Source: a virus. From it: a stretch of DNA of 64,000 nucleotides. Every line of letters starts with the position of its first letter. The first letter of the stretch is position 1. The stretch lies in IMG/VR virus record IMGVR_UViG_3300020202_000064, positions 1 through 64,000 of that record; one strand, written 5' to 3'. Below the pieces are notes generated by a model that worked only from the letters and a program-made list of their open reading frames with translations, did not search any database and had not been told where the DNA came from. Below, one piece after another: positions 1-64,000 of the stretch. The translations under genes and the position numbers were made by a program.

Positions 1-626
1 GCCATAAAAATCTCAACGTTTGTGCGGCGCTTAAATGTAGCAAGGAATTCCTTATACAAATCTTCAAGTGCTTCGAATGCATCGTTACGACGCCTAAAAT
101 TTGAAATTAGAGTTCGATTCATTGTATTTTAGCGAGGTGCAATAAAAAAAAGAAGAGTGAATAGTGCAACGGTCGAAATAATAATCACTTGCTCCTTCAG
201 CGGCTCGAAACGCGCCCCATATTTTGGGGCATTTGTAGAAAGAAAACCGGGCATGTTATCAACACGTTGTAAAATTTCCTGAATATTGTTGGTCATACGA
301 TAAGTTTGCGTTATGGTCAATTATTGTCAAGGATTTTTCTGAAAAGTTTCAATTTCTGCTGCTACCCGTCTATATGCTTCGGCTTTACCAGCGTGATATC
401 CTGCGGCGAAACTCTTTGATTCAGCGATTTTTGCCAAATGTTGCTCACAATTTGCTGCCTTGATAGACCACCGTGGCCATGCCATAGGGACAAGTCCATA
501 GCCGTTACCGATACGTCTGGCGAAGAAAGACAAAATGGCGCGGGCCAATTTTGAATACCACGGGGCGGCATTAAGAGTGTGGACGAATTTTTCAATCGGT
601 TCGGGATTAAAGGGATTTTGCATACA

Positions 627-911
627 TTACTGCACGGGTACAAGTTTATATTCTCTGCCGTCAATTGTAATGCGGCGTTCCGGGGTTGATTCCTCGCTTC
701 TACGAGAGGGTTTAAAACCACCATGTTTTTGTTTAAGTTCGACGTAACGCGAATACTGCTCTATATCAAGCGCCTTTGGATTTTCATCCCCGATGCGTAG
801 TAGACGCGCATCTCGAACCTTCCCAACAGCGGGAATTATCATTGCAGCGAGAAGTCCAATGATAACCACGATTATCATAATTTCAACAAGGGTGAATGCT
901 TTGGTTTTCAT
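627..911 (-). CDS. Prepilin-type N-terminal methylation domain protein (pilin-like)
   Basis: Class III signal peptide KAFTLVEIMIIVVIIGLLAAMIIPAVGKVR with F+1/E+5. Confidence 0.85.
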   Translation of the reverse strand: MKTKAFTLVEIMIIVVIIGLLAAMIIPAVGKVRDARLLRIGDENPKALDIEQYSRYVELKQKHGGFKPSRRSEESTPERRITIDGREYKLVPVQ

Positions 912-912
912 T

Positions 913-1578
913 TTAGTGATGGTCTCTTGTTACAATCGGTTTCTTATCCATAATTATTTTGATGTCTTCCCAACTAAAAAACGGAGATTGGTTGTATGCA
1001 ATTGCATTGTCAAACCCAATATCGAGAATTTTACCAGTCGTGACACCCGTTGGGTTAAGTTCGTGCGCGTTGCCGTGACAATGCCCACAAAGACAAAAAC
1101 CACCGTCGCCCTGTTCTGGCCAGACATATTGTGGGTAATGCTGCATATATACACTTACGCCATCTATAAATGCATGGAGGTAATATCCGGTAAACGTGAT
1201 ATTTTGGTAATCAAGTGGGTAAAATTCCCCATTTATGGGGATAGACGCGGCATGAAGCGCGCTGGCATACGCCTGTTTCATTCCCGAAAGGTGATTCCCA
1301 TTCATAACGAAATGCTTTTTAGCTGGGAGAGACGCAAATCGGTTAAAGCGCTTTGAGTCGGCATCGTTAAAGGCCACGTCCCCCAAACAAAATACAATCG
1401 TTTCCTTATCGACATGCTTCTCCCATTGCGAGAAAAACCAGTCATCGTGTTCCGTTATGGAATTGAAACCCCTCGTTACATAGAGAGGGGTCCAACTCTT
1501 CGGTACGTGCCCCAAATGTGGGTCACTAAAAAAAAGTAGCTTTTGATTGCCACTTTTGAAATGATGCAGTTTTTGCAT
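913..1578 (-). CDS. Calcineurin-like metallophosphoesterase
   Basis: Motifs SDPHLGH, LGDV, GNH, GHCHG. Confidence 0.85.
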   Translation of the reverse strand: MQKLHHFKSGNQKLLFFSDPHLGHVPKSWTPLYVTRGFNSITEHDDWFFSQWEKHVDKETIVFCLGDVAFNDADSKRFNRFASLPAKKHFVMNGNHLSGMKQAYASALHAASIPINGEFYPLDYQNITFTGYYLHAFIDGVSVYMQHYPQYVWPEQGDGGFCLCGHCHGNAHELNPTGVTTGKILDIGFDNAIAYNQSPFFSWEDIKIIMDKKPIVTRDHH

Positions 1579-1814
1579 TACGCAATGTGCTTACTGATTC
1601 TTGGATTTGTCAAGAAATTTTGAGCACGCTAGCACCAAAACATAACCGGGCCAGAAAATCGCCCCAAGAACCACAAAAAACCACTCGGAAAACCCAAGTA
1701 TTTTTTTGAATTCCGTAGGATATCCATTGCTATCCAAATCGGGTGCAGCAAGTGACTGATAATGAAGCAGACCGAAAATAGGAATACCGATTACGTACAG
1801 GGATATCAGTAGAC

Positions 1815-2252
1815 TCATAGGTTGTTATCTGTCAGAATGACAGCAACTTCCTCCTGTGTTTTGATATGCACATCCTCTTCCTTTGTAAACTTACGCTTGA
1901 GATTTTGTAGTGCATCACCCAAGGTCTTAAGGGGTTTCTTGATGAATTTCTTCATCGTTGTATTTTGCTTCTTAGCCGCGCGAGTCACCCGGTCCAACGT
2001 TGTAAGTGGGTCCAAACCCTCTTTCAACTGCAATACCCATCCTGTAAGTTGTTGGCTTGGCGGCAATACCCCAGAACTATTATTCAATACGATTACATAT
2101 TGATTTTTAGTCTTGGGTACATGAGTTGCAGCGCGGTCATCCTTCTTTTCTTCCTCAAGCTTACGAAGCGCTTTTTCGGCTTCTTGCAGCTTTTGCGAAT
2201 CGACTCCGATATCGCGCAATTCCGCTATAACCTCGTCAATTTTAAGTGCCAT
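1815..2252 (-). CDS. Hypothetical phage protein
   Basis: ORF in tightly packed minus-strand operon. Confidence 0.6.
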   Translation of the reverse strand: MALKIDEVIAELRDIGVDSQKLQEAEKALRKLEEEKKDDRAATHVPKTKNQYVIVLNNSSGVLPPSQQLTGWVLQLKEGLDPLTTLDRVTRAAKKQNTTMKKFIKKPLKTLGDALQNLKRKFTKEEDVHIKTQEEVAVILTDNNL

Positions 2253-2259
2253 ATAATTA

Positions 2260-2805
2260 TTATTTAAACAGTTGGAATTGTGGCGTACCCTTCTTATCTT
2301 CTGTCTTCTCGCCTTCCTTTGGAGGATGGATATCGAACTTCAACTTATGAAGTTCCCCAATAACCCCAACGATACTCTTACGCAGGCGGTCAATTTCCTT
2401 GGCAACCGTCTCTTGTGCCTCCTTAGTCTCAGCAACGCAGAGTTCATGCCATCGAGCGACAAGGAACGCAAAGACTTCAGTCGAATTCAAGCGGGCATAT
2501 GTGCTATAACCCGAAAATTCTTCTTCGACCTTTTTAATCGCCTCGGACGCTGCCTTGATGTTCGGAGTGAGTGGCTTAATGTTAGCATCGAGATTCTGAT
2601 TCTCTGCCGCCTTAAGCGTAAGATTACCGTCAGACGCTTCAGTGACTTCTCCCTTATCATTTACCGTCTTTACCTGCATTAGCTGATAAAAGCAGTATAC
2701 CCAATCACCAACCTGAACCTTGCTAGGTGAAGGCTTGGTATTGGCGTCAAATGCAACTACATTTGTAGCCGACTCTTCTTGATTTGTTTTCTTCTTGTTA
2801 CCCAT
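2260..2805 (-). CDS. Hypothetical phage protein
   Basis: ORF in tightly packed minus-strand operon. Confidence 0.6.
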   Translation of the reverse strand: MGNKKKTNQEESATNVVAFDANTKPSPSKVQVGDWVYCFYQLMQVKTVNDKGEVTEASDGNLTLKAAENQNLDANIKPLTPNIKAASEAIKKVEEEFSGYSTYARLNSTEVFAFLVARWHELCVAETKEAQETVAKEIDRLRKSIVGVIGELHKLKFDIHPPKEGEKTEDKKGTPQFQLFK

Positions 2806-5150
2806 ATTATTTTGTTCCTGTTACAGATTTTTGTAGATTGTTAGCTGTCTCCATCCACTTCATGAATGATGCACGTTGCCCGCGAGGAGTTTTGTTCCAA
2901 GCAATCTTTGTGCGATTATAAACTTGATTTATAACCCTTGGGTTGACTTGGCCCTTAAATTGTGAAGTGACCAACTTACGAAGTTTCTTTGATACTTTTT
3001 GTCTCATAAATTATTTAAATTGTATATTGAATTTTCAAGTTCGAAAAACACATGAATTCCCAATACTTTATCGTCGATAATAACGTATGGAGCGTTTGGA
3101 TAATAGGTTCGAACGATTGCCGCGACTTTCTCCGCATCTTTCTTAGTGGGGCGACGGACACTTTTAATAGCAAAGCCAAGTTCAATATTGGCAATACCTT
3201 TATCATCAATTGTCCATTTACAATTTAGCTTTTTCAGCCGCGTTTCCAGTGCGGGCGGCAATTTACCTTTTATTGTGTCTTCCATGTTCCTTCCTTATTC
3301 TTCACCAGTTCCAAATCCGTACCAATCCTATCCAATATAATAAGCTTAAAACCGCCAGTCGGCAAGATTTCTACAGAGATGACTTCTTCATTAGCGCCCC
3401 TTATCTCCACAATAGAATTGCTTTTAATACGCCAACGATTCTCTACCGTGAAGTTAGGTGAGTTAAACCCTTGATATAGCGCAATTTGGATATTGTTTTG
3501 GCTCATGATTCGCGGCGATATTCCAACCCATTAAATCCAACCAAACGGCGAATTGCGCTTTTATGGAAACGGGTTTCACCTCTAAACAGACCAGAGTAGG
3601 GTTTCACATCTACGTAATTCTTCGTCACCTTCTTTACCTTACCAGAGAAGATATACGCTTTGGACATCCGCTTATTTTTGACCTCAAAGCCCAAAAACTG
3701 CCCCTTTGTGTAATTTAGGAATTCATTTAGCTGGTTTATATTTGTGTTCATCTTCATTTAATATTAGTATCTCGTTAATATGTAACTTTGTCAGTGGCGT
3801 CAAGTTATTTTTTGCATTAACTACCAAATCGGAGGTTAATCGAAACTTGAGATTCCTGATAAACATATCAATCTTTTCGCCGTAAACCTGCTCAATAAAA
3901 ATGGAAGCCTCCCATGTAAGAAGTTGGTCTTCTGAAGTGGGCACCATACTCCGACCGGATAGACGGGGCATGCGAGGGGATTTGAAGCTAAATGACGTAT
4001 ATTCGCCGAACTCCCCGGCATCCTCTTCCTTCCAATCGAATACCCACCCTAGCGGTTCAAACTTATTCTTGAACCACTTTAAACGGTCTGCGGGGAGCAT
4101 CTGTTCTGATATCATCGGTCAAATACACTTCTACTGTCAATTTAAGGTCTGTGGGAAGGGGAATTTTGTCGCGTTCGAGTTTATCTAAGTCATTACAAAC
4201 ATCGTAATATACTTCCATCAATTGTTGTTTCAATCGTTCTTTAACTGCTCGGCTGGCTGGGGGATTATCCCACTTTCGCGGCTGTGCTACCGGGGTTGAA
4301 AAACCCTGTTCGGACGTATTCCCGAACACGTGCTCGGAGCCGTTTGAAGGTTTTTTCAATTCGCTGTTGTTCTGCGGGGCTTCGTTTGGATTCATTGTAA
4401 TTAATTTCGCCTATTGAATCTAGTATATAAGGTTTAAAATAGGAGTAATCATAAGGTTCCCATATAAACTGATTTTTAAATTTATACTTCTTTGGTCGCT
4501 TAATATCCTTTACAGCCATCAAAAAGTTAGCGCGTTTAGTCGATATTCGTATTGGTATGCCGAAAATTCGCGGCTTTTCATGGCCCATATTGGGGTGATA
4601 AGTTTGAAACTTTGGGTCAATCTTTAAATGCAACCATGTACGCCAACCTAAAGTGATATGTTTGGGCCATTTGCCAGTATCACGCATGCATGATATGCGC
4701 AAATACTCAATTCTTTCGATTAGATTCATTTCATCAACTTTAACCGCGCATCAAGCATGTCGTCGATTTCACACTTTATCATAGTGCGCTCGTAGCGGTC
4801 GTTCTCACGAAGGAGTCGCACGCGCAGACCCTCCAACTTCTTGTCGATTTCGGGAATAGTCATAGGTTTTACCTTTTTAACTGATTCGGTTACTGGTGTG
4901 CTAGGCGTGTTATCTTCACTCATATTAATATAAAAATTAATCCAACCGCAATGGCAATTAGCAGAATTCCCACCCATTCTTCATACGGGTCAGGCATAAA
5001 TGTATTATCCTCGTCGTTATAATAGCTCATTCGGAATTAATCTTTTTTTGATTGGAGAGCGAGATAGAAAAGCCAAGCGAGAATCACCCCAATGACGATG
5101 ATGATATTCAAGATGATATACATATCTACAAGCTGTGACATTCGCTTATA

Positions 5151-6233
5151 TTATTTCTTTAGAAGTTGATAAATTAATTTAACCAAATCTTCGGAACCAA
5201 GCGGCTTAAAGTCAAGCATTTTAAATGCAAAACTAGCACGGTTTGTCTGCCCGTAAGCCTGCAAGATGACGGCAGCGGCGTCTTTACGCGCCATATTGCG
5301 CAATGGTTCAACTTTTTCTCGCATCGCCTGTATCAAAGCCGCCATTTCCTTTGAGGCATCACAAATCTGTGAAGCATAGCTGCGCACCATGCTAAAACAT
5401 TCATAATCAAATGCTTCTGTAAGTTTTTTCTCGAAAGTCTGGTAGTCGGGCTGACCGTATGCAAAATATAAATCGATTGTATTTTCGAGCGTGGCATGTT
5501 CCTTGAAACGGTGGAGCGAAAGATAGGCGGAACCCTTTAGTTTTACCCGGTTTTGATTGTTGTTATAGGATAAAACGTAACCCTCTCGGTCTCGTAAAAT
5601 TGCACAGTTTGAAACAATGTCTTCAATCGTGTCAAAAGTATATCGTTCGGGGCGTCGAATTCCAATCTTTTCTGCAATTATGTCAACTTCCGCATGAGTC
5701 AGAATCCGATAGGTTTCGTTTTCAATGACACCGATTAACACAAATTCGACAATAGAATGTCGCAGAACAATAACATTCGTCGGAGACAAATACTCGAAAA
5801 GTAGTGTGTACCCCTCGCCGTTCACCCATTCATTATCTGTAATAGCGGGATGTTGACTAAGATAATCTGCAATCTCATGAGACGATTCCATACCCTCAAA
5901 ACCAATTGAGCCGCGAGTACGAATAATATGTTCGCCGTTATATCGGGATACGCAAATTAAAGAACCGTCTTCCTTATTATCTACGACCCAATCTTTGAAC
6001 GTCTTAGGGTCTGGATATAATTCAGGATGCTCGCCTAGATTGTAAAATTTGGGCCAGCCACAATTAATCGGTGCACCTGACGAGTTTACCATTACGGAAC
6101 GCAGAAACATGTTGTCCTTGTTCCATTTCGTCGTAATATTCTTGGCGCAAACAAGATGGCACAATTCACCCCCAATATCGCGAGGAACGATATTAAACTG
6201 TTCGGGGTCAATTATTTTTATGTCTATTTTCAT
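5151..6233 (-). CDS. RNA ligase 1 (T4 Rnl1-like)
   Basis: GWPKFYN, motif I KEDGSL, TLLFEYLSPTN, EGYV, VKLKG. Confidence 0.88.
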   Translation of the reverse strand: MKIDIKIIDPEQFNIVPRDIGGELCHLVCAKNITTKWNKDNMFLRSVMVNSSGAPINCGWPKFYNLGEHPELYPDPKTFKDWVVDNKEDGSLICVSRYNGEHIIRTRGSIGFEGMESSHEIADYLSQHPAITDNEWVNGEGYTLLFEYLSPTNVIVLRHSIVEFVLIGVIENETYRILTHAEVDIIAEKIGIRRPERYTFDTIEDIVSNCAILRDREGYVLSYNNNQNRVKLKGSAYLSLHRFKEHATLENTIDLYFAYGQPDYQTFEKKLTEAFDYECFSMVRSYASQICDASKEMAALIQAMREKVEPLRNMARKDAAAVILQAYGQTNRASFAFKMLDFKPLGSEDLVKLIYQLLKK

Positions 6234-6591
6234 TTTGCGCCAAAATCTTTCTAGCTTCTTTACCCTTTGTCAAACCCTTTCTCCATTTTTGATAAATTCC
6301 CCTTCTTTTCAATGTTCTCTTAATGAGATATGCGCTAACTGATATGTATTTCATTCTTTTAATCTTTCGTTTTACCAGCTATCCCAAGAATCAATGCGAA
6401 AAATTTCGTAAATTACTGTTTTCAACTTATTTAACTCGACCTGCATTTCTTCGCTCGAATTGCTTCCGGGCCAAGTGCTAAAATGCGCGCCAACATTGAA
6501 AATGTGATATTTCTCATGAAGAAGTTTTTCAATTTCTTCGTAGGCAAGTTGTGCGCGCCCTTCATTATTTCCCGGACCTTGTACTGGCATG

Positions 6592-7227
6592 TTATTTCCT
6601 TTCGCTTAAATCCAAGAAATCACAATCGTTCACTCGGGCGCTCATATTATCCGAAAGATGGAGAATCCATGCCTCGCGCGACTTGGGGAAAACCGGTGAC
6701 CCATAATCGCCATGATGGGCCAAAATACAATGAAGAACTTCGTCATGTATATCGTGGCAGATATCAAGCATAGTAACAGCCCTAGTCCATTCAACAGCCG
6801 AACGACAAAGATGGTTTACCCTGCGTTTATGCGGGGTTTCCTGCCAACCCGTCGCCTCTGTTATCACGTCTTCTTTCGAATACAGAATTGGTGCATAGTC
6901 CCAAATCTTGCCATAGTCATGCCAGACAGCCGAGGTAAACAACACTTGTTTATTGATTTTATAACCCCAAGCCCCAAAAGCTTGGGCGTTTCGCATGCAT
7001 AACAACATCACTTCACGAGTATGTAGTGCCAAGCCACCTTTGCCGAAGTGGTGTTTATTGGCGGATACGCTTCCAGTACAGACAGCAAAATAAGGATTAT
7101 CCAACACAATCGAACAAATTCGCGCAATATCCTCATTTAAAGCGGGATTATGCTGCGCGGCATGTCGCATATGAAGGATGGGGTCGGCCATCTGTTCATT
7201 ATTTAGAAATTCGAGTGCTTTAATCAT
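6592..7227 (-). CDS. HD-domain hydrolase (YhaM-like)
   Basis: HHFGKGGLALHT, HDYGK, HCILAHHG, LHLSD. Confidence 0.8.
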   Translation of the reverse strand: MIKALEFLNNEQMADPILHMRHAAQHNPALNEDIARICSIVLDNPYFAVCTGSVSANKHHFGKGGLALHTREVMLLCMRNAQAFGAWGYKINKQVLFTSAVWHDYGKIWDYAPILYSKEDVITEATGWQETPHKRRVNHLCRSAVEWTRAVTMLDICHDIHDEVLHCILAHHGDYGSPVFPKSREAWILHLSDNMSARVNDCDFLDLSERK

Positions 7228-7228
7228 A

Positions 7229-7657
7229 TTACCACTCCACTCTAAATTCTACCTCTCGATTCGGCCCCTCGCCAAATTCCGACAGATACATTTCGATAAT
7301 TTCGTTTACCCAAGGTTCGTTTTTATCACTTTTTGAATCATTGTCGATTGTAAATACTGAACCATTATGCACTCCATATGCTTCAAGGAGCCAATGCCAG
7401 AAGTCTTGATAGGGTAATTCCTTAACGATACCCGTGGCCAAGTCTAACCTATACTCTGCAAACCAAATTGTTGACTCACCCCTCTTCTTTCCTGATGGGT
7501 CTATTTCGCCATATCCCTTCTTATCACACCATTCGAAGAATTGCGAATGTGATTTTGCATAGTCGCGAGTTCTAATCTTGTATTTACTTTCTATATAACG
7601 CGTACAATCACTATAATCATAAATTGGTTTACGTATAACTTTCGTTGGTTTGTTCAT
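7229..7657 (-). CDS. Hypothetical phage protein
   Basis: ORF coupled to neighbours by overlapping stop/start. Confidence 0.6.
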   Translation of the reverse strand: MNKPTKVIRKPIYDYSDCTRYIESKYKIRTRDYAKSHSQFFEWCDKKGYGEIDPSGKKRGESTIWFAEYRLDLATGIVKELPYQDFWHWLLEAYGVHNGSVFTIDNDSKSDKNEPWVNEIIEMYLSEFGEGPNREVEFRVEW

Positions 7658-8115
7658 GGAATAAGGATAGATTTTACAATGTGAAGCCCCTCGTCAAGAT
7701 TATTGACGCGGAACGCACAAAGCTGCCGAAGAAACATATGCTCATGTGGGTTCCCGCTATCCTCCATAACAAGAACGATTGGAATGCGCTGCGAATCTGC
7801 CCAACCAATTTCAATGATAGTGCCAATAGAAATGGCCTTGGCGCCGAGAAGATAGACGAGTAGAACATCGCAAGTTGTAGCATCGTATCTATCGCGGCAT
7901 ACAACAGCCCCGTCCCGACTCATGGGAAACTGATTGTAGTTCGTATCAGAGGCATCAATCGCCGTTTCATTCTTCAGATATGGCTTGGCGCGCATGGGGG
8001 AGAACCCATTGAGACCGCATGCCGCCAATTTTTCCTTTGCATACTCGCGCCAAGTTGTTGCGCCATCGTAGTTTAATCCTTTAATCGGACCTGCCAAATA
8101 AACTTTATTTTTCAT
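7654..8115 (-). CDS. Nucleoside 2-deoxyribosyltransferase-like protein
   Basis: KVYLAGPI, RD, SIGTIIEIGWA. Confidence 0.8.
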   Translation of the reverse strand: MKNKVYLAGPIKGLNYDGATTWREYAKEKLAACGLNGFSPMRAKPYLKNETAIDASDTNYNQFPMSRDGAVVCRDRYDATTCDVLLVYLLGAKAISIGTIIEIGWADSQRIPIVLVMEDSGNPHEHMFLRQLCAFRVNNLDEGLHIVKSILIP

Positions 8116-9023
8116 ATTTTAAAAGGAATGGGGGTTGGATACTTAAAACCAGTGGGGTGCAACCGAGTATAAACCGTTCCGCCATTTTCGCCATTTTTCT
8201 GCAAAGGATATGGACACGTTCTTACACCAGAGTAGTCTAAAAGTTTGAGTGGCCCACTGTCTCGGTATAATTCTCCATAATATAAATACTTAAAACCCGA
8301 ATTTATAATGAGTTTGGCGCACGTAAGACATGGAGAATGAGTTAAAAACATTACCTTTTCTTTATCATCGGGAACAGCTTTTAACAGAGCGTTCATTTCG
8401 GCATGAATACAGCCGCATTTACCGGGGGTAGAGCTATCACAATCGTTGGCCAGTCCTTTGGCGTTACCATTGTAACCAAATCCATAAATTTGGTCCAATC
8501 TCTTATTTGCTATCAGCGCGCCAACCTTCAAACGTCTACAATGACTATTTTCGGCTACTGTATAAGCGAAAATCATATAATTCCAGAACCACGGAGCGCC
8601 CGTAAAACCGTCAATCTTTTCTCCGCGTTCCACGGCTTTATGGCACCGAGTATGTAAATCTTTATCTATTACAAGAAGATTGAGGGGGTGATTGTTTAGA
8701 GGGTTTCCGTCCTTATGGTGAACGATTTCATTCTCTTTAAGATTTATCCCCATTTCATTTTCTACAATCCAACGATGCTCTAAATATGTTTTATCATTAA
8801 CTCTGACTTTCCATACTGCATGTCCATCGGGTGATGTTGTTTCGGCAAATCGTACAACCCCACCAGAATTTATCAAATCTTTTCGACGTGGAATGTTGTA
8901 TTCTTCCATCCATTTATAAATCGTCGATTCGGCGACACCATATGTAGTAGATAAATCTTTAATACTTGGCATCTTTTCACCCCAATACGCTCCAAAAAGC
9001 TCGTCTTTTCCCGGTATATTCAT
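8112..9023 (-). CDS. HTH-HNH endonuclease fused to dCMP deaminase
   Basis: HRW...VHHKDGNPLNNHPLNL followed by VGALI, GYNG, HAEMNAL, SPCLTC. Confidence 0.8.
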   Translation of the reverse strand: MNIPGKDELFGAYWGEKMPSIKDLSTTYGVAESTIYKWMEEYNIPRRKDLINSGGVVRFAETTSPDGHAVWKVRVNDKTYLEHRWIVENEMGINLKENEIVHHKDGNPLNNHPLNLLVIDKDLHTRCHKAVERGEKIDGFTGAPWFWNYMIFAYTVAENSHCRRLKVGALIANKRLDQIYGFGYNGNAKGLANDCDSSTPGKCGCIHAEMNALLKAVPDDKEKVMFLTHSPCLTCAKLIINSGFKYLYYGELYRDSGPLKLLDYSGVRTCPYPLQKNGENGGTVYTRLHPTGFKYPTPIPFKI

Positions 9024-9299
9024 TCTTTTAAAAATCGTTTTAGAAGTTGATATTTGGGATGATTTCTATCAACTGATATTTCCACCACACGAAATATCTC
9101 TATGATATCTTCCAGCGTCTTTACCTTGTCCCAGTCTATATAAGCCCAATTTGGGGTGGTGATTTTCCACGCGCTCTCGCAGCTTGGTTCACATTCAGAA
9201 CCTTCAATATTTTTACCACATTTCCAGCAACTCATAATAATGAGGAATCATCCTATTACAGATGATTCCCCACAACTAACAACCAATGAACCCCAAATC

Positions 9300-10676
9300 T
9301 TAGCGTCGTGGCGCTACGCCTGTGGTAGCATTCGACGAAGATATATTAAGCAATCCTGATGCTTCAAGCAAGCGCAAATTCACAAGATTATCTGTGAGAC
9401 TTGAGCCGCCCTTTTCGGTGCTGCCAGCGGTGATAACAAACTGCGGCACACCAATCTTGGAAAGCTTATCTGCAACATTGACATCACGATTAGCCGCGAT
9501 TTCAGCCAGTACACGGTCGCGCTCAGAGATAGCGCCCGCCAATACAAGTCGCTCCTTTTCAGCGTTTGCACGTGTAATAATAGCCTTGGCATCTTCCTCG
9601 GCGGTCTGACGTGCGAGTCGCGCCACTTCAAGATTACGATTAGCTTCGGTTTCAGCCTTTTGCTTTTCGAGTCGTGCGACCTCCAATTCGCGCGTTGCAT
9701 TCGTTTCGGCAACAGCCTTTTCCTGATTAGCCTTCAACTCGGCTACTTCCTTTTGCTTTTGTGCTTCGATAACGGCTGCGGCCTTTTCCTTATTAGCCTT
9801 TGCTTCGAATTCGGCCTTTTCGCGCAAACCCTGTTCTACAATCATGAGACGCTGTTGAGTTTCCTGTTCGCGCTGTGCCTTTGCAGATTCAGCCTTAAGG
9901 AATGAATCCTTCTTCTGAGCGAATTGCTTTCGGGTCTGTTCGTCATAATCAGTTTCGGTAATGGAAAACTGCGTGACGCCAATACCAAATGAGACATAGG
10001 GCGATACTTGTGAAACCTTCACCTTGTCGTCCTTATCTAATACGACTTCAGTGGCGAATACACGAATACCATTACCCTTTTCGTCCTTTTGGTCATCAAG
10101 AACGCGTTCGACGCGACGCATTTCATAAAGGCCCAAATTCAATTGTTCGGTTGCAACCTGATTGAATTCACCCTTGCGCGAAGACTGGTGCTCCGACGCT
10201 GACATAAGCGGACCGGTTGCCTTGAGCACATTTGAGATATGTCCCCAAACAGCACTCTTTACATTATCTTCATTACCACCAAACAAACGATGGAAGTGAC
10301 GCTTTTGTTCCTTTGTGGGCGGCGTTGCGATACGAATCATAACATCCATATCGGCAGTGCCACCGTCATTAAAGGTGACGCGTGTCGATTCGTCAGTTGG
10401 TGAATCCTTGGTCTTTTCCTTCGTAAATTCAAATTGATAATTACGTGGATAAGTCCACACACTGCCAAACCACTTCATATAGTAACCGGGACCATCAACA
10501 ACCTCAACTGTACCCCAAGGATATTGGAGAACCTGCCAATTTTGGTCATCATTTTTTCCGACCAGACCGAAGAAACTGGAAATAGCTACAATAATAGCCA
10601 AACCAATTGCTCCCCATTTAATGATTCCCTTAATTGGGAACGCGTTAGACGACGTATCGTTTTGTGTATACTTCAT
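9300..10676 (-). CDS. SPFH/band-7 (flotillin-like) membrane protein
   Basis: N-terminal TM helix, band-7 core, AE-rich coiled coil. Confidence 0.8.
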   Translation of the reverse strand: MKYTQNDTSSNAFPIKGIIKWGAIGLAIIVAISSFFGLVGKNDDQNWQVLQYPWGTVEVVDGPGYYMKWFGSVWTYPRNYQFEFTKEKTKDSPTDESTRVTFNDGGTADMDVMIRIATPPTKEQKRHFHRLFGGNEDNVKSAVWGHISNVLKATGPLMSASEHQSSRKGEFNQVATEQLNLGLYEMRRVERVLDDQKDEKGNGIRVFATEVVLDKDDKVKVSQVSPYVSFGIGVTQFSITETDYDEQTRKQFAQKKDSFLKAESAKAQREQETQQRLMIVEQGLREKAEFEAKANKEKAAAVIEAQKQKEVAELKANQEKAVAETNATRELEVARLEKQKAETEANRNLEVARLARQTAEEDAKAIITRANAEKERLVLAGAISERDRVLAEIAANRDVNVADKLSKIGVPQFVITAGSTEKGGSSLTDNLVNLRLLEASGLLNISSSNATTGVAPRR

Positions 10677-10970
10677 ATTTGATTATATTATAAGGTTTAC
10701 CGACTATTAAATCTTAACCTTTTCAAGTTCTTTTTGCTGTTCTTCCAGATATTTCTTCTGCCGTTCGGCGATATCTTTGAGAGATGCCTCGCGTTTTTCA
10801 AGATAAGCCTTTTCGTTTTTAATTATCTGTGCGTTAACCTCATCTGACCCTAGAAGCCAATTGAGAAAATTATCAAATCTCTTCGATTTGAAGAACCAGA
10901 TAACGAGTGCCAGTAAAATGGCGAGAATAATAAGTATTTCGAGTCTATTCATAGAATTTAGGGGGGGGTG

Positions 10971-11000
10971 AAGATAGGGTTATTTCCCATGTTCCGTCAA
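10971..11000 (-). promoter_or_regulatory. Sigma70-like promoter
   Basis: TTGACG-18 nt-TATCTT upstream of ORF 10707-10952; CTTGAC(G/A) recurs in several intergenic gaps. Confidence 0.45.
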
Positions 11001-11009
11001 GAACTTTAT

Positions 11010-11492
11010 TTAAATGTATGTGATGCCGCGCGCAAATTTGAAAATTTGGTCATGGTGGTCGAACGCCAAAGATATTTGGTTATCAACAAGTTCTCGAAGA
11101 CTAAACCATCGAATTTCGGTGGCGTCACTTTGCGCCTTCGGACTGACAAATTGCATATCCCACAACGTCAAAACATAAACGATGGATATCGTGCGCCCGC
11201 GAGGGTCGCGCCCCGGTGCATCCTGAATCGTCAGGAAAGAAAAGGTTGTTTTGAGATTTGGGTCGTAAATATCAATTCCCGTTTCTTCTTTTAATTCTCG
11301 TGCGGCGGCAGCACGTAGAGACACATCTTGTATTTCGTCATGATGTGCTTCCGAATTGAAGAAGCCACCCGGAATAGCCCACATACCCTTGAACGGTTCA
11401 TTCGCCCGCTTAATAAGCAGGATACGGTCGCCACGCCTATCATATACAATGATATCTGCGGTGATATTTGCCCTCGGATATTCAGATTTCAT
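11010..11492 (-). CDS. NUDIX hydrolase (ADP-ribose pyrophosphatase-like)
   Basis: WAIPGGF, AAARELKEETG, RDPRGRTIS, LAFDH. Confidence 0.9.
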   Translation of the reverse strand: MKSEYPRANITADIIVYDRRGDRILLIKRANEPFKGMWAIPGGFFNSEAHHDEIQDVSLRAAAARELKEETGIDIYDPNLKTTFSFLTIQDAPGRDPRGRTISIVYVLTLWDMQFVSPKAQSDATEIRWFSLRELVDNQISLAFDHHDQIFKFARGITYI

Positions 11493-11497
11493 GTGGA

Positions 11498-13186
11498 TTA
11501 AATTACATTTTCAAAACTAACGGGATGCCTTTGGGTAATTGGCAAATTGCGGCCAAATCCAAATGCGCGACGATGAATCCTCAAGCATGGGGGCGCCATC
11601 CGACGTTTGTATTCAGCACCATCAACCAGTTTAAGAATGCGCTTAATCTCCTTTAGAGTTAAATCTTGAATCAAGCCTTTGTTAAGGGAAATTTCGGTCC
11701 GGGTCAACAAATCACGTTCAAGATAGAGTTTGAGTAATGCGTCAAGAACTGGATAAGGCGGCAAACTATCGGTATCTTTCTGCCCTTCCCACAATTCAGC
11801 GCTGGGCGCTTTATCGATAATAGCGGTTGGAATGATTGGACCAGATTTGAATTCGTTGTACCAACGCGCCAAATCGTAAACTTCCATCTTGTATACATCC
11901 ATTAATACGCCCAAGCCACCAGCAACATCGCCGAAGATTGTACCATAACCAACGGATGCTTCAGATTTGTTAGTTGTATTGAGTACAAGCGCCCCATATT
12001 CATTACTAAACTCCATCAGAATCCGCATACGAATGCGCGGCTGTAAATTTTCAATGGTGAGACGTTTCGGCGGCGTTATTTCGTCTTTAAATGTTTTCGA
12101 GAACGTCTCAATTGCGTATTGCGTTTCCCACTCAATATTACGATTATATAGGCGGATACCCAGATTCTTACAGAGAAGAACGGAATCATCAACACTCCCC
12201 TTGCTAGAATACTGCGCGGGCATTGTTATTGCCGTCACGTTTTCCGCGCCAATCGCGTCACTAGCGAGCGCCAACACTACCGCACTGTCGATACCACCAG
12301 ATGAACCAACAACAGCACTCTTAAAACCGTTCTTCTTCATGTAATCCCGAAGACCGAGAACAAGGTGATTATAAATCAGCGCATTTTCGTCACAATTAGT
12401 TGTATACTCAAGACAGGTTCCGTCCAAATTAACCAACCACATCTCTTCCAAAAACCCGACGCCGCAACGAACACGACTTTTCGGAAATGCAACAAAACTA
12501 TGCCCATCAAAGATTAAGCTGTCTTGACCACCAACCTGATTGACATAAACAATTGGCACGCCATACTTCTTAGATAGTCGATTATACATATCATATCGCT
12601 GAGTATGTTTACCGATATGTGATGGCGAGGCGTTGATTGTAATCAAGGCGTCCGGCTGAAACAGTCCCATTGTATTAGCAACGGGGTTAGTTGGATAGAT
12701 TGGGGCATCACAAATCGCCTCGTCATTCCAACAATCTTCACAAATAAGCAATCCGAACGACTTTCCGCCAACTTTAAAATAGTTTTGTTGATTAAATTTG
12801 CCGGGTTCAAAATAACGCGCTTCATCAAACACGTTATAGGTTGGGAGTAATTGCTTGTGGTATCGCATTATCTCCAACCCATTCTTAAACACCACCGCCG
12901 AATTTTGAAGTGGCTTACCCACTCCCAGATTGCGTGTCACCACGCCTAAAACAATTGTTGCCTCGGTTTCCGTGGTTAGTTTTCGAATATCTTCAACATA
13001 AGCAAGCTGTTCCTCCACGAAGCCGCGCCGCAGCAACAAATCATTCGGCGGATAACCTGTAAGCGTAAGTTCTGGGAATACAATGATTTCTGCTCCGTGG
13101 TAATTTTTAATGGTAAGGTAAACTTTCTCAAAGTTCCCTCGTAAGTCACCGACAATAGGATTGAGTTGCGCCAGTAAGATTTTCAT
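11498..13186 (-). CDS. nadE: Glutamine-dependent NAD+ synthetase
   Basis: Nitrilase domain (FPEL, K, ICED) plus SGGIDS, ENLQPRIR, NKSE, PSAEL. Confidence 0.95.
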   Translation of the reverse strand: MKILLAQLNPIVGDLRGNFEKVYLTIKNYHGAEIIVFPELTLTGYPPNDLLLRRGFVEEQLAYVEDIRKLTTETEATIVLGVVTRNLGVGKPLQNSAVVFKNGLEIMRYHKQLLPTYNVFDEARYFEPGKFNQQNYFKVGGKSFGLLICEDCWNDEAICDAPIYPTNPVANTMGLFQPDALITINASPSHIGKHTQRYDMYNRLSKKYGVPIVYVNQVGGQDSLIFDGHSFVAFPKSRVRCGVGFLEEMWLVNLDGTCLEYTTNCDENALIYNHLVLGLRDYMKKNGFKSAVVGSSGGIDSAVVLALASDAIGAENVTAITMPAQYSSKGSVDDSVLLCKNLGIRLYNRNIEWETQYAIETFSKTFKDEITPPKRLTIENLQPRIRMRILMEFSNEYGALVLNTTNKSEASVGYGTIFGDVAGGLGVLMDVYKMEVYDLARWYNEFKSGPIIPTAIIDKAPSAELWEGQKDTDSLPPYPVLDALLKLYLERDLLTRTEISLNKGLIQDLTLKEIKRILKLVDGAEYKRRMAPPCLRIHRRAFGFGRNLPITQRHPVSFENVI

Positions 13187-13408
13187 TTGGTGAGAGAAAG
13201 AATGAGGAATATGAAACCGTCAAGAAGAAAGTGGCTAATAATCCGCCATCTCATCCATTGATATGTTTTTCGTTGGTACTATACAACACAAATACAAAAC
13301 GCATATCATTAGCTGCGACGTGTTGTACGCGCCATCCATCATTCAACATTGATTGAACCTCATGAAAACACTCTATATTCCCAGCTTGTACCGTTATAAT
13401 TTTGTATT

Positions 13409-14617
13409 TCATAGGTTTTGCGCTACGTATTTAATATATTCCAAATATTGGGGGCTTACGCACATCGCCTTTTCTGGATTATTTGACAGTTTGGCAACGG
13501 GTTGTCCGTTACAATATGTCATCTTCATTACAACCTGCGGAACAGGAATGAACGTATCATTTGTCAGATTTGTTCCAATACCAAATGCCACATTTATTTC
13601 GGGCGAGATTTCCCGATGTATTTTGAACATTGTTTCAAAATCCAACCCATCTGAAAAGAATAACGTCTTGGTCTTGGGATTGATTTCATATAATTCATAC
13701 ATCTTAATCATTGTTTTAGCCCAATGAAAAGGGTCGCCGCTGTCATGGCGCAGGCCACGATATTTCGTCGCCAAATCCTTATCAAAATCTCGTAAGAATT
13801 TATCGGTTCCCAAAGTGTCGTTTAGTGCAATCGCCAGCGCGCTTCCAAACGTGTTATACCATAGATGAAAGGCATCAGACTGACTATCTTGTATACGCCC
13901 CATAGCCTGCATCCCCATGACGTATTCATGTCCAAACGTTCCAACCGGTTTAATATTTAAACGTCGGGCTAAATTTACATTACTTGTGCCAAAAATAACT
14001 TTATTTTTAACAAGTTCTTCAACCACAAATTCCTGCCAGTTAGCAGATAAACGGCGGCGCGTGCCAAATTCAATCAGATTAACGGGTGGCAAAGACTTTG
14101 TGACAAGTATTTCATTATATTCTTTGAGATTATTAATCTTGTCTTCTAAACGCGTCTTACCAGTGAGTTTAACACTGTCTTCGTGAATACTATTTCTGCT
14201 ACAATATCTTTTCGAATAGTGCTCGTTACAAATCGAAAGAATAAATGTTTCATATAGCATTATTTTATACCAAGGTCCAATAGCTTCCGGTAAATGCTTT
14301 CGGATATCGTTATCGACGCAGTAAGACACAATATCTCTTTCCGGACTGAGGGGTGAACCCATCAAAAAATGAATATAATCTTCGGTGAAATGACCTAATG
14401 AACGAAGATAATCCGCTTCGTCACGGGTAAGAGAAAGATTTTTTAATTCCATGATTCCTTCTTCTAAACCATAGGAATAACGCCAAAAATCAACCGCATC
14501 GATATTCCGAACAGACATGCGATAGCGCGCTTCTACTCTAGGAAATTTCTGGAAGATAAGTTGCCCTACGGTCAGCTTATATAAGTCCAAATCAAGAATT
14601 GATTTTATGATAGACAT
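13409..14617 (-). CDS. pncB: Nicotinate phosphoribosyltransferase
   Basis: DLYKLT, EFGTRRR, GTSNV, GTFGHE, RHDSGDP, FSDGL, GIGTNLTND. Confidence 0.93.
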   Translation of the reverse strand: MSIIKSILDLDLYKLTVGQLIFQKFPRVEARYRMSVRNIDAVDFWRYSYGLEEGIMELKNLSLTRDEADYLRSLGHFTEDYIHFLMGSPLSPERDIVSYCVDNDIRKHLPEAIGPWYKIMLYETFILSICNEHYSKRYCSRNSIHEDSVKLTGKTRLEDKINNLKEYNEILVTKSLPPVNLIEFGTRRRLSANWQEFVVEELVKNKVIFGTSNVNLARRLNIKPVGTFGHEYVMGMQAMGRIQDSQSDAFHLWYNTFGSALAIALNDTLGTDKFLRDFDKDLATKYRGLRHDSGDPFHWAKTMIKMYELYEINPKTKTLFFSDGLDFETMFKIHREISPEINVAFGIGTNLTNDTFIPVPQVVMKMTYCNGQPVAKLSNNPEKAMCVSPQYLEYIKYVAQNL

Positions 14618-14625
14618 TAGATTTA

Positions 14626-15135
14626 TTACTTTTTACTAAACTTAAAAGTTGGTTCGTAAGTTTCATTCCGGCAGGGTTTGTCATATGTTACCGACCAACC
14701 TTTCGCTTCGTATATTGGTTCGATATCAAGATAGCCTCGGTCAAAAATAGTTGAATGTCGTAGCTTGAGTTTTTTACTTATCAACCTTAGTATATCTTTC
14801 TGTTTAAATTGGGAGTACGAGCCACTCCAATTGGCCGCAATTAACTCGTTGAAGCTTTCGATAACTTCAGATGGTATCACCTTTTCTTTATGTTTCGTAA
14901 CCTCATCAAGTGTAATTGGGCGAATTGTACCGGGTTGAGGAATTTCAAGTTTTTGTTTAACCTGTTTCAGTTCTTCTTGGGTAAGCGCTGCTTCTATGGC
15001 GAATATTTCTGCCCACATTTTATTTGAATGCGCCTGTCCAGAGCCATCGGGGTCGTCCGATAAATAGCTATCTTCGAAATGTTGCTTTTGCTTTCGAGCC
15101 TCCAAATCCTTTTTCTGCTGCTCTAAAGATTCCAT
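14626..15135 (-). CDS. Hypothetical phage protein
   Basis: ORF in operon. Confidence 0.55.
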   Translation of the reverse strand: MESLEQQKKDLEARKQKQHFEDSYLSDDPDGSGQAHSNKMWAEIFAIEAALTQEELKQVKQKLEIPQPGTIRPITLDEVTKHKEKVIPSEVIESFNELIAANWSGSYSQFKQKDILRLISKKLKLRHSTIFDRGYLDIEPIYEAKGWSVTYDKPCRNETYEPTFKFSKK

Positions 15136-15229
15136 TTTATAAATACGATTCCGGATTTAATCAGAAATACCAATGTAACCAAACCAAGTATGAACCCAAT
15201 TACAAGCGTTTCAAGATATTGAGAAAGTT

Positions 15230-16939
15230 TCATTTTGCAGAGATTTTATAAAGTGAATTGCCATCCACAATATAAGTGTCGTTTTTGTAAATTGTGATTT
15301 TTTCTCCACCGTTGAGCGGCGAGTCAACCACCTTAACCTTTGCATTGTCAAGGAAGATTTCCAATTTATCGCCATTTTCTGCAATACAAACACCGTTATC
15401 TTTGACACTGAAATTAACTTCTTCCAAGACAGCATCGTGCTCAACTCGTCCCGAATAAGAAGTGTGGTCCTTGTTGAATATCAGGGTATGGCGCTCATAT
15501 TTACCATTACGTTCTGCAATGATAATTGCCACTCCACTATCATATTTAGCGCCCACAACTCGGCAGCGGTCTAACTCCTTGATACGCACAATGGCACAGC
15601 GACCGGCTTCGTAAGGGATAGCGGCACGACAGGTTCCCAACATATCCTGCAACACTATCCCGTCAAAAATCTTATGATTGTGGAAGATATTTGCGATGTA
15701 CTGTTGTAGGGCATTTATCTTCACGCCCGAATTTCTGAAGGACAACTCAACCAAGGAATCACGTACCACCGTATAGACGCACCGATTCAAAACGAAGAAT
15801 CCATTTTGACACGCGATTTCCCCAAGGTGTTTTATACTAACATTATCGTAGGTCGAGTAGGATAGAGTCCCGTTTATCTTGTTCCAACGCAACCATACTG
15901 GCTTATCTCCATGTGTCGCGACCAAATCATGAACAATGCGCTTTTGAGTATAACCAGTGACAGGGGTAGAAGCGAAGAATGTCTTCGAATCACCCCAAAC
16001 CGTTCCATCTGTAATAACCCAGCACACTCCATCAATGAATCTAACGACACAAATTGGGGCTTTATAATTACGCACCTCAACGATGTCAAACTTATCATTA
16101 CTAAGTACAACCTTAGCAACGACTGAACCCATTGGCGCGATTGCGTCCGGTTCGGGCGGCAACGTCCTATCCCCCTTTTCAAAAATCGACTCGAACCAGC
16201 GTAGGTGTCCCTTTGGAATCACGTTCAAATCTTGACAGGCGGGTGGCAGCTTACACTTCTTATTAAAGACGCTAATCCCCTTGTCCATCATTTCCATCCA
16301 ATCTTTTGGCGCAAAGTCGGGATGACGCCCCTTATAAGGATGGCAACCAATGTACAACTGGAACATTGTAATTGCCATGCTGAACCAATCACTCAGTTCG
16401 GTGAAATTGTGTCCCTTTACCTTACGGTCCCGCACCGATTCCATCAATGCCGTGGCTGGATAAGAAGCCGTTTTATAGGAATCCACATCGATAAAGTATA
16501 CATTATCGAATTGCGCCGAAGTAAGAAAATTATTCTCATTCAAATCTACGCCCAAAATCTTGTGCGCATGAATTCCCTTAAGGGTATCCTGCATTATCTT
16601 GACCAGCGCCGCCGCATCTGTATTTGAAAAACCGTTTCTATCTCGGAACCCTTTCGAGAAGAGTTTACAGAGGAATTCGCAGTTTTTCACATACTTCATA
16701 ACAAAACCAACTGGATTGTTATTCTTGTATATGACTTCTTGCGGCCCAAGTACGTTGTTCAAATTGCGGAGTACCGACAACTCCACAATTTTACCCTCGG
16801 GAATCATCTTGGAGGCTTCATGATACAGTTTGTAAGCATCGTGCCCCTTTACGAAGATTGCACCTTCGCCGCCCGATGCAACGTAGTCAGATTGTGTTAA
16901 TGAGACGGTTTTACCGCCAACTGTATAGGTGCCAGTCAT
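15230..16939 (-). CDS. Ser/Thr protein kinase (YegI-like, TerY-P type)
   Basis: GGEGAI, AYKLY, DLNENNFL, IDVDS, DWFS, HPYKG. Confidence 0.82.
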   Translation of the reverse strand: MTGTYTVGGKTVSLTQSDYVASGGEGAIFVKGHDAYKLYHEASKMIPEGKIVELSVLRNLNNVLGPQEVIYKNNNPVGFVMKYVKNCEFLCKLFSKGFRDRNGFSNTDAAALVKIMQDTLKGIHAHKILGVDLNENNFLTSAQFDNVYFIDVDSYKTASYPATALMESVRDRKVKGHNFTELSDWFSMAITMFQLYIGCHPYKGRHPDFAPKDWMEMMDKGISVFNKKCKLPPACQDLNVIPKGHLRWFESIFEKGDRTLPPEPDAIAPMGSVVAKVVLSNDKFDIVEVRNYKAPICVVRFIDGVCWVITDGTVWGDSKTFFASTPVTGYTQKRIVHDLVATHGDKPVWLRWNKINGTLSYSTYDNVSIKHLGEIACQNGFFVLNRCVYTVVRDSLVELSFRNSGVKINALQQYIANIFHNHKIFDGIVLQDMLGTCRAAIPYEAGRCAIVRIKELDRCRVVGAKYDSGVAIIIAERNGKYERHTLIFNKDHTSYSGRVEHDAVLEEVNFSVKDNGVCIAENGDKLEIFLDNAKVKVVDSPLNGGEKITIYKNDTYIVDGNSLYKISAK

Positions 16940-17779
16940 TTTATATAAATTTCCATCACCATTTTTTTATGTCGTCTCCACGTGTCTGCCGCCTGTTTCC
17001 TTCCGCATGTACAAAACTCAGTCATTGAGAATTCACAATTAGACAGGTGTTCGCGATATTTCATGACTTCATCACCCGCAAGAATCAAAGCATAAATATC
17101 TCTTTTTTCCGTATCGTTCATTTAAAATGTTTTGCCATCGCTGTTTCCTTCGCGGAACAACAACCACCATGCCTGCAAATATCTCCACCTTTACCCATAT
17201 AACTGCCGCACATGCAAAGGTTTTCGTCGATATCGCTATAAACCCAATTGTAATAGCCGCGTTTTAACTTATAGAAAATGAGCCATACATGCGTCATTTT
17301 CCCAATGAGAAAGTTCTTCATAGTGAATCGGTTTGGGAGTGTACATCCTGCGCTTACGAATAATCTGGCGACAACAAAGAGCACATTCTGTTATATGGGT
17401 GTGATACCAGCATCCTTTGTTTGGTTTGGGACCATTTCTGGTCATATGCATGCCGCTACCACGTTTCATTTAAATTGTGGAAATCGTTCCGTTCGGCCAA
17501 ACTTCACAAAAAAAAGATAATCTTTGGCGTTTGGATGATATTTTCTTCCGGAGCAAACTCCTTTCAAAGACTCTATCGCACCTTCTTTCGTCGCTCCACA
17601 AGCGGTGAATTCATTTACTCCCGCTTCTCCATATCCAGCCCAAGCGTATTGTGTGCCTACTAACGTAGCCCTGATATGACTCCCCACTAGGTCGAGCCGG
17701 ATTTTAAAACCCATTGTCTCTAACCAATGTAGAAAGTCAACCTTTTGATTTGACTCAATAATATTATCTATAATAACGC

Positions 17780-18643
17780 TCATATAAAATTAATTGTGGC
17801 AACTGAAATATCGTCAAAATGTTGCCAGCCATCCTTGGCGCATTGTCTCTTAAAAGCAATCATGCGTCGTTTGACAAATTCCCCATGGAAATTCTTATAG
17901 CCGCCAAGTTCACCAAAGAGTACATGATTTGCCATCGTCATATTAGAGTTGTCCTTCTTATGGAAAGTGTCGATACCATCAGAGAAGACCGACGCAAAAG
18001 CAAGATTTTTTGACGCGTCTGAATATTTTTCGTAATGAAATTTGACACCCGATTCGACCGTTTCGGGGACTTCTGTCAGGTGAGTTGGGGTTACGATATA
18101 TCCCGCGCGTGTGCCAAATTTCGTACCAAACACTCTTTCATATTCCTGTCGTCGTTCGGCATTCCGTAAATAAGAGAGGTAAAATGGCGCATTAGAATCG
18201 AATGAAATTTTGGTCAAATAACCATCATTCGATTTGTACTTGAAATAGAGTGAACCGTCTCCCCAACAAAACGAATATAGGTTATCGTTTAACTCGTCAT
18301 AGAGCAAAGCCACAATCGTAGAGTCTAGTAACGTTTCATCTGGGAACATTCTATTCCATGGCAGACTAAACGTACCATCTAGAATTGCCAAACCAAGTTC
18401 TACCTTGAGTGAGTCAATCTGACCGTTACGAATTAAGAATCTGGCCGCATTGATAAAGTGATACGTTAATACGCGCGCTCCCACATCTGTATCCATGCTG
18501 TTAGAACATCCATCCGCAACGATAGCATAATGATACCGCTTATCATCAACTATAAAACTTCCGCTTTTGGCGTAATCTTGGCAAAAGATATGTCCAGCAC
18601 CAATTTCGTAATATGAATCGGTTTTAATCATGCTTAAATTCAA
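17780..18643 (-). CDS. PP2C-like phosphatase (YegK-like)
   Basis: HIFCQD, VADGCS, WGDG, FSDGI, DDIS. Confidence 0.85.
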   Translation of the reverse strand: MNLSMIKTDSYYEIGAGHIFCQDYAKSGSFIVDDKRYHYAIVADGCSNSMDTDVGARVLTYHFINAARFLIRNGQIDSLKVELGLAILDGTFSLPWNRMFPDETLLDSTIVALLYDELNDNLYSFCWGDGSLYFKYKSNDGYLTKISFDSNAPFYLSYLRNAERRQEYERVFGTKFGTRAGYIVTPTHLTEVPETVESGVKFHYEKYSDASKNLAFASVFSDGIDTFHKKDNSNMTMANHVLFGELGGYKNFHGEFVKRRMIAFKRQCAKDGWQHFDDISVATINFI

Positions 18644-19483
18644 TTGTCATGCCCCATCCCACGTTCTTTATTCGGCAACCCATGTATTTTGCCATGCAAT
18701 ATTGACAAATTATCTTTTGATAATGCTTGTTATGTTCTTCTTCCCAACCCCAAGAAAATTCAATAAGTGGCCATTTCTCTTCACGCGCTTTTTGAACATA
18801 GACATCGATAATTCTGACGGTTCTGGGGTCAATGGTCATAGCGGATGCCACGCAGCACTCAATCCGAGACAATAAGCGAAGTTGGATTGAACATTTCGAG
18901 GAAAATAAGTAGCGTAGTATTGCATATAATCCCCACCAATACCGCCGCCCTCCGATTCTATTTTTACAACACAAGGATATTCTCTTGGATATTTTTTTAT
19001 CTTACTCTTGTAATAGTAGATTTTTTCATAATCTTCTTTGGTACGAACAAGATGAAAGTTGCCAATTTTCCTCGGGGGCAATCCATCAGACAAAATAAGG
19101 TCGTCCGTCTCAATTTTAAAACAGCCAAGATTAATTAGGTCGGCAAAGTTATATCGGTAGGGTGGAGACTGTTTGGAATGTTCCATGGAGTAGGTTCCAT
19201 CTCCGTTGGATAGAAACCGCTCTCCATCGTCGCGCACCAAACATTTCGGCAATTCGTTTTTAGATTTCTGGATTGACATAATAACCTTCTAAGAATAAAC
19301 GGGCTAGTTTTTTCTCGTCTTCTGAATAGTGTTCGGCGCAATCAGAGCCGCCACCACCCTCTATGCCATATTTACGGCAATATTTATCGTAATCGTAATC
19401 AGACCAAACTGCCGTCCCCAACACATAGTAAAGATACTGATGCGCCTTTACTACATGTTGGGGAGTGACATTCTCCAAATTCA

Positions 19484-20263
19484 TCAAATCGTAAGATTCT
19501 GTGATGGACCACCGGTTTTCAACGACTGACTACTCGAACTAATCGAACGACTTACAAAGTCGGCCAACTTAGCGAGTGCCTTCGCATCGGTCTTATCGAT
19601 ATGAACGAACTGGTCGAGACCTACCTGATTGGCGAAATCATCCAGATAATTTTTAATACCCGTTTCATCACCAACTCCAATTAGAATTACCTTGATAGAT
19701 TCAAGGGATTCGCTCTTACGAATCTTATCCAGAGTCGCCTTAATCTTGGAAAGGCTGGCGGTAATAGAAGAGTTCTCTTCGCCATCTGTCACAACGAATA
19801 TAACGCCATTGACGAGATAATCCATATCGGCCAATTGCTTCCCGTAGGTTGCAACTGCTTCAATGCCTTCCAGCGCCGAATCGAATAGCGCCGTACCACC
19901 AGCGGGGTTAAGTGAAATTTTCGACTCGTCGATTGTATCAAGACCTTGGAAGCCGTGAAGTTCATTCAAGTTCGTATTGAACGCAACCGCACGAATCAGC
20001 AGGTTTTCAGCACGAGGATTCTTGCGACAACTTCCAACAATCTCCTTGTAAGCCTTTTCGAGACCGGCCTTGAAGGGTTGTACAGAACCCGAAACATCGA
20101 TTGCAATACCAACGAGAGTATATTCGCTGGCTCCGAGGGTTTCCGGACGCTGTGCCGTGAACCCGAATTGTGAAACGGTATTAAGAACCGTCGTGTCAGC
20201 CTGACCCATTAATTTTGGCATAAGATTATTTGTTATTTCGATTATATTCTTCCGCAATCGCAA
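19484..20263 (-). CDS. vWA domain protein (TerY-like); probable start 20221
   Basis: MIDAS DVSGS, GGTALFD, VVTDGEENSS. Confidence 0.82.
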   Translation of the reverse strand: MRLRKNIIEITNNLMPKLMGQADTTVLNTVSQFGFTAQRPETLGASEYTLVGIAIDVSGSVQPFKAGLEKAYKEIVGSCRKNPRAENLLIRAVAFNTNLNELHGFQGLDTIDESKISLNPAGGTALFDSALEGIEAVATYGKQLADMDYLVNGVIFVVTDGEENSSITASLSKIKATLDKIRKSESLESIKVILIGVGDETGIKNYLDDFANQVGLDQFVHIDKTDAKALAKLADFVSRSISSSSQSLKTGGPSQNLTI

Positions 20264-20329
20264 TTTTGTTAGCTATAACAATAACGACCATACAGAAGAT
20301 AAAAAATAGAGCTAAAGGAAGTATACAAC

Positions 20330-21121
20330 TCACTTGAAGAAGGTAGTTGTCTTGGCGAACTGTACACCCTGCGCCTTCACTTCCTTTACAAAGTCATCCG
20401 CAAGGTTTTCGAAACCGGGCACGGGGCTAACCGCATCCTCAAGAATAACGAACTTCTTGGCGTGTTGAACACCGAATTCAGCGATGATTTGGCGCACAGT
20501 CGTCGCAACACAATGAGATAGTGCCTCACCACAAATTAACAAAACATCCGCATCTTCCAACCGTTTAACGAAAGTGGTATTAATGTTTGTGGTTGGGTCG
20601 GCGGGGTCTGGAACTTCCGCTGCTACAGCGCCAAAATGTTCACTGAAGATGTTGCTTCCTTTCGTTACAAAATCAGCGACAGCAAAATACTTATTCTGCC
20701 ATTCATTTACCGCATCAATAACGCAGGGATACAACCCGTGACCCCATGTTGAAATCAAACAATGTTGTGGCCAAATAACCATGCCGCCCGCAGAAAGACT
20801 CCGAACATAATCAGAATACCGCTTTTGCCACGTTGGATTGGTCGCCCTATATTTTCCGGAAACTACATCATCTTTCGTAATAAACGTAAAGGGTGGAGGG
20901 TTGTTTCCCTTAGAATCTTGCCAACAAACGCCATGTGCAACGTGCAAAGGAACGTGGGAATCAAGTGTGATGCGAATGTCATCAATTTTATCCCCATGTT
21001 GGCGAATCATAGCCGCAATGCGTTCGCAATCCTTATCGGCACCTTTAACAAACAGCGCGCCTTTTGGGTCACAAAAGTCGTTCTGGCAATCCACTAGGAC
21101 CAGTTGAATATTTTTACTCAT
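20330..21121 (-). CDS. pncA: Nicotinamidase / isochorismatase family
   Basis: VDCQNDF, DSH, WPQHC, KG, GEALSHCV. Confidence 0.85.
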   Translation of the reverse strand: MSKNIQLVLVDCQNDFCDPKGALFVKGADKDCERIAAMIRQHGDKIDDIRITLDSHVPLHVAHGVCWQDSKGNNPPPFTFITKDDVVSGKYRATNPTWQKRYSDYVRSLSAGGMVIWPQHCLISTWGHGLYPCVIDAVNEWQNKYFAVADFVTKGSNIFSEHFGAVAAEVPDPADPTTNINTTFVKRLEDADVLLICGEALSHCVATTVRQIIAEFGVQHAKKFVILEDAVSPVPGFENLADDFVKEVKAQGVQFAKTTTFFK

Positions 21122-21818
21122 ATTTAGTTAAGATTCGTTGATATTTTTGATATTTTCTTTTCAGACCAATTGCATCATTAGGATAACCCTGATAGATGAA
21201 CCGACAAAAGTCAAGTACGAATTTTCGTTTTCCGAAATAAATCATTGACCATCTGGAATTTTTAAATTTACGAAGAGATACTTTTGGGATAATTTTTAAT
21301 TTTTTACAAATCTCAAAAACGTATTTCCAATTCTGATTAAACGGACCCGTAATACAAATTCTAGCTGCACCATCTTTCGCTATGGCTATACATCCATCAC
21401 CGTCTATTATTCCACGATAAAAATATCGCTTCAAAGAACTGGGTATAATTTTTAACACTTTGGTTGGACTTTTAGCTTTAGAACAATAATCTAATCTTTG
21501 TAGAAACCTTGCTAACTTTCTATCCCAAATATTTATTGTTTTAAGTAATTTTCCTTTTCTCGGTTTATATTCATAGACGTTCCAGTTTCCAATATTATTG
21601 AAAACCACATGGAGATTTTTAAAATCTTCGTTATTTATGGTTATCTGAACGTAGTGTTTTTTCTTTCTATAATCTCCAACACAGCCGTCTGCCCATAGAA
21701 ATCCTAGAAAATATGCAATTTCGGCATTTTTTATGTTTAAAAATTGTTCGATTGGAACTTTATCCATTTTGTCCAAAAACCCTAAATTCCAGCAAACCAA
21801 GACGTTGCAATTCGTCAA
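21114..21818 (-). CDS. Free-standing LAGLIDADG homing endonuclease (probable start 21767)
   Basis: Two motifs: YFLGFLWADG and FYRGIIDGDG. Confidence 0.85.
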   Translation of the reverse strand: MTNCNVLVCWNLGFLDKMDKVPIEQFLNIKNAEIAYFLGFLWADGCVGDYRKKKHYVQITINNEDFKNLHVVFNNIGNWNVYEYKPRKGKLLKTINIWDRKLARFLQRLDYCSKAKSPTKVLKIIPSSLKRYFYRGIIDGDGCIAIAKDGAARICITGPFNQNWKYVFEICKKLKIIPKVSLRKFKNSRWSMIYFGKRKFVLDFCRFIYQGYPNDAIGLKRKYQKYQRILTKYE

Positions 21819-22579
21819 TCACTTCGTTCCATAGGTCAGTGGGAATATCTGTGTACGAAGAATATACTTTCACGCGGTCCGGAAAAGCTTCCTTGAACGG
21901 TTTTTTGATTGAAGTATTCCAATCGAAGAGACGAAATGCGTTTTTAGCCGCGCCGATGCTAGGCCAGACGGCCTTGCCACTCTGCGCTTTTATAATCTTG
22001 CCGCGCCAGTAGATTTGAACAGCTTTACCTTTTCGGAATTCATATCCAGATAAAAGCTTGTCCATTGCGTCGATGATTGATTGAGGTAAATTCATATAAC
22101 ATTAGATTTCATTATCTCTCTATCTAATTTACGATAATCGTTAATGATATCTCTCAAAATCCGAATAGGATTTGGATAGACATCTGGTGGCACCGGGGTT
22201 TTAATCCCATGAAGTGAGTTGTATTTGCGCAATGCATCCATTTCGCGCCCAATCCTTTCGGCGCGCTCACGAATCAAGCGGTCTTTTTCTTCCCACCATG
22301 TTCGGCATTCCACCCATCCCATATGGTCTTGAACGTCATATTGTTTAACAGAATAACTTCTAACAATCTTCAATTCTTTAGACCTTTTCTCTCTTAGATA
22401 GAATTCAATATAATCTTTAACCGCCGCTTCACTACGCCAAACGATAATTGGCAACATAAACGGAAAGTCGCCATATTGACGAATAAAAGTAAAGCCGCCC
22501 CACCAGCGGCGCTTTTTCAAAGCCCAACCTCTTATACCATTACCATCAACTAATTCGACAATTATATAATCACTCATAT

Positions 22580-23410
22580 TTAGAATTCATTAATTTTGTT
22601 TGGATGTACAACTATCCGAGATTCATCAAGCTTATACACAGCGTCCGCAATATCCTTGGGTGAGTATCGGCTTGAAATATGCGCAATCGCAACATGCTTC
22701 ACTTTGGCTTCCCACGCTCGATTTAATGCTTCGTCCAGTGTGAAGTGTGTAGATTCATCCCTGTCTTTCGCATTCAAAAACGAACAATCCATGATTGCTA
22801 ATTCTGCATTAGCGATATCATTAGAATCCAAGTCGTATGCATCTAAGCAGTAAGCGAGCATATTCGCAGTGTACGACTCGCTAAAATCCTTAGATGTAAC
22901 ACCAACCTTGAGTAGTGTAGGAATATGCTTTCCAACGTATTCCTTTTTGAGACGTGTTCGTGCCTCCACAATCTTATAACCGAGTGTGGTGGATTTCTTG
23001 GTATGATGAAGTTTGAATGTTTCAATCCAGTGATGGGCATCAAGTTGGAACTTACAACCAACCTCGGTTGGAATCCAATTAACCTTGAAAGACAACCATG
23101 AACCGAATCGTTTGCTAATGAAGTGAATGTAATCGTGTATGGCGGCATCGTCCGCAGGATAATAAATATCCAGTGGCTTTTCCTTGTCGCCTCGGGATGA
23201 ATTCCGAATCCCCAGAAAGGTTGCCAAGCCGCCGATATGGTCTCCATGTATCGCGTGGCTGATGCAAATCCGCTCGACTCCAAAAATATGGTTTCCGGCA
23301 TACGTGGCGAAGCCCTCCCCAATATCAAACAAGGTTCGAGATGGGTGATGCCAGAACCAGTTGGAGTAAAGCCCCTTACTGAAGGCGGTGATATGGAACT
23401 TCTTGGTCAT
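22580..23410 (-). CDS. rnz: Ribonuclease Z (metallo-beta-lactamase fold)
   Basis: FDIGEG, HAIHGDHIGG, HISSRY. Confidence 0.82.
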   Translation of the reverse strand: MTKKFHITAFSKGLYSNWFWHHPSRTLFDIGEGFATYAGNHIFGVERICISHAIHGDHIGGLATFLGIRNSSRGDKEKPLDIYYPADDAAIHDYIHFISKRFGSWLSFKVNWIPTEVGCKFQLDAHHWIETFKLHHTKKSTTLGYKIVEARTRLKKEYVGKHIPTLLKVGVTSKDFSESYTANMLAYCLDAYDLDSNDIANAELAIMDCSFLNAKDRDESTHFTLDEALNRAWEAKVKHVAIAHISSRYSPKDIADAVYKLDESRIVVHPNKINEF

Positions 23411-23965
23411 TTCTGCTCATCAAAAAGCTTTAAAACCTCTTCGTCAAACCTAATCGTAGACATTCCTAGACGCCGGATAAATTCTGCGCGACTGATTTTT
23501 TCATTCCAGCTTTCTTCGAAATTCGACCGGTCCCAACCATCCGGGTCCAAAATGATAGTGTCGGGGCACAATTCCTTATGCCATTCATCACTTGTTTTCT
23601 TTGGAGACCAATCAATCGCGTCATAATTCGATTTATATTGGGCGCTAAAACAATTTCTTGATTTGTCTCCTTTGCCATTCATCCGTGTCCTTCTTTTAAT
23701 TTTTCTGGAATACTTCTTTTGGTAATTCTATAGGTAGAATTCTCAGTCTCAACAAGATTGCCCTCAATCGAAATAACTACCGAAGTGTTGAATACGCCCG
23801 CCCTACCAGTGGGGTAGTTTATATTGCGCATTCGCCACATTTTAATATGGTCGCCAACAGTAATATCCCGAATCAGAATTCCCTCTACCCAATATTTCAC
23901 CGTCACCCCGTTCGAATTGGGGTTTTTCTCCGCAACCTTTGTAATTCGAACGTAGGTATCTTTTT

Positions 23966-24454
23966 TCATTTGGTTACTTGTTTTAGCCCGACTATTTCAC
24001 AGTCCTTGGTTATATTATAAATTCGGTCGAAACCTTCGTGATAGGTAGGTGTCACAAACTTAGAAGCTTGCTTATGGATTACAGACTCAGGCACCTTACG
24101 CTGTCTTCCTTCTTGGAATTTAAGCGCCCGCTTTACATCCGGTTCGGTATAATGACACTCCAATCGAGTGTTAAAATTCGCTCGAACACTAAGATTGGCC
24201 CTATCAACCGGTTTAAGTGACGTTGCGTCGACAATCACTGACTTACCCTCTTTTAAAGCTTCGTGAATACGGCGGGGTAGGATGACTGTAAAAATTAAAC
24301 CGTTTTTACTTTGGTCTTCCTCCGTGCCGCTCAATTCCTTTCGTATGGAATCGGTGGAAATGATAACAGCACCAGTCTGTTGGGCAAGTGTCTGTGCGTA
24401 TGTACTCTTACCAGAAGATGAGATACCCGCAAGAATAAAAAGTGTCTGTTGCAT
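23966..24454 (-). CDS. P-loop kinase (AAA_33, polynucleotide kinase-like)
   Basis: GISSSGKST, STDSIR, VDAT, RKVP, EGFD. Confidence 0.8.
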   Translation of the reverse strand: MQQTLFILAGISSSGKSTYAQTLAQQTGAVIISTDSIRKELSGTEEDQSKNGLIFTVILPRRIHEALKEGKSVIVDATSLKPVDRANLSVRANFNTRLECHYTEPDVKRALKFQEGRQRKVPESVIHKQASKFVTPTYHEGFDRIYNITKDCEIVGLKQVTK

Positions 24455-24722
24455 TGCGCCATCACTTACTTTTTTTCTATTTCGTCAACTTTATTTTCGG
24501 TAGGATTGTTAACTGGCGCATTTTGAGATAGTTGCAATTTTGCTGCCGCTTGCCGCTGCATCAGCCAATTGAGAGCATCCAATACCATAGGAGAGTGGCT
24601 ATCCCCAAAATGTTGGCGCACGACTTCTCGGGTAACCTCGCTATGCTGCCAGAGACGGTCGATAGCGTTAGAATAACGTAAAAGCGTCACGTATACTTCA
24701 TCCTGTAATTGTATAAATTTAC

Positions 24723-25508
24723 TCATTGTAAAACAGGAATCTTATCATCGAACCACGACCAGTTTTCGTTAAAACGTGGAGCATTGTTATCTATTTTCCA
24801 CCCCAAAACTTTTGTTATACAGATAGAACCTATAATCGGAGCGCCATCGAGATAACTTTTATATACACAACTACCCCTCTTATGATGAACGGGCAAATCA
24901 TTCCAATTCTTCCCCGATTTCTGGAATATAATTTCCTGCTTTTCTTTACTATTCTTACCTTCCAGTTCGTTGTGAGAAGCGTGCGCCAATGCCACCATTG
25001 AAATACTATTCTTGCTGGCGTCGTTTTGCCGCCAAAGGAGATAGTTTAAAACTTCAGAACGGGACGGAATTGTAAAAACGCGGGCATCGAAATGGGCCAA
25101 AATTCTTTCTGAAAAAGGTATCTCCGAAGAATACATATAACGGACATATCTCAATCGATTAAATGTTGCAGTCGCAATAGAAGCGCTGACGCTGGCTATC
25201 TTTTGAATATTCCCATCGAACCATGCCGAAGTGTTAAGTTCGTCAAAATCTGTAAGTACCAAACTAATCTCGTCTGACTGTGTATAACCAAATTTACACC
25301 CCTGTATCTGTTCACACAGCGCCTTAGTAGTGGCTTGCATATCCTCCATCAAACCCTCATCGAAGGGCTTAGTACAGCCGCGCGTATAGGTATGGAATGC
25401 TTTTCCATCAATACGTATAATCGTATATGAGCGGCGCGGGAGAAAATATCTCGCACGGTCCTCATAATTGGATTTCATCCTATCACCAAGAGCATCTTTC
25501 ATAATCAA
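24723..25508 (-). CDS. thg1: tRNA(His) guanylyltransferase Thg1-like protein
   Basis: RIDGKAFH, YTQSDEIS, FDAR, WRQND. Confidence 0.93.
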   Translation of the reverse strand: MIMKDALGDRMKSNYEDRARYFLPRRSYTIIRIDGKAFHTYTRGCTKPFDEGLMEDMQATTKALCEQIQGCKFGYTQSDEISLVLTDFDELNTSAWFDGNIQKIASVSASIATATFNRLRYVRYMYSSEIPFSERILAHFDARVFTIPSRSEVLNYLLWRQNDASKNSISMVALAHASHNELEGKNSKEKQEIIFQKSGKNWNDLPVHHKRGSCVYKSYLDGAPIIGSICITKVLGWKIDNNAPRFNENWSWFDDKIPVLQ

Positions 25509-25731
25509 TAATTATTCCACTTAAATTCATCCGAGCATTTATTTATCGACATTATAAATAATGCAATAGATGTGGCAATATATGGAAGAGTCCACCAATA
25601 AAAATCATCAAATATTCCAAATAAATATCCAAGTCCGAAGGCGACCCAAATAATCAAGAAGGGTGACGCGCCGACCATAAAACGCTTAAAGCGTCTAATT
25701 TCCCAATCGTCGAATTCAAAGCGCCAGATTC

Positions 25732-26199
25732 TCATTCTTTAAACATCTCCCTTACCGTATTTTGCATGATTTGAGCAAGTTGTTCAGATAAGCCAAAACG
25801 CTCCACATTCTTTTCAATCGAAGTGCGTATATTACCATTTTTATTACGCTCAGTGGACGCTTTCCAGTCAACCAACATTTCCAAAATATCAATGAGCGTC
25901 ATATCATTAACGCCGTTTGGCCAATGCTGAGGATGATGGCGATTCTTGGCGTAATGATTATCCAGTGCCGGTTTAATCTTTTCCAACAGAGCCTTGTACT
26001 CGGGTGAATTATATTCGGTAGTCCGCAGGCTGTCCCAATGCTCTCCAAAAATTTCAGCCTCGGGACTTTCAAGTTTGGATGCATCATGCGCGCGGGCGCG
26101 GGCATCCAACTCTTCAATCATCTTATAGAGGTAATAGCGTACCCGGTGGATATGTTTGAGGTTTTCCAACTTACCCAAAATTGTTTTATCATTGTCCAT
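25732..26199 (-). CDS. HD-like protein (DUF5662-type)
   Basis: HDASK, HYAKNRHHP, EMLVDW. Confidence 0.7.
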   Translation of the reverse strand: MDNDKTILGKLENLKHIHRVRYYLYKMIEELDARARAHDASKLESPEAEIFGEHWDSLRTTEYNSPEYKALLEKIKPALDNHYAKNRHHPQHWPNGVNDMTLIDILEMLVDWKASTERNKNGNIRTSIEKNVERFGLSEQLAQIMQNTVREMFKE

Positions 26200-26580
26200 G
26201 TTTAAACTTTAATTTGGCCACACACTTTTTAACTCCATCTATCTGGTTTTGATAGTAATTTGTACCATACGCGCCACCCAAGTGGTTAAAACTATCTAAT
26301 TTCTTTTGATATCGCCGTATTTGGTCTTCAATCTTTCCGATTGTTTCGCGTGACATATCCATCACAACAGCGTTGGAAATATCAAGATTAAACTCAATCA
26401 ACTCGGGTACGCCATATTCAGGGTAATTCTTCGAAAAGAACGTGATACGACTTTTAGCTTGACCAATTTTTGTATAAAACTTGGCCCTGTCTAGAGTATC
26501 AACCCAATTTCCCTTACTACCCCCACCAAATCCGACAGCGCGAAAGAATTTACCTTCACTATTTCGAACTACATATATTT

Positions 26581-27156
26581 TCATACTTCAGCGGGGTTAT
26601 AAAGCTGCATCGTGGTCAAATCACAATGCCAAGTTTGCATCTTGTCCTTGATACCAAGGAAATAACCCATGCAATGCGACGTGCCACCATCCTTAAGTCG
26701 CGCACCTGCACCGAATGTAAATGCCAGCAACGTACTGGCAGTTTCGGCCACAACCTTATTTCGGGCATGAAAACCGCCACCGGTACGAACTACCGCACCC
26801 TTCTCAATTGCACGCTTAATCTCAGCAAGACTATTAATACCAGTCTTAAAATGGAAACGCTGATGGTAGAGGTTGGAGATTGGGCCAGAAGGGTTATCAA
26901 CTTGGAACATTACATCGTCCATGTTAAATTCACATGGCAACTCCAAATTGAGACTCGATACGAATCCAGCATTATATGCCTGAACTGCAATGTGGTCAGC
27001 GTAAGCCGCTCCACCACTAACAAGGCGGGTAAATTTATGTTCCTTAATAAATCGACCGGCAGCAATTTTCATCTCGTTGAATTTAGCCAACGACAACTTA
27101 TCAGCGTCCGAGCCGCGACCCGCTGTACCAATAATACCGAGAACGTTTGTATTCAT
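26581..27156 (-). CDS. SLOG-superfamily protein
   Basis: IIGTAGR, SGGAAYAD, FHARN, GGT. Confidence 0.6.
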   Translation of the reverse strand: MNTNVLGIIGTAGRGSDADKLSLAKFNEMKIAAGRFIKEHKFTRLVSGGAAYADHIAVQAYNAGFVSSLNLELPCEFNMDDVMFQVDNPSGPISNLYHQRFHFKTGINSLAEIKRAIEKGAVVRTGGGFHARNKVVAETASTLLAFTFGAGARLKDGGTSHCMGYFLGIKDKMQTWHCDLTTMQLYNPAEV

Positions 27157-27164
27157 AATTAAAA

Positions 27165-27611
27165 TTAGATATATATATAAGCCGCCGTTACACCACGTTG
27201 ATTAAATATGACGCAATCGCCACCCTTTACTACAATCGGAAACTTTGTCAAATTTTCACAAACAAAGCCCGCATCCGTATATGGGTCATATGTGATTTTG
27301 GCCGGAAGCGTCCGTAGGTCGGCGGCAGTAGTTCCCATACCACCCTCAGTTGCAATATAGCCGCGAACCCATGCATGTACATTTCTCTGTTGTTTTTCAC
27401 GCAGACGTTTCTGACCCGCCTTACTAACAATGAATTCACATTTACGTAACATTAACTGGTCGGTATGTCCAACGACGCGTCCGCGTTGTCGCACACTATA
27501 CACCTTTCCCGGCTTATTCAAGTTTCTATAAACATGAACAACCCACTTGGGGTTGACGGTTCGCCCCTCAAAAGGAACGATTATATTATCTTTTCCAAGT
27601 GAGTTATTCAC
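27165..27611 (-). CDS. Conserved hypothetical phage protein
   Basis: VYRNL, RNVHAW, YDPY motifs. Confidence 0.6.
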   Translation of the reverse strand: MNNSLGKDNIIVPFEGRTVNPKWVVHVYRNLNKPGKVYSVRQRGRVVGHTDQLMLRKCEFIVSKAGQKRLREKQQRNVHAWVRGYIATEGGMGTTAADLRTLPAKITYDPYTDAGFVCENLTKFPIVVKGGDCVIFNQRGVTAAYIYI

Positions 27612-28156
27612 GTGTTTTCAAGGATATATAACGCCATCAGATACTTATCGCGCATGTTTCCGTGCTTAAGGTCTGAAGAATTATGTTTTAGGTCTCCTAT
27701 TTTGACAATTTTAGAATAGGGATTTTCTCTTGCAGCTAGGACAAAATCAAGATAGTTAGGATATCTATTTTTGTTTAGGCGGCGTAGGGCGTCAATAATA
27801 TCAACCCAATCAAGGTCGCCTATTTCTTGGTGAATATCTGCTTTACGATAAATTGCGACAACTTTATATTCCTTGTTCTCGAATTCCTTTATATCTTCGC
27901 AAATATCATGAGAGAGCGCAATGATACTTATAATTTTCTGCGTGGTCGCGTTTGAAAATGTTTTTAACCATCGCTCTAACGCCAGCTTCTCAACCGCTTC
28001 CAGATGCGTAAAGTAAGGGTCACCATTCCAACGTTTCTGGTTGACATGCTTTTCCTTTACGAAGGAGCGTACAAATTCTACAATATTACTCATTTTTCTT
28101 ATCTTGAGCACTATGAGAAGGAATGTCAAGTCCTTCTGGCGGACGTGGATAATCAA
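27608..28156 (-). CDS. SpoT/Mesh1-like HD hydrolase (probable start 28093)
   Basis: HVNQKR..PYFTH, HDICED, VKIGDLKHN. Confidence 0.75.
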   Translation of the reverse strand: MIIHVRQKDLTFLLIVLKIRKMSNIVEFVRSFVKEKHVNQKRWNGDPYFTHLEAVEKLALERWLKTFSNATTQKIISIIALSHDICEDIKEFENKEYKVVAIYRKADIHQEIGDLDWVDIIDALRRLNKNRYPNYLDFVLAARENPYSKIVKIGDLKHNSSDLKHGNMRDKYLMALYILENT

Positions 28157-28615
28157 CTGTCTTACCCTCTTTGATTGAACGAATTACGTAACCGTTGTCG
28201 TCAGCAAAAAGAATTTCCATTGTCGGAAAGCTGATTGAAGTCACCGAACATCCCGTGCGAATGATTTCCCAAGCCATAGCAGCCCAATGAAGGCGCGCGG
28301 CAGGAATCAATTCTCCTTTTTCATCATACAATTCACGATATGAGAATCGCTGATATTGAATCGCAAGAGGTTCTCTATCTTCATCTTCCGGAATGGCACA
28401 AAGGAGGAACGGAATTTTCGCCTTGTCCAGCAGTGAGGCGGCAGCATGAACCATCGCGTATCGCTCTCGCATTTCAGGCGTAAGAGAGGCGAAATATTTT
28501 TCCCGTTCGGCATTCACCTTATTTTGATAACTTGTATTACATTCTTTTGCGGTGCCATCACATGGGTCAGCCTCAACTTTACCGTTTTTAAAACCAGCGT
28601 AACTTTTATTTTCGC

Positions 28616-28888
28616 TCATTGTCTATCTCCTGTTTGGAAGGCGCGCTTGGTTGCGTCCTTCATTTTAATTATATCGTCTAACTTTATATTATATTTAAGA
28701 AATACGTACTCTTCGATTGCACCCAACAAATCCGAAAATTCAACCAGTTCTAAAATGGGACTCTGCTGTTCGCGTGCATCCAACAACTCTTCCCATTCTT
28801 CTTGAATTTTCGAGAAGCCACCGAAACTACCCTTTGGAATATCTCTAAGATGATAACCCATTATAAAAGGTTCCGTACAATATCCCAT
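28616..28888 (-). CDS. MazG-like all-alpha NTP pyrophosphatase-like protein
   Basis: KIQEEWEEL...ELVEFSDL acidic pattern. Confidence 0.55.
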   Translation of the reverse strand: MGYCTEPFIMGYHLRDIPKGSFGGFSKIQEEWEELLDAREQQSPILELVEFSDLLGAIEEYVFLKYNIKLDDIIKMKDATKRAFQTGDRQ

Positions 28889-29466
28889 AGTTCTGATTCG
28901 GAACGTTTAACCGAAAATGGACAGAGAGGCTTACTACCAACGGGAAATACAATCTGCGCCGTCTCTTTTTTATAAGGAGAACGCCTTATCAATGTAATCG
29001 CATTACTTGAATCAACTTGGTGGAAAGTTTCATGGTGTATGTAATATGAACTACCCCAACCATGTTCCGTATCTAGTACACACTTAATATTGCAGGGGTG
29101 AGTAGGAAAAGTCTTCTTTTCTGTTTCCTTACACGTCTCTTCTGTTAACCAATGTGTATTTTCAGTAGTGAAAGAATCAAATATATCTACCTCGTATATT
29201 TTCTGTTTGAGACTACCCCGAAGTACATGGGAGGTAAAATTATACCTATGATTGTGGATTTCTTCTTCGGTGGAAGTTTTAGGAAGGGCGGATGTATAAA
29301 AATGAACGCGCTCTGATTCATTCAGTTTGATTTGAATAAACCCAAGTCCAAACCAATGGATTGATTTGGCATTTTTCTTGAGCCAATCGGTACTAAATAC
29401 ATTAAGTGGTGAAACCATATTTTTTTCTTGTGAGAGTGAAGCGGGGTTCGGCACAACCCGTACCAT
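28861..29466 (-). CDS. Cupin-like hypothetical protein
   Basis: IHNHRYNFTS and FHQV metal-binding His pattern. Confidence 0.5.
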   Translation of the reverse strand: MVRVVPNPASLSQEKNMVSPLNVFSTDWLKKNAKSIHWFGLGFIQIKLNESERVHFYTSALPKTSTEEEIHNHRYNFTSHVLRGSLKQKIYEVDIFDSFTTENTHWLTEETCKETEKKTFPTHPCNIKCVLDTEHGWGSSYYIHHETFHQVDSSNAITLIRRSPYKKETAQIVFPVGSKPLCPFSVKRSESELWDIVRNLL

Positions 29467-29986
29467 AAACCCATGTTAAAAAATCGCAACGCCTGATACC
29501 ATAGCTACCTAATTCAACGTTGTCAAACAAAATATCGAATTGTCGTAAACCGGTTTCTTTAATTTTCAATGGTTGAACCTCTGGTAAATAATTAGGAAAG
29601 AAGTCTTTGAAGAAAATAAATGCGTCCCGAACAACGGATTCGAGAACCGACGCCGCGTCTATCGGATTAAAGTCAGTAACAATCAATTCGTTCTTTATGA
29701 AATATTTCGTATGTAGGGAATCAAAAGGGTCGTGCCGGAAACAAGGCGTGACAGTTTGAAACTTACCTTTGGGGAGGAAGCCCTTGAGATATTGATAAAG
29801 GAAGGATTGTTCGCCAGATGCCACAAGAACCTTACCATCTTCGTGTTTTAGCGACATTTCCTTCGCTTCGGGCGGACGCGTGATATCAGATACGGCTTTC
29901 GTCACGGTCCACGGTGTTTCCACACGTGTATAGCCGCACTTTTCATAATGCTTAATAGAAGCATCAATTATACCATAATCAATCAT
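29402..29986 (-). CDS. Stand-alone class II aminoacyl-tRNA synthetase-like catalytic domain
   Basis: ETPW, ASGEQ, motif 2 PCFR, ELGS, motif 3 GTGCAEPR. Confidence 0.7.
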   Translation of the reverse strand: MIDYGIIDASIKHYEKCGYTRVETPWTVTKAVSDITRPPEAKEMSLKHEDGKVLVASGEQSFLYQYLKGFLPKGKFQTVTPCFRHDPFDSLHTKYFIKNELIVTDFNPIDAASVLESVVRDAFIFFKDFFPNYLPEVQPLKIKETGLRQFDILFDNVELGSYGIRRCDFLTWVYGTGCAEPRFTLTRKKYGFTT

Positions 29987-30552
29987 GATATTTTACGAAG
30001 CAAATCTTGAGTGTGAGGATAACTTGGCTTATAACTAGGGTCTTTCTTATCCCTTTTTTGGATTAGAAGACGGCGGACGTTCATAAGCGCCACACCGAGT
30101 AAATTGCGGCCAAGCCAATTACGTTCATCCAAAATTTCGGGGTCGCTCTCGTACCAGCCCACACCCCAAATCTTGTCCCTACGGGAAGCTTCAACTAAAA
30201 TACGGTTGCCGGTTTGTAGAATCTGTTTTTCGAATTCTGGGTTTTGCGAGAATTTTAAATAGTTGACATAGGTCATGTAGCCAAGCGCAACACAATCCCA
30301 AGCGTATTCATCGAAGTTCTTTACCTGACGCCCGAGACTTTTAACCATTGATGGGTCTGTTTCCATGGCGATAATTTGCGCTGATTCCTTATCTCCAAAG
30401 AACAGCGCTTTGTACATCATGAAGGCTTGTTCTGTGGAATCGAACGGAGCGTCGCCCAACAAGGGGTCTATGAATTGCTTGGGTGTCGAGTGCCAATTCG
30501 AATAGATTTCTCCACCCGAATAAAAGTATACGTGTGTATCGGTTGTTTTCAT
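29983..30552 (-). CDS. NADAR (YbiA-like) protein
   Basis: YSNW, EQAFM, KFSQN, VEAS..DKIWG, GRNLLG. Confidence 0.9.
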   Translation of the reverse strand: MKTTDTHVYFYSGGEIYSNWHSTPKQFIDPLLGDAPFDSTEQAFMMYKALFFGDKESAQIIAMETDPSMVKSLGRQVKNFDEYAWDCVALGYMTYVNYLKFSQNPEFEKQILQTGNRILVEASRRDKIWGVGWYESDPEILDERNWLGRNLLGVALMNVRRLLIQKRDKKDPSYKPSYPHTQDLLRKIS

Positions 30553-30855
30553 TTGTTAAGTTCCGCCTTTATCTCTATATAGATTCCGCGATATTTATTA
30601 TAAACATTTGCGTCGAAACCAACTTCTCTCCAATTTTTGACAAACTCAATAATATTAATTTCTTTATAATCATTCAATTCGTCATTTTTGATACATACCG
30701 GACTGCCATTATCTCCATGGTAGGTCGCGATAACCGTATATATTGGGGCGTGCTTATTCATGAATAAAATCCAGCGCGAACCAACAGTTGGAAGTTGATA
30801 ACTTAGCCGAGGATTAAAACACCGTTTCAGAGCATCGATTATTACATCAATCATA

Positions 30856-32016
30856 TTAACGAAATTTAAAATAGCGATGGTTTGTATAATACGAGGGATA
30901 TCGATGTCCGTTACCATCTTTATCGTATTCGTTTTTATGGAAGAATATCCATAGAGCTACTTGTGATACAAGCATGAATATAATAAAAGACCATAGCGCC
31001 CACATCGGGACCGGAACAGAAATATGCGAAAAATCGTTCCAATTTTTCAACTTATAATTAGCGCGAATTTCCTTACCGATAAGCGGCAATACGTCATTCG
31101 ATATACCATTCTCTAGGACAATCTGTTCCAAATTGCGCTTACAAGTCTCTTCGTCCGTCCAACCGAAACATTTTACCCAATTTGGTTTTTTATTATCGCC
31201 GCCCCAAACTATAACAACATCATTCTTTTTGCCGCCAATCCAAGCCGCGCGCTGCCATTCCGCCATCATTGAATCAACATCCCCCATTCCAACGAGGATA
31301 ACGTTCACCTTGCATAACGGACCTAAAACGGCATTAAACTGGTCGAAAGTAAGATAATCAACTGTGTTCGCCGCCGTACCCACTAATCGGTCAGAGCGAA
31401 ACGGGTCCGCATTGACGGGATACGGAAATACCTTTATATCGATTGGAACCTTTTCAAATGAGAAGACGGAGGGTGCGGCCTTAACGCGATTTTCAAAATA
31501 ACGTGTGTCGGTCACTGGCTCCAACCAACCTGTTTTGTTGTGAGCGATATAAATGTTGTGGTCACCCTTGTGAAAGCCGCTTTTATGCACCCAGCGAGTT
31601 TCAATATGGTTGCCAAATTTTTGCGCTAATTCATGATACTTGTCTTCTGAAATACGAATGTTACTTATTGTAGTTTCGGCTACCCAATATTCATGATGGG
31701 TGCGGTATTCAGTTGTGTAATAAATCTCGGTTCTCGTGCCACCACGACCATCAGAGACAGTACGAGTATGCATCTGTTGATACTGTTCAACCCAACGAGG
31801 ATGGAAAACAGCCTGTTCAACTCGTCCACTCCAAGTTTCCGTATCGATTGTCTGACCGTATAAACCGACGAAATGGAAGACACCCGCTAACGCGAAACAA
31901 AGCGCCGCATTACCAATCCACTCAATCCAATGGACGCGTTTGCCTAGCGCCCACATAATGCCGCCATATACGAATGGAATGACGGCAAGAATGTAGAATA
32001 TGACTGCGGGAATCAT
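30856..32016 (-). CDS. Membrane protein with large extracytoplasmic domain
   Basis: Two N-terminal and one C-terminal TM helices; WIGGKKND motif. Confidence 0.6.
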   Translation of the reverse strand: MIPAVIFYILAVIPFVYGGIMWALGKRVHWIEWIGNAALCFALAGVFHFVGLYGQTIDTETWSGRVEQAVFHPRWVEQYQQMHTRTVSDGRGGTRTEIYYTTEYRTHHEYWVAETTISNIRISEDKYHELAQKFGNHIETRWVHKSGFHKGDHNIYIAHNKTGWLEPVTDTRYFENRVKAAPSVFSFEKVPIDIKVFPYPVNADPFRSDRLVGTAANTVDYLTFDQFNAVLGPLCKVNVILVGMGDVDSMMAEWQRAAWIGGKKNDVVIVWGGDNKKPNWVKCFGWTDEETCKRNLEQIVLENGISNDVLPLIGKEIRANYKLKNWNDFSHISVPVPMWALWSFIIFMLVSQVALWIFFHKNEYDKDGNGHRYPSYYTNHRYFKFR

Positions 32017-32097
32017 TTTAGATTTTGAGCAGCCAAAAACACAGCTATACAGAGCGATACAAGCATTAAACAGAAGATAAGTATTCGAATTTTCATA

Positions 32098-32694
32098 TTA
32101 CTTCTTCGCTCCCATGTTTAGATTAACATCGTCATCCTTGCCAGTGGCGAACGCGGCTTCGGTTCGAGTAGACGTAATAACCTTGGGAACGATTTTCTGA
32201 AACCCCATCATAGGCAAGATAAAATTGCCGGGAAAGACGGATAGCCGCTGATTGTATTGTTCAGAGATACTTACAAGTTCGCGCTGGTTACGCGTCCAAC
32301 CATCACGAGAACCCGTAATGATATTCATAAGCTGACCATAGAGCCGCAAATCAACCGTGGGTGCGGCTTCCTTAATCCATGTCATCACGCGCCCCTGACC
32401 CTCACTCGTGCGAGCATTTGCATACCCCTCAAAAATTTCGCGGAAGGCGTTCTTCTGTGCCTCGGGCACTTGCGCCGTCTGCTGAATCTTCTTCCACATG
32501 TTATCAAATTCGGCAGAATTAGCCGCCACCTTTGATTCATATTGGTTTCGAAGGGTTGCGGCATCATTATAAGTACCTATCAGCCAAAGACCAAGGACGA
32601 GAGCTAGCAGCGCAAAACCGCCAGCGAAGATACCGCCGACAATGAGGAATGTTTTATTCATAGGAATTTGAGGTAAAATCAAAGAGCGGCGCAC
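32098..32694 (-). CDS. LemA-like membrane protein (probable start 32661)
   Basis: TM helix, YN, C-terminal YNQRLSVFPGN. Confidence 0.65.
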   Translation of the reverse strand: MRRSLILPQIPMNKTFLIVGGIFAGGFALLALVLGLWLIGTYNDAATLRNQYESKVAANSAEFDNMWKKIQQTAQVPEAQKNAFREIFEGYANARTSEGQGRVMTWIKEAAPTVDLRLYGQLMNIITGSRDGWTRNQRELVSISEQYNQRLSVFPGNFILPMMGFQKIVPKVITSTRTEAAFATGKDDDVNLNMGAKK

Positions 32695-33158
32695 GTCAAG
32701 AATTATTTTAAACTTTTGTAGCGCCAGTCGTCGTTTTTACAAGTCCAATTGTAATAACTGGAATGGGAGTGTCGTCAATTTCTTGCGGTTTTGAAAAATG
32801 GGTCGCCGTAAAAGAATGGTGGATTTCTGGATTTTTCAGCCAAAGGTTGAAAGCTTTCATGAGATTTCTTTTATTCGCGTAAATGCCGCCCATCGAGGAA
32901 CTAGCCCCAAATTGACTCCAAATGTAATTATACTTGGTTTTCATATTTATCTTTCTTCAAGCCAAATACTCATATCATCCCAAATAGAATAATCGCTATC
33001 ATTATATCGATTTTTCTTTTCCAAATCCTTTTTTACTACATCCCTAAAATCTTTCGTCACCAATAAAAGCGCATTGTTTATTGCCTGTTCTTTGGTTTTA
33101 AAGGGGCCACGTCTTTTCCTTCCATCATCGCCAAAAGATTCTTTGTAAAGAAAATATT

Positions 33159-33611
33159 TCATATCTTCGTTGGGTCGATTTGTAAATGAGCAACTTCGTC
33201 CCGGTTTACCGCAAACCCATACGCTTCATACGTCGCATTCTTTACCCGCTTCGGTTTCATAGTTTTGATTTTCTCATCCAAGAACTTGGCCAATTCACAT
33301 GCATTGAACCAGAAAAGTTTCTTGTCGTATAAAAACAGATAGACGAAATAATCAATATTGTCCTTACACGTTCTCCAAGGGCCACCAATTGCGCCAGATT
33401 TTGTATTTCCAACATACTCCATAAAGAAGTTTGGCGTCTTCGCCATAGAATACGTATCGGTTTTCAACTCTATCCGTTTCCCGTTTAAAACGAAGTCATC
33501 CACGCGCCCGTTCGTCTTAACGGCTGAAGGGTATAACGTTTGAAAATAACGTTCTCCCTTATTACCTACACTTAATTGTTCATGCCATCCAAATACTTGG
33601 TCTTCCGCCAT
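33159..33611 (-). CDS. PD-(D/E)XK nuclease-like protein
   Basis: GE...DF...IELKTD. Confidence 0.6.
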   Translation of the reverse strand: MAEDQVFGWHEQLSVGNKGERYFQTLYPSAVKTNGRVDDFVLNGKRIELKTDTYSMAKTPNFFMEYVGNTKSGAIGGPWRTCKDNIDYFVYLFLYDKKLFWFNACELAKFLDEKIKTMKPKRVKNATYEAYGFAVNRDEVAHLQIDPTKI

Positions 33612-33808
33612 AAATTATAATTTAGAATGTTCGTAGGTAGCCCAACACGACGCAATAAAAGCTGAAACCTTTGCCGAAAGACCAAGATACCATATTGTGG
33701 GCGACGGTAGTGGTATTATGTTCAAAAGAACACAACCAAACCAAATTGCAATAAGCAGATATATAATAATGCAAATCCAAGTTAGATTATAGAGTATTGT
33801 TTTCTTCA

Positions 33809-34582
33809 TTATGAAACTTCATTAAGCGCGCGATTTATCGCATTATTACGTTCTATAGCTTTGTCTGTTGCTATCTTACATATCTCAATAATCCTCTCAT
33901 AAAGTTCTCGCTCTCTTAGAATGGATTTAACAATATTAATTTGATAGATTCCGCCCAAAATTTCCGCAATGTATCCTTTTTGCAAACCACTTCCTGTTTC
34001 GTAAGTTTTGACAGTGAGCGTCAAAACTTCCAAAGTTGATTCGCCACCAACCAAAGGAACTCCGCTAAATACAAGTTGTGAACGAGTTAGTGGTTGATGA
34101 ATACGTGTAAAAATAGTCTTAAGAGCGTTTCCGATAACCGCACCGCTGCGCGTTGTTATTTCTCGGGTTGTGGCAATAAGCGCAATTAACTCATTAAATG
34201 AAATACCGGCATCTCTAGCCGTCCCACCAACTCTCTCCAATGCTTCAACTAAATCACGCGTGGAGGCGGCAAAATGTGTATCGACTTTCGATAGCTTATT
34301 TAATGTAGTTGTGGTGGTAAGCTTATCAAAAGTTTTTAGAGTATTTGTTAACACTGTTATAGATTCACTAATACACAGACCGGACAGACGCGATAGAATA
34401 AGAGCGGCTCGCGTTTTTTTTAATATATCGTCCATATTAAGTCCCTGCCTCATAAATTCTCTTATGGTACTTGCGATAGTATCAGCGTTACTATTCGTGT
34501 CATGTGCGATATCGAACAAATCCCTTGTGAAATCCGCTAAATTATCTGAGTTTAAGTGGAATATTCCATTATCGTTTTTCAT
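33809..34582 (-). CDS. Stand-alone tape-measure core (TP901-type) domain protein
   Basis: DLVEALERVG..A...GISFNEL, TTRSGAVIGNALKTIFTRI. Confidence 0.7.
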   Translation of the reverse strand: MKNDNGIFHLNSDNLADFTRDLFDIAHDTNSNADTIASTIREFMRQGLNMDDILKKTRAALILSRLSGLCISESITVLTNTLKTFDKLTTTTTLNKLSKVDTHFAASTRDLVEALERVGGTARDAGISFNELIALIATTREITTRSGAVIGNALKTIFTRIHQPLTRSQLVFSGVPLVGGESTLEVLTLTVKTYETGSGLQKGYIAEILGGIYQINIVKSILRERELYERIIEICKIATDKAIERNNAINRALNEVS

Positions 34583-34583
34583 A

Positions 34584-35588
34584 TTATTCCTTATAATTTT
34601 GATTTATAATCTTCACGCTTAACATACCCTGTAATGATTCTGAATATCGTGAAAGGACGGGCCGCACAACAATACCCTCCGCAGGTTTACCATTTGGGTA
34701 GGTAAGGTTGTTTGCAAATTCGCGCAACCTCTCAATATTCCAAGTCTCATCCCAACGGAACGTATGCAAAACTGGAACCATACGCAAGGCCAAACTTCCA
34801 CAAATAGAATATAATCCCGAAAGACCAACATATTCCATAGTGCTGAAGTCCCTATATGTGAACACGTAATAGTCCAATTCGGTAAGGTCCATTTTATTGC
34901 CGTTTATCTTCGGTCCACAGACTTCACCCTGTAACGCTCCATTGATACCAAGTTGACGCATTTTATTGAAGACATCATATTTACGTTGCATTTGCCAAAA
35001 TGCGCTATCACCCTCTTTCAAAGTCAGACGGCGAGAACACACCATTTCTTCCGTCTCATTACGAATCATCGTACAACTGCTACCATCCATCTTCATCGAT
35101 ATATAGCAGGTTAATCCGTCAAATTCCTTAAGAGTACGAGGGGCCGAAAGAAGATTTGTTTCGTCTGTGATGGAAACATATTTTGTTGGGAAATTCCCTT
35201 TTGCCATACCCATCACTTCGGCGGCGAGCGGCTTTTCATAGTGGGTACACTTGAGTAGTTCGGACACTTCTGTTCCCTCAATACAATCCTCCAATTTCAT
35301 ACCCTTTTTCAACACAAGTTTAAGAGGACATACCAAACCCGAACTCGGTTCGCCACGAAACCGTGCGTTCCAAGTCCGCCATTTCTGCTTTTCCATAAAA
35401 GCAAAATAAGGATTATCCTTATCTACAATTGTATCAATTTGAATGAATACAACCAAGTCACCATCTTTATAATTATCGTCTTTCTTGATGACAACGGGCC
35501 ATTCGAGCACTTTGGCACATGCTAATTTATCAGCGTTCGGATGAACTCTTATAGAATGAATTTTCTCAATCGTCGCTATTTTATTCAT
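34584..35588 (-). CDS. RNA ligase, DRB0094 family
   Basis: N-terminal OB-like HPNADKL; KMDGSS, QGEVCG, EGIVVR, VKII. Confidence 0.9.
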   Translation of the reverse strand: MNKIATIEKIHSIRVHPNADKLACAKVLEWPVVIKKDDNYKDGDLVVFIQIDTIVDKDNPYFAFMEKQKWRTWNARFRGEPSSGLVCPLKLVLKKGMKLEDCIEGTEVSELLKCTHYEKPLAAEVMGMAKGNFPTKYVSITDETNLLSAPRTLKEFDGLTCYISMKMDGSSCTMIRNETEEMVCSRRLTLKEGDSAFWQMQRKYDVFNKMRQLGINGALQGEVCGPKINGNKMDLTELDYYVFTYRDFSTMEYVGLSGLYSICGSLALRMVPVLHTFRWDETWNIERLREFANNLTYPNGKPAEGIVVRPVLSRYSESLQGMLSVKIINQNYKE

Positions 35589-36332
35589 TTTTTATAATAG
35601 TAGTTGAGTTTTTATTCATTTGTGTCCAAATGGAGTCGAATACATTCTTACGTGCTTCCATTGTAAAACCCCAAATCGTGGCCCCATCATGGATACTTAG
35701 TGAACCGCGCAAAGTATCAAATAGAACTTGCCACTGTGCTTCCGTTATCGTTATTTTGCTCATTTGGTATCAATCCTAGTTCTTTCAATTTCTTTTCTAG
35801 TTCGGCGGCAAGCGCCAATCTAACCCTCAATCGGGAATATCCAGTCTGAGAAATGACAATATTCTTTGGGAGATATTTTAGCGTCAATCTAATTGGAGAG
35901 GTAGAATTAGCTCGGAATTCCCTAACTTCTATCTCACCCGGCTTTATTTCAAACTTAGGCTTTTCAACTGGTATGGTTGTATCTGTAGATGACATTAATA
36001 ATCCTTTTGTTCGGGTAAATCAATACCTTGTTCATTAATTAAGTTAAAAGTGGATGGGGGCATGGCAACAATACGTAAGCCGCTTTCAGCTTCCCAAAAT
36101 TGGATGCAGTCCATCATGAGGTGGATTCTTGTGTCTTCTGGAGTTTTCTTTTGGTCTAACCATGAAAATGCGCCAGAATATGTCTCATTTGGTAGCGTAT
36201 ATCGAAGATAAAATGGAACCTTATACTTAGAAAGGAATTCCATATATTCTTTTGTTTTCTCTAGGACCGCTGCGGTAACGTCATTTGTTACCTTTTCGGT
36301 ATCGGTAATTGCCCCGCCACGATGTTCGATTT

Positions 36333-36917
36333 TCATGTAATGATTGTTTTATTGTGTAGCTCTGACGGAATAGATAGATTGTAACCAGCAAGATTGAGTT
36401 TTTTAAACGCGAAGTCAACAATATATTGGTGTCCTCCAAGAACATAGTCCGCAAGTTTAATCATCCAGATATTTGGATTAGCTTGTGGACGGACCACAAA
36501 AACATAATTCCAAGCATACTCAAGATGCGCACGCGTTGGATAAGCGTCGGGATAACATATTAATGCTATAAAAGCCGCCGCAGTGGAACGGGAAATTCCG
36601 GCATGACAGTGAAAAAGGATGTGCGCATTTTTTTCTTCTTCCCATGTCAGCGCTTTGATAAATCGAATCAGGCGGCGAATATCAGATTCTTTTGCAAAGA
36701 GGAAGTCACTGTCAATAATCTGAGGAATTAAAGCGGCGTTAACATCGTCTACATCATCAAATTCTAAACGCAAAATGGCATCAAGCTTTTTATTGATGCC
36801 AAAAAATCCCCCAATAGGAGGGAAGTGGTCACCCGGACCACCAATAGAAACCAAATGAGTTACGCCCTTATCATAATAGGTTGGAACCTCATTAAAAGAG
36901 CATATCGAAATTTTCAT
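36333..36917 (-). CDS. Cys-dependent (PTP/DSP-like) phosphatase
   Basis: CX5R motif HCHAGISRS; RPQANPN. Confidence 0.85.
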   Translation of the reverse strand: MKISICSFNEVPTYYDKGVTHLVSIGGPGDHFPPIGGFFGINKKLDAILRLEFDDVDDVNAALIPQIIDSDFLFAKESDIRRLIRFIKALTWEEEKNAHILFHCHAGISRSTAAAFIALICYPDAYPTRAHLEYAWNYVFVVRPQANPNIWMIKLADYVLGGHQYIVDFAFKKLNLAGYNLSIPSELHNKTIIT

Positions 36918-36990
36918 AGGGAAGATTTTTCATATCTTGCCCCATACGTCAAGTAATTTTATTTACATTTGACGATTTTGTGCCAGAAAG

Positions 36991-37067
36991 TGGTGGCACT
37001 GCCCGAAATCGAATCGGGATTGACGCACCTTATGAGAGTGCCGCTCTACCAGTTAAGCTACAGTGCC
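36991..37067 (-). tRNA. tRNA-Met/Ile2(CAT)
   Basis: Cloverleaf, loop CTCATAA, CCA encoded. Confidence 0.9.
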
Positions 37068-37548
37068 GTAAGAAGTGAGAATTGGAACCCGAAGTAATAA
37101 GGGTGTGGATTTTACCCACATATGACGCGCCTTCCGCCTCACTTCTTGACCATTAATAAAACACATGATTCGAAATCAATCTTGTTATTTGGTATATTTT
37201 GCGAAAGAACGTTTTCCGTCACACTACTATTTACACGCGAAACTATCTAGATTTTCTTTTGATAGTTCTGCGCGTTAAATTTTTCTGATTGGCGTAACGC
37301 TTGCTGTAGGAATTCGATGTAAGTATTGATTGCCTGCACGTCTTCTTGCATGATAGCAATTTGCGCCTCAAGTAATTCTATTTTCTGTTGTTTTATGAGA
37401 ACTTGTTCAAATGCCTGTTTCTGAAACAATGCCAACTCTAATTGACGCTTTTGGATTATAAGCTTATCATCGATGGCATGAAGCCATCCAACGATATGAA
37501 AGAGGATAGCCAAAAAGAATACGCCGCCGATAATAAGGAGTCCTTTAA

Positions 37549-37830
37549 TCATGAGATTAGTTTTTTTAAGTCGTCTGGATGATAACCAATTTCCCAAATC
37601 GCGCCGTTAGTTTGATGAAACTTTTCTGCTTTTAAATGACAAGATGGGCATAGACTGATACCGTTGTCAAGTTCGTAACCCCCATCCTCGATAAGATTTC
37701 TATTAATGATATGATGGGCGTCCAAACTTATATCATCGTCAAATTTATCGCAAACTCGGCAGCGATGACCGTCGCGTTCAAAAACGGCTTTCCGAAACGC
37801 CGCCCTAATTTGTTTTTTCTTTACGGACAT
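37549..37830 (-). CDS. Small HNH endonuclease
   Basis: RDGHRCRVC, DAHH, NGISLCPSCH. Confidence 0.85.
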   Translation of the reverse strand: MSVKKKQIRAAFRKAVFERDGHRCRVCDKFDDDISLDAHHIINRNLIEDGGYELDNGISLCPSCHLKAEKFHQTNGAIWEIGYHPDDLKKLIS

Positions 37831-38368
37831 ACCAACTTGGCAAATTATCCTCGGTTGTAGACCAAATCATTCCTTTATCAAAGAAGAAGTTGTCTACACA
37901 GCGTTTCACTTCAACAAGGTTACGACGAACAAATGAGTTTTTGTAATCATGCCCCGCAATTATGCCGCCTACTTTTACTTTTGGATACCACGCTCGTAAG
38001 TCCGTACTAACTGAATGATAGTCGTGCCGCGCATCAAGATAAACAAAATCAATTGAATTATCCTGAAAAGTCTTTGCGGCATCAATCGAAAATTCCCGCA
38101 TAATGACTGAACGTGTGCCAAATTGCTTAAGCATGTCCCGACATACGTTATACGCTTCATCATGTTCCTGCTGCGAAACATTTGATGCATCAAACATCAC
38201 ATCTTCCTGATGTTTCCACGGGTCCACCGAAAACAACCTTTTACCTTTCCAATGTTCAAGTATGAACCACGAAAAAAAACCATCGTGAACTCCGACTTCT
38301 ACAGCATCGCCGGTCAGTCCAAGTTGATTTAAGAGAGTAGGGAAGCAGTCTCTATCTGGGATTTGCAT
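37805..38368 (-). CDS. Class I SAM-dependent methyltransferase (Methyltransf_24-like)
   Basis: VEVGV, VDPW, YLDARH, GGIIAGHDY. Confidence 0.85.
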   Translation of the reverse strand: MQIPDRDCFPTLLNQLGLTGDAVEVGVHDGFFSWFILEHWKGKRLFSVDPWKHQEDVMFDASNVSQQEHDEAYNVCRDMLKQFGTRSVIMREFSIDAAKTFQDNSIDFVYLDARHDYHSVSTDLRAWYPKVKVGGIIAGHDYKNSFVRRNLVEVKRCVDNFFFDKGMIWSTTEDNLPSWYVRKEKTN

Positions 38369-38712
38369 TACTTTGTTTGCAAAGCCAACCAGAATGCATC
38401 AGGATGGTCAAGATATTTTTCTATATTTTTCTCGTCGCCAGTATCATCCTCTAACTCGTTCTCTGTCTGGGGTTTATTTTCTGCTTCCATAGTTGGAGCC
38501 GATAGCGGGCACGACTCCGCGACATTCTCATTACCAATGAGACATTCTACATCTGAATTATATCGGCAAAAATTTGTTTCTTGGCGGCTTGACGGGTAGT
38601 CTTTTTTAAACGTTTATGTTCCATATTCGAACATATCGGGCAACCAGAACCATGAGGTTTGGAATGCAGATTACCCGATTTTTTCTTTCGCAATCCATAG
38701 GGCTTCATAAAT

Positions 38713-38788
38713 TGGTGGATAAGGAGAGTTTCGAAATCTCAACCTCTAGAGTGTCGTTCTAGCCGTCTGCCTTTGACTATACTTATCC
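38713..38788 (-). tRNA. tRNA-Val(GAC)
   Basis: Cloverleaf, loop ACGACAC (C33 atypical), CCA. Confidence 0.8.
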
Positions 38789-38790
38789 GT

Positions 38791-38884
38791 TGGCGGAAGA
38801 TACAGGATTCGAACCTGTGGGGCCATATTTCAGACCCAAAACTTTAGCAAAGTTTCTCGATAAACCGGACTCCGACAATCTTCC
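38791..38884 (-). tRNA. tRNA-Ser(GCT)
   Basis: Class II cloverleaf, loop TTGCTAA. Confidence 0.92.
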
Positions 38885-38885
38885 A

Positions 38886-39407
38886 TTAATTAAATATTTT
38901 CAAAAACATAAATACAAGTTTTACAACCCACTTAGGATAAACAATAACCTTAACATTACCACCTTCCACAGTCGGCTTATCGGCGTTTAAAACGCGAACA
39001 CGCACCGGCTTGCCATCTGAAGAAGTAACATTTCGTAAAACAACGTTTGTTGTGCGCGCCTTTGTAATTGGGGTGAAATTCCCCAAATCGATATCAACGG
39101 TCTTACCATGTTGTTCAATTATAACATTTTCAAGCGCAACCAAATCGCAACCACCTTTGATTGTAACAACATATTTACCAGCGCCATACAGCCGACAATT
39201 TTTGAGATGGATAAGTTGCGAGTAGCGCATGATATCAATTGCGTCTTCCTGAGAGCCGAAGATTGTGGTGTCGTATATCGCCGCTCGATTTACGTGGCTT
39301 AACTTCAGGGTATCACTGTAACTTTCATCAGGAGGGGAAATACTTTCCCCAATAATAACAACATCTTCAGTGTCAGCGTAACTTCGGTAATTTTTATCTG
39401 CGGCCAT
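38886..39407 (-). CDS. Pectin-lyase-like beta-helix protein
   Basis: EDAIDI and repeated I/V-x-N strands. Confidence 0.55.
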   Translation of the reverse strand: MAADKNYRSYADTEDVVIIGESISPPDESYSDTLKLSHVNRAAIYDTTIFGSQEDAIDIMRYSQLIHLKNCRLYGAGKYVVTIKGGCDLVALENVIIEQHGKTVDIDLGNFTPITKARTTNVVLRNVTSSDGKPVRVRVLNADKPTVEGGNVKVIVYPKWVVKLVFMFLKIFN

Positions 39408-39463
39408 ACTCTAATTTACACTAAAAATATTGCAAACGTAACATATTTTCTTGTAGAATAATT

Positions 39464-39988
39464 TTGTACTCTAAAGATATGAAAACTTCCATAAATCAAG
39501 AAAAAATTGAAATGATGAAATCGTTAAAATTAAGTGGTCTCAGCTATAGGTTAATTGCGGAGCAAATCAAGTGTTCTATCGGAACTGTAAAGTATCACTT
39601 GGACCCCAATTTTAAAGAGAGTGTGAAAAAGCGACACAAAATGAACACAAAAAAGTATTATCACATGTACAAAGGAAAATATTGCACATGCGGTTTATCG
39701 AAAAAGGTCGCCTTCTTTTTTAGAAAGACTGGTCGAAAATTTACAACAAAAGACCTACGTAACAAGCTTGGTGATAATCCAATGTGTTATTTAACAGGAA
39801 TTCCGATTAACCTCGATAAAACAGAAACTTATCAATTAGACCATATTATGCCGCGGTCTAGGGGTGGAGACAATTCATTAGAAAATTGTGGGCTGGTTAC
39901 AAAAGAAATTAATTTGGCAAAATCAGATAAAACACCAGAAGAATTTATAGCGTTATGTAGGAAAGTTGTAGAACGAGTCAATAAATAA
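39464..39988 (+). CDS. HTH-HNH endonuclease
   Basis: CYLTG, LDHIMPRSRGGDNSLEN, NLAK. Confidence 0.85.
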   Translation: MYSKDMKTSINQEKIEMMKSLKLSGLSYRLIAEQIKCSIGTVKYHLDPNFKESVKKRHKMNTKKYYHMYKGKYCTCGLSKKVAFFFRKTGRKFTTKDLRNKLGDNPMCYLTGIPINLDKTETYQLDHIMPRSRGGDNSLENCGLVTKEINLAKSDKTPEEFIALCRKVVERVNK

Positions 39989-40364
39989 TATCGTTGCAAA
40001 CAATTTATTACGTCGTTTACAACGTCAACCATAGATTATTAATCACTCCAGAGAACTTGCTTAATGTCAATTAAGCTTTATTCATAACCTATTTCACTCA
40101 TTGACCGGTTAGTGAACTCATTTTCAGCACTTATGATGAAAATGTTTTCGGTTGAAATGGCAGCTTTTCATCGAATATTATCGATTGTTCTCATACTACC
40201 CTTGTCTCTATTTATACTGAGCTTTCGGTTGAAATTATAAAAATTCTGCATCTAGCGGAACAGCGAAACCCCGCAAGCCTTTCCGGTTTGGAAACGCTAT
40301 TAACGCCATTTTTCCCACACTATGCTGCACTCTCGTATGGAAGTGGTCTTTTAGCTATAGATGC

Positions 40365-40442
40365 TGGTGGTTATGGAGGGATTTGAACCCATCACTATAC
40401 TCGTTTTGAGTGAGGTGTCTCTACCGGTTGGACTACATAACC
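40365..40442 (-). tRNA. tRNA-Leu(CAA), short variable arm
   Basis: Loop CTCAAAA, CCA. Confidence 0.8.
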
Positions 40443-40445
40443 AAA

Positions 40446-40559
40446 CTAAGCCCTTTTTTTTGGATGCTACCATTACATTAGAGCGGCTTCCAACTCCGCT
40501 TGCCGACTCGAACGGCTCTCCTTGTTTCGTAGACAATTTTTGTTTGCTGTATGGGCTAA
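40446..40559 (-). ncRNA. ACAGC-stem RNA 1 (Y-RNA-like, permuted tRNA core)
   Basis: TTAGCCC-ATACAGCAA...GGGCTTAG enclosing T arm GCCGTTCGAGTCGGC, acceptor-like hairpin, D-like TAATGTAATGGTAGCAT. Confidence 0.75.
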
Positions 40560-40565
40560 TGGAAG

Positions 40566-40643
40566 TGGAGTTGACGGAGGCACTCGAAACCTCATGATAT
40601 CCTCTTTACAAGAGAGGTGCTTTTCCTCTTAAGCCACGTCAAC
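40566..40643 (-). tRNA. tRNA-Thr(TGT)
   Basis: Loop CTTGTAA, CCA. Confidence 0.88.
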
Positions 40644-40702
40644 GTTAAATCGATACAAAATTTCGTGTAATCTAATTCGAGCCTAAATAAAGGATTCGAA
40701 TT

Positions 40703-41101
40703 ATGAATATTAAAGAACAATGTCTGAAACTAAAATCAGAAAATCCAAAAATGTATTATAAAGAAATCGCAAAGATTGTCGGGTGTCAACCAAGCACTGT
40801 TTGCTATCATTTGAATGAAGACACGAGAAAAAATTACCGACATCGCCAATCTAAAAACAGAAGAATTAATAATAATGCATTAAAAAGTGTTAACGGCGGT
40901 AAATGTAAACTTTGTGGTTACTGCAAATCTTTGTCCGCTCTGCATTTTCATCATTTAGACCCAGATACGAAAACCGATGAAGTTTCAAGAATATTGAGAA
41001 CGCGCGGAAAATTAGCAGCCACGAACGAAGCAAAAAAATGTATTCTTATTTGTGCTAATTGTCATCATGAAATCCACGACGGATTAATAAAATTAGAATG
41101 A
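40703..41101 (+). CDS. HTH-HNH endonuclease
   Basis: CKLCG, LHFHHLDP, CILICANCH. Confidence 0.85.
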   Translation: MNIKEQCLKLKSENPKMYYKEIAKIVGCQPSTVCYHLNEDTRKNYRHRQSKNRRINNNALKSVNGGKCKLCGYCKSLSALHFHHLDPDTKTDEVSRILRTRGKLAATNEAKKCILICANCHHEIHDGLIKLE

Positions 41102-41103
41102 AA

Positions 41104-41178
41104 TGGAGTCCCGTATCGAACTTGAATCGATTTATTCGCGTTACGAATGCGAGGCATCACCATCAATGCTTACAGGAC
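41104..41178 (-). tRNA. tRNA-Thr(CGT)
   Basis: Loop TTCGTAA, U73 as in Thr(TGT), CCA. Confidence 0.78.
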
Positions 41179-41339
41179 GAAAAATTATTTTCTTTGGCGA
41201 TTTCTAAATATGATTTTTCGCCGGGTTTTTGCTGTATAAAATAATCCAACACCCTTGCTATTTCAAGGGGGTCTGTTCCTCGCTCAACCGAAGTAATTGT
41301 TAACTCCAATAGTTCCTTTTTCTTTTGATTATTCATAGA

Positions 41340-41416
41340 TGGCGCGACCAGCCCGATTCGAACGGGCACTAAAGCTACTTAGAAGGAAGCTTGACTTTCC
41401 AATTGCCGATGGTCGC
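41340..41416 (-). tRNA. tRNA-Arg(TCT)
   Basis: Loop CTTCTAA, CCA. Confidence 0.88.
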
Positions 41417-41653
41417 AAAAATTATTTATCGATTCTACGGATGGATTGATGTTCCTTAACGCGCATTTTGTCAAGTTCTTTCTGACTATAAATTTTGCGC
41501 ACTGCTACACCAACATATTTCTTTGGCAGAAAACCAATTGCACAATGTAAACCGATGCGAAATGGAATCTCCGCAATCAACCTTTCGCTTTCTCGCTTGG
41601 CGGCGCTTTCCTCAAATTCGCCAATATTATCATCTACCATCCAATTTTTCATA

Positions 41654-41748
41654 TGGTGGTTCCTGTCAGAATCGAACTGACGCTCGGCGGCAATCTACCG
41701 CATACAGGTTATAAATCTGTCGGTGCTCTCCAATTACACTAAGGAACC
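41654..41748 (-). tRNA. tRNA-Ile(TAT), long variable arm
   Basis: Loop TTTATAA; variable hairpin GCGGTAGATTGCCGC; CCA. Confidence 0.8.
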
Positions 41749-41869
41749 AAGCGAACCGTTTGCTTGAAGGCACTTTTACCCATCTACCCACAAACTTAAT
41801 TTTGCACCACGGTTCGACAGACAACTCACCCTCACATAACAGGTATTCTTCTGTGAGGGGACTAGCAAA

Positions 41870-41947
41870 TGGCATCCACGGTGAGCCTTGAACTCACATA
41901 TGACCAACTTGAGAGGTTGGTGACTTTGCCAATTTGTCAACGTGGAC
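41870..41947 (-). tRNA. tRNA-Glu(CTC)
   Basis: Loop CTCTCAA, CCA. Confidence 0.88.
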
Positions 41948-41959
41948 AAAAGGTCCAAC

Positions 41960-42223
41960 TTAATGAACTGATTTATCAGAAGGATTTTCTATACTTCTTT
42001 GAATTACTTTTGCACTTAGTAAGGTTAGCAAATAACTACCTAACGTTGCACCTACACTCGCGGGTATTTCCACAAGCGCGCCCGTCTTAATACAGGCGAA
42101 TAACCAGCCGCCGCAGATAGTTGTAAGAATCAGCATCGTACCAAGGAACACAACCAAACGTGTCGTGGAAGGGGTGTCAGGGGCTTCTTCCAAAGCCTTG
42201 CCTAACCAAGTAAAAAAGTTCAT
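41960..42223 (-). CDS. Small two-TM membrane protein (possibly holin-like)
   Basis: PSTTRL plus two hydrophobic helices; GTGTAA motif 8 nt upstream. Confidence 0.5.
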   Translation of the reverse strand: MNFFTWLGKALEEAPDTPSTTRLVVFLGTMLILTTICGGWLFACIKTGALVEIPASVGATLGSYLLTLLSAKVIQRSIENPSDKSVH

Positions 42224-42258
42224 AATCTGAATTACACGTAAGAATCAATCATTTAGCA

Positions 42259-42341
42259 TGGTGGTCAAGGTGGGACTCGAACCCACAAGCCGAAGCATAT
42301 GCACCTCAAGCATACGTGTATGCCAATTTCACCACATGACC
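42259..42341 (-). tRNA. tRNA-Leu(GAG)
   Basis: Loop TTGAGGT, class II, CCA. Confidence 0.92.
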
Positions 42342-42699
42342 ATAACGGATTTTAACGTAGAAAGCCGCAAACGCACAATATCATGTCCAATCCCAAGCGT
42401 TATCTCTTGGTTCTCTGGGTAAATTAACTTCTTCCTCGTCTATATTTCCCGCGCGTAGGTTTTTTAGTTCCTGATTGCGCTCGGCGCGACGGGCGCGCTC
42501 TCTCATTTGTTTGTGCCATTTTGGCGATTTATCCCAACGCTTTTTATCGCGAGTAAATTTCCATTCTGGCGTATTGTCAACAAGCGGTTCTCCCCACATC
42601 ATTATAGTGGGGCGCTTGCCACGTAGTTTCCTATCGTCAAAACGGCGTGTTCTGCTCATAGGAAGAAGCCTTTCGGCTGAGGTTTGTATTGGTAGAAGA

Positions 42700-42779
42700 T
42701 GGGGTATACGACGGGGCTTAAACCCGCAGGGACCAAGCTTCACAGGCTTGTGCGTCTAATCAATTTCGCCACGTATACC
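42700..42779 (-). tRNA. tRNA-His(GTG) with encoded G-1
   Basis: Loop CTGTGAA; G-1:C73 pair; CCA. Confidence 0.88.
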
Positions 42780-42783
42780 ATAA

Positions 42784-42911
42784 CTAAGTTCATTTTTATA
42801 TTGTCGCCTAAACCAGACTAGGCTACTTCCGCATATTGTAAATGGTGCGGAAGGTGGGATTTGAACGCCACGTATAACAATTTCCATGAAATTGGATGCT
42901 GTTAGAACTTA
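42784..42911 (-). ncRNA. ACAGC-stem RNA 2 (permuted tRNA core)
   Basis: TAAGTTC-TAACAGCAT...GAACTTAG enclosing T arm, CTTCCGC-ACCA, linker, GCGGAAG, D arm. Confidence 0.8.
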
Positions 42912-43717
42912 AATTGGTTTTTGATTTTATTATAAATCGTCATTTTTCTTCGTGTAATCTTTTATGGCAGGACCATAAGGATTCGAAAAAGATGATTAAA
43001 CTATTTACTGATAAAGAATTTAATTCGGCTAAATCGCGGGATTTACTACCTCTTAAATGCGAAAAATGTGGAAAAACTTTCCACAAGGCAAAACACAGAA
43101 TACAGGATGCCTTATCGACCAAGACGAAGCTTTTCTGGAAATTTTGTTCTAAACGATGCAGTGATGAACACTTCGAAACATCCATAGAAGTCGAATGTTG
43201 CCAGTGCAAACGGAAAACATTCAAAACCCCGTCAGAGATAAAAAAAGTAAGACGCCCATTTTGTTCACAATCTTGTGCAGCTTTATATAACAACACGCAT
43301 AAAACACACGGAACATCTCGTTCAAAACTAGAAAAATGGTTGGAATCTAAATTAATAACTGAATATCCCGAATTAGAATTTCATTTCTCAAGAAAAGATG
43401 CTATCAACGGTGAACTAGATATTTATATTCCATCATTAAAATTGGCATTTGAGTTAAACGGGATTTTCCATTATGAACCAATTTATGGTAAGGAACAATT
43501 AATCAAAATGCAGAACAACGATAAACGAAAGTTCCAAGCGTGTTTAGAAAATGGAATAGAACTATGTATTATAGATACAACGTCTCAAAAGTATTTTAAA
43601 GAAAATACCTCTTTAAAATTTCTTAATATCATCCGAGATATAATCGAAAGAAAAATGGCAGGACATGTAGGTGAGGAACCCACTTCTTCGCGTTTGGAGT
43701 GCGAGGCACATACCTAA
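42896..43717 (+). CDS. Zn-ribbon-containing endonuclease, PD-(D/E)XK-like (probable start 42992)
   Basis: CxxC/FCS repeats; ELDIYIP, AFELNG, HY. Confidence 0.75.
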   Translation: MLLELKLVFDFIINRHFSSCNLLWQDHKDSKKMIKLFTDKEFNSAKSRDLLPLKCEKCGKTFHKAKHRIQDALSTKTKLFWKFCSKRCSDEHFETSIEVECCQCKRKTFKTPSEIKKVRRPFCSQSCAALYNNTHKTHGTSRSKLEKWLESKLITEYPELEFHFSRKDAINGELDIYIPSLKLAFELNGIFHYEPIYGKEQLIKMQNNDKRKFQACLENGIELCIIDTTSQKYFKENTSLKFLNIIRDIIERKMAGHVGEEPTSSRLECEAHT

Positions 43718-43731
43718 TATACCAATGTCCT
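43656..43731 (-). tRNA. tRNA-Trp(CCA), atypical T loop
   Basis: Loop CTCCAAA; T loop TTCCTCA; G73, CCA. Confidence 0.8.
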
Positions 43732-43902
43732 ATAAAGTCATTTCTGACCATCTAAATATTTCTTGAACGCATCTTGATTTTTAATCGCCGCCCGAAGTTC
43801 TGGCGTCGTATCATCAATATACAACGGACATTGTACTGGTTCGTGATAACAGCCTTCGGCCAATATTTCTTTTATTTCTTCAATAGTCGTCTGATTCATA
43901 AT

Positions 43903-43979
43903 TGGTGCAAATGGAAGAAATCGAATCCTCAGTATAACTACGTTCGAAGCGTAGGTGGCTCTCCTGTGCCAGCATTTGC
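43903..43979 (-). tRNA. tRNA-Arg(TCG)
   Basis: Loop CTTCGAA, short D arm, CCA. Confidence 0.8.
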
Positions 43980-44010
43980 GTGTTTTAATTTTAGCTACGT
44001 ATGTATTAAA

Positions 44011-44087
44011 TGGTGGGGGCCGAGCGAATTGAACGCTCACATCAAGATTTTCAATCTAGCATGCTCACCAGTTTACATCAAACCCCC
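44011..44087 (-). tRNA. tRNA-Phe(GAA)
   Basis: Loop TTGAAAA, CCA. Confidence 0.88.
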
Positions 44088-44540
44088 AAAGGCTAGCAGC
44101 CACCCCACAACTTCGGGTATGTGACACCTGAAAGTCGGTTTCGCGCTATGCGCTAATCAAACACCGAACCTTTCCTTTATTGTAGTCCTTGTGGACTATC
44201 CTTTCCTTTTCCTTACCTACGGTATTTAACCATAGGTTATGCGCGGTTACCAGCCGCGACTTTATATCCCGGTAACCAGCCGGGAAATTTGTGAAATTTA
44301 TACATAAACGGCGGATTTAATTCGTCATTCATTCTGTTACAGTGTTCTCTGAGTAATCTTTTTAAATATACAGACTTAATCCATTGGTCTATAAACTCGC
44401 GCGCTTTATCTTGTTTATTCATGAATATACTGGTGTGTCTTTTCGTTGGTCTCCGACTAAAATCAATATTGCTTTGACCGCCTCAGTGAAGATATTCTAT
44501 TCATCGGGTTTTCTGCGACCCACTCTCCTTTTATATTCAT

Positions 44541-44617
44541 TGGTAGTCGCAATGGGATTCGAACCCATACTGAAAAGTTTTTAAGACTTTTGCTTCTGCC
44601 GGTTGAGCGATGCGACC
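44541..44617 (-). tRNA. tRNA-Leu(TAA), short variable arm
   Basis: Loop CTTAAAA, CCA. Confidence 0.85.
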
Positions 44618-44622
44618 ATAGC

Positions 44623-45186
44623 TTATTTCAGAGGGAATGCAACTGTATTTGTTGGGGCGCTATTGCCAGAAGAATTATAAGCGAACACACGATACCAATA
44701 TGTACCAACGCCTATATTCGTATCAATAAATGTATTTATGTTAGCTGAAGTCGTACCTATAACAACAAAATTTTCCCCATCATTACTACGCTCTATTTTA
44801 AAACCAGTTTCGTTGCTGGAATTATCACTCCAAGTTAATGTTACTGACGATGGGACGCTTCTAACACTCACACTTTCTAATTTTAAATATGTATATAAAC
44901 TGTCAATTTTTCGCAATACTGTTTGTAAATCTGTATTTGTATTATTTTGATTTTCCTTCAAAGCCGCTAACTCTTGCAATGCCAAATCTCTCTCTTGTTG
45001 AGCTTGCGCTACAAGCTTTTCTTGATACACAGCATATAAATGCCATGCTATAATCTGAGAATTTTTTGCATCCCACGCGGATTGTGCTGGATAAGCGGGG
45101 CGAGGAACGGGGGTAATAGATGTAACTTGAGCTAATAAAACACTCGCCAAAGCAACAACGAAGAAACTAATAAGAATTTTTTTCAT
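44623..45186 (-). CDS. Secreted protein with coiled coil and fibronectin type III domain
   Basis: Signal peptide MKKILISFFVVALASVLLA; VTLTWSDNSSNETGFKIERS...YWYRVFAYN; the longer track start overlaps tRNA-Gly. Confidence 0.8.
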   Translation of the reverse strand: MKKILISFFVVALASVLLAQVTSITPVPRPAYPAQSAWDAKNSQIIAWHLYAVYQEKLVAQAQQERDLALQELAALKENQNNTNTDLQTVLRKIDSLYTYLKLESVSVRSVPSSVTLTWSDNSSNETGFKIERSNDGENFVVIGTTSANINTFIDTNIGVGTYWYRVFAYNSSGNSAPTNTVAFPLK

Positions 45187-45195
45187 AAAACAACT

Positions 45196-45271
45196 TGGTG
45201 CGATATAGGAGATTTGAACTCCTACCCCATGCTTGGAAGGCGCGTGTGCTGCCATTAAACACTAATATCGC
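45196..45271 (-). tRNA. tRNA-Gly(TCC)
   Basis: Loop CTTCCAA, CCA. Confidence 0.88.
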
Positions 45272-45585
45272 AAAATGGGTATTAGCCCAAGATAAATCCG
45301 AGTACGAAAGCAACTACTGTCGAAATTAACGTCACTTTCATGCTAACCTGCTTGGCAAGAAACTGCTGAGTTTCCTCTTTGGCTTCATGCTTTAAGCGCG
45401 CTTTTGCCTCTTCAACGTGTTCTTTTAAATCGCTCATAGTATTGTTATGTTCAATCTAAATTACACTTTAAACTAGGGGCTTTACTCTAGCCCGACGGTA
45501 CAACAATCCACTGTTGCCATTGCGCCGCTTTTACATTAGCGGCAGAAAGCCCGCACATTTAAGCTGGCGGGGACTAACTATAGTC

Positions 45586-45661
45586 TGGTGGGCATGGCAG
45601 GAATCGAACCCGCAATCTTCACCGTGTAAAAGTGCCGCGTTAACCGTTACGCTACACGCCC
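45586..45661 (-). tRNA. tRNA-Val(TAC)
   Basis: Loop TTTACAC, CCA. Confidence 0.9.
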
Positions 45662-45662
45662 A

Positions 45663-46029
45663 TTTTCTATTCCAGTTTAGCCGCGATTCTGGTTTATCTC
45701 TACATTTCTCTAATCGGCTTTCGCCAATTCCCACCGTCAATAGATGGGTGCATCAACCCGGCCTCATCGATAAGCACTAATCTCAGCCTGTTTGACTTGC
45801 TACTACCATGAGGTATTAACGAATACGTGATAGGCTATGGTTTGTAAGCCATGCCGAGTATTCTCCCTATCGGTTGCTTTGTAGTCGCGAACTTCCTCTG
45901 ACTTATGGAATGCGGGGTTCCTCTCTTTCGAGTTTGGCATACCGCATCTTACGTCCCTTTACGCACCATTCTCAGGCCGTGGCCTGATTAAAGGTTTCAC
46001 CTTTCGTCAGCGTAGAGTCGAATAGAAAT
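45663..46029 (-). ncRNA. rnpB: RNase P RNA (atypical)
   Basis: P1 TTTCTATTC/GAATAGAAA, P2 CTCTAC/GTAGAG, GAGGAAGTTCGCGA pairing with CAGAATCGCGGCTAA (P4), GCAAGTCAAACAGG, GAGAAATG. Confidence 0.8.
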
Positions 46030-46080
46030 TTTGCACCCCGGACGTAACAATCTATAGTCATTGGAATCCGGCCCGTCTCC

Positions 46081-46566
46081 CTATAGTGTTTGTGCGGCCA
46101 CCCTCGACCGTAAAGTAAATTCATAATGAAGCATCGTTGAACGGGACAATAACCCCGGCGACACTTCCCAAGCTTTCGTATTATTTAGTAAAGAAATTCC
46201 TGCGTGTTCAAACGCCGCATAAATCAATTCAGAGCAAAACCACTTGTCTTTCGAACCGCCCGATTCAGATTCACGAGAAAGGAAACGAAGTACCATGGTA
46301 ATGTCGTACTTCTTACCCACTTGAGCATAAAGGAACTGGCTGATTTTACGGAATTGTTCCGACGTAACTTCAGTCGAATACATATCAATATATTCGTCCT
46401 TCTTAAATTTGTACTTCTGGAATTTACGAACACCGTAAAAACGGGTGGCCTCAATTACGTCTTTTTCCAATGATATACTTACATGTGAATATTTACTACG
46501 AGTTTGCCAACGAATAATTTTATCAAAAATAGAGTTAGCTGAATGTAATCCAATGTAGATTTTCAT
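46081..46566 (-). CDS. Permuted papain-like (YaeF/YiiX) enzyme
   Basis: SKYSHV, GKKYD, WFCSEL, SP. Confidence 0.85.
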   Translation of the reverse strand: MKIYIGLHSANSIFDKIIRWQTRSKYSHVSISLEKDVIEATRFYGVRKFQKYKFKKDEYIDMYSTEVTSEQFRKISQFLYAQVGKKYDITMVLRFLSRESESGGSKDKWFCSELIYAAFEHAGISLLNNTKAWEVSPGLLSRSTMLHYEFTLRSRVAAQTL

Positions 46567-46586
46567 ACATTAAGTTACACTAAATT

Positions 46587-46664
46587 TGGCGCGGGAGGTG
46601 GGCTTCGAACCCACAACCTTGAAATTTAGAGTTTCCTGCTCTGAACCAGTTGAGCTACTCCCGC
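46587..46664 (-). tRNA. Amber suppressor tRNA(CTA)
   Basis: Canonical cloverleaf, loop CTCTAAA, G73, CCA. Confidence 0.88.
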
Positions 46665-46723
46665 AATAAGCCCGAATAAATCGGGCACTAAATTACTATT
46701 TCTACGATGTATCCTATTTCAAA

Positions 46724-47002
46724 TCAATCACCCCCTTTCTTGCCGCTCGCGGCTCGAATATGGGCAGTGCCATCCGAAATATCTATATCAACATTTTTAA
46801 ATCTCAAACTTCCCTTAGTATGTTGATTATCAGGGGTTTCTTTTGTGGAAAAGGGAACTTCGCAATCCACATGGTTAACGTAGTACGTTATACCTTTTGT
46901 CTTAATTACCCACGGGGCAATTCGACTATCGAACAAGTGTGCCTTATTAAAATGGAACACTGCTTCTTTACAATTCTGAACCTAATGTTCTTCCTATTTC
47001 AT
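46724..47002 (-). CDS. Small phage protein; ATG at 47002 with in-frame TAG at codons 3 and 7 (stop-free part 46724-46960)
   Basis: ATG AAA TAG GAA GAA CAT TAG GTT...GTG TTC CAT in a single frame; GTGTAA motif upstream. Confidence 0.55.
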
Positions 47003-47081
47003 GTCAGTATATATTACACTTATTTTTGTTGTTCGTGCAAACTAAAATCTTCAATTTTACATCAAACCGAAGGTTTGAAAA

Positions 47082-47157
47082 TGGAGGCAGCGCCGTGAAT
47101 TTAACAACGGTTCTTCCAACTTTGCGGTCGGACGGATTAGCGTCTTCCTCCGCTGCC
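47082..47157 (-). tRNA. Degenerate tRNA-Cys(GCA)-like
   Basis: Acceptor GGCAGCG/CGCTGCC, U73, CCA; 6-nt anticodon loop and aberrant D/T loops. Confidence 0.5.
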
Positions 47158-47307
47158 ATATTTATAACCTAGCAGCCCCACTGCAACCCGTATAGCATAA
47201 CAATTTAGGTTAGAACTGTTCGTATGCCGATTACTTCATGATTAGGAGCAACCCTATTATTTTTCATACTACACCCGATGGTGCCACCGATTTTTGTCAT
47301 TATAAAT

Positions 47308-47383
47308 TGGTGTGCCGTGCGAGACTCGAACTCGCGATATCCAACTTGGCAAGCTGGCGCAATAGCCACTATGCGAACGACAC
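47308..47383 (-). tRNA. tRNA-Gly(GCC)
   Basis: Loop TTGCCAA, CCA. Confidence 0.9.
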
Positions 47384-47432
47384 AGAAGAACGCCTCTTAA
47401 TCGGAGACGAGAATCGAAATTCTTTATTTTTA

Positions 47433-47507
47433 TGGTAGCACACGGCGGCGTTTGAATCCGCTGCTCCAACTTATGAGGATGGCGAGTTACCTATACTCTA
47501 CGGTGCA
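47433..47507 (-). tRNA. tRNA-Met(CAT), irregular acceptor stem
   Basis: Loop CTCATAA, 1:72 mismatch, CCA. Confidence 0.65.
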
Positions 47508-47548
47508 ATAAGGGGAATCGATATTGTTAGGTATCTATTCCCATCGTT

Positions 47549-47914
47549 TCAACCCTGCATCTTTTTCAACTTATCTTCTAACTGCTTTAATTGATATTCC
47601 AACTGATTCACTTTACCAGCATATTGCATGTTCTGGAATTGAACCAGAGCAATTTGTTTTTCAAGCTGTAATTTCTCGTTCAATAATTCATTATATTTAT
47701 CAGATACATCAGGATTTGCTTTTAACTTTGAAATCTCCAACTCCAATGAAGTAATTTTTTCTTTAAGAACATCTGATGCAGAAAGTTTTAAGAAAAAACT
47801 ATTAATAAATTCCAACTTGGTCTTTAAAATCGAAATTTCAGTATCAAGAGATTCAATTGTCGCTTTGAGTTGAAGGTTATTCGCTAATAAGGCGGTGCGT
47901 GTGACATAGGTCAT
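47549..47914 (-). CDS. Coiled-coil protein
   Basis: Heptad Leu pattern; GTGTAA motif 8 nt upstream. Confidence 0.55.
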   Translation of the reverse strand: MTYVTRTALLANNLQLKATIESLDTEISILKTKLEFINSFFLKLSASDVLKEKITSLELEISKLKANPDVSDKYNELLNEKLQLEKQIALVQFQNMQYAGKVNQLEYQLKQLEDKLKKMQG

Positions 47915-47937
47915 ATATATAGTTACACCAAAAATAA

Positions 47938-48015
47938 TGGTGGCTACATAGGGATTCGAACCCTAAAAATTCACGTTCTAAGCGCGACACGTCTAGCCAG
48001 TTGCGTCATGTAGCC
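47938..48015 (-). tRNA. tRNA-Leu(TAG), short variable arm
   Basis: Loop CTTAGAA, CCA. Confidence 0.85.
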
Positions 48016-48194
48016 TAATAGCACGCACAAGTTTTACGTTGTGCGGCTTTGTTGTCTTACTTATCGCGAGGACGGTATTCGTTGTCATAAATGACAATAA
48101 GACCGAGCATCACGAGGACAGAGAAGAAGGCAATCATCTTGCTTTCCTTTCTTGTTTTAGGTGCCGTCGTCCCGTAGGATAGGCGGCAGATAAA

Positions 48195-48271
48195 TGGCTG
48201 TCTTGTTTGAATTTGAATCAAAATATTTCGGGTCAGAGCCGAATGTAATAACCAAGTTATACGACAAGACA
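48195..48271 (-). tRNA. tRNA-Gln(CTG)
   Basis: Loop CTCTGAC, U1-A72, G73. Confidence 0.85.
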
Positions 48272-48276
48272 ATAAC

Positions 48277-48401
48277 GATGCCCAAATCCATCAACGCTGG
48301 ATAAACGCGAATTACTTTCATTCCACCTTTCGGCGCGGGCGTAATCGACCATTTTTACTTCACGTAGTAGTTGTTTTTATTTGATTTGCTGTGTGGGCGT
48401 C
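48277..48401 (-). ncRNA. ACAGC-stem RNA 3 (divergent stem)
   Basis: GACGCCC-ACACAGCAA...GGGCATC. Confidence 0.55.
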
Positions 48402-48439
48402 TACGAATCTACGATTCTATTATAAATCGAAGATTTAAT

Positions 48440-48530
48440 TGGCAGTCCTCCCCGGACTCGAACCGGGACATCTATTTCTAGATATGACAGCTTCAAAGGC
48501 TGTTGTGCTAACCAATTACACTAGAGGACA
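48440..48530 (-). tRNA. tRNA-Gln(TTG), long variable arm
   Basis: Loop CTTTGAA; variable hairpin ATCTAGAAATAGAT; CCA. Confidence 0.85.
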
Positions 48531-48578
48531 ATAAAATCGGTCATGATTTGCGTGTAATTAACATGAGTAAGTTAATTT

Positions 48579-49031
48579 ATGAGTAAATCATCAGAGGCCG
48601 TTAAAAAATGGAGAAAAGCAACTAAACAACGAATAATTGATGCTATGGGCAAACAGTGTCAATGTTGTGGGTATAATAGATGTAACGAGTGTTTAGATTT
48701 ACATCATTTGGACCCAAACGAAAAGGAACTAAGTTTTGGAGCGATAAGGGCGAACCCAATCGCTTGGTCGAAAATTGTAGAAGAGTTAAGAAAATGTATA
48801 TTAGTGTGTAGAAATTGCCATGGAGAAATACATAATAACAATCTTCCAATTCCAAACAACTATTGTAAATTTGACGAATCCTATTCAGAATACAAAATTG
48901 TATCCGAAGAACTTGCGTCTAAGTGTCCAAAATGCGGGGACCAAAAATTAACAATACATAAATTCTGTTCCCAGAATTGTGCAAAACGTGGACGTAAATT
49001 GGCTATACAGGTTGGAGCCGCCCCAACATAA
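48579..49031 (+). CDS. HNH endonuclease
   Basis: CQCCG, LDLHHLDP, CILVCRNCH. Confidence 0.85.
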   Translation: MSKSSEAVKKWRKATKQRIIDAMGKQCQCCGYNRCNECLDLHHLDPNEKELSFGAIRANPIAWSKIVEELRKCILVCRNCHGEIHNNNLPIPNNYCKFDESYSEYKIVSEELASKCPKCGDQKLTIHKFCSQNCAKRGRKLAIQVGAAPT

Positions 49032-49093
49032 GATTTTATTCTTCACTCGCTTAACAGGCGAAGCCAGCTAACTTAGCTATCTGGGTCTGCATA
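49000..49093 (-). tRNA. Atypical tRNA-Asn(GTT)
   Basis: Acceptor TATGCAG/CTGTATA, loop CTGTTAA, enlarged D and variable arms, T loop GGCGGCT. Confidence 0.55.
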
Positions 49094-49098
49094 ATAGA

Positions 49099-49172
49099 TG
49101 GCTCCGGAAATTCGGGTCGAACGAATGATTTTTGGGTAACAGCCAAACGTGATGCCACTTCACTATACCGGA
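49099..49172 (-). tRNA. tRNA-Asn(GTT)
   Basis: Loop CTGTTAC, G73, CCA. Confidence 0.88.
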
Positions 49173-49178
49173 ATAAAA

Positions 49179-49257
49179 CTAAGTTCCTTGTGCCTTTTAT
49201 TAACCGGTGGCAAAGCCCGTCTCCTGATTATGTCATAGATATTGCTGTATGAACTTA
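49179..49257 (-). ncRNA. ACAGC-stem RNA 4
   Basis: TAAGTTC-ATACAGCAA...GAACTTAG. Confidence 0.72.
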
Positions 49258-49260
49258 AAA

Positions 49261-49399
49261 GTGGAACGTATGGGATTCGAACCCATATCGACGAACTTTA
49301 CGCCCGTCTCGTAAGATTATCTTATATATTCTTTTACCGGTGCGAATATATCACTTCATCAAACTACTTGTGGAGCTTTGACCATTAAGCTAACGTCCC
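49261..49399 (-). ncRNA. tRNA-like RNA with Ala identity and large insert replacing the anticodon arm
   Basis: Acceptor GGGACGT/ACGTTCC-A (G3:U70), canonical D and T arms, about 88 nt between them. Confidence 0.65.
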
Positions 49400-49435
49400 A
49401 TAAATCGTAGATTTACATAAACCTACGGTTTAATA

Positions 49436-49582
49436 CTAAGCGCAACGCATTTACAGCGCGCGACTGAATGGCTTTTGTATTAGGCACCATCATTTCCTCG
49501 TGCAACCCGCCTCACTTCATCTTTCGATGGTGATTGGATGTTTGCACATCATCGATAAGTTTATTATCGCTGTATGCGCTTA
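49436..49582 (-). ncRNA. ACAGC-stem RNA 5
   Basis: TAAGCGC-ATACAGCGA...GCGCTTAG. Confidence 0.72.
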
Positions 49583-49586
49583 AAAC

Positions 49587-49728
49587 CTAAGTATAACGAA
49601 AAGTTTAGGCTCTTTTCGCGTTCCTAAAAAGCATGGAGAAGCTTTTCAATCTAACAGTTATGGAATGTCAGCCGGTGCCGCCCCGAAGGGTAGCGTCTTG
49701 TTAAGATAAGGATTGCTGTATATACTTA
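49587..49728 (-). ncRNA. ACAGC-stem RNA 6
   Basis: TAAGTAT-ATACAGCAA...ATACTTAG. Confidence 0.72.
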
Positions 49729-49820
49729 TGGCGGTGAGGGCGAGAATCGAACTCGCGGGGCAACTTTCGTCACCCTTTTGCTTTCCAAGCAAATGCATTA
49801 GGCCGCTCTGCCACCTCACC
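49729..49820 (-). tRNA. tRNA-Ser(GGA)
   Basis: Loop TTGGAAA, class II, CCA. Confidence 0.92.
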
Positions 49821-50028
49821 AAGATTACGCAATTTCTGCGAATCGCTTTTTAAAATAATTACTGGTCTCGTCCGGGGTGTGCCGCAAGAACAGTTGCTCG
49901 TCAATCTCATCAAACGCTCTGAAATCACCATTAGATGCGGCAATCAACGCGTCGCTAAGTTCTGGCGAACATTCGAACCTAAAGCCGAATGAATCCCAGA
50001 TTTCTTTAAATCTTTCGTATGTCATAAT

Positions 50029-50116
50029 TGGTGGTCCCGGTGGGATTCGAACCCACAGTGAGCTTACGCTTTCGGCTTAAGAGGCCGGACTAATCAACCG
50101 TTCTAGGCACGGAACC
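50029..50116 (-). tRNA. tRNA-Lys(CTT), extended variable arm
   Basis: Loop CTCTTAA, variable AGCGTAAGCT, CCA. Confidence 0.82.
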
Positions 50117-50120
50117 AAAT

Positions 50121-50470
50121 TGGTGGAGATGGAGGGCTTCGATTCCCTCGTGTCCGATACTTCGTATTTCCATTCTTGTTACATGCTTAGAATCACTTGA
50201 TAATATCGTTTTCGGTTTGATTCTACCAAACGACATTTGACGGTTATATAATCAGCTTCTATCAACCAGTCAATTTTAAAGCTGATTCCCGATGATGACG
50301 AGTGGCCCAATTTATCGGCGGTCAATTGGAACTCGGTTAGCCGCAATTAAGCAGCGTAAGCATAAACTTCTGTTTTCTTAGCGTTTATTTTGTGATACGT
50401 TTTACGACGTGGCATCATTGTCGGCATGGAATGTAAACCTACGTATTGGATAGAATCCAAATACATCCCC
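50121..50470 (-). ncRNA. ssrA: tmRNA
   Basis: GGGGATG.../...CATCTCCACCA with G3:U70; tag reading frame AKKTEVYAYAA* after ATAAAC. Confidence 0.92.
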
Positions 50471-50481
50471 AAAAGAAATAT

Positions 50482-50559
50482 TGGTGCGCCCCGAGGGAGT
50501 TGAACCCTCACGATGGTCCGCTTAAAAGGCGGCTGCTCGTCCACTGTAGCTTGAGGCGC
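50482..50559 (-). tRNA. tRNA-Lys(TTT)
   Basis: Loop CTTTTAA, CCA. Confidence 0.88.
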
Positions 50560-50568
50560 ATATTAAAA

Positions 50569-50643
50569 TGGAGTCCCTAGCGGCTTACGAGACCGCGTAT
50601 GAATCTTTTGCAGAGATTTGCATTTCCTCTTTGCTATAGGGAC
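50569..50643 (-). tRNA. tRNA-Cys(GCA)
   Basis: Loop CTGCAAA, U73, atypical T loop, CCA. Confidence 0.8.
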
Positions 50644-50651
50644 ATAAAAAT

Positions 50652-50754
50652 TGGCGGAAGAGGCAAGATTCGAACTCGCACGCGCTATGGTTTACATATC
50701 GCCCTCGCATTTCAAGTGCGCTGCCGCTAGGCCATATCCTCGGCTTACTCTTCC
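50652..50754 (-). tRNA. tRNA-Ser(TGA), enlarged D and variable arms
   Basis: Loop CTTGAAA, G73, CCA. Confidence 0.8.
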
Positions 50755-50756
50755 AT

Positions 50757-50815
50757 CTAAGCGGGCGCAATTTTCCCTTTCGGGATGGCGATTTATATTT
50801 TGCTGTATCCGCTTG
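50757..50815 (-). ncRNA. ACAGC-stem RNA 7
   Basis: CAAGCGG-ATACAGCAA...CCGCTTAG. Confidence 0.7.
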
Positions 50816-50872
50816 TTGCTTTAATTGCGCGAAATCTTAAAACCTTCGGTTTTATTATAAATCGAAGATTTA

Positions 50873-50949
50873 TGGTGGCCGAGGGTGGGTTTGAACCACC
50901 AACCGTTCGTCTATCAAACGAATGCACTAGCCAATTGTGCTACACGGCC
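50873..50949 (-). tRNA. tRNA-Ile(GAT)
   Basis: Loop TTGATAG, CCA. Confidence 0.88.
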
Positions 50950-50954
50950 ATTAT

Positions 50955-51047
50955 CTAAGCTCTATTATTGTGCGGGCATCGAATCCCGCTCAATTCGTGT
51001 TTTTGAAACGAATTTTTATCCATTTAAGGTTTTGCTGTGAGAGCTTA
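50955..51047 (-). ncRNA. ACAGC-stem RNA 8
   Basis: TAAGCTC-TCACAGCAA...GAGCTTAG; T-arm-like GCGGGATTCGATGCCCGC. Confidence 0.72.
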
Positions 51048-51087
51048 TTGTGGAGCTTACTCCACCGTTCCAGCAAAGCTGGAAATA

Positions 51088-51144
51088 CTAAGCGCATTTT
51101 GTTTTTCATTAATCATTGAATTTTTAATTCGCTGTTAGCGCTTA
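51088..51144 (-). ncRNA. ACAGC-stem RNA 9
   Basis: TAAGCGC-TAACAGCGA...GCGCTTAG. Confidence 0.7.
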
Positions 51145-51327
51145 TAAGGAAACGAAAACTTGTTATGTTTTTGGCTTCTGATTCGAAGCATATTTGACGA
51201 AACGTTTATAATTTTTTAAATCGCGGCTAGCGTCTGTGCGCCGGGAATATGGACCGTAATCTAAATCCCCCCATTGATTTTTAAACCAAAACTTTCCATC
51301 TCGCTTGAAAATTTTCATACTCTAAAA

Positions 51328-51402
51328 TGGCGGGACCAACGAGTGCTACCCTCGCTTCTGTATCGTGACAGGATACCGCTTTTGTTGATAAGCTATGGCC
51401 CC
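51328..51402 (-). tRNA. tRNA-Asp(GTC), atypical D and T loops
   Basis: Loop CTGTCAC, G73, CCA. Confidence 0.78.
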
Positions 51403-51509
51403 AAAATTACAAAGGTCACTCCATCCCTTTGAATGGCAGTTTATAAACGTGGAAACGTTTAAAGGTTTTATTTTTCGCCGGTTCTGCTTTACCCTGAACC
51501 TAGAGAAGT

Positions 51510-51588
51510 TGGTAGCGCGTGTGGGGCTCGAACCCACGCATGACCGATTTGAAAGACCGGTGACTTGAACCTGCTTGTCAAACGCGCC
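51510..51588 (-). tRNA. tRNA-Glu(TTC)
   Basis: Loop CTTTCAA, CCA. Confidence 0.88.
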
Positions 51589-51724
51589 GTAAAGATATTC
51601 TTTTGTATCCATCTATTCGGATTAACAACAACCCCAATGTTCGATACAAATAAACTACAATAACAGTTGTTTTTGATATATTATTATAGAAGAACTGAGG
51701 TGGAAATAAGTGTAATTACACTAT

Positions 51725-52300
51725 ATGTCCACTAAAATATTATCTGAATTTTCTCGATGTGACTCCTTTGGAACGCAGCGTAAATACGTTTCTTACCATT
51801 GTACTCGATGCGGTGTCGAACATTCCAAACCAAAACGTAACTTTTGGTTAGATAGACCCAACTTCTGTTCCGTTAACTGTGCAAGAGAACATCAAAAAAT
51901 TTTGCATTCATTTGAAGCTGAGTGCGCATGGTGCGCAAATAAATTCCACAAAAAGATATCAACAAAGGGAAATAGTCGTTCCGGTTTATATTTTTGTTCC
52001 AGACTATGCAAAGACAAGGCTCAAAGCTTGGAAGGTGGTATAAAGGAAATACAGCCAAATCATTACGGAGAAATTAAAAAGAATTATCGCGAAACTGCAT
52101 TTAAAAATCTGCCAGCACGCTGTAATCGATGCGACTTTGCTGCTTACCCAGAGATACTAGAGGTTCATCACAAAGACCATAATCACCATAATAATACCGT
52201 AGATAATTTGGAAATTTTATGTCCAAACTGCCACGAAATTCATCACTTCGAAACGAAATCGGGTAAATATGCCAAAAGTGGTGGACTGGAAGGGGATTGA
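51725..52300 (+). CDS. Zn-ribbon HNH endonuclease
   Basis: FCS repeats; LEVHHKDHNHHNN...NLEILCPNCH. Confidence 0.85.
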   Translation: MSTKILSEFSRCDSFGTQRKYVSYHCTRCGVEHSKPKRNFWLDRPNFCSVNCAREHQKILHSFEAECAWCANKFHKKISTKGNSRSGLYFCSRLCKDKAQSLEGGIKEIQPNHYGEIKKNYRETAFKNLPARCNRCDFAAYPEILEVHHKDHNHHNNTVDNLEILCPNCHEIHHFETKSGKYAKSGGLEGD

Positions 52301-52354
52301 ACCCTCCACACGAACATTGCAAATGTCTGTCGCCTCCGAGGAACATGCCAGCCC
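52279..52354 (-). tRNA. tRNA-Ala(TGC)
   Basis: Loop TTTGCAA, G3:U70, CCA. Confidence 0.82.
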
Positions 52355-52357
52355 AAC

Positions 52358-52434
52358 TGGTGTTTCCACTCGGAATTGAACCAAGATGATACAGTTTAGG
52401 AAACTGTTGCCTTATCCAGTTAGGCGATGGAAAC
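52358..52434 (-). tRNA. tRNA-Arg(CCT)
   Basis: Loop TTCCTAA, CCA. Confidence 0.88.
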
Positions 52435-52435
52435 G

Positions 52436-52669
52436 TTAACTCAAAATTACACCCAAATCATTAACTTCGTTTTCAAACTCGTCGAACGTCGGTTCAATAT
52501 CTTCCATTGAGGCATCGATTCTTTTCTGCTTCATGCGACGATACTGAGTGTGACAGACTGCCAATCTTTGTTTATCATTACCATATTCCTTTTGCATCAA
52601 ATCCGAATCCATACAACGATTGATGAATTCAGTCTGTTTTTCATTGGACTTTGGTGTAGGCAGTGGCAT
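52436..52669 (-). CDS. Small conserved phage protein
   Basis: MPLPTP..E...FINRCM...EY....QRLAVC; GTGTAA motif 8 nt upstream. Confidence 0.65.
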   Translation of the reverse strand: MPLPTPKSNEKQTEFINRCMDSDLMQKEYGNDKQRLAVCHTQYRRMKQKRIDASMEDIEPTFDEFENEVNDLGVILS

Positions 52670-52699
52670 ACACTATATTACACTAAATGTCACCTAAAA

Positions 52700-52786
52700 T
52701 GGTGGTCCCGGTGGGATTTGAACCCACAGTGCCCGAAGGCGGCAGATTTACAGTCTGCTACGTCTACCAATTGACGCGTCGTGACC
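52700..52786 (-). tRNA. tRNA-Tyr(GTA)
   Basis: Loop CTGTAAA, class II, CCA. Confidence 0.9.
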
Positions 52787-52944
52787 ATCATACGAACTAC
52801 GGTACATATGATTTATCATCACCCCAATGCCTTGGGCCGATTTTTTGCGAGGTTGTACATTCCTCCGTTCGTATTCTGTATTAGGGATGCCTCCCTTTTA
52901 ACATATGAGAGATAGGTGAGTTAATTACACTCACTTATCTTTGA

Positions 52945-53038
52945 CTAAGTATATTTTTATCACCCCATAAATTTGAAATGGCGGGGTGTGAAGGAATTGA
53001 ACCTTCTGTTTCCAGAAAAGTCATGCTGTTAATACTTA
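52945..53038 (-). ncRNA. ACAGC-stem RNA 10 (permuted T arm plus acceptor)
   Basis: TAAGTAT-TAACAGCAT...ATACTTAG enclosing GAAGGTTCAATTCCTTC, CACCCC-GCCA, linker, GGGGTG. Confidence 0.78.
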
Positions 53039-53039
53039 A

Positions 53040-53116
53040 TGGTGCGGTCAGAGGGACTCGAACCCCCACTAAAAGATTCGTAATCTTTCGTGCTAATTCC
53101 ATTACACTATGTCCGC
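53040..53116 (-). tRNA. tRNA-Arg(ACG)
   Basis: Loop TTACGAA, CCA. Confidence 0.9.
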
Positions 53117-53166
53117 ATATCGACGGGCCTACCCGCCGTGGTTTAACCAATTTTTAGGAAAAATAA

Positions 53167-53289
53167 CTAAGTTCGTTTTTTTCGTTGTTCTGCTTTAAAC
53201 TAACTTGCTGAAATTGAAATTGGTGGCAAGTGAAGTGCGCTACGCTCCATCTCCGTCTTATGTGATGATTTAACCGCTGTTAGAACTTA
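53167..53289 (-). ncRNA. ACAGC-stem RNA 11 (permuted tRNA core)
   Basis: TAAGTTC-TAACAGCGG...GAACTTAG enclosing degenerate T arm, ACTTGCC-ACCA, linker, AGCAAGT, D-like arm. Confidence 0.75.
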
Positions 53290-53290
53290 A

Positions 53291-53364
53291 TGGTCCACCT
53301 AGAAAGATTCGAACTTTCACCTTACCGCCCCAAACGGTAAACGCTGCCTTTACGCTATAGATGG
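53291..53364 (-). tRNA. tRNA-Pro(TGG)
   Basis: Loop TTTGGGG, C1-G72, CCA. Confidence 0.88.
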
Positions 53365-53619
53365 ATAATTACTCTGAATCCCAACCGATTAGTTGGGCAA
53401 GTCAAGTCTGCCTGCTCGCACGGACTTTCGTTAAAGTATCGCTGGCGCTCGATACCAAAGCGGAAATTTTTCCCTCTCCCCTCTCCCGAGGTTTGAGTTG
53501 GCGGTGACATACTAACTTCCAAAAGTCACCCTTCGTAATCTGTTAAAATGAACGTCCTTCCTTTCGGTCGGATGTACGAGCCGCATTTTTTAAGATACGC
53601 TCGATAAACTATGCCCAAC

Positions 53620-53647
53620 ACCTTACCATAGGTTTTGCATTCGTCAA
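53620..53647 (-). promoter_or_regulatory. Putative sigma70-like promoter at the head of the RNA island
   Basis: TTGACG-16 nt-TAAGGT. Confidence 0.4.
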
Positions 53648-53712
53648 GAGATTTTCTTGATTTCCTTTGCATTACTTACGTAAACCGTTGAACTTTAAAG
53701 AACTAAAATGGG

Positions 53713-53742
53713 AAAGCCGGGGGGTTTTATTCCACCGGCTTT
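53713..53742. terminator. Intrinsic terminator-like hairpin
   Basis: AAAGCCGG...CCGGCTTT inverted repeat downstream of ORF 53778-54023. Confidence 0.55.
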
Positions 53743-53777
53743 CGAAGCTTTCTTTGCTTTGGGCTTTTTAGCCGGTG

Positions 53778-54023
53778 TTATTCATCAATCACTAATCCGA
53801 GTTTGGAGGCGACGAGATTAAATACGTATTCGTCATCTGTACCCCAATTTTCATATTCTACGCCTTCAATTGTAACTCGGTTTACGGTTAGGGTCGCAGC
53901 GCTCGAATCTAATAAGGCCCATTGAACACTAGCAGATTGTGAAAGAACAAGATGAACATCGTCAACGCGCAATTGCGTTGCGGTATTGGGGAATACTGTG
54001 ACTGGCTCGATGTTCTTTATCAT
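53778..54023 (-). CDS. Small hypothetical phage protein
   Basis: YENWGTDDEYV; GTGTAA motif upstream. Confidence 0.55.
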   Translation of the reverse strand: MIKNIEPVTVFPNTATQLRVDDVHLVLSQSASVQWALLDSSAATLTVNRVTIEGVEYENWGTDDEYVFNLVASKLGLVIDE

Positions 54024-54073
54024 ATTGTCTGTATAGGATATTACACGTAAAAAGGGAGAATTTGCAACAAAAC

Positions 54074-54910
54074 TTACAATTTTCTCAATTTAAACTCTTC
54101 AATCTTCTCATCAGGAACAAGGAGAATGTCCTGTCGCCATTCTGAATAGATGGTAAGCGGCTCAAGGCAATAGCCACAATACATACTGTAACCAATGTAA
54201 TCCTGCAATTGTTTGATTGCCATATGCGTGCGCGGGAACCACTCGGCATGAATCACGGGACGATGTTCCTTAATAATATCCCTGAAACTCCACAAGATGT
54301 GGAAGTCATGCCCCTCAGTATCGATTTTAATAAACGAGATATCGGCAAAGTTAACCTGTGGCCCAAGAAACTTTTCAAAACTGACAGCGCGAATCAAACG
54401 GGGTACTGTGTAAGTTCCAACCCAAGAATTCGTAGAAGGATGCCCGCCATTATCATCGGTGGCCGAATATAGAAATTGGTGGATACCTTCATGTTCCATA
54501 ACGGCATAAGGACAACCAACAATATTCATACTTGGGTTAAGCCCCAAATTGATATTAAGTTGTGACGAAAAGCTCGGACTACATTCGAAAGCAAATACTT
54601 TACCACCATCCGTGAGGATAGAAATGGCCAAACTCGTGTCACCATCGTAGGCACCAATATCAACCGCCACTGAACCAGAACGAACGAATCGATGATTGAC
54701 GTTGATGAAATTATTTACGAACTCTGAGTATGGAGTTGGTAACGAGCCGCGTTTCTGTGGCGCTTTATGACAGAAGGCTATCTTATAATCTTTATCTTTA
54801 TAATTTACCTTAAATTTCTCAACATGAGTCAGGATATCATTACCTTTTAATTCCTCGATGTGAGGAAGACCATCAATATAATTCTTTTCGTTGACGTAAG
54901 GGGGAGACAT
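54074..54910 (-). CDS. FkbM-family methyltransferase
   Basis: VDIGAYDG, VFAFE, FIKIDTEGHD. Confidence 0.88.
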   Translation of the reverse strand: MSPPYVNEKNYIDGLPHIEELKGNDILTHVEKFKVNYKDKDYKIAFCHKAPQKRGSLPTPYSEFVNNFINVNHRFVRSGSVAVDIGAYDGDTSLAISILTDGGKVFAFECSPSFSSQLNINLGLNPSMNIVGCPYAVMEHEGIHQFLYSATDDNGGHPSTNSWVGTYTVPRLIRAVSFEKFLGPQVNFADISFIKIDTEGHDFHILWSFRDIIKEHRPVIHAEWFPRTHMAIKQLQDYIGYSMYCGYCLEPLTIYSEWRQDILLVPDEKIEEFKLRKL

Positions 54911-55108
54911 AATAAAATTATTGAGCCATCAGACCACCAAGCGCAATGCCGCCGATTAGAGTAAATCCAATGTCGTTTTGAATACCACCAGCAATGATGA
55001 ACACAGCCGCAATTAATCCTAAAATCACGGCCCTAAACAAATCGTGTAGTTTCTTCTGCGTCATAAATAATGAAACCCGTCGCTGTTATACGACGGGAAT
55101 CAGTTTCC

Positions 55109-56644
55109 TTAAGCCTTAATCGGTTCGTACCTTTCGGTATTCACCGTCTGCAAGAACATGTCCCATGGGGAAGTAATCTTGCCACTCATAATTGTCTTGA
55201 GGATGCTTGGGGAAGCACCCGAACACAACATGACACCCTTTTCGTCAAACTTCACCGGACTGTCTGAGTAGGCGTTAACCTGCCAGAATACAATATCAGG
55301 AAGTTTATATCCTGCTTGCGCATATTGCCGCTTAATTGCTTCGTGGTTTGTTCCACCATTAACACAATTAAACTGCATATCAGATATGATAACAATCTTT
55401 GATGGCATTTCAGACTGTGGCACGTTATTTTGGATAGCGTGGCGAAGAATTGCTTGGAACGAAGATTGTACATTCGTGGAGCCGCCCCAATCAGCCGAAT
55501 TAAGGTTAATCAATTTCTCCTTGAGATTTCCGCCAACAACCTTCTGCAAACGGGAGTCGTCTGAGAAAGTTAGGAAATAACCGTTGAATGCGCCGCGATT
55601 ACGCTCTGCCGTATAAAGGGCGAGTGAAACGCAGATATCGATTGGGCTTACACTTTCGCCATAACGAACACCCAAATTTCCCATGGAGCCGGAAACGTCC
55701 GCAACAACAAGGATATTGTCGTTCTTCCCTTCTGTGTAGTCGGGAAGTGCATTCCATTGCGCTTCGATTGTACGAAGGTCGTTACCGTCCTTCTGTGTAA
55801 TTCCGCGCATCAAATCATACGGATATAGCGTTGCAGAATTAATCTTCGCTTCGCCCTTCTCGACCTTGGTCAAGAACTTCTCATAGCGCTTTGGGTCGTG
55901 CTTGTTAAAGGCAGACTTGTAAATAAGCGCAGCACGAGATGGTACTTGCTCAAAGTTAATCTTGCTCCATTCACCACTGGTCATCAACCGTTCAACGATA
56001 CCGATTTCCTCACGAAGACCGGACAACATCTTACGATATGCCTTTGGTGACATTTTCATTGCGGCGCGAACCTTTTCAGCCAAACGACGTGTCGTCGCGC
56101 TGGAAGCCTGCGCAGATGGTGCCCATTTTGCAGCCAATGTAATCGCTTCGCCCTTTGCCTTCTTATAAGCATCGGTCTTCAATTGGGACGCAACGAAAAC
56201 CAATGCATCCTTCTCCAATGGAGTGCCCTCCAAGGATTCAAGAACATTGTCGAAACGGGTATATTCAGGAACGTGCTGAATAAGCTTCTTTGCCACAGGC
56301 GCGTCATTCTTCGCGAGCCAGTTAAGACCCAAGCGAAAAAGACGACGTTCACCCTGTCCGCCGCGCACGTCACCCAAATAGAATAACGTCCTTAGTGCAA
56401 GGGTTTTATCTTCTGCATATGCGGCGCTGAAAAGCTTTGTAACTTCGGCATCGGCTTGATTGCGCAATGCGCCACCTCGCGAGAACAAGTCCAGCAAGGA
56501 TGTGCCAGTGGTTGAATGTGATACTGCGCCGTTTAAGGTTGTAGTATCTTTCGTTTGCATAGCGCTAATAAGCGCATTCTGCTTCTTAGGGGTTGCAGTG
56601 TTACGGGTAAACTGCCCCAATGAGTTTCTCTTTATATTCTTCAT
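55109..56644 (-). CDS. Ro60/TROVE-like helical domain plus vWA protein (DUF2828-type)
   Basis: DVRGGQGERR, LAAKWAPS, VPSRA, LYPYD, MIDAS DVSGSM, TFS, ISDMQF. Confidence 0.85.
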   Translation of the reverse strand: MKNIKRNSLGQFTRNTATPKKQNALISAMQTKDTTTLNGAVSHSTTGTSLLDLFSRGGALRNQADAEVTKLFSAAYAEDKTLALRTLFYLGDVRGGQGERRLFRLGLNWLAKNDAPVAKKLIQHVPEYTRFDNVLESLEGTPLEKDALVFVASQLKTDAYKKAKGEAITLAAKWAPSAQASSATTRRLAEKVRAAMKMSPKAYRKMLSGLREEIGIVERLMTSGEWSKINFEQVPSRAALIYKSAFNKHDPKRYEKFLTKVEKGEAKINSATLYPYDLMRGITQKDGNDLRTIEAQWNALPDYTEGKNDNILVVADVSGSMGNLGVRYGESVSPIDICVSLALYTAERNRGAFNGYFLTFSDDSRLQKVVGGNLKEKLINLNSADWGGSTNVQSSFQAILRHAIQNNVPQSEMPSKIVIISDMQFNCVNGGTNHEAIKRQYAQAGYKLPDIVFWQVNAYSDSPVKFDEKGVMLCSGASPSILKTIMSGKITSPWDMFLQTVNTERYEPIKA

Positions 56645-56647
56645 AAA

Positions 56648-56684
56648 CTAAGTAATTTTTAATTGTTAATGCTGACATTACTTA
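56648..56684 (-). promoter_or_regulatory. Minimal ACAGC-stem copy in the 5' UTR of the Ro60-like gene
   Basis: TAAGTAA-TGTCAGCAT...TTACTTAG-TTT-ATG. Confidence 0.65.
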
Positions 56685-56746
56685 AATAACTAAATTCTAC
56701 GTTGTAGGACATTTTAGTGTCCGTCAAGACATTTGTGCAAATTATT

Positions 56747-57415
56747 TTATGCCGCTGCCATAGCGCCCATCAAATATTCTGCCCATTCATGACGAGGCGT
56801 CACGTTAGGGGGAAGAGTGTAGTGAACGGGACGAATTTTCATCTTTGCTTCGATTGGCTTGCCAAAGATATCCAATTTGGGCATGGCGTGTCCAGCACGG
56901 GAATTACAAGACTTGCAAGCAAGCGCAATGTTATCCTCGTGATTTTTACCACCAAAAGCCTTTGAATGAATATGTTCGCGACTAGCCTCACTCAGTTTGA
57001 TTTTCGTATAGCAGAAGCAGCACTTACCATCATAGTAATCATATACTTCTCTAAGTGGTGGCAATGCAACTTGGCCATCCTTGTTTTCCTTTCGTTCCTT
57101 CAGCAGTTTTTTCCGCTTGAAGAAGAAATCTTCGTTTGCAACAAAGATGGTTGGAATAACCCAAATATTATCCTTGTACGAAGCATTAAAGCCGCTCCGC
57201 ATGAAGGGTTGGTCAGGTAAAACCGAAATGTTTCGAGAAATGTAACGGTCCCACTTATATGGAACACCATTGGCATCGATACCCGTCCCCTTACCCTTCA
57301 GTAGAGAGTAGAACGCCGCCCGAGCCGTAGCGATACCAAATGGCATGTACGCCGGGTCAAGGAGTAGCGTCGTTATTTGTTCTGGATTTACAACTTTCAT
57401 TTCAGACGTGAGCAT
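56747..57415 (-). CDS. HNH endonuclease (McrA-like)
   Basis: CCFC, EHIHSKAFGG, NIALACKSCN. Confidence 0.85.
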   Translation of the reverse strand: MLTSEMKVVNPEQITTLLLDPAYMPFGIATARAAFYSLLKGKGTGIDANGVPYKWDRYISRNISVLPDQPFMRSGFNASYKDNIWVIPTIFVANEDFFFKRKKLLKERKENKDGQVALPPLREVYDYYDGKCCFCYTKIKLSEASREHIHSKAFGGKNHEDNIALACKSCNSRAGHAMPKLDIFGKPIEAKMKIRPVHYTLPPNVTPRHEWAEYLMGAMAAA

Positions 57416-57694
57416 ATGGAAACAGCGTGGCCAATGTCAAGAACTTACAGAAAAAATATCACTCTTTCGACATATCTTCCTCTTCATCAGGAAGTTGCAA
57501 ATTTCCATTTTTCTCTAACTTTTCCAGCGAGTTATTATCACCGAGAATAATCGCGTTCATAGTTGGTATCATTGCGATAAAACTAAGTAGGTTGTACTCC
57601 TTCTCCCCTTTATCGTTTAAAGTTACCAGAATTACATGGCTTTCATCGTCGTCTGCGCCAAATTTGGCCAGACCTCGTTTCAGGTCTTTCAATT

Positions 57695-60322
57695 TCATTT
57701 TGGGTCTTTCTCAAGTTCTTTCAAATCTGCTAATTTCGTATAAATCTTTTCATCTTGAACAACGATTGTATGTGCAAACACCGTATTACCATCCTTCTTA
57801 GTTCCTTCAAATACAACAATGTTATCTTCATCTGGTAAAGAACCACCGTTTTTTTCCTTCATCGAATCGATGTTACCAACGGTACTACCACGACCAACCG
57901 TATTAAATATCATCAAAGTGATTTCACCACGTTCATCAGCGACGCGATACTTTACATATTTATTCTTATTCTTACTAATACCGGTACGTTTTTCCAGTAT
58001 CGTTCCAATACCACGAACTTTCACACCTTCAACCTCGGTGTTAATCTCATCTAATGGCATAAGGTTTTCGAAATGCTCACTAAAAATTGACATCAGTGTC
58101 CCCGAATAAGAGAAGCCAAGTAGCAACTTTTCGAAGTAATAATTGGCAAACTTTTCGTGCTTTCTATTCTGTTCCCAAATCTGTTTATACTTACTATACT
58201 TGGACATGAATGTTGTCCATCGCTCTGGTTTAATCAGAGGTTTGCCCTTTTCGTTTTTCGCATCCTTAATAAAAGCCAAGGTGTCCAAAATATCATATTT
58301 GAAACGAGGGGCATACTCGTTAACAAGCTGGCGCTCCTTATCTGATAACATACCGGGAGACGAAGATAGGTATGTCTGTAATTCTAGTACGGTACGGATT
58401 CGACTCGCGCCAACACTCTGTAGACATCCCGCTTGAGCAAGCGCGGCGCCCACCCCAACAGACAGTCCTGATTCGCGCAGAGCGTTAAACATGGAAATCT
58501 TATTAGGTTTGTCTTTTGACCTAAACATTTTTACCTTCTCAATGGTCTTGTCGGAGATACCCTTAATAAATCCCAATCCATAACGAATGTTTCCATTCTC
58601 CATTGTAAAATCAATGTCGGATAGTGCCAAGTCGGGCGGCAGGATTTTAATCCCAAAATGATGCATCTCACGCTCCACTTTCGCGACTTCTTCCTGCGGT
58701 GTGCGACCAGATTGAGATTTAGATTCGCATAAACAGGACCAATAAAATTGTAATGGGTACTTATACTTTAGATAAGTGGTGAGCGCCGAAGTCATGGAGG
58801 TAGCAAGACTATGTGAGGCATTAAATGAATACCTAGAACTGTCTTCTAGAATCTTCCACAACACATCGCCAACTCTGTCATCAAAGCCGTTTTTCTTCGC
58901 CGTTTCATAGATACGCTGTTTCCACGCGTTGATTTCATCTACCTTCTTCTTACCAACAATGCGGCGAATTTGTTCGGCCTCTTCACCTGTAAAACCAAGC
59001 TTCATCGCCATATTAAGGAATTGCTCCTGATATAGACATACGTTGCGGGTTGGACCTAGAATGTCAGCAAACGCAGGATGGGGGCATACTGCCTTTCTTT
59101 CGGCATAATCATCAACATAGGCCAATGCACCCGGACGCGCTGTCGCGGAAACGTCAGAAAGTTCGTCCAGATTCTTCGGTCTGAATTTATTCAATACCCG
59201 ATATGCGGTGTCAGCCGAAATTTGATATAATCCATAGGGAAGTAGCCGCCCATTCTGATAGGGACCATAAATAATGGGGTCGTTCTTCAACTTAGGGCGA
59301 ATGTCTGACAGTTTCTCGGGGATTACATCTTCAATTCGCTTAAGAATTGCATTAGTAGAAAGACCTAGAAGGTCGAGTTTAATGGCAAATTCGGCGGCAT
59401 CTTCTTTTGCCAAACCACATGTCACTTCACCTTCTTTGTTAAGTTGGAGTGGTACGTAACCATACAACGGTCGTGCACAAATAAGATATCCACTGGCGTG
59501 TTTACCTTCCTGAGATATCAGGTCACGTAACGACAAACAAATATTGTAGGTTTCGGGATGTGATTCGGCCCAAGCTTTAAATTCTTCGCTCTTTTCGGGC
59601 ATCTTCTCGATATCTTCAACGATACCCTGATTCTTTTCGACCATGTTCGAAATACGCTTGGCTTCATCCGGGTCAACTTCGTCATAACATTTGTATACAT
59701 CGGTAACAAGCGCTTTACCAGTGAATGTACCTAATGTCATAATCGCAGAAAGACAGCCGGGATAGGTTTCGTGCAGCCACCGCTTAACCTTATCACGTGT
59801 CGGACCAAGGTTCAAATCTGCGTCTGCAATCAGGTCGCCCTTCAAATACATTACCCCACCAATCATTTCTTTCTTCGAACGTGCCCGGTTAACAAACCGC
59901 TCGAAAATCAAATGATGTTCAATTGGGTCTGCGCCAGTAATATCTAGTAGATAAAAGCACAAGCTACTGACCATAGAGCCACGTCCATAGTCAATGAATG
60001 CGCCGAATTCCCGCGCTTTCTCAATAACCTGCCAAACAAGAAGACAGTAATCAATAAAGCCAAGTTCTTCAAGAATCTTTAACTCGTGATTTATGCGCTG
60101 TTCATATTTGGACAACAATTCTGGTTTGAATTCAGCTTTCTTTATATCATAAGAACTACGAACAAGTGCGCCGAAAAATTCAATTGTATTTGCGCCCTCC
60201 TTAAGACCAACCTTAGTATACGATTCGGGGGCAATATGAATTTTTGGCAATTGTACATAGCCAAATTTGTCAATTTCTATCTGTTCAAAATCTTGTGTGA
60301 AACTCATATTTCGAATGCCCAA
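57695..60322 (-). CDS. dnaE: DNA polymerase III alpha subunit, catalytic part lacking PHP (probable start 60307)
   Basis: GRGS, FERF, DADL, HASG, KLDLLGL, YQEQ, YSFNASH, C-terminal OB fold. Confidence 0.92.
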   Translation of the reverse strand: MGIRNMSFTQDFEQIEIDKFGYVQLPKIHIAPESYTKVGLKEGANTIEFFGALVRSSYDIKKAEFKPELLSKYEQRINHELKILEELGFIDYCLLVWQVIEKAREFGAFIDYGRGSMVSSLCFYLLDITGADPIEHHLIFERFVNRARSKKEMIGGVMYLKGDLIADADLNLGPTRDKVKRWLHETYPGCLSAIMTLGTFTGKALVTDVYKCYDEVDPDEAKRISNMVEKNQGIVEDIEKMPEKSEEFKAWAESHPETYNICLSLRDLISQEGKHASGYLICARPLYGYVPLQLNKEGEVTCGLAKEDAAEFAIKLDLLGLSTNAILKRIEDVIPEKLSDIRPKLKNDPIIYGPYQNGRLLPYGLYQISADTAYRVLNKFRPKNLDELSDVSATARPGALAYVDDYAERKAVCPHPAFADILGPTRNVCLYQEQFLNMAMKLGFTGEEAEQIRRIVGKKKVDEINAWKQRIYETAKKNGFDDRVGDVLWKILEDSSRYSFNASHSLATSMTSALTTYLKYKYPLQFYWSCLCESKSQSGRTPQEEVAKVEREMHHFGIKILPPDLALSDIDFTMENGNIRYGLGFIKGISDKTIEKVKMFRSKDKPNKISMFNALRESGLSVGVGAALAQAGCLQSVGASRIRTVLELQTYLSSSPGMLSDKERQLVNEYAPRFKYDILDTLAFIKDAKNEKGKPLIKPERWTTFMSKYSKYKQIWEQNRKHEKFANYYFEKLLLGFSYSGTLMSIFSEHFENLMPLDEINTEVEGVKVRGIGTILEKRTGISKNKNKYVKYRVADERGEITLMIFNTVGRGSTVGNIDSMKEKNGGSLPDEDNIVVFEGTKKDGNTVFAHTIVVQDEKIYTKLADLKELEKDPK

Positions 60323-60987
60323 ATCATTTTCTTAAACACCTCTACGTTTAGAAGTACATCGTAAAGCGCTTCGTGCAAGCGTTCTTCTTCATAAGGCACC
60401 TTAAATTCTTTTGTCATTAAACCCAATCTCCACTTTACCCCCTCACGCATCGAAAGCATACGATACTGCCAAGCGAGGAAATTAGTCCGGTCCGGTTTTA
60501 GTTGTTTTTGATATGCCTTAGCAAGTGCACCAGTATCAATGTATCTAAGGGTTCGACTATAATCATCAGGTGGCAACCCAAGATAACGCCGCCAAACTTG
60601 ATGAATCATAGAGTCGTAACCAAGAATATTATGACCAACAATAAGATATTGAGGGTCATTTGTATAACTCTCAAACTTCTCTAGGATGGGTTTTGGGTCA
60701 ACCGCTTTTTCTTTATATAAGAAAGGGTTGAAGCGCGTCTTTTCCGCCGCCCCCTTACTTACATTCAAGTCGGCCCAATATAAATAATGGTCGTGCTGTT
60801 CCAAAATTTCGGATTGGGTGAATACCACGAAAGAAATCTGATAGGGTCGAGCATAAAACTTGTTTAGGGATTCAGTCTCCTTGTCGAAACAGATATACTT
60901 CTGTTCTTTGTTAAATCTGAGTAAATTATCACCTAGAGTCATGTGGAAAGATTCCTCCAAACCTCGAAGCAGAAGGCATCCGAGCAA
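60304..60987 (-). CDS. DEDDh 3'-5' exonuclease (probable start 60942)
   Basis: FDKET, GHN..YD, IDT, HEALYD. Confidence 0.88.
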   Translation of the reverse strand: MLGCLLLRGLEESFHMTLGDNLLRFNKEQKYICFDKETESLNKFYARPYQISFVVFTQSEILEQHDHYLYWADLNVSKGAAEKTRFNPFLYKEKAVDPKPILEKFESYTNDPQYLIVGHNILGYDSMIHQVWRRYLGLPPDDYSRTLRYIDTGALAKAYQKQLKPDRTNFLAWQYRMLSMREGVKWRLGLMTKEFKVPYEEERLHEALYDVLLNVEVFKKMIWAFEI

Positions 60988-61715
60988 AAATATTCAATAT
61001 CTGGGTCAGCGAAACTACCACCATTTTGGATAGCTCGATAAACTGTGTATGCTCTAAAATCTTTTCTATTTTTGTAGTAAATAGTCTTTGTTTTCTGAAC
61101 TTTGTTGTTTGATGCGGCCACGTATTTACTGATAGCATCAGATATTAATAGTTCATGCGGATGTTCGGTGCCGACTTCTTGGAACAATGAAATGTTTTTA
61201 TTACAAAATGACAAATCTGGCAAAATATTCGTATTAAAGCCGAGAAGGTTTCGAGCAATAAATCCATCAAAGAATGGCACAGACATATACAAGTCAGGCG
61301 TCCATAATGCCGCCAGTTGATTATAATCAAAGCGCTGACGGTAATATTTATGAGTTGGGTCTGTATGATACGAAGAATACACTTTAAGTAAATCAGAGTA
61401 TCCCTTACTGTTTCGCGCAAATACTATAATCTTATGTTCGTTATATCGACTCTCTGGTGTTTGAGCCTTAGCATCATCACACATTATAATTTCGACACCA
61501 AATATCAATTTGATATTCCGTGATTTACAACCCTTCCAAGCTTCAAGAAAGGTGGCGAAACTTTTAGATACAAACACTATCTCCTTTAACTTAGCCTCTT
61601 CCGCCATACTAAAGATGGATTGTGGTCCATTCGCATAGCAATCCTTTGGGTTCCAAAAGGTTAATATGCTCTTTTCTGAAGAATGGTCGTAGAATATTGG
61701 GATAATGTCACTCAT
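60939..61715 (-). CDS. PHP domain (separate N-terminus of Pol III alpha)
   Basis: IKLIFGVE, IIVFARNSKGYSDL. Confidence 0.75.
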   Translation of the reverse strand: MSDIIPIFYDHSSEKSILTFWNPKDCYANGPQSIFSMAEEAKLKEIVFVSKSFATFLEAWKGCKSRNIKLIFGVEIIMCDDAKAQTPESRYNEHKIIVFARNSKGYSDLLKVYSSYHTDPTHKYYRQRFDYNQLAALWTPDLYMSVPFFDGFIARNLLGFNTNILPDLSFCNKNISLFQEVGTEHPHELLISDAISKYVAASNNKVQKTKTIYYKNRKDFRAYTVYRAIQNGGSFADPDIEYFCSDAFCFEVWRNLST

Positions 61716-62617
61716 TCGAAAATATAACCCTCGCGTCGTCCCATTAGATTTTCATTAAGCGTCTGCTTGCGCGCGGCAACCCATTTGTTATCGTCAATGA
61801 ATTCGACAGGTTTTACATAAAAATCACCAATCACATCGGGAAATTTGTATATGGAGCCGAAAGATATATCGCCATTTGGTTGTATAATTGCGTATGTGCT
61901 CTGTCCCCCATCTATACAATAGGAACCGCCAATACTTCTAACAGTATTATGTTTTGGTGTGTGTCCAACAATTTGTTTAACGGGAAGATTGTCTTCAAAA
62001 TCGTGATTCCAATCAGCCCAAATCGGGCCACCGAGTGCCACACTTCCGCCGCGAGAGAATCCGACCGCAAAAAGTGGGTGCTTGCCAAAATGGACCAGTT
62101 GTAGCGCTTCCTCCGATTCGGTATTCAATTTTTCGTAGTTTTCCTCTACCGAAGCAAACGGACGCCAGTTATTTTCACGAAAACCAGCATGTGACGCAAG
62201 CCACCCATTTACAACTGTAAACAGACGCATCTTTCGCCAATCTTTAATAGTTAGAACGTCATTAATTTTATGCGCCTTATTATTAGTATAACCAGAGCAA
62301 TAATTATAAAGTTTCTTTATTGAATAACCCCTCCGAAGGTGATAGGCGGCTTCTAAATAAGCAATATCATGATTCCCCAGAAGTAGAGTTGCGTTACCAT
62401 ACGCTCCATCAAGCATTTGTTTGACGAACGTTGCAGTTTCAGCGACCCCTGAAACAATCGGAGGTTCGTTGAAACTATCAAACCAATCCCCCAAAAACAC
62501 AATATGGTCAAAATTACCACGCTCCTGTTCGAGCACAGCCTTTACCCAATCGATACGTTGGTGCGCATCACTCAGCACGAGTGCGCGAACGCCATCAATT
62601 TTCCATTTTGGATTCAT
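61712..62617 (-). CDS. Metallophosphoesterase
   Basis: SDAH, LGDWFD, GNHD, SHAG, QIVGHT. Confidence 0.88.
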   Translation of the reverse strand: MNPKWKIDGVRALVLSDAHQRIDWVKAVLEQERGNFDHIVFLGDWFDSFNEPPIVSGVAETATFVKQMLDGAYGNATLLLGNHDIAYLEAAYHLRRGYSIKKLYNYCSGYTNNKAHKINDVLTIKDWRKMRLFTVVNGWLASHAGFRENNWRPFASVEENYEKLNTESEEALQLVHFGKHPLFAVGFSRGGSVALGGPIWADWNHDFEDNLPVKQIVGHTPKHNTVRSIGGSYCIDGGQSTYAIIQPNGDISFGSIYKFPDVIGDFYVKPVEFIDDNKWVAARKQTLNENLMGRREGYIFE

Positions 62618-62648
62618 CCAAATAATATCTAGGACTTTGAAAGGATAG

Positions 62649-63644
62649 TCAAGAGTAGTTTCTTAGTTTTCCATCTGGGCTATAAAAATAAGGACACCCC
62701 GAATAAAAATGTTCCGTAATTATTTCGCCTCCAACGGGTTGAATGGGAGTCTTGGATGTTCGGGTAATTTTGCCATTTTGTAAGGCGGCAAAGTATGTAA
62801 ACGGCGCACGATATCCGCAAACGTTAAAACAAAACCCCTTATCTTCGATAGCGCGAAGATTGAGTTTCGCCTTTTCCACAGTAAACGTTTCGAATTCACC
62901 ATGTAAATTTTCGACATATGAGACCAAGCCTTTAAGTTGGGAATCGGTATATGGTTCAACAACTTGTAAAAACTTCTTGGGGTCTTTCTTATTTGCGGCG
63001 TGACGTAATAGAATAAATTCCACTTTTGCGGGGACACCAAACACTTCCTTAACGGCGAGTTGATAAATGGCCGCTTGAATGTTATTTTCCAATTCGTCTT
63101 CGGTAAATTTGTTCTTCTGTGTTTTATAATCTCGAATTATAGCATAACCATCATAGAAAGCAAGACGGTCAACAAATCCTTTAATTTTCGCCTTTCCTAT
63201 AAGCAATTCAAAACGCCATTCAGGAGGTAGAACCTTGGTTGCCCCAGTAAAATAGAAATCATAACCAAGTGCTACCATTAACAAGTCATCTAAATCGGCA
63301 GAATGCTTATCTTCCATTAATGGATTATCTCGTTTAAAATTCTCGACTAATCGAGCTATAGATGGGACGGATTTATGTGTGCCAGTACGAATAATCGTTT
63401 CGACATATTCTTTACGTCTTAGATTATCTTTCGCAAGACATTCCAAAACGATATGGCATAAGGAACCAACAAATGTTTTACTCCAAACCCGTTCTGGAAG
63501 TTTTAAGCATGCAGAGCAATAAAATTCCCAACTACAGCTTTGCAATCCCTTTATGCGGGAAGCGGACAGCCTTGGTTTCTCCGAAGGCATCGGAGGATAA
63601 GTTTTCTTAGGAAAAGTATCTTTAATTTGTGAGCCGAAAGCCAT
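62649..63644 (-). CDS. PD-(D/E)XK (Cas4/RecB-like) exonuclease
   Basis: LSASRI..C, GFVDR, DYKT, Q...Y, C..VC. Confidence 0.85.
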   Translation of the reverse strand: MAFGSQIKDTFPKKTYPPMPSEKPRLSASRIKGLQSCSWEFYCSACLKLPERVWSKTFVGSLCHIVLECLAKDNLRRKEYVETIIRTGTHKSVPSIARLVENFKRDNPLMEDKHSADLDDLLMVALGYDFYFTGATKVLPPEWRFELLIGKAKIKGFVDRLAFYDGYAIIRDYKTQKNKFTEDELENNIQAAIYQLAVKEVFGVPAKVEFILLRHAANKKDPKKFLQVVEPYTDSQLKGLVSYVENLHGEFETFTVEKAKLNLRAIEDKGFCFNVCGYRAPFTYFAALQNGKITRTSKTPIQPVGGEIITEHFYSGCPYFYSPDGKLRNYS

Positions 63645-63646
63645 GG

Positions 63647-63997
63647 TTATATTGGGAGGGTTTCCTTGGGTACATACGTAATAAGTTTGTACTTGCGTTG
63701 TTTTTTATCACATTCCTTGCAGACATTGTTGGCATTTTCACTTTCGCCATCGGCAATAACATATACGAAGTCGGAATTTTGAACGATTTGAGAATTGGAA
63801 ATTAGCGCGCCGCCCACTTTATGTGGTACGGGAAAAACTGTAAATGGAACAGTGGCCTTTTTTGCAAAAGTCTGAACCGTCTCGCCGCCACTAACGACGT
63901 TATTAGTCACGATGTGGCTTACATAGTCTAGTTTATCCTTAAGTAATTCTTCAAGAAAACCCAAGTCGCAAAACGTGCGTGGGGCTACAATACCCAA
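63647..63997 (-). CDS. SLOG-like (YspA/DUF2493-type) protein, possibly 5'-truncated
   Basis: SGG, NSQIVQNSD, DGES pattern. Confidence 0.45.
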   Translation of the reverse strand: MGIVAPRTFCDLGFLEELLKDKLDYVSHIVTNNVVSGGETVQTFAKKATVPFTVFPVPHKVGGALISNSQIVQNSDFVYVIADGESENANNVCKECDKKQRKYKLITYVPKETLPI

Positions 63998-64000
63998 CTT

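What the first reader, a model, noticed from the sequence alone, without database searches (positions are those of the whole stretch)
40446..56684. Family of 12 covarying ACAGC-stem RNAs linked to a Ro60/TROVE-like protein: candidate phage Ro-Y RNP system
Seen in sequence (minus strand): twelve elements of about 37-147 nt open with TAAG-xyz-NN-(A)CAGC and close with z'y'x'-CTTAG. The three variable pairs covary: CCC/GGG (40446), TTC/GAA (42784, 49179, 53167), CGC/GCG (49436, 51088), TAT/ATA (49587, 52945), CGG/CCG (50757), CTC/GAG (50955), TAA/TTA (56648), plus a divergent copy at 48277. The CAGC core is invariant and unpaired (ACAGC in 11 of 12), while the enclosed cargo differs in every copy. 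Most copies lie within about 0-6 nt of a tRNA 5' end or CCA end, so RNase P/RNase Z cleavage would release them as discrete RNAs. Established: Ro60 (TROVE+vWA) binds a terminal stem of Y RNAs whose other module recruits effectors. Inference: the DUF2828-type protein at 55109-56644 binds this handle and loads about 11 different cargo RNAs (decoys or adaptors). The handle does not match the classical Y RNA GGUCCGA/UUGACC site, and I know of no description of it.
Basis: partly seen in the sequence, partly recalled or inferred. Interest (0 to 1): 0.92.

Follow-up and report, generated by a model that had tools for sequence, protein, structure and literature searches.

The report
Ro60-like phage protein with partner RNAs
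This uncultured phage carries 12-13 small RNA genes among its tRNA genes that share one conserved "handle", next to a gene for a Ro60-like ring protein; the same pairing recurs in many distant phages, so it is probably a widespread and barely described RNA-protein particle.

Summary
On the minus strand there are nine perfect elements, UAAGxyz-NN-(A/U)CAGC...z'y'x'CUUA-G, plus three variants at the stated positions. A probable 13th lies at 41185-41244. Eleven of the 13 lie 0-7 nt from a tRNA end.

The protein at 55109-56644 matches DUF2828 and DUF7788. Its predicted fold matches Ro60 first in the PDB (top 13 hits).

The same handle (7-bp covarying stem, two nt, NC(A/U)GC, usually A) lies on the gene's strand in 13 of 15 DUF2828 lineages examined. 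It was absent from 7 tRNA-rich phages without DUF2828, including Bxz1, which has a canonical Ro.

Element 40446-40559 carries a tRNA-like module (T arm, acceptor-like hairpin, D arm, in YrlA order). That module is conserved in Felix O1, Bacillus phage PK-3 and a metagenomic relative. No Rfam family matches any element.

Binding is inferred, not shown. A 2024 preprint found that the Felix O1-type homologue (Bas63 gp130) is Ro60-like and counters the Ppl defence, but it did not identify the RNAs. The handle has the same design as the Class I RNAs of Dictyostelium.

This scan has noted the same pairing before on other DNA (206 earlier findings). I class it as a new variant of the Ro/Y-RNA kind.

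The parts
55109..56644 (-). Gene for the Ro60-like protein (DUF2828 + DUF7788/vWA, 511 aa; the start may instead be the TTG at 56620)
   Evidence: Pfam PF11443 at 2e-37 and PF25043 at 1.4e-42. AF2 pLDDT 89.5. Foldseek top 13 hits are Ro60/Rsr. MIDAS D316-x-S318-x-S320 is invariant in 65 homologues.
56648..56684 (-). Minimal handle RNA (37 nt; UAAGUAA-UG-UCAGC-A...UUACUUA-G), 4 nt upstream of the ATG of the Ro-like gene. It is the likely 5' leader.
   Evidence: CM R2 hit at E 0.031. A promoter-like site at 56723-56694 lies just upstream. A handle sits in the same position before the gene in L009, L011, L012, L017, L019, L032, L034 and L036.
53167..53289 (-). Handle RNA (UAAGUUC/GAACUUA), 101-nt cargo with an acceptor-like hairpin whose loop starts ACCA. 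It starts 1 nt after tRNA-Pro.
52945..53038 (-). Handle RNA (UAAGUAU/AUACUUA). The cargo has a canonical T arm (GAAGG-UUCAAUU-CCUUC) and an acceptor-like hairpin followed by GCCA. It starts 1 nt after tRNA-Arg.
51088..51144 (-). Short handle RNA (UAAGCGC/GCGCUUA), 35-nt A-rich cargo
   Evidence: CM R2 hit at E 7.6e-10, but this element is a seed sequence of the model, so the match holds by construction.
50955..51047 (-). Handle RNA (UAAGCUC/GAGCUUA). The cargo has a 7-bp hairpin plus a T-arm-like hairpin. It ends 6 nt before tRNA-Ile.
50757..50815 (-). Short handle RNA, variant stem CAAGCGG/CCGCUUA (first pair mismatched). It ends 3 nt before a tRNA-Ser(UGA)-like gene.
49587..49728 (-). Handle RNA (UAAGUAU/AUACUUA), 120-nt multi-hairpin cargo. 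It abuts the CCA end of tRNA-Ser.
49436..49582 (-). Handle RNA (UAAGCGC/GCGCUUA), 125-nt multi-hairpin cargo, 5 nt after the previous element
49179..49257 (-). Handle RNA (UAAGUUC/GAACUUA), 57-nt cargo, between a 138-nt tRNA-like gene (4 nt away) and tRNA-Asn (7 nt away)
   Evidence: CM R2 hit at E 0.012.
48276..48401 (-). Divergent handle RNA (GACGCCC-AC-ACAGC-A...GGGCAUC-G, 6 of 7 pairs). It ends 5 nt before tRNA-Gln.
42784..42911 (-). Handle RNA whose cargo is a complete circularly permuted tRNA body: anticodon-stem 3' strand, V, T arm, acceptor stem closed by a loop that begins ACCA, U8A9, D arm, anticodon-stem 5' strand. It ends 6 nt before tRNA-His.
   Evidence: Read directly from the sequence. 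The MFE fold keeps the T arm, acceptor hairpin and D arm. ARAGORN calls a tRNA in 4 re-permuted variants in which a 7-nt loop replaces the handle.
41185..41244 (-). Its AU-only stem is not followed by G. It ends 6 nt before tRNA-Thr.
   Evidence: CM R2 does not detect it.
40446..40559 (-). Handle RNA (UUAGCCC/GGGCUUA, one mismatch). Its cargo is the conserved tRNA-like module: T arm GCCG-UUCGAGU-CGGC, acceptor-like hairpin, D arm with AAUGGUA loop. It lies between tRNA-Thr and tRNA-Leu.
   Evidence: Orthologous elements in L032:11809-11918, Felix O1 FO1a L018:12421-12545 and Bacillus PK-3 L016:3611-3737 align. They share GGUUCGAnUCC and GUGUAAUGGUAGCA. 13 of 19 consensus pairs show compensatory changes. 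ARAGORN calls a tRNA in one re-permuted variant.
55076..55097 (-). Terminator-like hairpin just after the stop codon of the Ro-like gene. It contains an ACAGC, but it is better read as a terminator than as a handle.
   Evidence: 8-bp stem with 6 GC pairs, then a T-rich tail.
56694..56723 (-). Promoter-like site (CGGACA-18-TAGAAU). It would start transcription about at the 5' end of the leader handle.
   Evidence: This is a consensus match only.

Best explanation
The elements are genes for a family of small non-coding RNAs that are the partner RNAs of the Ro60-like DUF2828 protein encoded at the head of the array. They are the counterpart of Y RNAs for a non-canonical Ro paralogue.

Shown: each RNA is closed by a 7-bp stem joining its ends. 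The stem is followed on the 5' side by two nucleotides and the invariant NCAGC(A/G), and on the 3' side by G. This handle and the gene co-occur, on one strand, in distant phages.

Inferred: the RNAs are made as parts of the polycistronic tRNA transcript. They are set free by 3' processing of the upstream tRNA and by RNase P cleavage at the downstream tRNA, which leaves a 3' tail of about 4-7 nt. The ring protein binds the stem/ACAGC junction, as Ro60 binds the conserved Y-RNA stem. The variable cargo then gives each particle its specificity. In at least two RNAs the cargo is a tRNA mimic of YrlA topology, which could dock tRNA-handling enzymes or act as bait for them. The copy in the gene's own leader would allow feedback control.

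The likely biological role is RNA surveillance or counter-defence during infection. The Felix O1-type homologue (Bas63 gp130) neutralises the Ppl defence system.
For: Motif and stems are real and non-random. The protein has the Ro60 fold with an intact MIDAS motif. With a stem-plus-core scan, the handle was found on the gene strand in the DUF2828 loci first examined and (nearly) never on the other strand. A covariance model built from 12 short elements of 8 phages gave 28 of 28 hits (E<=1) on the gene strand (12 of the 28 are the model's own seeds) and 14 of 14 in further metagenome loci. In whole-record searches, the DUF2828-positive phages KVP40 (chosen blind as a control), FO1a, P100plus and Bas63 all have hits at E<=4e-6 (FO1a and P100plus contributed seeds, so only KVP40 is fully independent). 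The DUF2828-negative phages T4, T5, Bxz1, phiCbK, G, LP65 and S-CRM01 have none better than E 0.2. Counted by lineage this is 13 of 15 against 0 of 7, p = 2e-4. NCAGCA sites on the gene strand have a perfect 7-bp partner in 44 of 224 cases against 5 of 250 on the other strand, p = 1e-10. All 7 stem pairs show double changes between phages. Handles stand directly before the gene in contigs with no tRNA at all (L034, L036). The tRNA-like cargo of 40446-40559 is conserved with compensatory changes in four phages whose proteins are at most 60% identical. Bas63 gp130 is Ro60-like and counters Ppl (PMC11482910). I confirmed that bas63_0130 is the homologue (38% identity, E 7e-80) and that handle RNAs lie in unannotated gaps between its tRNAs.
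Against: There are no binding or expression data for any member. In PMC11482910, gp130 alone, moved to T7 or a plasmid, sufficed against Ppl, so that activity may not need the phage's own RNAs. Two DUF2828 lineages (L014/L015 and L038) showed no handle within the DNA available. The covariance model finds only 3 of the 13 window copies because long cargos are penalised. The alignment used for pair counts was chosen and fitted by its stem. The Ro60 match rests on a predicted model, with TM 0.45-0.61 and 13-17% identity. No TROVE Pfam hit was found. No RtcB was found in the 94-kb record, which is only about 46% complete.
Confidence: 0.7

Rival explanations
1. The stem-ACAGC elements are processing or stability modules of the tRNA operon. 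They would be spacers that guide RNase P, RNase III/E or 3' trimming, or that insulate neighbouring tRNAs, and they would have no special tie to the DUF2828 protein.
For: Eleven of 13 copies lie 0-7 nt from tRNA ends. In many phages the elements are interleaved with tRNAs.
Against: Seven tRNA-rich phages without DUF2828 have none. Contigs L034 and L036 have 4-10 handles directly upstream of the gene and no tRNA. One copy sits in the gene's own leader. The cargos are long and partly conserved.
Confidence: 0.1
2. The elements are mainly cis-acting operators. The protein binds the handle in its own leader for autoregulation, and the other copies only titrate the protein or are decaying duplicates.
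For: A handle lies 4-80 nt before the start codon in the window and in at least eight other loci.
Against: Most copies are far from any ORF. The stems keep perfect pairing with different sequences within one genome. One cargo class is conserved across phages of different phyla of hosts. This points to selection on trans-acting RNAs.
Confidence: 0.08
3. They are circularly permuted or split tRNA genes that mature into working tRNAs, or dead tRNA pseudogenes.
For: 42784-42911 and 40446-40559 contain T arm, acceptor stem and D arm. Three acceptor-hairpin loops begin NCCA.
Against: The place of the anticodon loop is taken by the handle, so nothing can decode. ARAGORN finds nothing in doubled sequences. 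Nine or more cargos lack tRNA features. No tRNA or YrlA Rfam hit falls on them. Pseudogenes would not keep covarying stems.
Confidence: 0.04
4. They are DNA-level repeats: targets or remnants of the homing endonucleases in the array, or miniature mobile elements with terminal inverted repeats.
For: HNH and zinc-finger ORFs lie on the opposite strand within the array.
Against: There is a strict strand asymmetry: the core lies on one side only, and 42 of 42 model hits are on the gene strand. The variable triplets are compensated within each copy rather than shared between copies. Stem sequences differ wholly between phages while pairing is kept.
Confidence: 0.03

Closest known systems
Ro60/Rsr with Y RNAs, especially bacterial and mycobacteriophage YrlA (Chen et al. 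2014, PMC4201824)
   Same: A ring-shaped HEAT-repeat plus vWA protein fold. The RNA genes lie next to the protein gene and on its strand. The RNA is closed by a stem joining its ends. At least one RNA per genome has a tRNA-like module in the order T arm, acceptor-like hairpin, D arm. There are several RNAs per protein.
   Different: The protein matches DUF2828/DUF7788, not the TROVE Pfam family, and is 13-17% identical to solved Ro60s. The handle is a 7-bp stem plus NN-NCAGC-A, not GNCGAAN0-1G/GGUCCGA. There is no Rfam YrlA or Y_RNA match even at E<=10. There are up to 13 copies, most with non-tRNA cargo. Bxz1, a phage with a true TROVE Ro, has no such handle.
Bas63 (Felixounavirus) gp130, counter of the Ppl defence (PhageMaP preprint, PMC11482910)
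   Same: It is a homologue of the window's protein (38% identity, E 7e-80). It sits directly upstream of a tRNA array. The authors noted its Ro60-like structure and guessed at Y-RNA partners.
   Different: The authors suspected that some annotated tRNAs were the partners. The handle RNAs in fact lie in unannotated gaps (MZ501086:82237-82298 and 82692-82763). gp130 worked without them in T7. No test exists for the window's phage.
Class I RNAs of dictyostelid social amoebae (PMC7919456; search pattern GTTGRCCTTACAGCAA...GTCAACTG in PMC5054030)
   Same: A short covarying stem joins the ends. An unpaired conserved motif ending ...ACAGCAA lies directly 3' of the 5' strand. The rest of the RNA is variable, there are many genes per genome, and the length is about 60 nt for the short members.
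   Different: These are eukaryotic RNAs with their own promoter element. The stem is 6 bp. No tRNA-like cargo is reported. The only protein shown to bind directly is the RRM protein Rnp1A. Any link to a DUF2828 protein is untested, and common descent is not shown.
Stable RNAs embedded in phage tRNA clusters (my recollection of the T4 species 1/2 RNAs, not checked here)
   Same: Small non-tRNA RNAs are co-transcribed with phage tRNAs and released by tRNA processing enzymes.
   Different: T4 has no DUF2828 gene and no handle hit better than E 0.44.

Membership tests
Ro60 / TROVE protein family | Sequence match to the TROVE domain (Pfam PF05731) | tested here: not met
   Pfam gives only PF11443 (DUF2828), PF25043 (DUF7788) and a weak VWA_CoxE match. 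phmmer against PDB sequences finds no Ro60.
Ro60 / TROVE protein family | Full-length fold: alpha-helical HEAT-repeat ring followed by a vWA domain | tested here: met
   AF2 model with pLDDT 89.5 and pTM 0.88. The Foldseek PDB top 13 hits are all Ro60/Rsr/phiLo Ro60, with E 1e-8 to 2e-6, TM 0.44-0.61 and 508-572 aligned columns.
Ro60 / TROVE protein family | MIDAS motif (DxSxS) in the vWA domain | tested here: met
   D316, S318 and S320 are invariant in 65 homologues.
Ro60 / TROVE protein family | Binds the stem of partner RNAs and threads single-stranded 3' ends through the ring | not testable with these tools
   This needs biochemistry or a structure.
YrlA / Y RNA (Rfam) | Match to the family covariance model | tested here: not met
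   No Y_RNA or YrlA hit on any element at the gathering score or at E<=10.
YrlA / Y RNA | Conserved Ro-binding motif GNCGAAN0-1G near the 5' end (PMC4201824) | tested here: not met
   The 5' parts read stem-NN-ACAGC-R in all copies, and no GNCGAA is present.
YrlA / Y RNA | tRNA-like domain in the order T arm, acceptor-like hairpin, D arm | tested here: met
   Met for 42784-42911 and 40446-40559. It is partial in 52945-53038 and 53167-53289, and absent from the other copies.
YrlA / Y RNA | Encoded near the Ro gene and on its strand | tested here: met
Dictyostelid Class I RNA | Short terminal stem conserved in pairing, not in sequence | tested here: met
   A 7-bp stem, 100% paired, with double changes in all 7 pairs. 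It varies within the window too.
Dictyostelid Class I RNA | 11-nt motif CCUUACAGCAA next to the 5' strand (invariant T3, C6, C9, A10, A11) | tested here: inconclusive
   The window has NN-ACAGC in 12 of 13 copies, followed by A in 10 of 13 and by AA in 7 of 13. Felix O1 has UUACAGCAA exactly. The first positions of the motif differ, and the resemblance may be convergent.
Dictyostelid Class I RNA | Eukaryotic gene with a DUSE promoter element, 42-65 nt long | tested here: not met
   The genes lie in a phage tRNA operon. Lengths are 37-147 nt.
Functional tRNA | Anticodon stem-loop and free acceptor ends | tested here: not met
   The handle takes the place of the anticodon loop and a loop closes the acceptor stem. 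ARAGORN and the Rfam tRNA model do not call the elements.

The most novel reading that the evidence does not exclude
The DUF2828 ring protein with stem-ACAGCAA RNAs is an ancient second Ro/Y-RNA system shared by phages, bacteria and eukaryotes. On this reading the long-unexplained Class I RNAs of Dictyostelium are the partner RNAs of a eukaryotic DUF2828 protein. In phages the particle would be a programmable anti-defence device whose exchangeable cargos (tRNA mimics and others) bait or tether host nucleases.
Probability: 0.3. Interest if true: 0.92.

Novelty: new variant of a known kind. Interest (0 to 1): 0.8.

Why it matters
Ro60 and its Y RNAs are a classic but still poorly understood RNA-surveillance particle. 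Here a distant structural paralogue, present in more than 700 sequenced phage records, comes with its own recognisable RNA family. That family is missing from Rfam and is unannotated in model phages such as Felix O1, Bas63, P100 and KVP40.

This has several consequences:
- It gives names and coordinates to the RNAs that the PhageMaP authors could only guess at.
- It makes the anti-defence activity of gp130-type proteins testable at the RNA level.
- It explains many 'empty' gaps in phage tRNA arrays.
- It offers a concrete, testable candidate for the protein partner and origin of the Dictyostelium Class I RNAs.

The window itself is a rich example. It holds 12-13 RNAs with different cargos, two of them full tRNA mimics, beside about 34 tRNA genes and a tmRNA.

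Tried and rejected
- AF2 without an alignment gave a useless model (pLDDT 42).
- phmmer against PDB sequences found nothing.
- ARAGORN with introns on doubled element sequences found no permuted tRNA. It only did so after the handle was replaced by a 7-nt loop.
- MAFFT cannot align the 3' strands of elements of unequal length. I therefore seeded the model from three 56-nt elements and refined it by cmsearch.
- The ACAGC at 55086 looked like a 14th minimal handle after the gene, but it is better read as the loop of a terminator hairpin.
- I looked for an unpermuted version (hairpin + NN-NCWGC inside a tRNA), as in Synechococcus phage B23. There is none in this genome.
- A search for RtcB in the 94-kb record found none, but the record is only about 46% complete.
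- AcrIIIA1, a protein-RNA anti-CRISPR that binds tRNA fragments (PMC11662646), was considered as a relative. It was rejected because its authors found only one homologue and no structural match, so it is at most an analogy.
- No sign that TAG is read as sense despite the CUA-anticodon tRNA (rough frame-length count).
- The body of 42784-42911 is not a recent copy of any tRNA in the window.

Full report
**What is there.**
The window is part of a 94-kb record of an uncultured virus, estimated at about 46% complete. Between 36.9 and 53.4 kb the minus strand carries 31 ARAGORN tRNA genes. Rfam adds a tmRNA at 50121-50470 and three further tRNA-like genes.

The pattern TAAGN6CAGC occurs 12 times against 0.88 expected.
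- Nine elements have a perfect 7-bp stem UAAGxyz/z'y'x'CUUA. The 5' strand is followed by two nucleotides and (A/U)CAGC, and the 3' strand by G.
- Three variants exist: 40446-40559, 50757-50815 and the divergent 48276-48401.
- The variable triplets are compensated within each copy: UUC/GAA three times, CGC/GCG twice, UAU/AUA twice, and CUC/GAG, CGG/CCG, CCC/GGG and UAA/UUA once each.

I also tested this starting from the sequence motif alone. Nine of the 14 minus-strand ACAGC[AG] sites inside the array have a perfect partner at the fixed offset, against none of 55 sites elsewhere or on the other strand (p = 3.5e-8). I add a probable 13th copy at 41185-41244. Eleven of 13 copies lie 0-7 nt from a tRNA 3' end and/or a tRNA 5' end. 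Release by the tRNA processing enzymes is therefore plausible, but it is not shown.

**The protein.**
The ORF at 55109-56644 matches DUF2828 and DUF7788. No TROVE hit appears, and sequence search against the PDB finds nothing. With an alignment of 65 homologues the AlphaFold model is confident (pLDDT 89.5). Its 13 best PDB matches are all Ro60, Rsr or the Thermus phage Ro60, aligned over the full length (E 1e-8 to 2e-6, TM 0.44-0.61, 13-17% identity). The DxSxS MIDAS motif of the vWA domain is invariant. So the protein is a distant structural paralogue of Ro60 and not a member of the TROVE sequence family. Homologues occur in 705 phage records, including Felix O1-like, Listeria P100-like, Enterococcus, Vibrio, Aeromonas, Campylobacter, Bacillus and cluster L mycobacteriophages, where it is annotated 'Ro-like'.

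**Is the RNA tied to the protein?**
I scanned for a 7-bp stem, 1-3 nt, C(A/U)GC(A/G), 8-180 nt of cargo, the closing strand and G. This found the handle on the gene strand in:
- metagenomic loci L009-L012;
- Bacillus phage PK-3;
- Synechococcus phage B23;
- Salmonella phage FO1a (Felix O1);
- Listeria phage P100plus.

There were almost no hits on the other strand. The stem sequences differ completely between phages (AGACCAA, AGGAAUC, AAGACAC, UAGAUGC and others), while the core and the trailing G stay.

I then built a covariance model from 12 short elements of 8 phages. It gave 28 of 28 hits on the gene strand (12 of these are the model's own seed sequences) and 14 of 14 in further metagenome loci.

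Whole-record searches gave a small co-occurrence test:
- KVP40 was picked as a control without knowing its status. It turned out to carry the gene and a hit at E 4e-6.
- FO1a, P100plus and Bas63 are also positive, though the first two contributed seeds.
- T4, T5, Bxz1 (which has a canonical TROVE Ro), phiCbK, G, LP65 and S-CRM01 lack the gene. None has a hit better than E 0.2 in about 1.5 Mb.

By lineage the count is 13 of 15 against 0 of 7 (p = 2e-4). NCAGCA sites on the gene strand have a perfect stem in 44 of 224 cases against 5 of 250 on the other strand (p = 1e-10). Contigs L034 and L036 carry 4-10 handles directly before the gene and no tRNA at all, which argues against a mere tRNA-processing signal. 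Two lineages (L014/L015 and L038) showed no handle in the DNA at hand.

On the model-fitted alignment all seven pairs show double changes and every cell is paired. That alignment was selected by its stem, so the motif-first counts above are the fairer evidence.

**The cargos.**
They range from 15 to 125 nt.

Element 42784-42911 reads as a complete circularly permuted tRNA body. After the handle come the 3' strand of an anticodon stem, a variable loop and a T arm. An acceptor stem follows, closed by a loop that begins ACCA. Then come U8-A9, a D arm with GG, and the 5' strand of the anticodon stem. ARAGORN calls a tRNA once the sequence is re-permuted and the handle is replaced by a loop.

Element 40446-40559 belongs to a cargo class conserved in a 60%-identical relative (L032), in Felix O1 and in Bacillus phage PK-3. 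The class has the tRNA-invariant GGUUCGAnUCC and GUGUAAUGGUAGCA blocks, and 13 of 19 consensus pairs show compensatory changes. This is the topology described for YrlA (PMC4201824, sections read). Even so, no Rfam Y RNA model matches and the proposed Ro-binding motif GNCGAA is absent.

Elements 52945-53038 and 53167-53289 have parts of such a body. The remaining copies carry plain hairpins or A-rich linkers.

In Synechococcus phage B23 a 110-nt 'undetermined tRNA' carries the same handle, unpermuted, in place of its anticodon loop (AUAUCUA-G-UU-UAGAUAU-UA-ACUGC-AA). This shows that handle plus tRNA body is the selected unit.

**The leader copy.**
The 37-nt element at 56648-56684 lies 4 nt before the ATG of the gene, behind a promoter-like site. 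A handle in the same place is seen in at least eight other loci. This fits co-transcription and possibly feedback control.

**What is known.**
No Rfam family covers the elements, and the papers that mention DUF2828 say nothing on this.

A 2024 preprint (PMC11482910) reports that Bas63 gp130 is structurally similar to Ro60 and counters the Ppl defence. It does so even when moved alone into T7. The authors suggest that some annotated tRNAs might be its Y RNAs. I confirmed that bas63_0130 is a homologue of the window's protein, and that handle RNAs lie in unannotated gaps between its tRNAs.

The Class I RNAs of Dictyostelium have the same design: a short covarying terminal stem followed by an unpaired motif ending ACAGCAA (pattern GTTGRCCTTACAGCAA...GTCAACTG in PMC5054030; features in PMC7919456). 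That lead came from earlier notes of this scan. I checked the published pattern. I did not check whether Dictyostelium has a DUF2828 protein.

The scan has recorded the same protein-RNA pairing on other DNA before (206 findings). My tests here were made independently on this window and on freshly fetched loci.

**Verdict.**
Binding, the processing ends and the biological role remain inferences. I rate it a new variant of a known kind: a Ro60-like ring with terminal-stem RNAs and tRNA mimicry, built from a different protein family and a different, apparently uncatalogued RNA handle.

Noticed in passing
window 50121-50470 (-): A tmRNA gene (Rfam 92 bits) lies inside the phage tRNA array, 4 nt upstream of tRNA-Lys(CUU) and 11 nt downstream of tRNA-Lys(UUU). 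Relatives L010 and L032 also carry a tmRNA near the DUF2828 gene.
   Followed up: partly
window 49262-49399 (-): A 138-nt tRNA-like gene (Rfam tRNA, 42.8 bits). It has a normal acceptor stem, D arm and T arm, but about 65 extra nucleotides, including an 8-bp AU hairpin, where the anticodon and variable region should be. There is no CAGC core. It sits between two handle RNAs.
   Followed up: partly
window 46587-46664 (-): A tRNA with anticodon CUA (amber suppressor; ARAGORN labels it 'Pyl'). A rough count of open frames gave no sign that TAG is read as sense in this record.
   Followed up: partly
window 50656-50754 (-): A tRNA missed by ARAGORN, with a weak Rfam tRNA-Sec hit (30.7 bits). By eye it is a class II tRNA with anticodon UGA (Ser) and an encoded CCA.
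   Followed up: no
window 39464-39988, 42896-43717, 48579-49031, 51725-52300 (+): ORFs on the strand opposite to the tRNA array. One is an HNH endonuclease and three have zf-FCS/MYND-like zinc-finger matches. They are probably mobile or homing-type genes lodged in the array.
   Followed up: partly
window 54074-54910 (-): An FkbM-family methyltransferase gene lies directly downstream of the Ro-like gene and before the tRNA array. Whether it acts on the RNAs is unknown, and I did not check its presence next to DUF2828 in other phages.
   Followed up: no
L017 7896-8005 (Synechococcus phage B23, MN695335): The annotated 'tRNA-Undet' is a tRNA body whose anticodon loop is replaced by the handle as a closed hairpin followed by UA-ACUGC-AA. 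It is a natural unpermuted version of the handle/tRNA-mimic RNAs.
   Followed up: partly
L019 11145-12356 (Listeria phage P100plus): An RtcB-type RNA ligase gene lies 1.3 kb downstream of the DUF2828 gene, with three handle RNAs just upstream of that gene. This echoes the bacterial rsr-yrlBA-rtcBA arrangement.
   Followed up: no
L031 2895-2962 (Bas63, MZ501086:82692-82763): A handle RNA overlaps the annotated 'hypothetical protein' bas63_0137 on the opposite strand. That small ORF call is probably spurious.
   Followed up: no
window 56747-57415 and 57695-60322 (-): An HNH endonuclease gene sits between the Ro-like gene's promoter region and a DNA polymerase III alpha (DnaE) gene of only 875 aa, which starts at profile position 12 of the NTPase domain. 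The polymerase may be split or truncated.
   Followed up: no

What the first reader, a model, noticed from the sequence alone, without database searches (positions are those of the whole stretch)
40446..53289. Circularly permuted tRNA mimics with internal CCA inside four ACAGC RNAs
Copies at 42784, 53167, 52945 and 40446 contain tRNA parts in the order T arm, 3' acceptor strand, linker, 5' acceptor strand, D arm (52945 lacks the D arm). Example: GTGGCGTTCAAATCCCAC-CTTCCGC-ACCA-tttacaatat-GCGGAAG-TAGCCTAGTCTGGTTTAGGC. The handle stem replaces the anticodon arm, as in bacterial YrlA tRNA mimics. Three copies keep an NCCA before the linker, so RNase P/Z cleavage could open a chargeable acceptor end. 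Copy 40446 also has an anticodon-like hairpin TTGT-CTACGAA-ACAA. Inference: decoys for host anticodon nucleases or tRNA-sensing defences, or substrates for cut-and-ligate maturation by the phage RNA ligases.
Basis: partly seen in the sequence, partly recalled or inferred. Interest (0 to 1): 0.75.

Follow-up and report, generated by a model that had tools for sequence, protein, structure and literature searches.

The report
Permuted tRNA-mimic RNAs in phage
Four small RNA genes in a phage tRNA cluster are tRNA look-alikes with rearranged parts, most likely partner RNAs of a Ro60-shaped phage protein; three carry an internal CCA that could let the cell's tRNA-processing enzymes cut them open.

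Summary
The main points of the observation hold. Four small-RNA genes lie on the minus strand inside a phage tRNA array. All share a 7-bp 'handle' plus NNACAGC and carry tRNA parts in permuted order. Covariance models built only from other phages' elements hit two copies as full T arm, closed acceptor stem and D arm bodies: 42784-42911 (48 bits with handle, 22.6 body alone) and 40446-40559 (36; 25.6). Copy 52945-53038 has a T arm and acceptor stem only. Copy 53167-53289 keeps only the acceptor stem.

Three copies have NCCA plus a 10-12-nt AU-rich spacer that resembles this phage's own inter-tRNA junctions; all 31 tRNAs encode CCA. Related phages carry the same bodies either permuted, or in normal tRNA order with the handle as a closed hairpin replacing the anticodon loop. 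'Circular permutation' is therefore literal. The DUF2828/vWA gene 1.8 kb upstream is predicted to fold like Ro60.

Best reading: YrlA-like tRNA-mimic Y RNAs of a divergent phage Ro-like particle. RNase P opening of the acceptor loop is plausible (precedent: M. smegmatis YrlA) but untested. The decoy and cut-and-ligate readings lack support. The scan met this RNA family before in other phages; the encoded internal CCA is what is new here.

The parts
42784..42911 (-). Handle RNA with a complete permuted tRNA-like body and an internal ACCA
   Evidence: z -4.65; R1 48.4 bits; R2 22.6 bits; ARAGORN calls the re-permuted sequence a tRNA at -ps90
42898..42911 (-). Handle 5' strand TAAGTTC plus the TAACAGC motif of copy 42911
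42854..42871 (-). T arm GTGG(C)G-TTCAAAT-CCCAC
42843..42853 (-). 3' acceptor strand CTTCCGC followed by ACCA
42833..42842 (-). AU-rich spacer TTTACAATAT. It starts with TTT and ends with AT before G+1, like this phage's tRNA junctions.
42806..42832 (-). 5' acceptor strand GCGGAAG, TA, and D arm GCCTA-GTCTGGTT-TAGGC
42784..42791 (-). Handle 3' strand GAACTTA plus the conserved G. tRNA-His starts 5 nt downstream.
52945..53038 (-). Handle RNA with T arm (52990-53006), acceptor stem ACACCCC/GGGGTGA (52983-52989 and 52960-52966), GCCA (52979-52982) and a 12-nt spacer (52967-52978). It has no D arm.
   Evidence: 29.3 bits; z -3.1; T arm only
53167..53289 (-). Handle RNA with acceptor stem ACTTGCC/AGCAAGT (53225-53231 and 53203-53209), ACCA (53221-53224) and an 11-nt spacer. 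The T and D positions are degenerate.
   Evidence: 20.6 bits, T stem mismatched; z -0.8; 10 bits
40446..40559 (-). Handle RNA with an anticodon-like hairpin (40522-40536), T arm (40502-40516), a 5-bp acceptor stem closed by a 9-nt loop (40482-40500, no CCA) and D arm ATGT-AATGGTA-GCAT (40464-40478)
   Evidence: 36.3 bits; 25.6 bits, best hit in the window. Same body type in L008 and Felix O1.
55109..56644 (-). Gene for a 511-aa DUF2828 + DUF7788 (vWA) protein with a predicted Ro60-like fold; the presumed protein partner
56648..56684 (-). Minimal handle hairpin TAAGTAA-TGTCAGC...TTACTTA-G, ending 3 nt before the ATG of the Ro-like gene
   Evidence: sequence; R1 10.8 bits, weak

Best explanation
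These are genes for small non-coding RNAs of a phage Y-RNA-like family. Each RNA has two modules.

(1) A terminal 'handle': a 7-bp stem whose sequence covaries, a conserved NNACAGC on the 5' side and a G after the 3' strand. I infer that this is the binding site of the Ro60-shaped DUF2828/vWA protein encoded 1.8 kb upstream on the same strand.

(2) A tRNA-derived body without an anticodon loop, made of T arm, acceptor stem and D arm. Here it is encoded in circularly permuted order, so the RNA ends lie in the handle and the acceptor stem is closed.

The RNAs are made as part of the tRNA polycistron. Maturation of the flanking tRNAs sets them free, because they begin 0-6 nt after an upstream tRNA's CCA and end 3-6 nt before the next tRNA.

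In three copies the acceptor stem is closed by NCCA plus a 10-12-nt AU-rich spacer that matches this phage's inter-tRNA junctions. I infer, at about even odds, that RNase P cuts 5' of the acceptor +1 base and that 3' exonucleases trim back to CCA. That would give a two-piece tRNA-like RNA held together by the acceptor and handle helices.

By analogy with Ro60-YrlA particles, the tRNA-like body would be a docking surface for a tRNA-binding partner, or a stable gate on the ring. The purpose would be RNA (probably tRNA) surveillance during infection.

Shown: sequence architecture, covariation, linkage to the gene, and the predicted fold of the protein.
Inferred: transcription, protein binding, cleavage and function.
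For: - Handle family: about 10 members on the tRNA strand with compensated stems TTC/GAA, TAT/ATA, CGC/GCG, CTC/GAG, CGG/CCG and CCC/GGG.
- Linkage to the gene: the same handle gives 112 hits on the protein's strand in 47 of 87 metagenomic loci, against 3 hits on the other strand.
- tRNA-like bodies: models trained only on other phages hit the window copies (R1; body-only R2, where the top two hits of the whole window are 40463-40522 and 42805-42876).
- Covariation: the acceptor stems of about 35 related elements are nearly all 6-7 of 7 paired, with about 20 different sequences.
- Both gene orders exist. Permuted forms are L083, L084, L086, L033, L046, L063, L116, L124, L008 and Felix O1. Normal-order forms, with the handle as a closed hairpin, gave 80 ARAGORN calls in 38 of 79 viral loci. 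The Rfam tRNA model scores them at 35-53 bits.
- Partner protein: DUF2828 + DUF7788. The AF2 model has pLDDT 83. The top 13 Foldseek hits are all Ro60. VIA Z is 13-17.6 over 370-420 residues for Ro60, against 10 or less for vWA-only proteins.
- Junction-like spacers: all 31 tRNAs encode CCA. 23 of 31 have T at -1, and TTT or ATT are the commonest trailers.
- A second CCA-encoding phage, L124 (20 of 21 tRNAs), also has two permuted copies with internal ACCA.
- Precedent: M. smegmatis YrlA has a 7-bp acceptor stem, is cut by RNase P in vivo and in vitro, and ends in CCA (PMC4201824).
Against: - There are no expression, end-mapping or binding data.
- The copies do not match Rfam YrlA (no hit at E<=10) and lack its GNCGAAN0-1G motif.
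- The partner protein has no Pfam TROVE match.
- Two of the four copies lie 12-14.5 kb from the protein gene.
- Copies 53167-53289 and 40446-40559 are not thermodynamically distinctive (z -0.8 and -0.4).
- Most permuted relatives close the acceptor stem with a 4-6-nt loop that cannot be opened. An open acceptor end is therefore not required by the family, and the CCA plus spacer could be a neutral relic of a tandem duplication.
Confidence: 0.72

Rival explanations
1. The NCCA plus spacer is only a historical scar. The permuted genes arose from two tandem normal-order copies (3' half of copy 1, encoded CCA, inter-gene spacer, 5' half of copy 2). The RNA works as one uncut piece, like Salmonella YrlA. 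This rival concerns only the cleavage step of the best explanation; the Y-RNA-like reading is the same in both.
For: - Tandem normal-order units that can be read either way exist (L073:6098-6334).
- Normal-order forms encode ACCA in the CCA-encoding phage L167.
- Most permuted relatives have sealed 4-6-nt loops (ACAAA, ACATT, GCTC, CTATG, TCAAT).
- A tandem-duplication origin is the standard model for permuted tRNA genes (PMC3978253).
Against: - NCCA is intact in 3 of 3 window copies with a 6-7-bp acceptor stem, and in 2 copies of the distant phage L124. Neutral loops should have decayed.
- The spacers keep the junction signature of TTT or ATT after CCA. Two end in AT and one in C at -1.
Confidence: 0.35
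2. The RNAs are decoys or sponges for host tRNA-targeting defences (anticodon nucleases, acceptor-end toxins, tRNA sensors).
For: - The phage carries about 33 tRNAs, a tmRNA and Rnl1- and Rnl2-type RNA ligases, which suggests pressure on the tRNA pool.
- Copy 40446-40559 has a 7-nt loop CUACGAA shaped like an Arg(ACG) anticodon loop.
Against: - Three of four copies have no anticodon loop at all.
- The one loop is not conserved in the nearest relative (CTACAAA in L008), and the normal-order forms lack it.
- The conserved feature across hundreds of phages is the handle next to a Ro60-like gene, not any nuclease target.
Confidence: 0.1
3. The copies are true permuted tRNA genes. The ends are ligated (phage Rnl1 or Rnl2), the acceptor loop is opened, and a decoding tRNA results, as in Cyanidioschyzon or Thermofilum.
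For: - The 3' half, CCA, spacer, 5' half layout matches that design, and T. pendens permuted tRNAs also encode CCA (PMC3978253).
- Two RNA ligases are encoded.
Against: - Joining the handle ends gives a 7-bp helix plus the ACAGC loop, not a 5-bp stem with a 7-nt anticodon loop.
- ARAGORN accepts the re-permuted sequences only by declaring a 38-46-nt 'intron'.
- The termini show no bulge-helix-bulge motif.
- Relatives seal the acceptor stem.
- The array already holds a near-complete tRNA set.
Confidence: 0.03
4. The tRNA parts are untranscribed or functionless debris of decayed neighbouring tRNA genes.
For: Copy 53167-53289 has lost recognisable T and D arms and is not better folded than shuffles.
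Against: - All four copies have perfect or near-perfect covarying handle stems.
- Acceptor stems are kept complementary (7/7, 6/7, 6/7, 5/5).
- The same architecture occurs in more than 20 other phage loci, including Felix O1.
- The top R2 hits in the window are exactly two of these copies.
Confidence: 0.04

Closest known systems
YrlA, the tRNA-mimic Y RNA of bacteria and mycobacteriophages bound by Ro60/Rsr (Chen et al. 2014, PMC4201824; Rfam RF02553)
   Same: - Ends paired in a terminal stem with a protein-binding motif on the 5' side.
- Then an optional V hairpin, T arm, acceptor-like stem closed by a loop, and D arm.
- Encoded on the same strand as a Ro60-type ring protein gene.
- The M. 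smegmatis version has a 7-bp acceptor stem, is cut by RNase P and carries CCA.
   Different: - The motif is NNACAGC, not GNCGAAN0-1G.
- There is no RF02553 hit in the window at E<=10, and only 25 of 69 bits in a relative.
- The partner is DUF2828/DUF7788, with no Pfam TROVE match.
- Many copies are scattered through a tRNA array.
- CCA is genome-encoded and followed by a 10-12-nt spacer.
- Relatives also encode the RNA in normal tRNA order.
Circularly permuted tRNA genes of Cyanidioschyzon merolae, green algae and Thermofilum pendens (review PMC3978253)
   Same: - The 3' half precedes the 5' half, with the acceptor ends joined by an intervening sequence.
- RNase P is expected to act on the acceptor loop.
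- CCA is encoded in T. pendens.
- A tandem-duplication origin has been proposed.
   Different: - Those genes yield decoding tRNAs through a bulge-helix-bulge cut and ligation into a circle.
- Here the termini form a plain 7-bp helix with a conserved ACAGC loop, and no anticodon arm can be regenerated.
Two-piece tmRNA from permuted ssrA genes (Keiler et al. 2000, cited in PMC3978253)
   Same: It is a bacterial precedent for a permuted tRNA-like gene whose internal CCA and spacer are processed to give a two-piece RNA with a working acceptor end. One relative phage (L059) itself encodes a cyano-type permuted tmRNA.
   Different: - The window copies have no match to any tmRNA model.
- I did not look for a tag reading frame or pseudoknots in them.
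- The window's own tmRNA (50121-50470) is the standard one-piece type.
Thermus phage phiLo Ro60 with Yrl1 and Yrl2 (PMC12135203; PDB 9KOP, 9L5Y)
   Same: It is a phage-encoded Ro60-fold ring protein with phage-encoded partner RNAs next to the gene. 9KOP and 9L5Y are among the best structural matches of the window protein.
   Different: - phiLo Yrl RNAs carry the CGAA motif.
- The phiLo paper never uses the term 'tRNA-like' in its text (0 occurrences).
- Sequence identity to the window protein is about 16%.

Membership tests
YrlA (Rfam RF02553; Chen 2014) | Module order: 5' motif, (V), T arm, closed acceptor stem, D arm, 3' end paired with the 5' end | tested here: met
   Fully met for 42784-42911 and 40446-40559. 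52945-53038 lacks the D arm. 53167-53289 keeps only the acceptor stem.
YrlA (Rfam RF02553; Chen 2014) | GNCGAAN0-1G motif near the 5' end | tested here: not met
   A regex on all four copies found none. NNACAGC occupies that place.
YrlA (Rfam RF02553; Chen 2014) | Score at or above the Rfam gathering threshold (69 bits) | tested here: not met
   No RF02553 hit in 36500-54000 at E<=10. The model is in the library and gives only 25 bits on a relative.
YrlA (Rfam RF02553; Chen 2014) | Encoded within about 4 kb of, and on the same strand as, a Ro60 (TROVE) gene | tested here: inconclusive
   All copies are on the same strand. Two lie 1.8-2.1 kb and two lie 12.2-14.6 kb downstream. The gene has no Pfam TROVE match but has a Ro60-like predicted fold.
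YrlA (Rfam RF02553; Chen 2014) | Bound by Ro60/Rsr; T and D loops modified by TruB and DusA | not testable with these tools
   This needs immunoprecipitation and modification mapping.
Circularly permuted tRNA genes (algal/archaeal type) | 3' half upstream of the 5' half, joined at the acceptor ends by an intervening sequence | tested here: met
   three copies also have an encoded NCCA.
Circularly permuted tRNA genes (algal/archaeal type) | Termini form a bulge-helix-bulge motif, and ligation restores an anticodon arm | tested here: not met
   The termini form a plain 7-bp helix. Re-permuted sequences need a 38-46-nt 'intron' to be called tRNA.
tRNA (Rfam RF00005) | Score of 29 bits or more against the tRNA model in genomic order | tested here: not met
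   No RF00005 hit at the four loci. Normal-order relatives do pass, at 35-53 bits.
Uncatalogued ACAGC-handle RNAs next to phage DUF2828 genes | 7-bp covarying terminal stem, NNNCAGC after the 5' strand, G after the 3' strand, same strand as the DUF2828 gene | tested here: met
   also Felix O1 FO1a.

The most novel reading that the evidence does not exclude
After RNase P opens the acceptor loop, the three NCCA-bearing copies become two-piece, anticodon-less tRNA-like RNAs. Their CCA end is aminoacylated or otherwise used by the translation or tRNA-repair machinery while the handle is docked on the Ro60-like ring. That would physically link a Ro-type surveillance particle to charged-tRNA biology.
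Probability: 0.08. Interest if true: 0.85.

Novelty: new variant of a known kind. Interest (0 to 1): 0.6.

Why it matters
Ro60-Y RNA particles are known from animals, about 5% of bacteria and a few phages. What the tRNA-like part of bacterial Y RNAs is for remains open.

These copies belong to a second, sequence-divergent Ro-like system. Its protein has homologs in 705 cultured-phage records, among them Felix O1, Listeria P100-type phages, Aeromonas Aeh1 and cluster L-type mycobacteriophages such as LeBron.

In this system the tRNA-like module occurs in nature in both circular permutations, with the acceptor end sealed, open, or (here) apparently cleavable. That natural series shows which features are constant: the handle, the T/D elbow and the acceptor helix. 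It also gives tractable models, such as Felix O1 on Salmonella, for asking what a tRNA mimic does on a Ro ring. As far as I found, these are also the first permuted tRNA-like genes with an encoded CCA seen in phages.

Tried and rejected
- Rfam at gathering and at E<=10 found nothing at the four loci and no RNase P RNA.
- Pfam TROVE and RtcB were not found in the 94-kb record.
- Megablast of the array against cultured phages gave only a 46-nt tRNA match.
- A profile search of the protein against PDB sequences gave no hit; only the fold comparison shows the Ro60 likeness.
- No parent tRNA was found in the array. The best match is a weak resemblance of 42911 to the CUA suppressor tRNA.
- A loose regex for T arm plus acceptor stem was too noisy to use.
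- MAFFT alignment of the NCCA-bearing copies with those of L124 showed no clear orthology.
- One R1 seed (L073) turned out to be two tandem normal-order units read across their junction. R2 was built without it.
- ARAGORN never calls re-permuted 53038 or 53289 as tRNA. It calls 40559 only as an odd low-threshold tRNA-Arg.

Full report
**Context.** The window is the first 64 kb of a 94-kb IMG/VR phage record estimated to be 46% complete. From 36.9 to 53.4 kb the minus strand carries 31 ARAGORN tRNAs, a few more Rfam-only tRNA-like hits and a one-piece tmRNA. All 31 tRNAs encode their 3' CCA. No cultured phage is close at the DNA level.

**The handle family.** About ten elements on the tRNA strand share one layout: 5'-UAAG-NNN-NN-ACAGC ... 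N'N'N'-CUUA-G-3'. The NNN triplet changes with full compensation: TTC/GAA three times, TAT/ATA twice, CGC/GCG twice, and CTC/GAG, CGG/CCG and CCC/GGG once each. The elements begin 0-6 nt after an upstream tRNA's CCA and end 3-6 nt before the next tRNA. Maturation of the neighbouring tRNAs would therefore release them. A minimal copy ends 3 nt before the start codon of ORF 55109-56644.

**The four copies.** I read each on the minus strand and mapped its parts.
- 42784-42911 has the handle, an extra hairpin, and a 5-bp helix (AUUGU/ACAAU) with a 5-nt variable loop in the anticodon-stem position. Then come a T arm with one bulged C, a perfect 7-bp acceptor stem CUUCCGC/GCGGAAG closed by ACCA plus UUUACAAUAU, then U8 A9 and a D arm with GG. 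Its MFE structure recovers all of these, with z = -4.65.
- 40446-40559 has a 4-bp hairpin with loop CUACGAA, a 5-nt variable loop, T arm GCCG-UUCGAGU-CGGC, a 5-bp acceptor stem closed by 9 nt without CCA, and D arm AUGU-AAUGGUA-GCAU.
- 52945-53038 has T arm GAAGG-UUCAAUU-CCUUC, acceptor stem ACACCCC/GGGGUGA (6 bp), GCCA plus a 12-nt spacer, and no D arm.
- 53167-53289 has acceptor stem ACUUGCC/AGCAAGU (6 bp) and ACCA plus an 11-nt spacer. The 17 nt in the T position lack a T-loop sequence, and the D position is a 3-bp hairpin without GG.

**Independent scoring.** I built covariance model R1 from six elements of other phages. One seed, L073, later proved to be a read across two tandem normal-order units. 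On the window with filters off, R1 gives:
- 48.4 bits for 42784-42911
- 36.3 bits for 40446-40559
- 29.3 bits for 52945-53038
- 20.6 bits for 53167-53289
- 20.7-27.4 bits for handle-only members

A body-only model, R2, was built from 12 permuted bodies of other phages without handles and scanned over the whole window on both strands. It ranks 40463-40522 (25.6 bits, E 2e-7) and 42805-42876 (22.6 bits, E 3e-6) first and second. These lie above a background of 17 bits or less from the T arms of real tRNAs. Copy 52945-53038 scores only as a T arm, and 53167-53289 is at noise. ARAGORN calls the re-permuted 42911 sequence an intron-containing tRNA at a 90% threshold. So two copies are solid tRNA mimics, one is a T arm plus acceptor minihelix, and one keeps only the acceptor helix.

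**Relatives and the meaning of 'permuted'.** The 511-aa ORF has thousands of homologs. I fetched 166 loci around them. The generalised handle (NAGNNNN-NNN-CAGC ... complement-G) occurs 112 times on the protein's strand in 47 of 87 metagenomic loci, against 3 times on the other strand. It is often in tandem just before or after the gene.

Permuted tRNA-like bodies inside handles recur in L083, L084, L086 (two), L033, L046, L063 (two), L070, L116, L124 (three), L008 and Salmonella phage Felix O1 FO1a. In addition, many phages encode the same bodies in normal tRNA order: 5' acceptor strand, D arm, then the handle as a closed hairpin (3' strand, G, 2-5 nt, 5' strand, NNNCAGC) in place of the anticodon loop, then T arm and 3' acceptor strand. 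ARAGORN calls these intron-containing tRNAs, with 80 calls in 38 of 79 viral loci. The Rfam tRNA model scores them at 35-53 bits.

The body type with D arm TRGTGTAAYGGTAGCAY is permuted in the window (40446-40559), L008 and Felix O1, but is in normal order in L047, L050, L052, L055 and L059. The two gene orders are therefore circular permutations of one RNA family. Across about 35 elements the acceptor stems are almost always 6-7 of 7 paired, with about 20 different sequences.

**The internal CCA.** Most permuted relatives seal the acceptor stem with 4-6 nt (ACAAA, ACATT, GCTC, CTATG, TCAAT). NCCA followed by a spacer appears in the three window copies and in two copies of L124 (ACCA-CAT and ACCA-AAACTA). 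L124 is a distant phage (44% protein identity) whose tRNAs also encode CCA (20 of 21). L086 has a loop ACCAA although its tRNAs do not encode CCA. Normal-order forms in the CCA-encoding phage L167 end in ACCA.

In the window the spacers begin with TTT, TTT and ATT. Two end in AT and one in C at -1. These match the commonest trailers and leaders of the 31 real tRNAs, 23 of which have T at -1. Two readings fit. In one, the loop is a working tRNA-type junction, cut by RNase P and trimmed to CCA. In the other, it is a scar of tandem duplication of CCA-encoding normal-order genes. Intact NCCA in two distant lineages favours some constraint, but I cannot decide between them.

RNase Z is unlikely, because CCA is encoded; this rests on established knowledge that CCA is an anti-determinant for RNase Z. 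The precedent for cleavage is M. smegmatis YrlA. It has a 7-bp acceptor stem, RNase P cuts it in vivo and in vitro, and its 5' half ends in CCA (PMC4201824). Permuted tRNA and tmRNA genes give further precedent (PMC3978253).

**The protein.** ORF 55109-56644 matches Pfam DUF2828 and DUF7788, with weak vWA hits and no TROVE match. An AlphaFold2 model built from a 41-sequence alignment has pLDDT 83. Its 13 best Foldseek matches in the PDB are all Ro60 proteins over about 500 columns. VIA-align gives Z of 13-17.6 over 370-420 residues for Ro60 entries, against 10 or less over 170 residues for vWA-only proteins.

Homologs occur in 705 cultured-phage records. In many mycobacteriophage records they are already annotated 'Ro-like RNA binding protein'. 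In Felix O1 the gene (gp42) heads a tRNA array that holds four handle RNAs, one of them a permuted tRNA mimic. The window also encodes Rnl1- and Rnl2-type RNA ligases but no RtcB.

**Comparison with known families.** The architecture and gene context are those of Ro60-YrlA particles. Membership in YrlA itself fails on three tested features: there is no GNCGAAN0-1G motif, no RF02553 hit, and the partner has no TROVE match by sequence. The copies are not algal or archaeal-type permuted tRNA genes either, because they have no bulge-helix-bulge motif and no recoverable anticodon arm. I found no paper in the held library that describes these RNAs. 'DUF2828' returns only unrelated plant and genome papers. 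Papers on phage Ro60 describe CGAA-motif Y RNAs.

Earlier reports of this scan reached the same general reading on other phages. What this window adds is the encoded NCCA plus junction-like spacer. My survey adds the widespread normal-order form.

**Verdict.** The YrlA analogy is right. Opening of the acceptor loop is plausible but unproven. The decoy and cut-and-ligate ideas are not supported.

Noticed in passing
window 49262-49399 (-): A normal-order tRNA-like RNA (Rfam tRNA 42.8 bits) with G3:U70 and A73. A branched insert of 46 nt (ARAGORN) to about 65 nt replaces the anticodon arm, and there is no CAGC handle. It is the only member of the array that ends in AC rather than CCA. A handle RNA (49179-49257) follows it directly.
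   Followed up: partly
window 56648-56684 (-): A minimal handle hairpin (TAAGTAA-TGTCAGC...TTACTTA-G) ends 3 nt before the ATG of the Ro-like gene and covers the ribosome-binding region. This suggests autoregulation.
   Followed up: partly
Rfam gave no RNase P match at gathering or at E<=10.
   Followed up: partly
window 46587-46664 (-): An amber-suppressor tRNA (anticodon CUA). Its acceptor and T arm are the nearest, though weak, match to the body of copy 42784-42911.
   Followed up: partly
window 5151-6233 (-) and 34584-35588 (-): Rnl1-type and Rnl2-type RNA ligase genes (Pfam PF09511 at 49 bits; PF09414 at 69 bits).
   Followed up: partly
L170 (Salmonella phage FO1a JF461087) 7713-7780, 7880-7938, 8334-8402, 8421-8546: Felix O1 has four ACAGC-handle RNAs in the tRNA array just after gp42 (the Ro-like protein). 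The last is a permuted tRNA mimic (R1 44.7 bits). None is annotated in the record.
   Followed up: partly
L059:9537-9788 and L059:2964-3215: A related phage encodes a cyano-type permuted (two-piece) tmRNA (RF01851, 115 bits) and a group I intron.
   Followed up: no
window 50656-50754 (-): A long-arm tRNA-like gene: Rfam tRNA-Sec at 30.7 bits (below threshold), and ARAGORN calls a tRNA with a 10-nt intron.
   Followed up: no
L059:11719-11889 and L052:11653-11786: In some phages a second, variant handle (TTAGATG-ATTCAGC...CATCTAG) lies directly after the 3' acceptor strand of a normal-order mimic, so units are packed end to end.
   Followed up: partly

What the first reader, a model, noticed from the sequence alone, without database searches (positions are those of the whole stretch)
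56642..56684. Cargo-less copy of the RNA handle covers the translation start of the Ro60-like gene (autoregulation)
The only copy outside the tRNA island reads TAAGTAA-TGTCAGCAT-TAACAATTAAAAA-TTACTTAG-TTT-ATG. It ends 3 nt before the start codon and covers the ribosome-binding region. This positionally links the RNA family to this protein. Inference: free protein represses its own translation once the decoy RNAs are saturated, as ribosomal proteins do with rRNA-mimicking operators.
Basis: partly seen in the sequence, partly recalled or inferred. Interest (0 to 1): 0.78.

Follow-up and report, generated by a model that had tools for sequence, protein, structure and literature searches.

The report
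Partner-RNA handle on Ro60-like gene's start
A phage gene for a Ro60-shaped RNA-binding protein carries, three bases before its start codon, a stripped-down copy of the short RNA "handle" that marks the phage's tRNA-mimic small RNAs, and most related phages keep a handle in the same place, so the protein probably recognises and limits its own messenger, although binding has not been shown.

Summary
On the minus strand, 56685-56648 forms a 9-bp AU-rich hairpin with a 20-nt loop that starts with GUCAGCAU. It ends 3 nt before ATG 56644 of a 511-aa DUF2828+vWA gene.

It is a real family member, not chance. A covariance model built only from other phages' DUF2828 leaders ranks it third in the window (24.1 bits, E about 0.005). 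All better or similar hits are the inter-tRNA copies. The other 30 kb of the contig holds none.

A same-strand element lies within 300 nt upstream of the gene in 53 of 79 and 45 of 55 homologous loci, against 2-8 in controls. In about half of those loci it ends 25 nt or less from the start codon. The closest relatives keep a cargo-less hairpin there, maintained by compensatory stem changes.

The protein model (pLDDT 91) matches only Ro60 structures over its full length.

Translational autoregulation remains an inference, which I rate at about 45%. In Felix O1 and LeBron the RNAs lie downstream of the gene, and in Bacillus and Listeria phages far upstream, so linkage is universal but leader embedding is not.

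Neither Rfam nor the papers I could search describe this RNA family. This scan has already noted the same pairing, and leader copies, on other phage DNA.

The parts
56647..56686 (-). Minimal ('cargo-less') handle element in the 5' leader of the Ro60-like gene. The helix pairs 56685-56677 with 56656-56648. The loop is 56676-56657, and the core GUCAGCAU lies at 56676-56669.
   Evidence: Sequence; RNAfold helix; covariance model R1, 24.1 bits, E 0.0046
56642..56644 (-). Start codon ATG of the DUF2828 gene, 3 nt after the helix
   Evidence: ORF list; N-terminal homology with relatives
55109..56644 (-). Ro60-like protein gene (511 aa): a DUF2828 helical-repeat part followed by a DUF7788 vWA domain
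   Evidence: Pfam PF11443 2e-37 and PF25043 1.4e-42; AF2 pLDDT 91.3; Foldseek top 13 hits all Ro60, best E 5e-10, TM 0.57-0.61
56694..56723 (-). Promoter-like site (CGGACA, 18-nt spacer, TAGAAT). It would start the transcript at about 56687, the base of the hairpin. Consensus match only.
   Evidence: analogous sigma-70-type promoters directly before the first element in L009 and L014
55065..55097 (-). Terminator-like GC hairpin plus T-rich tail just after the gene's stop codon
   Evidence: Sequence
51088..51144 (-). Best family copy in the window; short insert (33 nt)
   Evidence: R1 37.3 bits, E 3.5e-6
53167..53289 (-). Family copy directly after tRNA-Pro; carries a closed acceptor-like stem
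52945..53038 (-). Family copy directly after tRNA-Arg; carries a permuted T arm plus acceptor
50955..51047 (-). Family copy ending 5 nt before tRNA-Ile
50757..50814 (-). Family copy with a variant stem
49587..49728 (-). Family copy directly after tRNA-Ser
49436..49582 (-). Family copy, in tandem with the previous one
49179..49257 (-). Family copy ending 6 nt before tRNA-Asn
   Evidence: R1 24.9 bits, E 0.003
42784..42911 (-). Family copy carrying a circularly permuted tRNA-like body; ends 5 nt before tRNA-His
41184..41245 (-). Family copy with an entirely different 8-bp stem but the same core
40446..40559 (-). Family copy with a variant stem; ends 3 nt before tRNA-Leu
48276..48401 (-). Degenerate family copy (weak)
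   Evidence: (13.6 bits)

Best explanation
The hairpin is the bare protein-recognition module of an undescribed phage RNA family: a terminal clamp helix followed by single-stranded (A)CAGCA(A). The family travels with Ro60-shaped DUF2828/vWA proteins. In the tRNA island the same module closes small RNAs that carry tRNA-like bodies and are probably released by tRNA processing. Here the module stands alone as the 5' leader of the protein's own mRNA.

Shown: family membership, conservation of this leader position in relatives with compensatory stem changes, and the Ro60 fold of the protein.

Inferred: the protein binds the handle. Because the helix ends 3 nt from the AUG in a phage that relies on open AU-rich leaders rather than SD sites, a bound protein would clamp an otherwise weak helix (about -6 kcal/mol) and keep the 30S subunit off. 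That would give negative feedback, balancing protein against the pool of free handle RNAs that compete for it.
For: 1. Model R1 was built from 47 elements of other phages and contains no window sequence. It ranks the leader hairpin third in the window (24.1 bits, E 0.0046). Its top eight hits are all minus-strand copies in the tRNA island or this leader, and there are none in the other 30 kb of the contig.
2. Stems covary within the window: eight different stem sequences share one core. They also covary across phages: 90% of cells paired, 7 of 8 pairs with double changes, covariation score 0.738 against 0.233 in shuffles.
3. A same-strand element lies within 300 nt upstream of DUF2828 genes in 53 of 79 loci, against 4 on the reverse strand, 8 in CDS and 4 in shuffles. 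An independent set gives 45 of 55 against 2 and 2.
4. All 138 of 138 R1 hits in 75 IMG/VR loci are on the gene's strand and hug the gene.
5. The 3' arm ends 12 nt or less from the start codon in 20 of 45 loci and 25 nt or less in 27 of 45. In SD-using phages the SD abuts or overlaps the 3' arm, as in L003, L039, L041 and L154.
6. The closest relatives keep a short leader hairpin 4-10 nt before the ATG, with compensatory changes in the upper stem pairs: L014 (60% aa identity), L094 (54%), L095 (50%) and L001 (47%).
7. The 5' side has about 60 nt of spacer holding a promoter-like site, while the 3' side has 3 nt.
8. The protein has a Ro60 fold: the 13 best PDB matches are all Ro60, Rsr or phiLo Ro60 over the full length.
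9. Established precedent: canonical phage Ro60 binds Y-like RNAs encoded just upstream of its gene (PMC12135203). Autogenous translational control by mimicry of the primary RNA ligand is known for r-proteins, ThrRS and the MS2 coat protein (established knowledge).
Against: No binding or expression data exist, and the tools for RNA-seq runs and for closer relatives were unavailable.

The hairpin is not more stable than shuffles.

The core deviates at two of the seven conserved positions (U for A at both ends), so it could be a decaying copy.

Leader embedding is not universal. The RNAs lie downstream of the gene in LeBron and Felix O1, and 85-150 nt upstream with apparent separate promoters in Bacillus, Listeria and Enterococcus phages.

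Island copies also abut their neighbours within 1-6 nt, so tight spacing is partly plain genome compaction.

Leader copies are not systematically weaker sites than free copies.

If the true start were TTG 56620, the helix would end 27 nt upstream.
Confidence: 0.48

Rival explanations
1. The leader copy is just one more partner-RNA gene, or a minimal version of one. It sits next to the protein gene so that RNA and protein are made together, and it is then cut off or simply tolerated. It has no regulatory role, and the short spacer reflects phage genome compaction.
For: The RNAs are linked to the gene in every position: upstream near, upstream far, or downstream. Canonical Ro60 loci also place Y-like RNAs just upstream of the gene (PMC12135203) or within 4 kb on the same strand (PMC4201824). 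Island copies are packed as tightly against tRNAs. Many leader-proximal copies carry a perfect core and 18-45-nt inserts, like free copies.
Against: With 3-6 nt between helix and AUG and no terminator, the element cannot be a separate transcription unit in this clade, and any bound protein would sit inside the 30S footprint. The element keeps this exact position across 47-60% aa-identity relatives while its loop sequence has diverged completely.
Confidence: 0.3
2. The hairpin acts positively or independently of the protein. It could be a 5'-terminal stem-loop that protects the mRNA from 5'-end-dependent decay, a processing signal shared with the tRNA-island transcripts, or a site where the nascent protein loads onto RNA in cis.
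For: A promoter-like site would put the transcript start at the base of the helix. The same holds in L009 and L014. 5'-terminal hairpins are known mRNA stabilisers (established knowledge).
Against: The helix is AU-rich and weak. The conserved single-stranded core, not only the helix, is kept in leader copies, which argues for sequence-specific recognition.
Confidence: 0.14
3. It is a chance AU-rich palindrome or a dead relic of a duplicated island element.
For: The energy z-score is not significant. The core has two deviations. A 33-nt stretch is 73% identical to part of copy 51144-51088 (family D18).
Against: The independent model gives E 0.0046, the third best hit of the window. An orthologous hairpin with compensatory pairs is present in L014, L094, L095 and L001. 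The variant core UCAGCAU recurs in other leader-proximal copies (4 of 33 against 3 of 170).
Confidence: 0.05

Closest known systems
Ro60 (Rsr/TROVE+vWA) with Y RNAs: bacterial and mycobacteriophage YrlA (Chen et al. 2014, PMC4201824) and Thermus phage phiLo Ro60 with Yrl1/Yrl2 (PMC12135203)
   Same: A ring-plus-vWA protein fold. Partner-type RNAs whose 5' and 3' ends pair, with a conserved motif on the 5' strand side and tRNA-like modules. RNA genes lie next to the protein gene on the same strand, directly upstream in phiLo.
   Different: The protein belongs to another sequence family (Pfam DUF2828/DUF7788, not TROVE; 12-18% identity to Ro60; no PDB hit by sequence). The RNA motif is (A)CAGCA(A), not GNCGAA/CGAA. 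There is no Rfam Y_RNA or YrlA match at E up to 5. No Ro60 system in the papers I read has its handle embedded at the protein's own start codon, and 'autoregulat' does not occur in PMC12135203.
Autogenous translational operators that mimic the protein's main RNA ligand (E. coli thrS operator, ribosomal-protein operators, MS2/PP7 coat protein-replicase hairpin; named from established knowledge, not tested here)
   Same: A copy of the protein's presumed RNA ligand lies inside the translation-initiation region of its own mRNA. Free ligand RNAs would compete with it, giving feedback.
   Different: Here binding and repression are only inferred. The operator is a full family member by covariance model rather than a loose mimic. 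The arrangement is present in only about half of the homologous loci.
Dictyostelium Class I RNAs (Rfam RF01414; Kjellin et al. 2021, PMC7919456)
   Same: A short covarying stem joins the 5' and 3' ends, an approximately 11-nt single-stranded motif sits next to the 5' strand, and the rest is variable. The paper reports conserved T, C, C, A, A at motif positions 3, 6, 9, 10, 11, an AAG start and a CUGU end. The phage consensus fits this pattern, and the window leader copy fits 4 of the 5 positions.
   Different: Class I RNAs are eukaryotic nuclear genes with a DUSE promoter, and their known binder is an RRM protein (Rnp1A). There is no RF01414 match here at E up to 5. The resemblance is a lead, not a membership.

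Membership tests
DUF2828-linked 'clamp helix + ACAGCAA' handle RNAs (undescribed; defined here by alignment A2 and model R1) | Terminal helix of 6-9 bp closing the element | tested here: met
   9 bp, 56685-56677 with 56656-56648
DUF2828-linked 'clamp helix + ACAGCAA' handle RNAs (undescribed; defined here by alignment A2 and model R1) | Invariant CAGCA within 0-3 nt of the 5' arm (consensus ACAGCAA) | tested here: met
   The CAGCA columns are invariant in A2. The window copy has UCAGCAU, with both flanking A replaced by U. The same variant is seen in L004, L016 and L025.
DUF2828-linked 'clamp helix + ACAGCAA' handle RNAs (undescribed; defined here by alignment A2 and model R1) | Significant score with a model built without the candidate | tested here: met
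   24.1 bits, E 0.0046 (rough calibration), rank 3 of the window
DUF2828-linked 'clamp helix + ACAGCAA' handle RNAs (undescribed; defined here by alignment A2 and model R1) | Same strand as, and next to, a DUF2828 gene | tested here: met
   3 nt upstream of the gene here; 138 of 138 hits co-oriented with the gene elsewhere
Y RNA / YrlA (Rfam Y_RNA, YrlA) | Match to the Rfam covariance models | tested here: not met
   No hit at the gathering threshold or at E up to 5; none in six related loci at E up to 1
Y RNA / YrlA (Rfam Y_RNA, YrlA) | GNCGAAN0-1G / CGAA Ro-binding motif on the 5' strand (PMC4201824, PMC12135203) | tested here: not met
   Absent from 56686-56647 and from the family consensus
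Y RNA / YrlA (Rfam Y_RNA, YrlA) | Partner protein is a TROVE-domain Ro60 | tested here: inconclusive
   No TROVE Pfam hit, but a full-length Ro60 fold match
Dictyostelium Class I RNA (RF01414) | Match to RF01414 | tested here: not met
   Not among matches at E up to 5
Dictyostelium Class I RNA (RF01414) | 6-bp terminal stem plus adjacent 11-nt motif with T3, C6, C9, A10, A11 | tested here: inconclusive
   The stem is present, and 4 of the 5 conserved positions fit in this copy. The motif letters themselves are not printed in the paper's text.
Autogenous translational operator (functional class) | Operator overlaps the translation-initiation region | tested here: met
   The helix ends 3 nt before the ATG and there is no SD. 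The start codon is supported by homology.
Autogenous translational operator (functional class) | The protein binds the operator and represses its own translation | not testable with these tools
   Needs EMSA, toeprinting or a reporter assay. Complex prediction takes no RNA.

The most novel reading that the evidence does not exclude
DUF2828 proteins and their handle RNAs form a second, undescribed Ro60/Y-RNA-type particle of phages. In many lineages the protein reads the same handle on its own mRNA, which would set protein level to the supply of tRNA-mimic handle RNAs. The 40-nt leader would then be the minimal natural binding site for the whole family.
Probability: 0.4. Interest if true: 0.78.

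Novelty: new variant of a known kind. Interest (0 to 1): 0.62.

Why it matters
Ro60/Y-RNA particles are a long-studied RNA quality-control system, yet how Ro60-like proteins choose their RNAs outside the canonical family is unknown. Here a naturally minimal 40-nt site holds only the features shared by a whole RNA family. It sits in the messenger of a Ro60-shaped protein found in several thousand phage and metagenome sequences (3751 homologues at E <= 1e-20), including Felix O1, Listeria P100-like, Campylobacter and mycobacteriophage lineages. That makes the protein-RNA pairing directly testable with one short RNA, and it suggests a simple feedback circuit. It would also give a function to DUF2828 and to the unannotated spacers of phage tRNA islands.

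Tried and rejected
Energy test of the hairpin: not significant, so energy was dropped as evidence.

Rfam: no family matches at the gathering threshold or at E up to 5.

PDB search by sequence: nothing.

Generic stem-plus-CAGC scanner on the whole contig: about 20 hits per strand, so it is too unspecific on its own. I used it only with controls.

A hit at 55095-55059 turned out to be the gene's terminator, not a family copy.

A shared ATTTAGT promoter-like word before the hairpin and before some island ORFs: 8 minus-strand and 6 plus-strand matches with no consistent context, so I rejected it.

The idea that leader copies are generally weaker sites: not supported.

Literature searches for DUF2828, Ro-like phage RNA-binding proteins, the motif letters, and TROVE/vWA phage RNAs found no description of this RNA family.

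Full report
**What is there**

The window is part of a 94-kb virus record (GC 41%) with nearly all genes on the minus strand. A tRNA island at 36.9-53.4 kb holds 31 ARAGORN tRNAs, a few more Rfam tRNA hits and a tmRNA.

The finding lies 3.3 kb upstream of the island, between an HNH endonuclease gene (56747-57415) and a 511-aa ORF (55109-56644). That ORF matches Pfam DUF2828 and DUF7788, a vWA domain.

RNAfold pairs 56685-56677 with 56656-56648, giving 9 bp including one U-G. This leaves a 20-nt loop that begins GUCAGCAU. The helix ends 3 nt before the ATG.

By energy alone the hairpin is unremarkable: -6.7 kcal/mol, z = +0.5.

**The family inside the window**

Thirteen minus-strand elements share one design:
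- a 7-8-bp terminal helix, usually TAAG.../...CTTAG;
- the core (W)(A)ACAGC(A/G)(A/T) directly after the 5' arm;
- an insert of 13-123 nt;
- the 3' arm.

The helix has eight different sequences that always pair, and one copy (41245-41184) has a wholly different stem with the same core.

Twelve copies fill spacers of the tRNA island. They start 0-2 nt after a tRNA 3' end or end 3-6 nt before the next tRNA, so tRNA processing would release them.

Several inserts are permuted tRNA-like bodies, in the order T arm, 3' acceptor-CCA, linker, 5' acceptor, D arm (for example 42911-42784). This is the layout of bacterial YrlA Y RNAs (PMC4201824).

The leader copy is the shortest, with a 13-nt insert and no body.

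**Is the leader copy a true member?**

I built alignment A2 from 47 elements found upstream of DUF2828 genes in other phages and metagenome contigs, with no window sequence. I gave it the 8-bp closing helix and built model R1.

On A2 the helix is 90% paired, 7 of 8 pairs show double changes, and the covariation score is 0.738 against 0.233 in shuffles (0 of 500 shuffles as high). Sliding the partner strand destroys the pairing. These elements were picked for complementarity, so this result is descriptive rather than an independent test.

The independent test is the search with filters off over the whole window, both strands. The best hits are 51146-51087 (37.3 bits), 49259-49178 (24.9 bits) and the leader hairpin 56686-56647 (24.1 bits, E 0.0046). 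The next five hits are further island copies, and everything else scores 13 bits or less.

The remaining 30 kb of the contig has nothing above 9.5 bits. So 'the only copy outside the island' is correct for the sequence held.

They do.
- A simple scanner (stem of 6 bp or more, plus a CAGC core) finds a same-strand element within 300 nt upstream of the gene in 53 of 79 non-identical loci. Controls give 4 on the reverse strand, 8 inside the CDS and 4 after shuffling.
- A second, non-overlapping IMG/VR set gives 45 of 55 against 2 and 2.
- With R1, all 138 hits (E up to 0.05) in 75 IMG/VR loci are on the gene's strand and cluster just 5' or just 3' of the gene.
- The 3' arm ends 12 nt or less from the start codon in 20 of 45 loci and 25 nt or less in 27 of 45. 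In SD-using phages the SD follows or overlaps the 3' arm.

The closest relatives I could read keep a short leader hairpin at the same place, while the loop sequence has diverged and the upper stem pairs have changed on both strands:

| Locus | aa identity | Spacer to ATG |
|---|---|---|
| L014 | 60% | 4 nt |
| L094 | 54% | 4 nt (6 from the last paired base) |
| L095 | 50% | 10 nt |
| L001 | 47% | 2 nt (4 from the last paired base) |

Spacers are counted as in the window, from the G that follows the 3' arm.

Cultivated phages show the limits of the pattern:
- Synechococcus phage B23 and Campylobacter phage F370 have leader-proximal copies.
- Bacillus (Thrax1, PK-3), Listeria LMTA-34 and Enterococcus TJE1 have one to three tandem copies 85-150 nt upstream.
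- Mycobacteriophage LeBron and Felix O1 have them downstream of the gene.
- Aeromonas phage Aeh1 shows none at E up to 1.

**The protein**

Sequence search of the PDB finds nothing. An AlphaFold2 model from 63 homologues has pLDDT 91.3 and pTM 0.88.

Its 13 best Foldseek matches in the PDB are all Ro60: Xenopus 1YVR, 1YVP and 2I91; Deinococcus Rsr 2NVO; Thermus phage phiLo 9KOP and 9L5Y; human 9NEN. They align over the full length at 12-18% identity, with best E 5e-10 and TM 0.57-0.61. Only isolated vWA domains follow.

'Ro60-like' is therefore justified by fold, not by family membership.

**Start codon and ribosome binding**

A public gene call starts at TTG 56620 (P0001, 503 aa). However, the N-terminal MK-N-IK-R resembles the MK-K-T-IK-K tails of P0003, P0017, P0036 and L094. 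The relatives also place their ATG right after the hairpin, so ATG 56644 is the likelier start.

Only 13 of 64 long ORFs have even a loose SD. Initiation in this phage apparently depends on open AU-rich leaders, which is exactly what the hairpin loop and 3' arm are made of.

A promoter-like site at 56723-56694 would start the transcript at the base of the helix. This is a consensus match only. Thrax1 and L014 show the same layout with better promoters.

**How it most likely works**

Shown:
- a bare copy of the family's only shared module forms the leader of the Ro60-like mRNA;
- this position is conserved in the clade.

Inferred:
- the module is the protein's binding site;
- the unbound helix is weak enough to be opened by the ribosome;
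- a bound protein would clamp it within the 30S footprint and shut off initiation;
- free handle RNAs from the island would compete, so synthesis stops once protein exceeds RNA.

I rate this at about 0.48.

The main rival (0.30) is that the copy is simply a co-transcribed partner-RNA gene, whose tight spacing reflects compaction. Island copies are packed just as tightly, and in other lineages the RNAs sit elsewhere.

A protective or processing role of a 5'-terminal hairpin (0.14), and chance or a dead relic (0.05), are less likely.

I found no sign that leader copies are generally weaker sites: 19 of 33 against 78 of 170 carry a perfect ACAGCAA. The variant UCAGCAU seen here is, however, enriched near start codons (4 of 33 against 3 of 170, with some near-duplicate loci).

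**Comparison with what is known**

The system works like Ro60 with Y RNAs. Phage phiLo Ro60 binds two Y-like RNAs encoded just upstream of its gene (PMC12135203), and YrlA RNAs combine a Ro-binding stem with a tRNA-like module (PMC4201824).

It is not a member of those families:
- there is no TROVE Pfam hit;
- there is no CGAA motif;
- there is no Rfam match.

The RNA design also resembles the Dictyostelium Class I RNAs: a 6-bp terminal stem, an adjacent 11-nt motif with conserved T, C, C, A, A at positions 3, 6, 9, 10 and 11, an AAG start and a CUGU end (PMC7919456). RF01414 does not match, and the biology differs.

The proposed control logic is that of classical autogenous translational operators (thrS, r-proteins, MS2 coat), which I name from established knowledge.

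**Novelty and earlier notes**

I found no paper or Rfam family for the RNA family.

This scan has noted the DUF2828/ACAGCAA pairing in at least 56 other genomes, and leader copies in several. Those notes gave me the Class I and phiLo leads, which I checked in the papers. All counts and models in this report are my own.

**Limits**

There are no binding, expression or 5'-end data. R1 E-values are rough because of the short calibration.

Noticed in passing
window 55065-55097 (-): The terminator-like hairpin right after the DUF2828 stop codon has a loop and 3' arm that spell the family core TAACAGCGA. This is probably coincidence, but it is identical to the core of copy 51144-51088.
   Followed up: partly
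window 51097-51129 vs 56632-56664: A 33-nt stretch of island copy 51144-51088 is 73% identical to the leader loop, 3' arm and first codons. Both contain ATGAA(A/G)AA, which reads MKN. This could be a duplication of the leader into the island or the reverse, or AU-rich chance.
   Followed up: no
window 56620: A public gene call (P0001, 503 aa) starts this protein at TTG 56620, eight codons inside the ORF. N-terminal homology favours ATG 56644.
   Followed up: yes
L011 2117-2174 and 2319-2368; L176 2611-2681 and 2778-2839: In mycobacteriophage LeBron and Salmonella phage Felix O1 (FO1a) the handle elements lie in the unannotated gap downstream of the DUF2828 gene rather than upstream.
   Followed up: partly
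window 46564-46585, 52667-52688, 47912-47933, 39405-39426 (+ coordinates): A 22-nt repeat family (repeat finder family D8). At three of the four sites examined, on the minus strand, it ends in the ATG of a small ORF just downstream of a tRNA (after tRNA-Pyl/CTA, tRNA-Tyr and tRNA-Leu). It may be a phage promoter or a translation signal.
   Followed up: no
window 46587-46664 and 50121-50470 (-): The island contains a suppressor-type tRNA with anticodon CTA (called Pyl by ARAGORN) and a full-length tmRNA (92 bits).
   Followed up: no
window 49262-49399, 47437-47506, 38497-38567 (-): Rfam calls three extra tRNA-like genes that ARAGORN misses. One (49262-49399) carries an insert of about 65 nt.
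   Followed up: no
whole contig: Only 13 of 64 long ORFs have even a loose Shine-Dalgarno match and leaders are AU-rich, which suggests a host with SD-independent initiation.
   Followed up: partly
L008 2477-2758: Synechococcus phage B23 has at least three further handle elements interleaved with tRNAs just downstream of its DUF2828 gene. One of those tRNAs is a 110-nt 'tRNA-Undet'.
   Followed up: no
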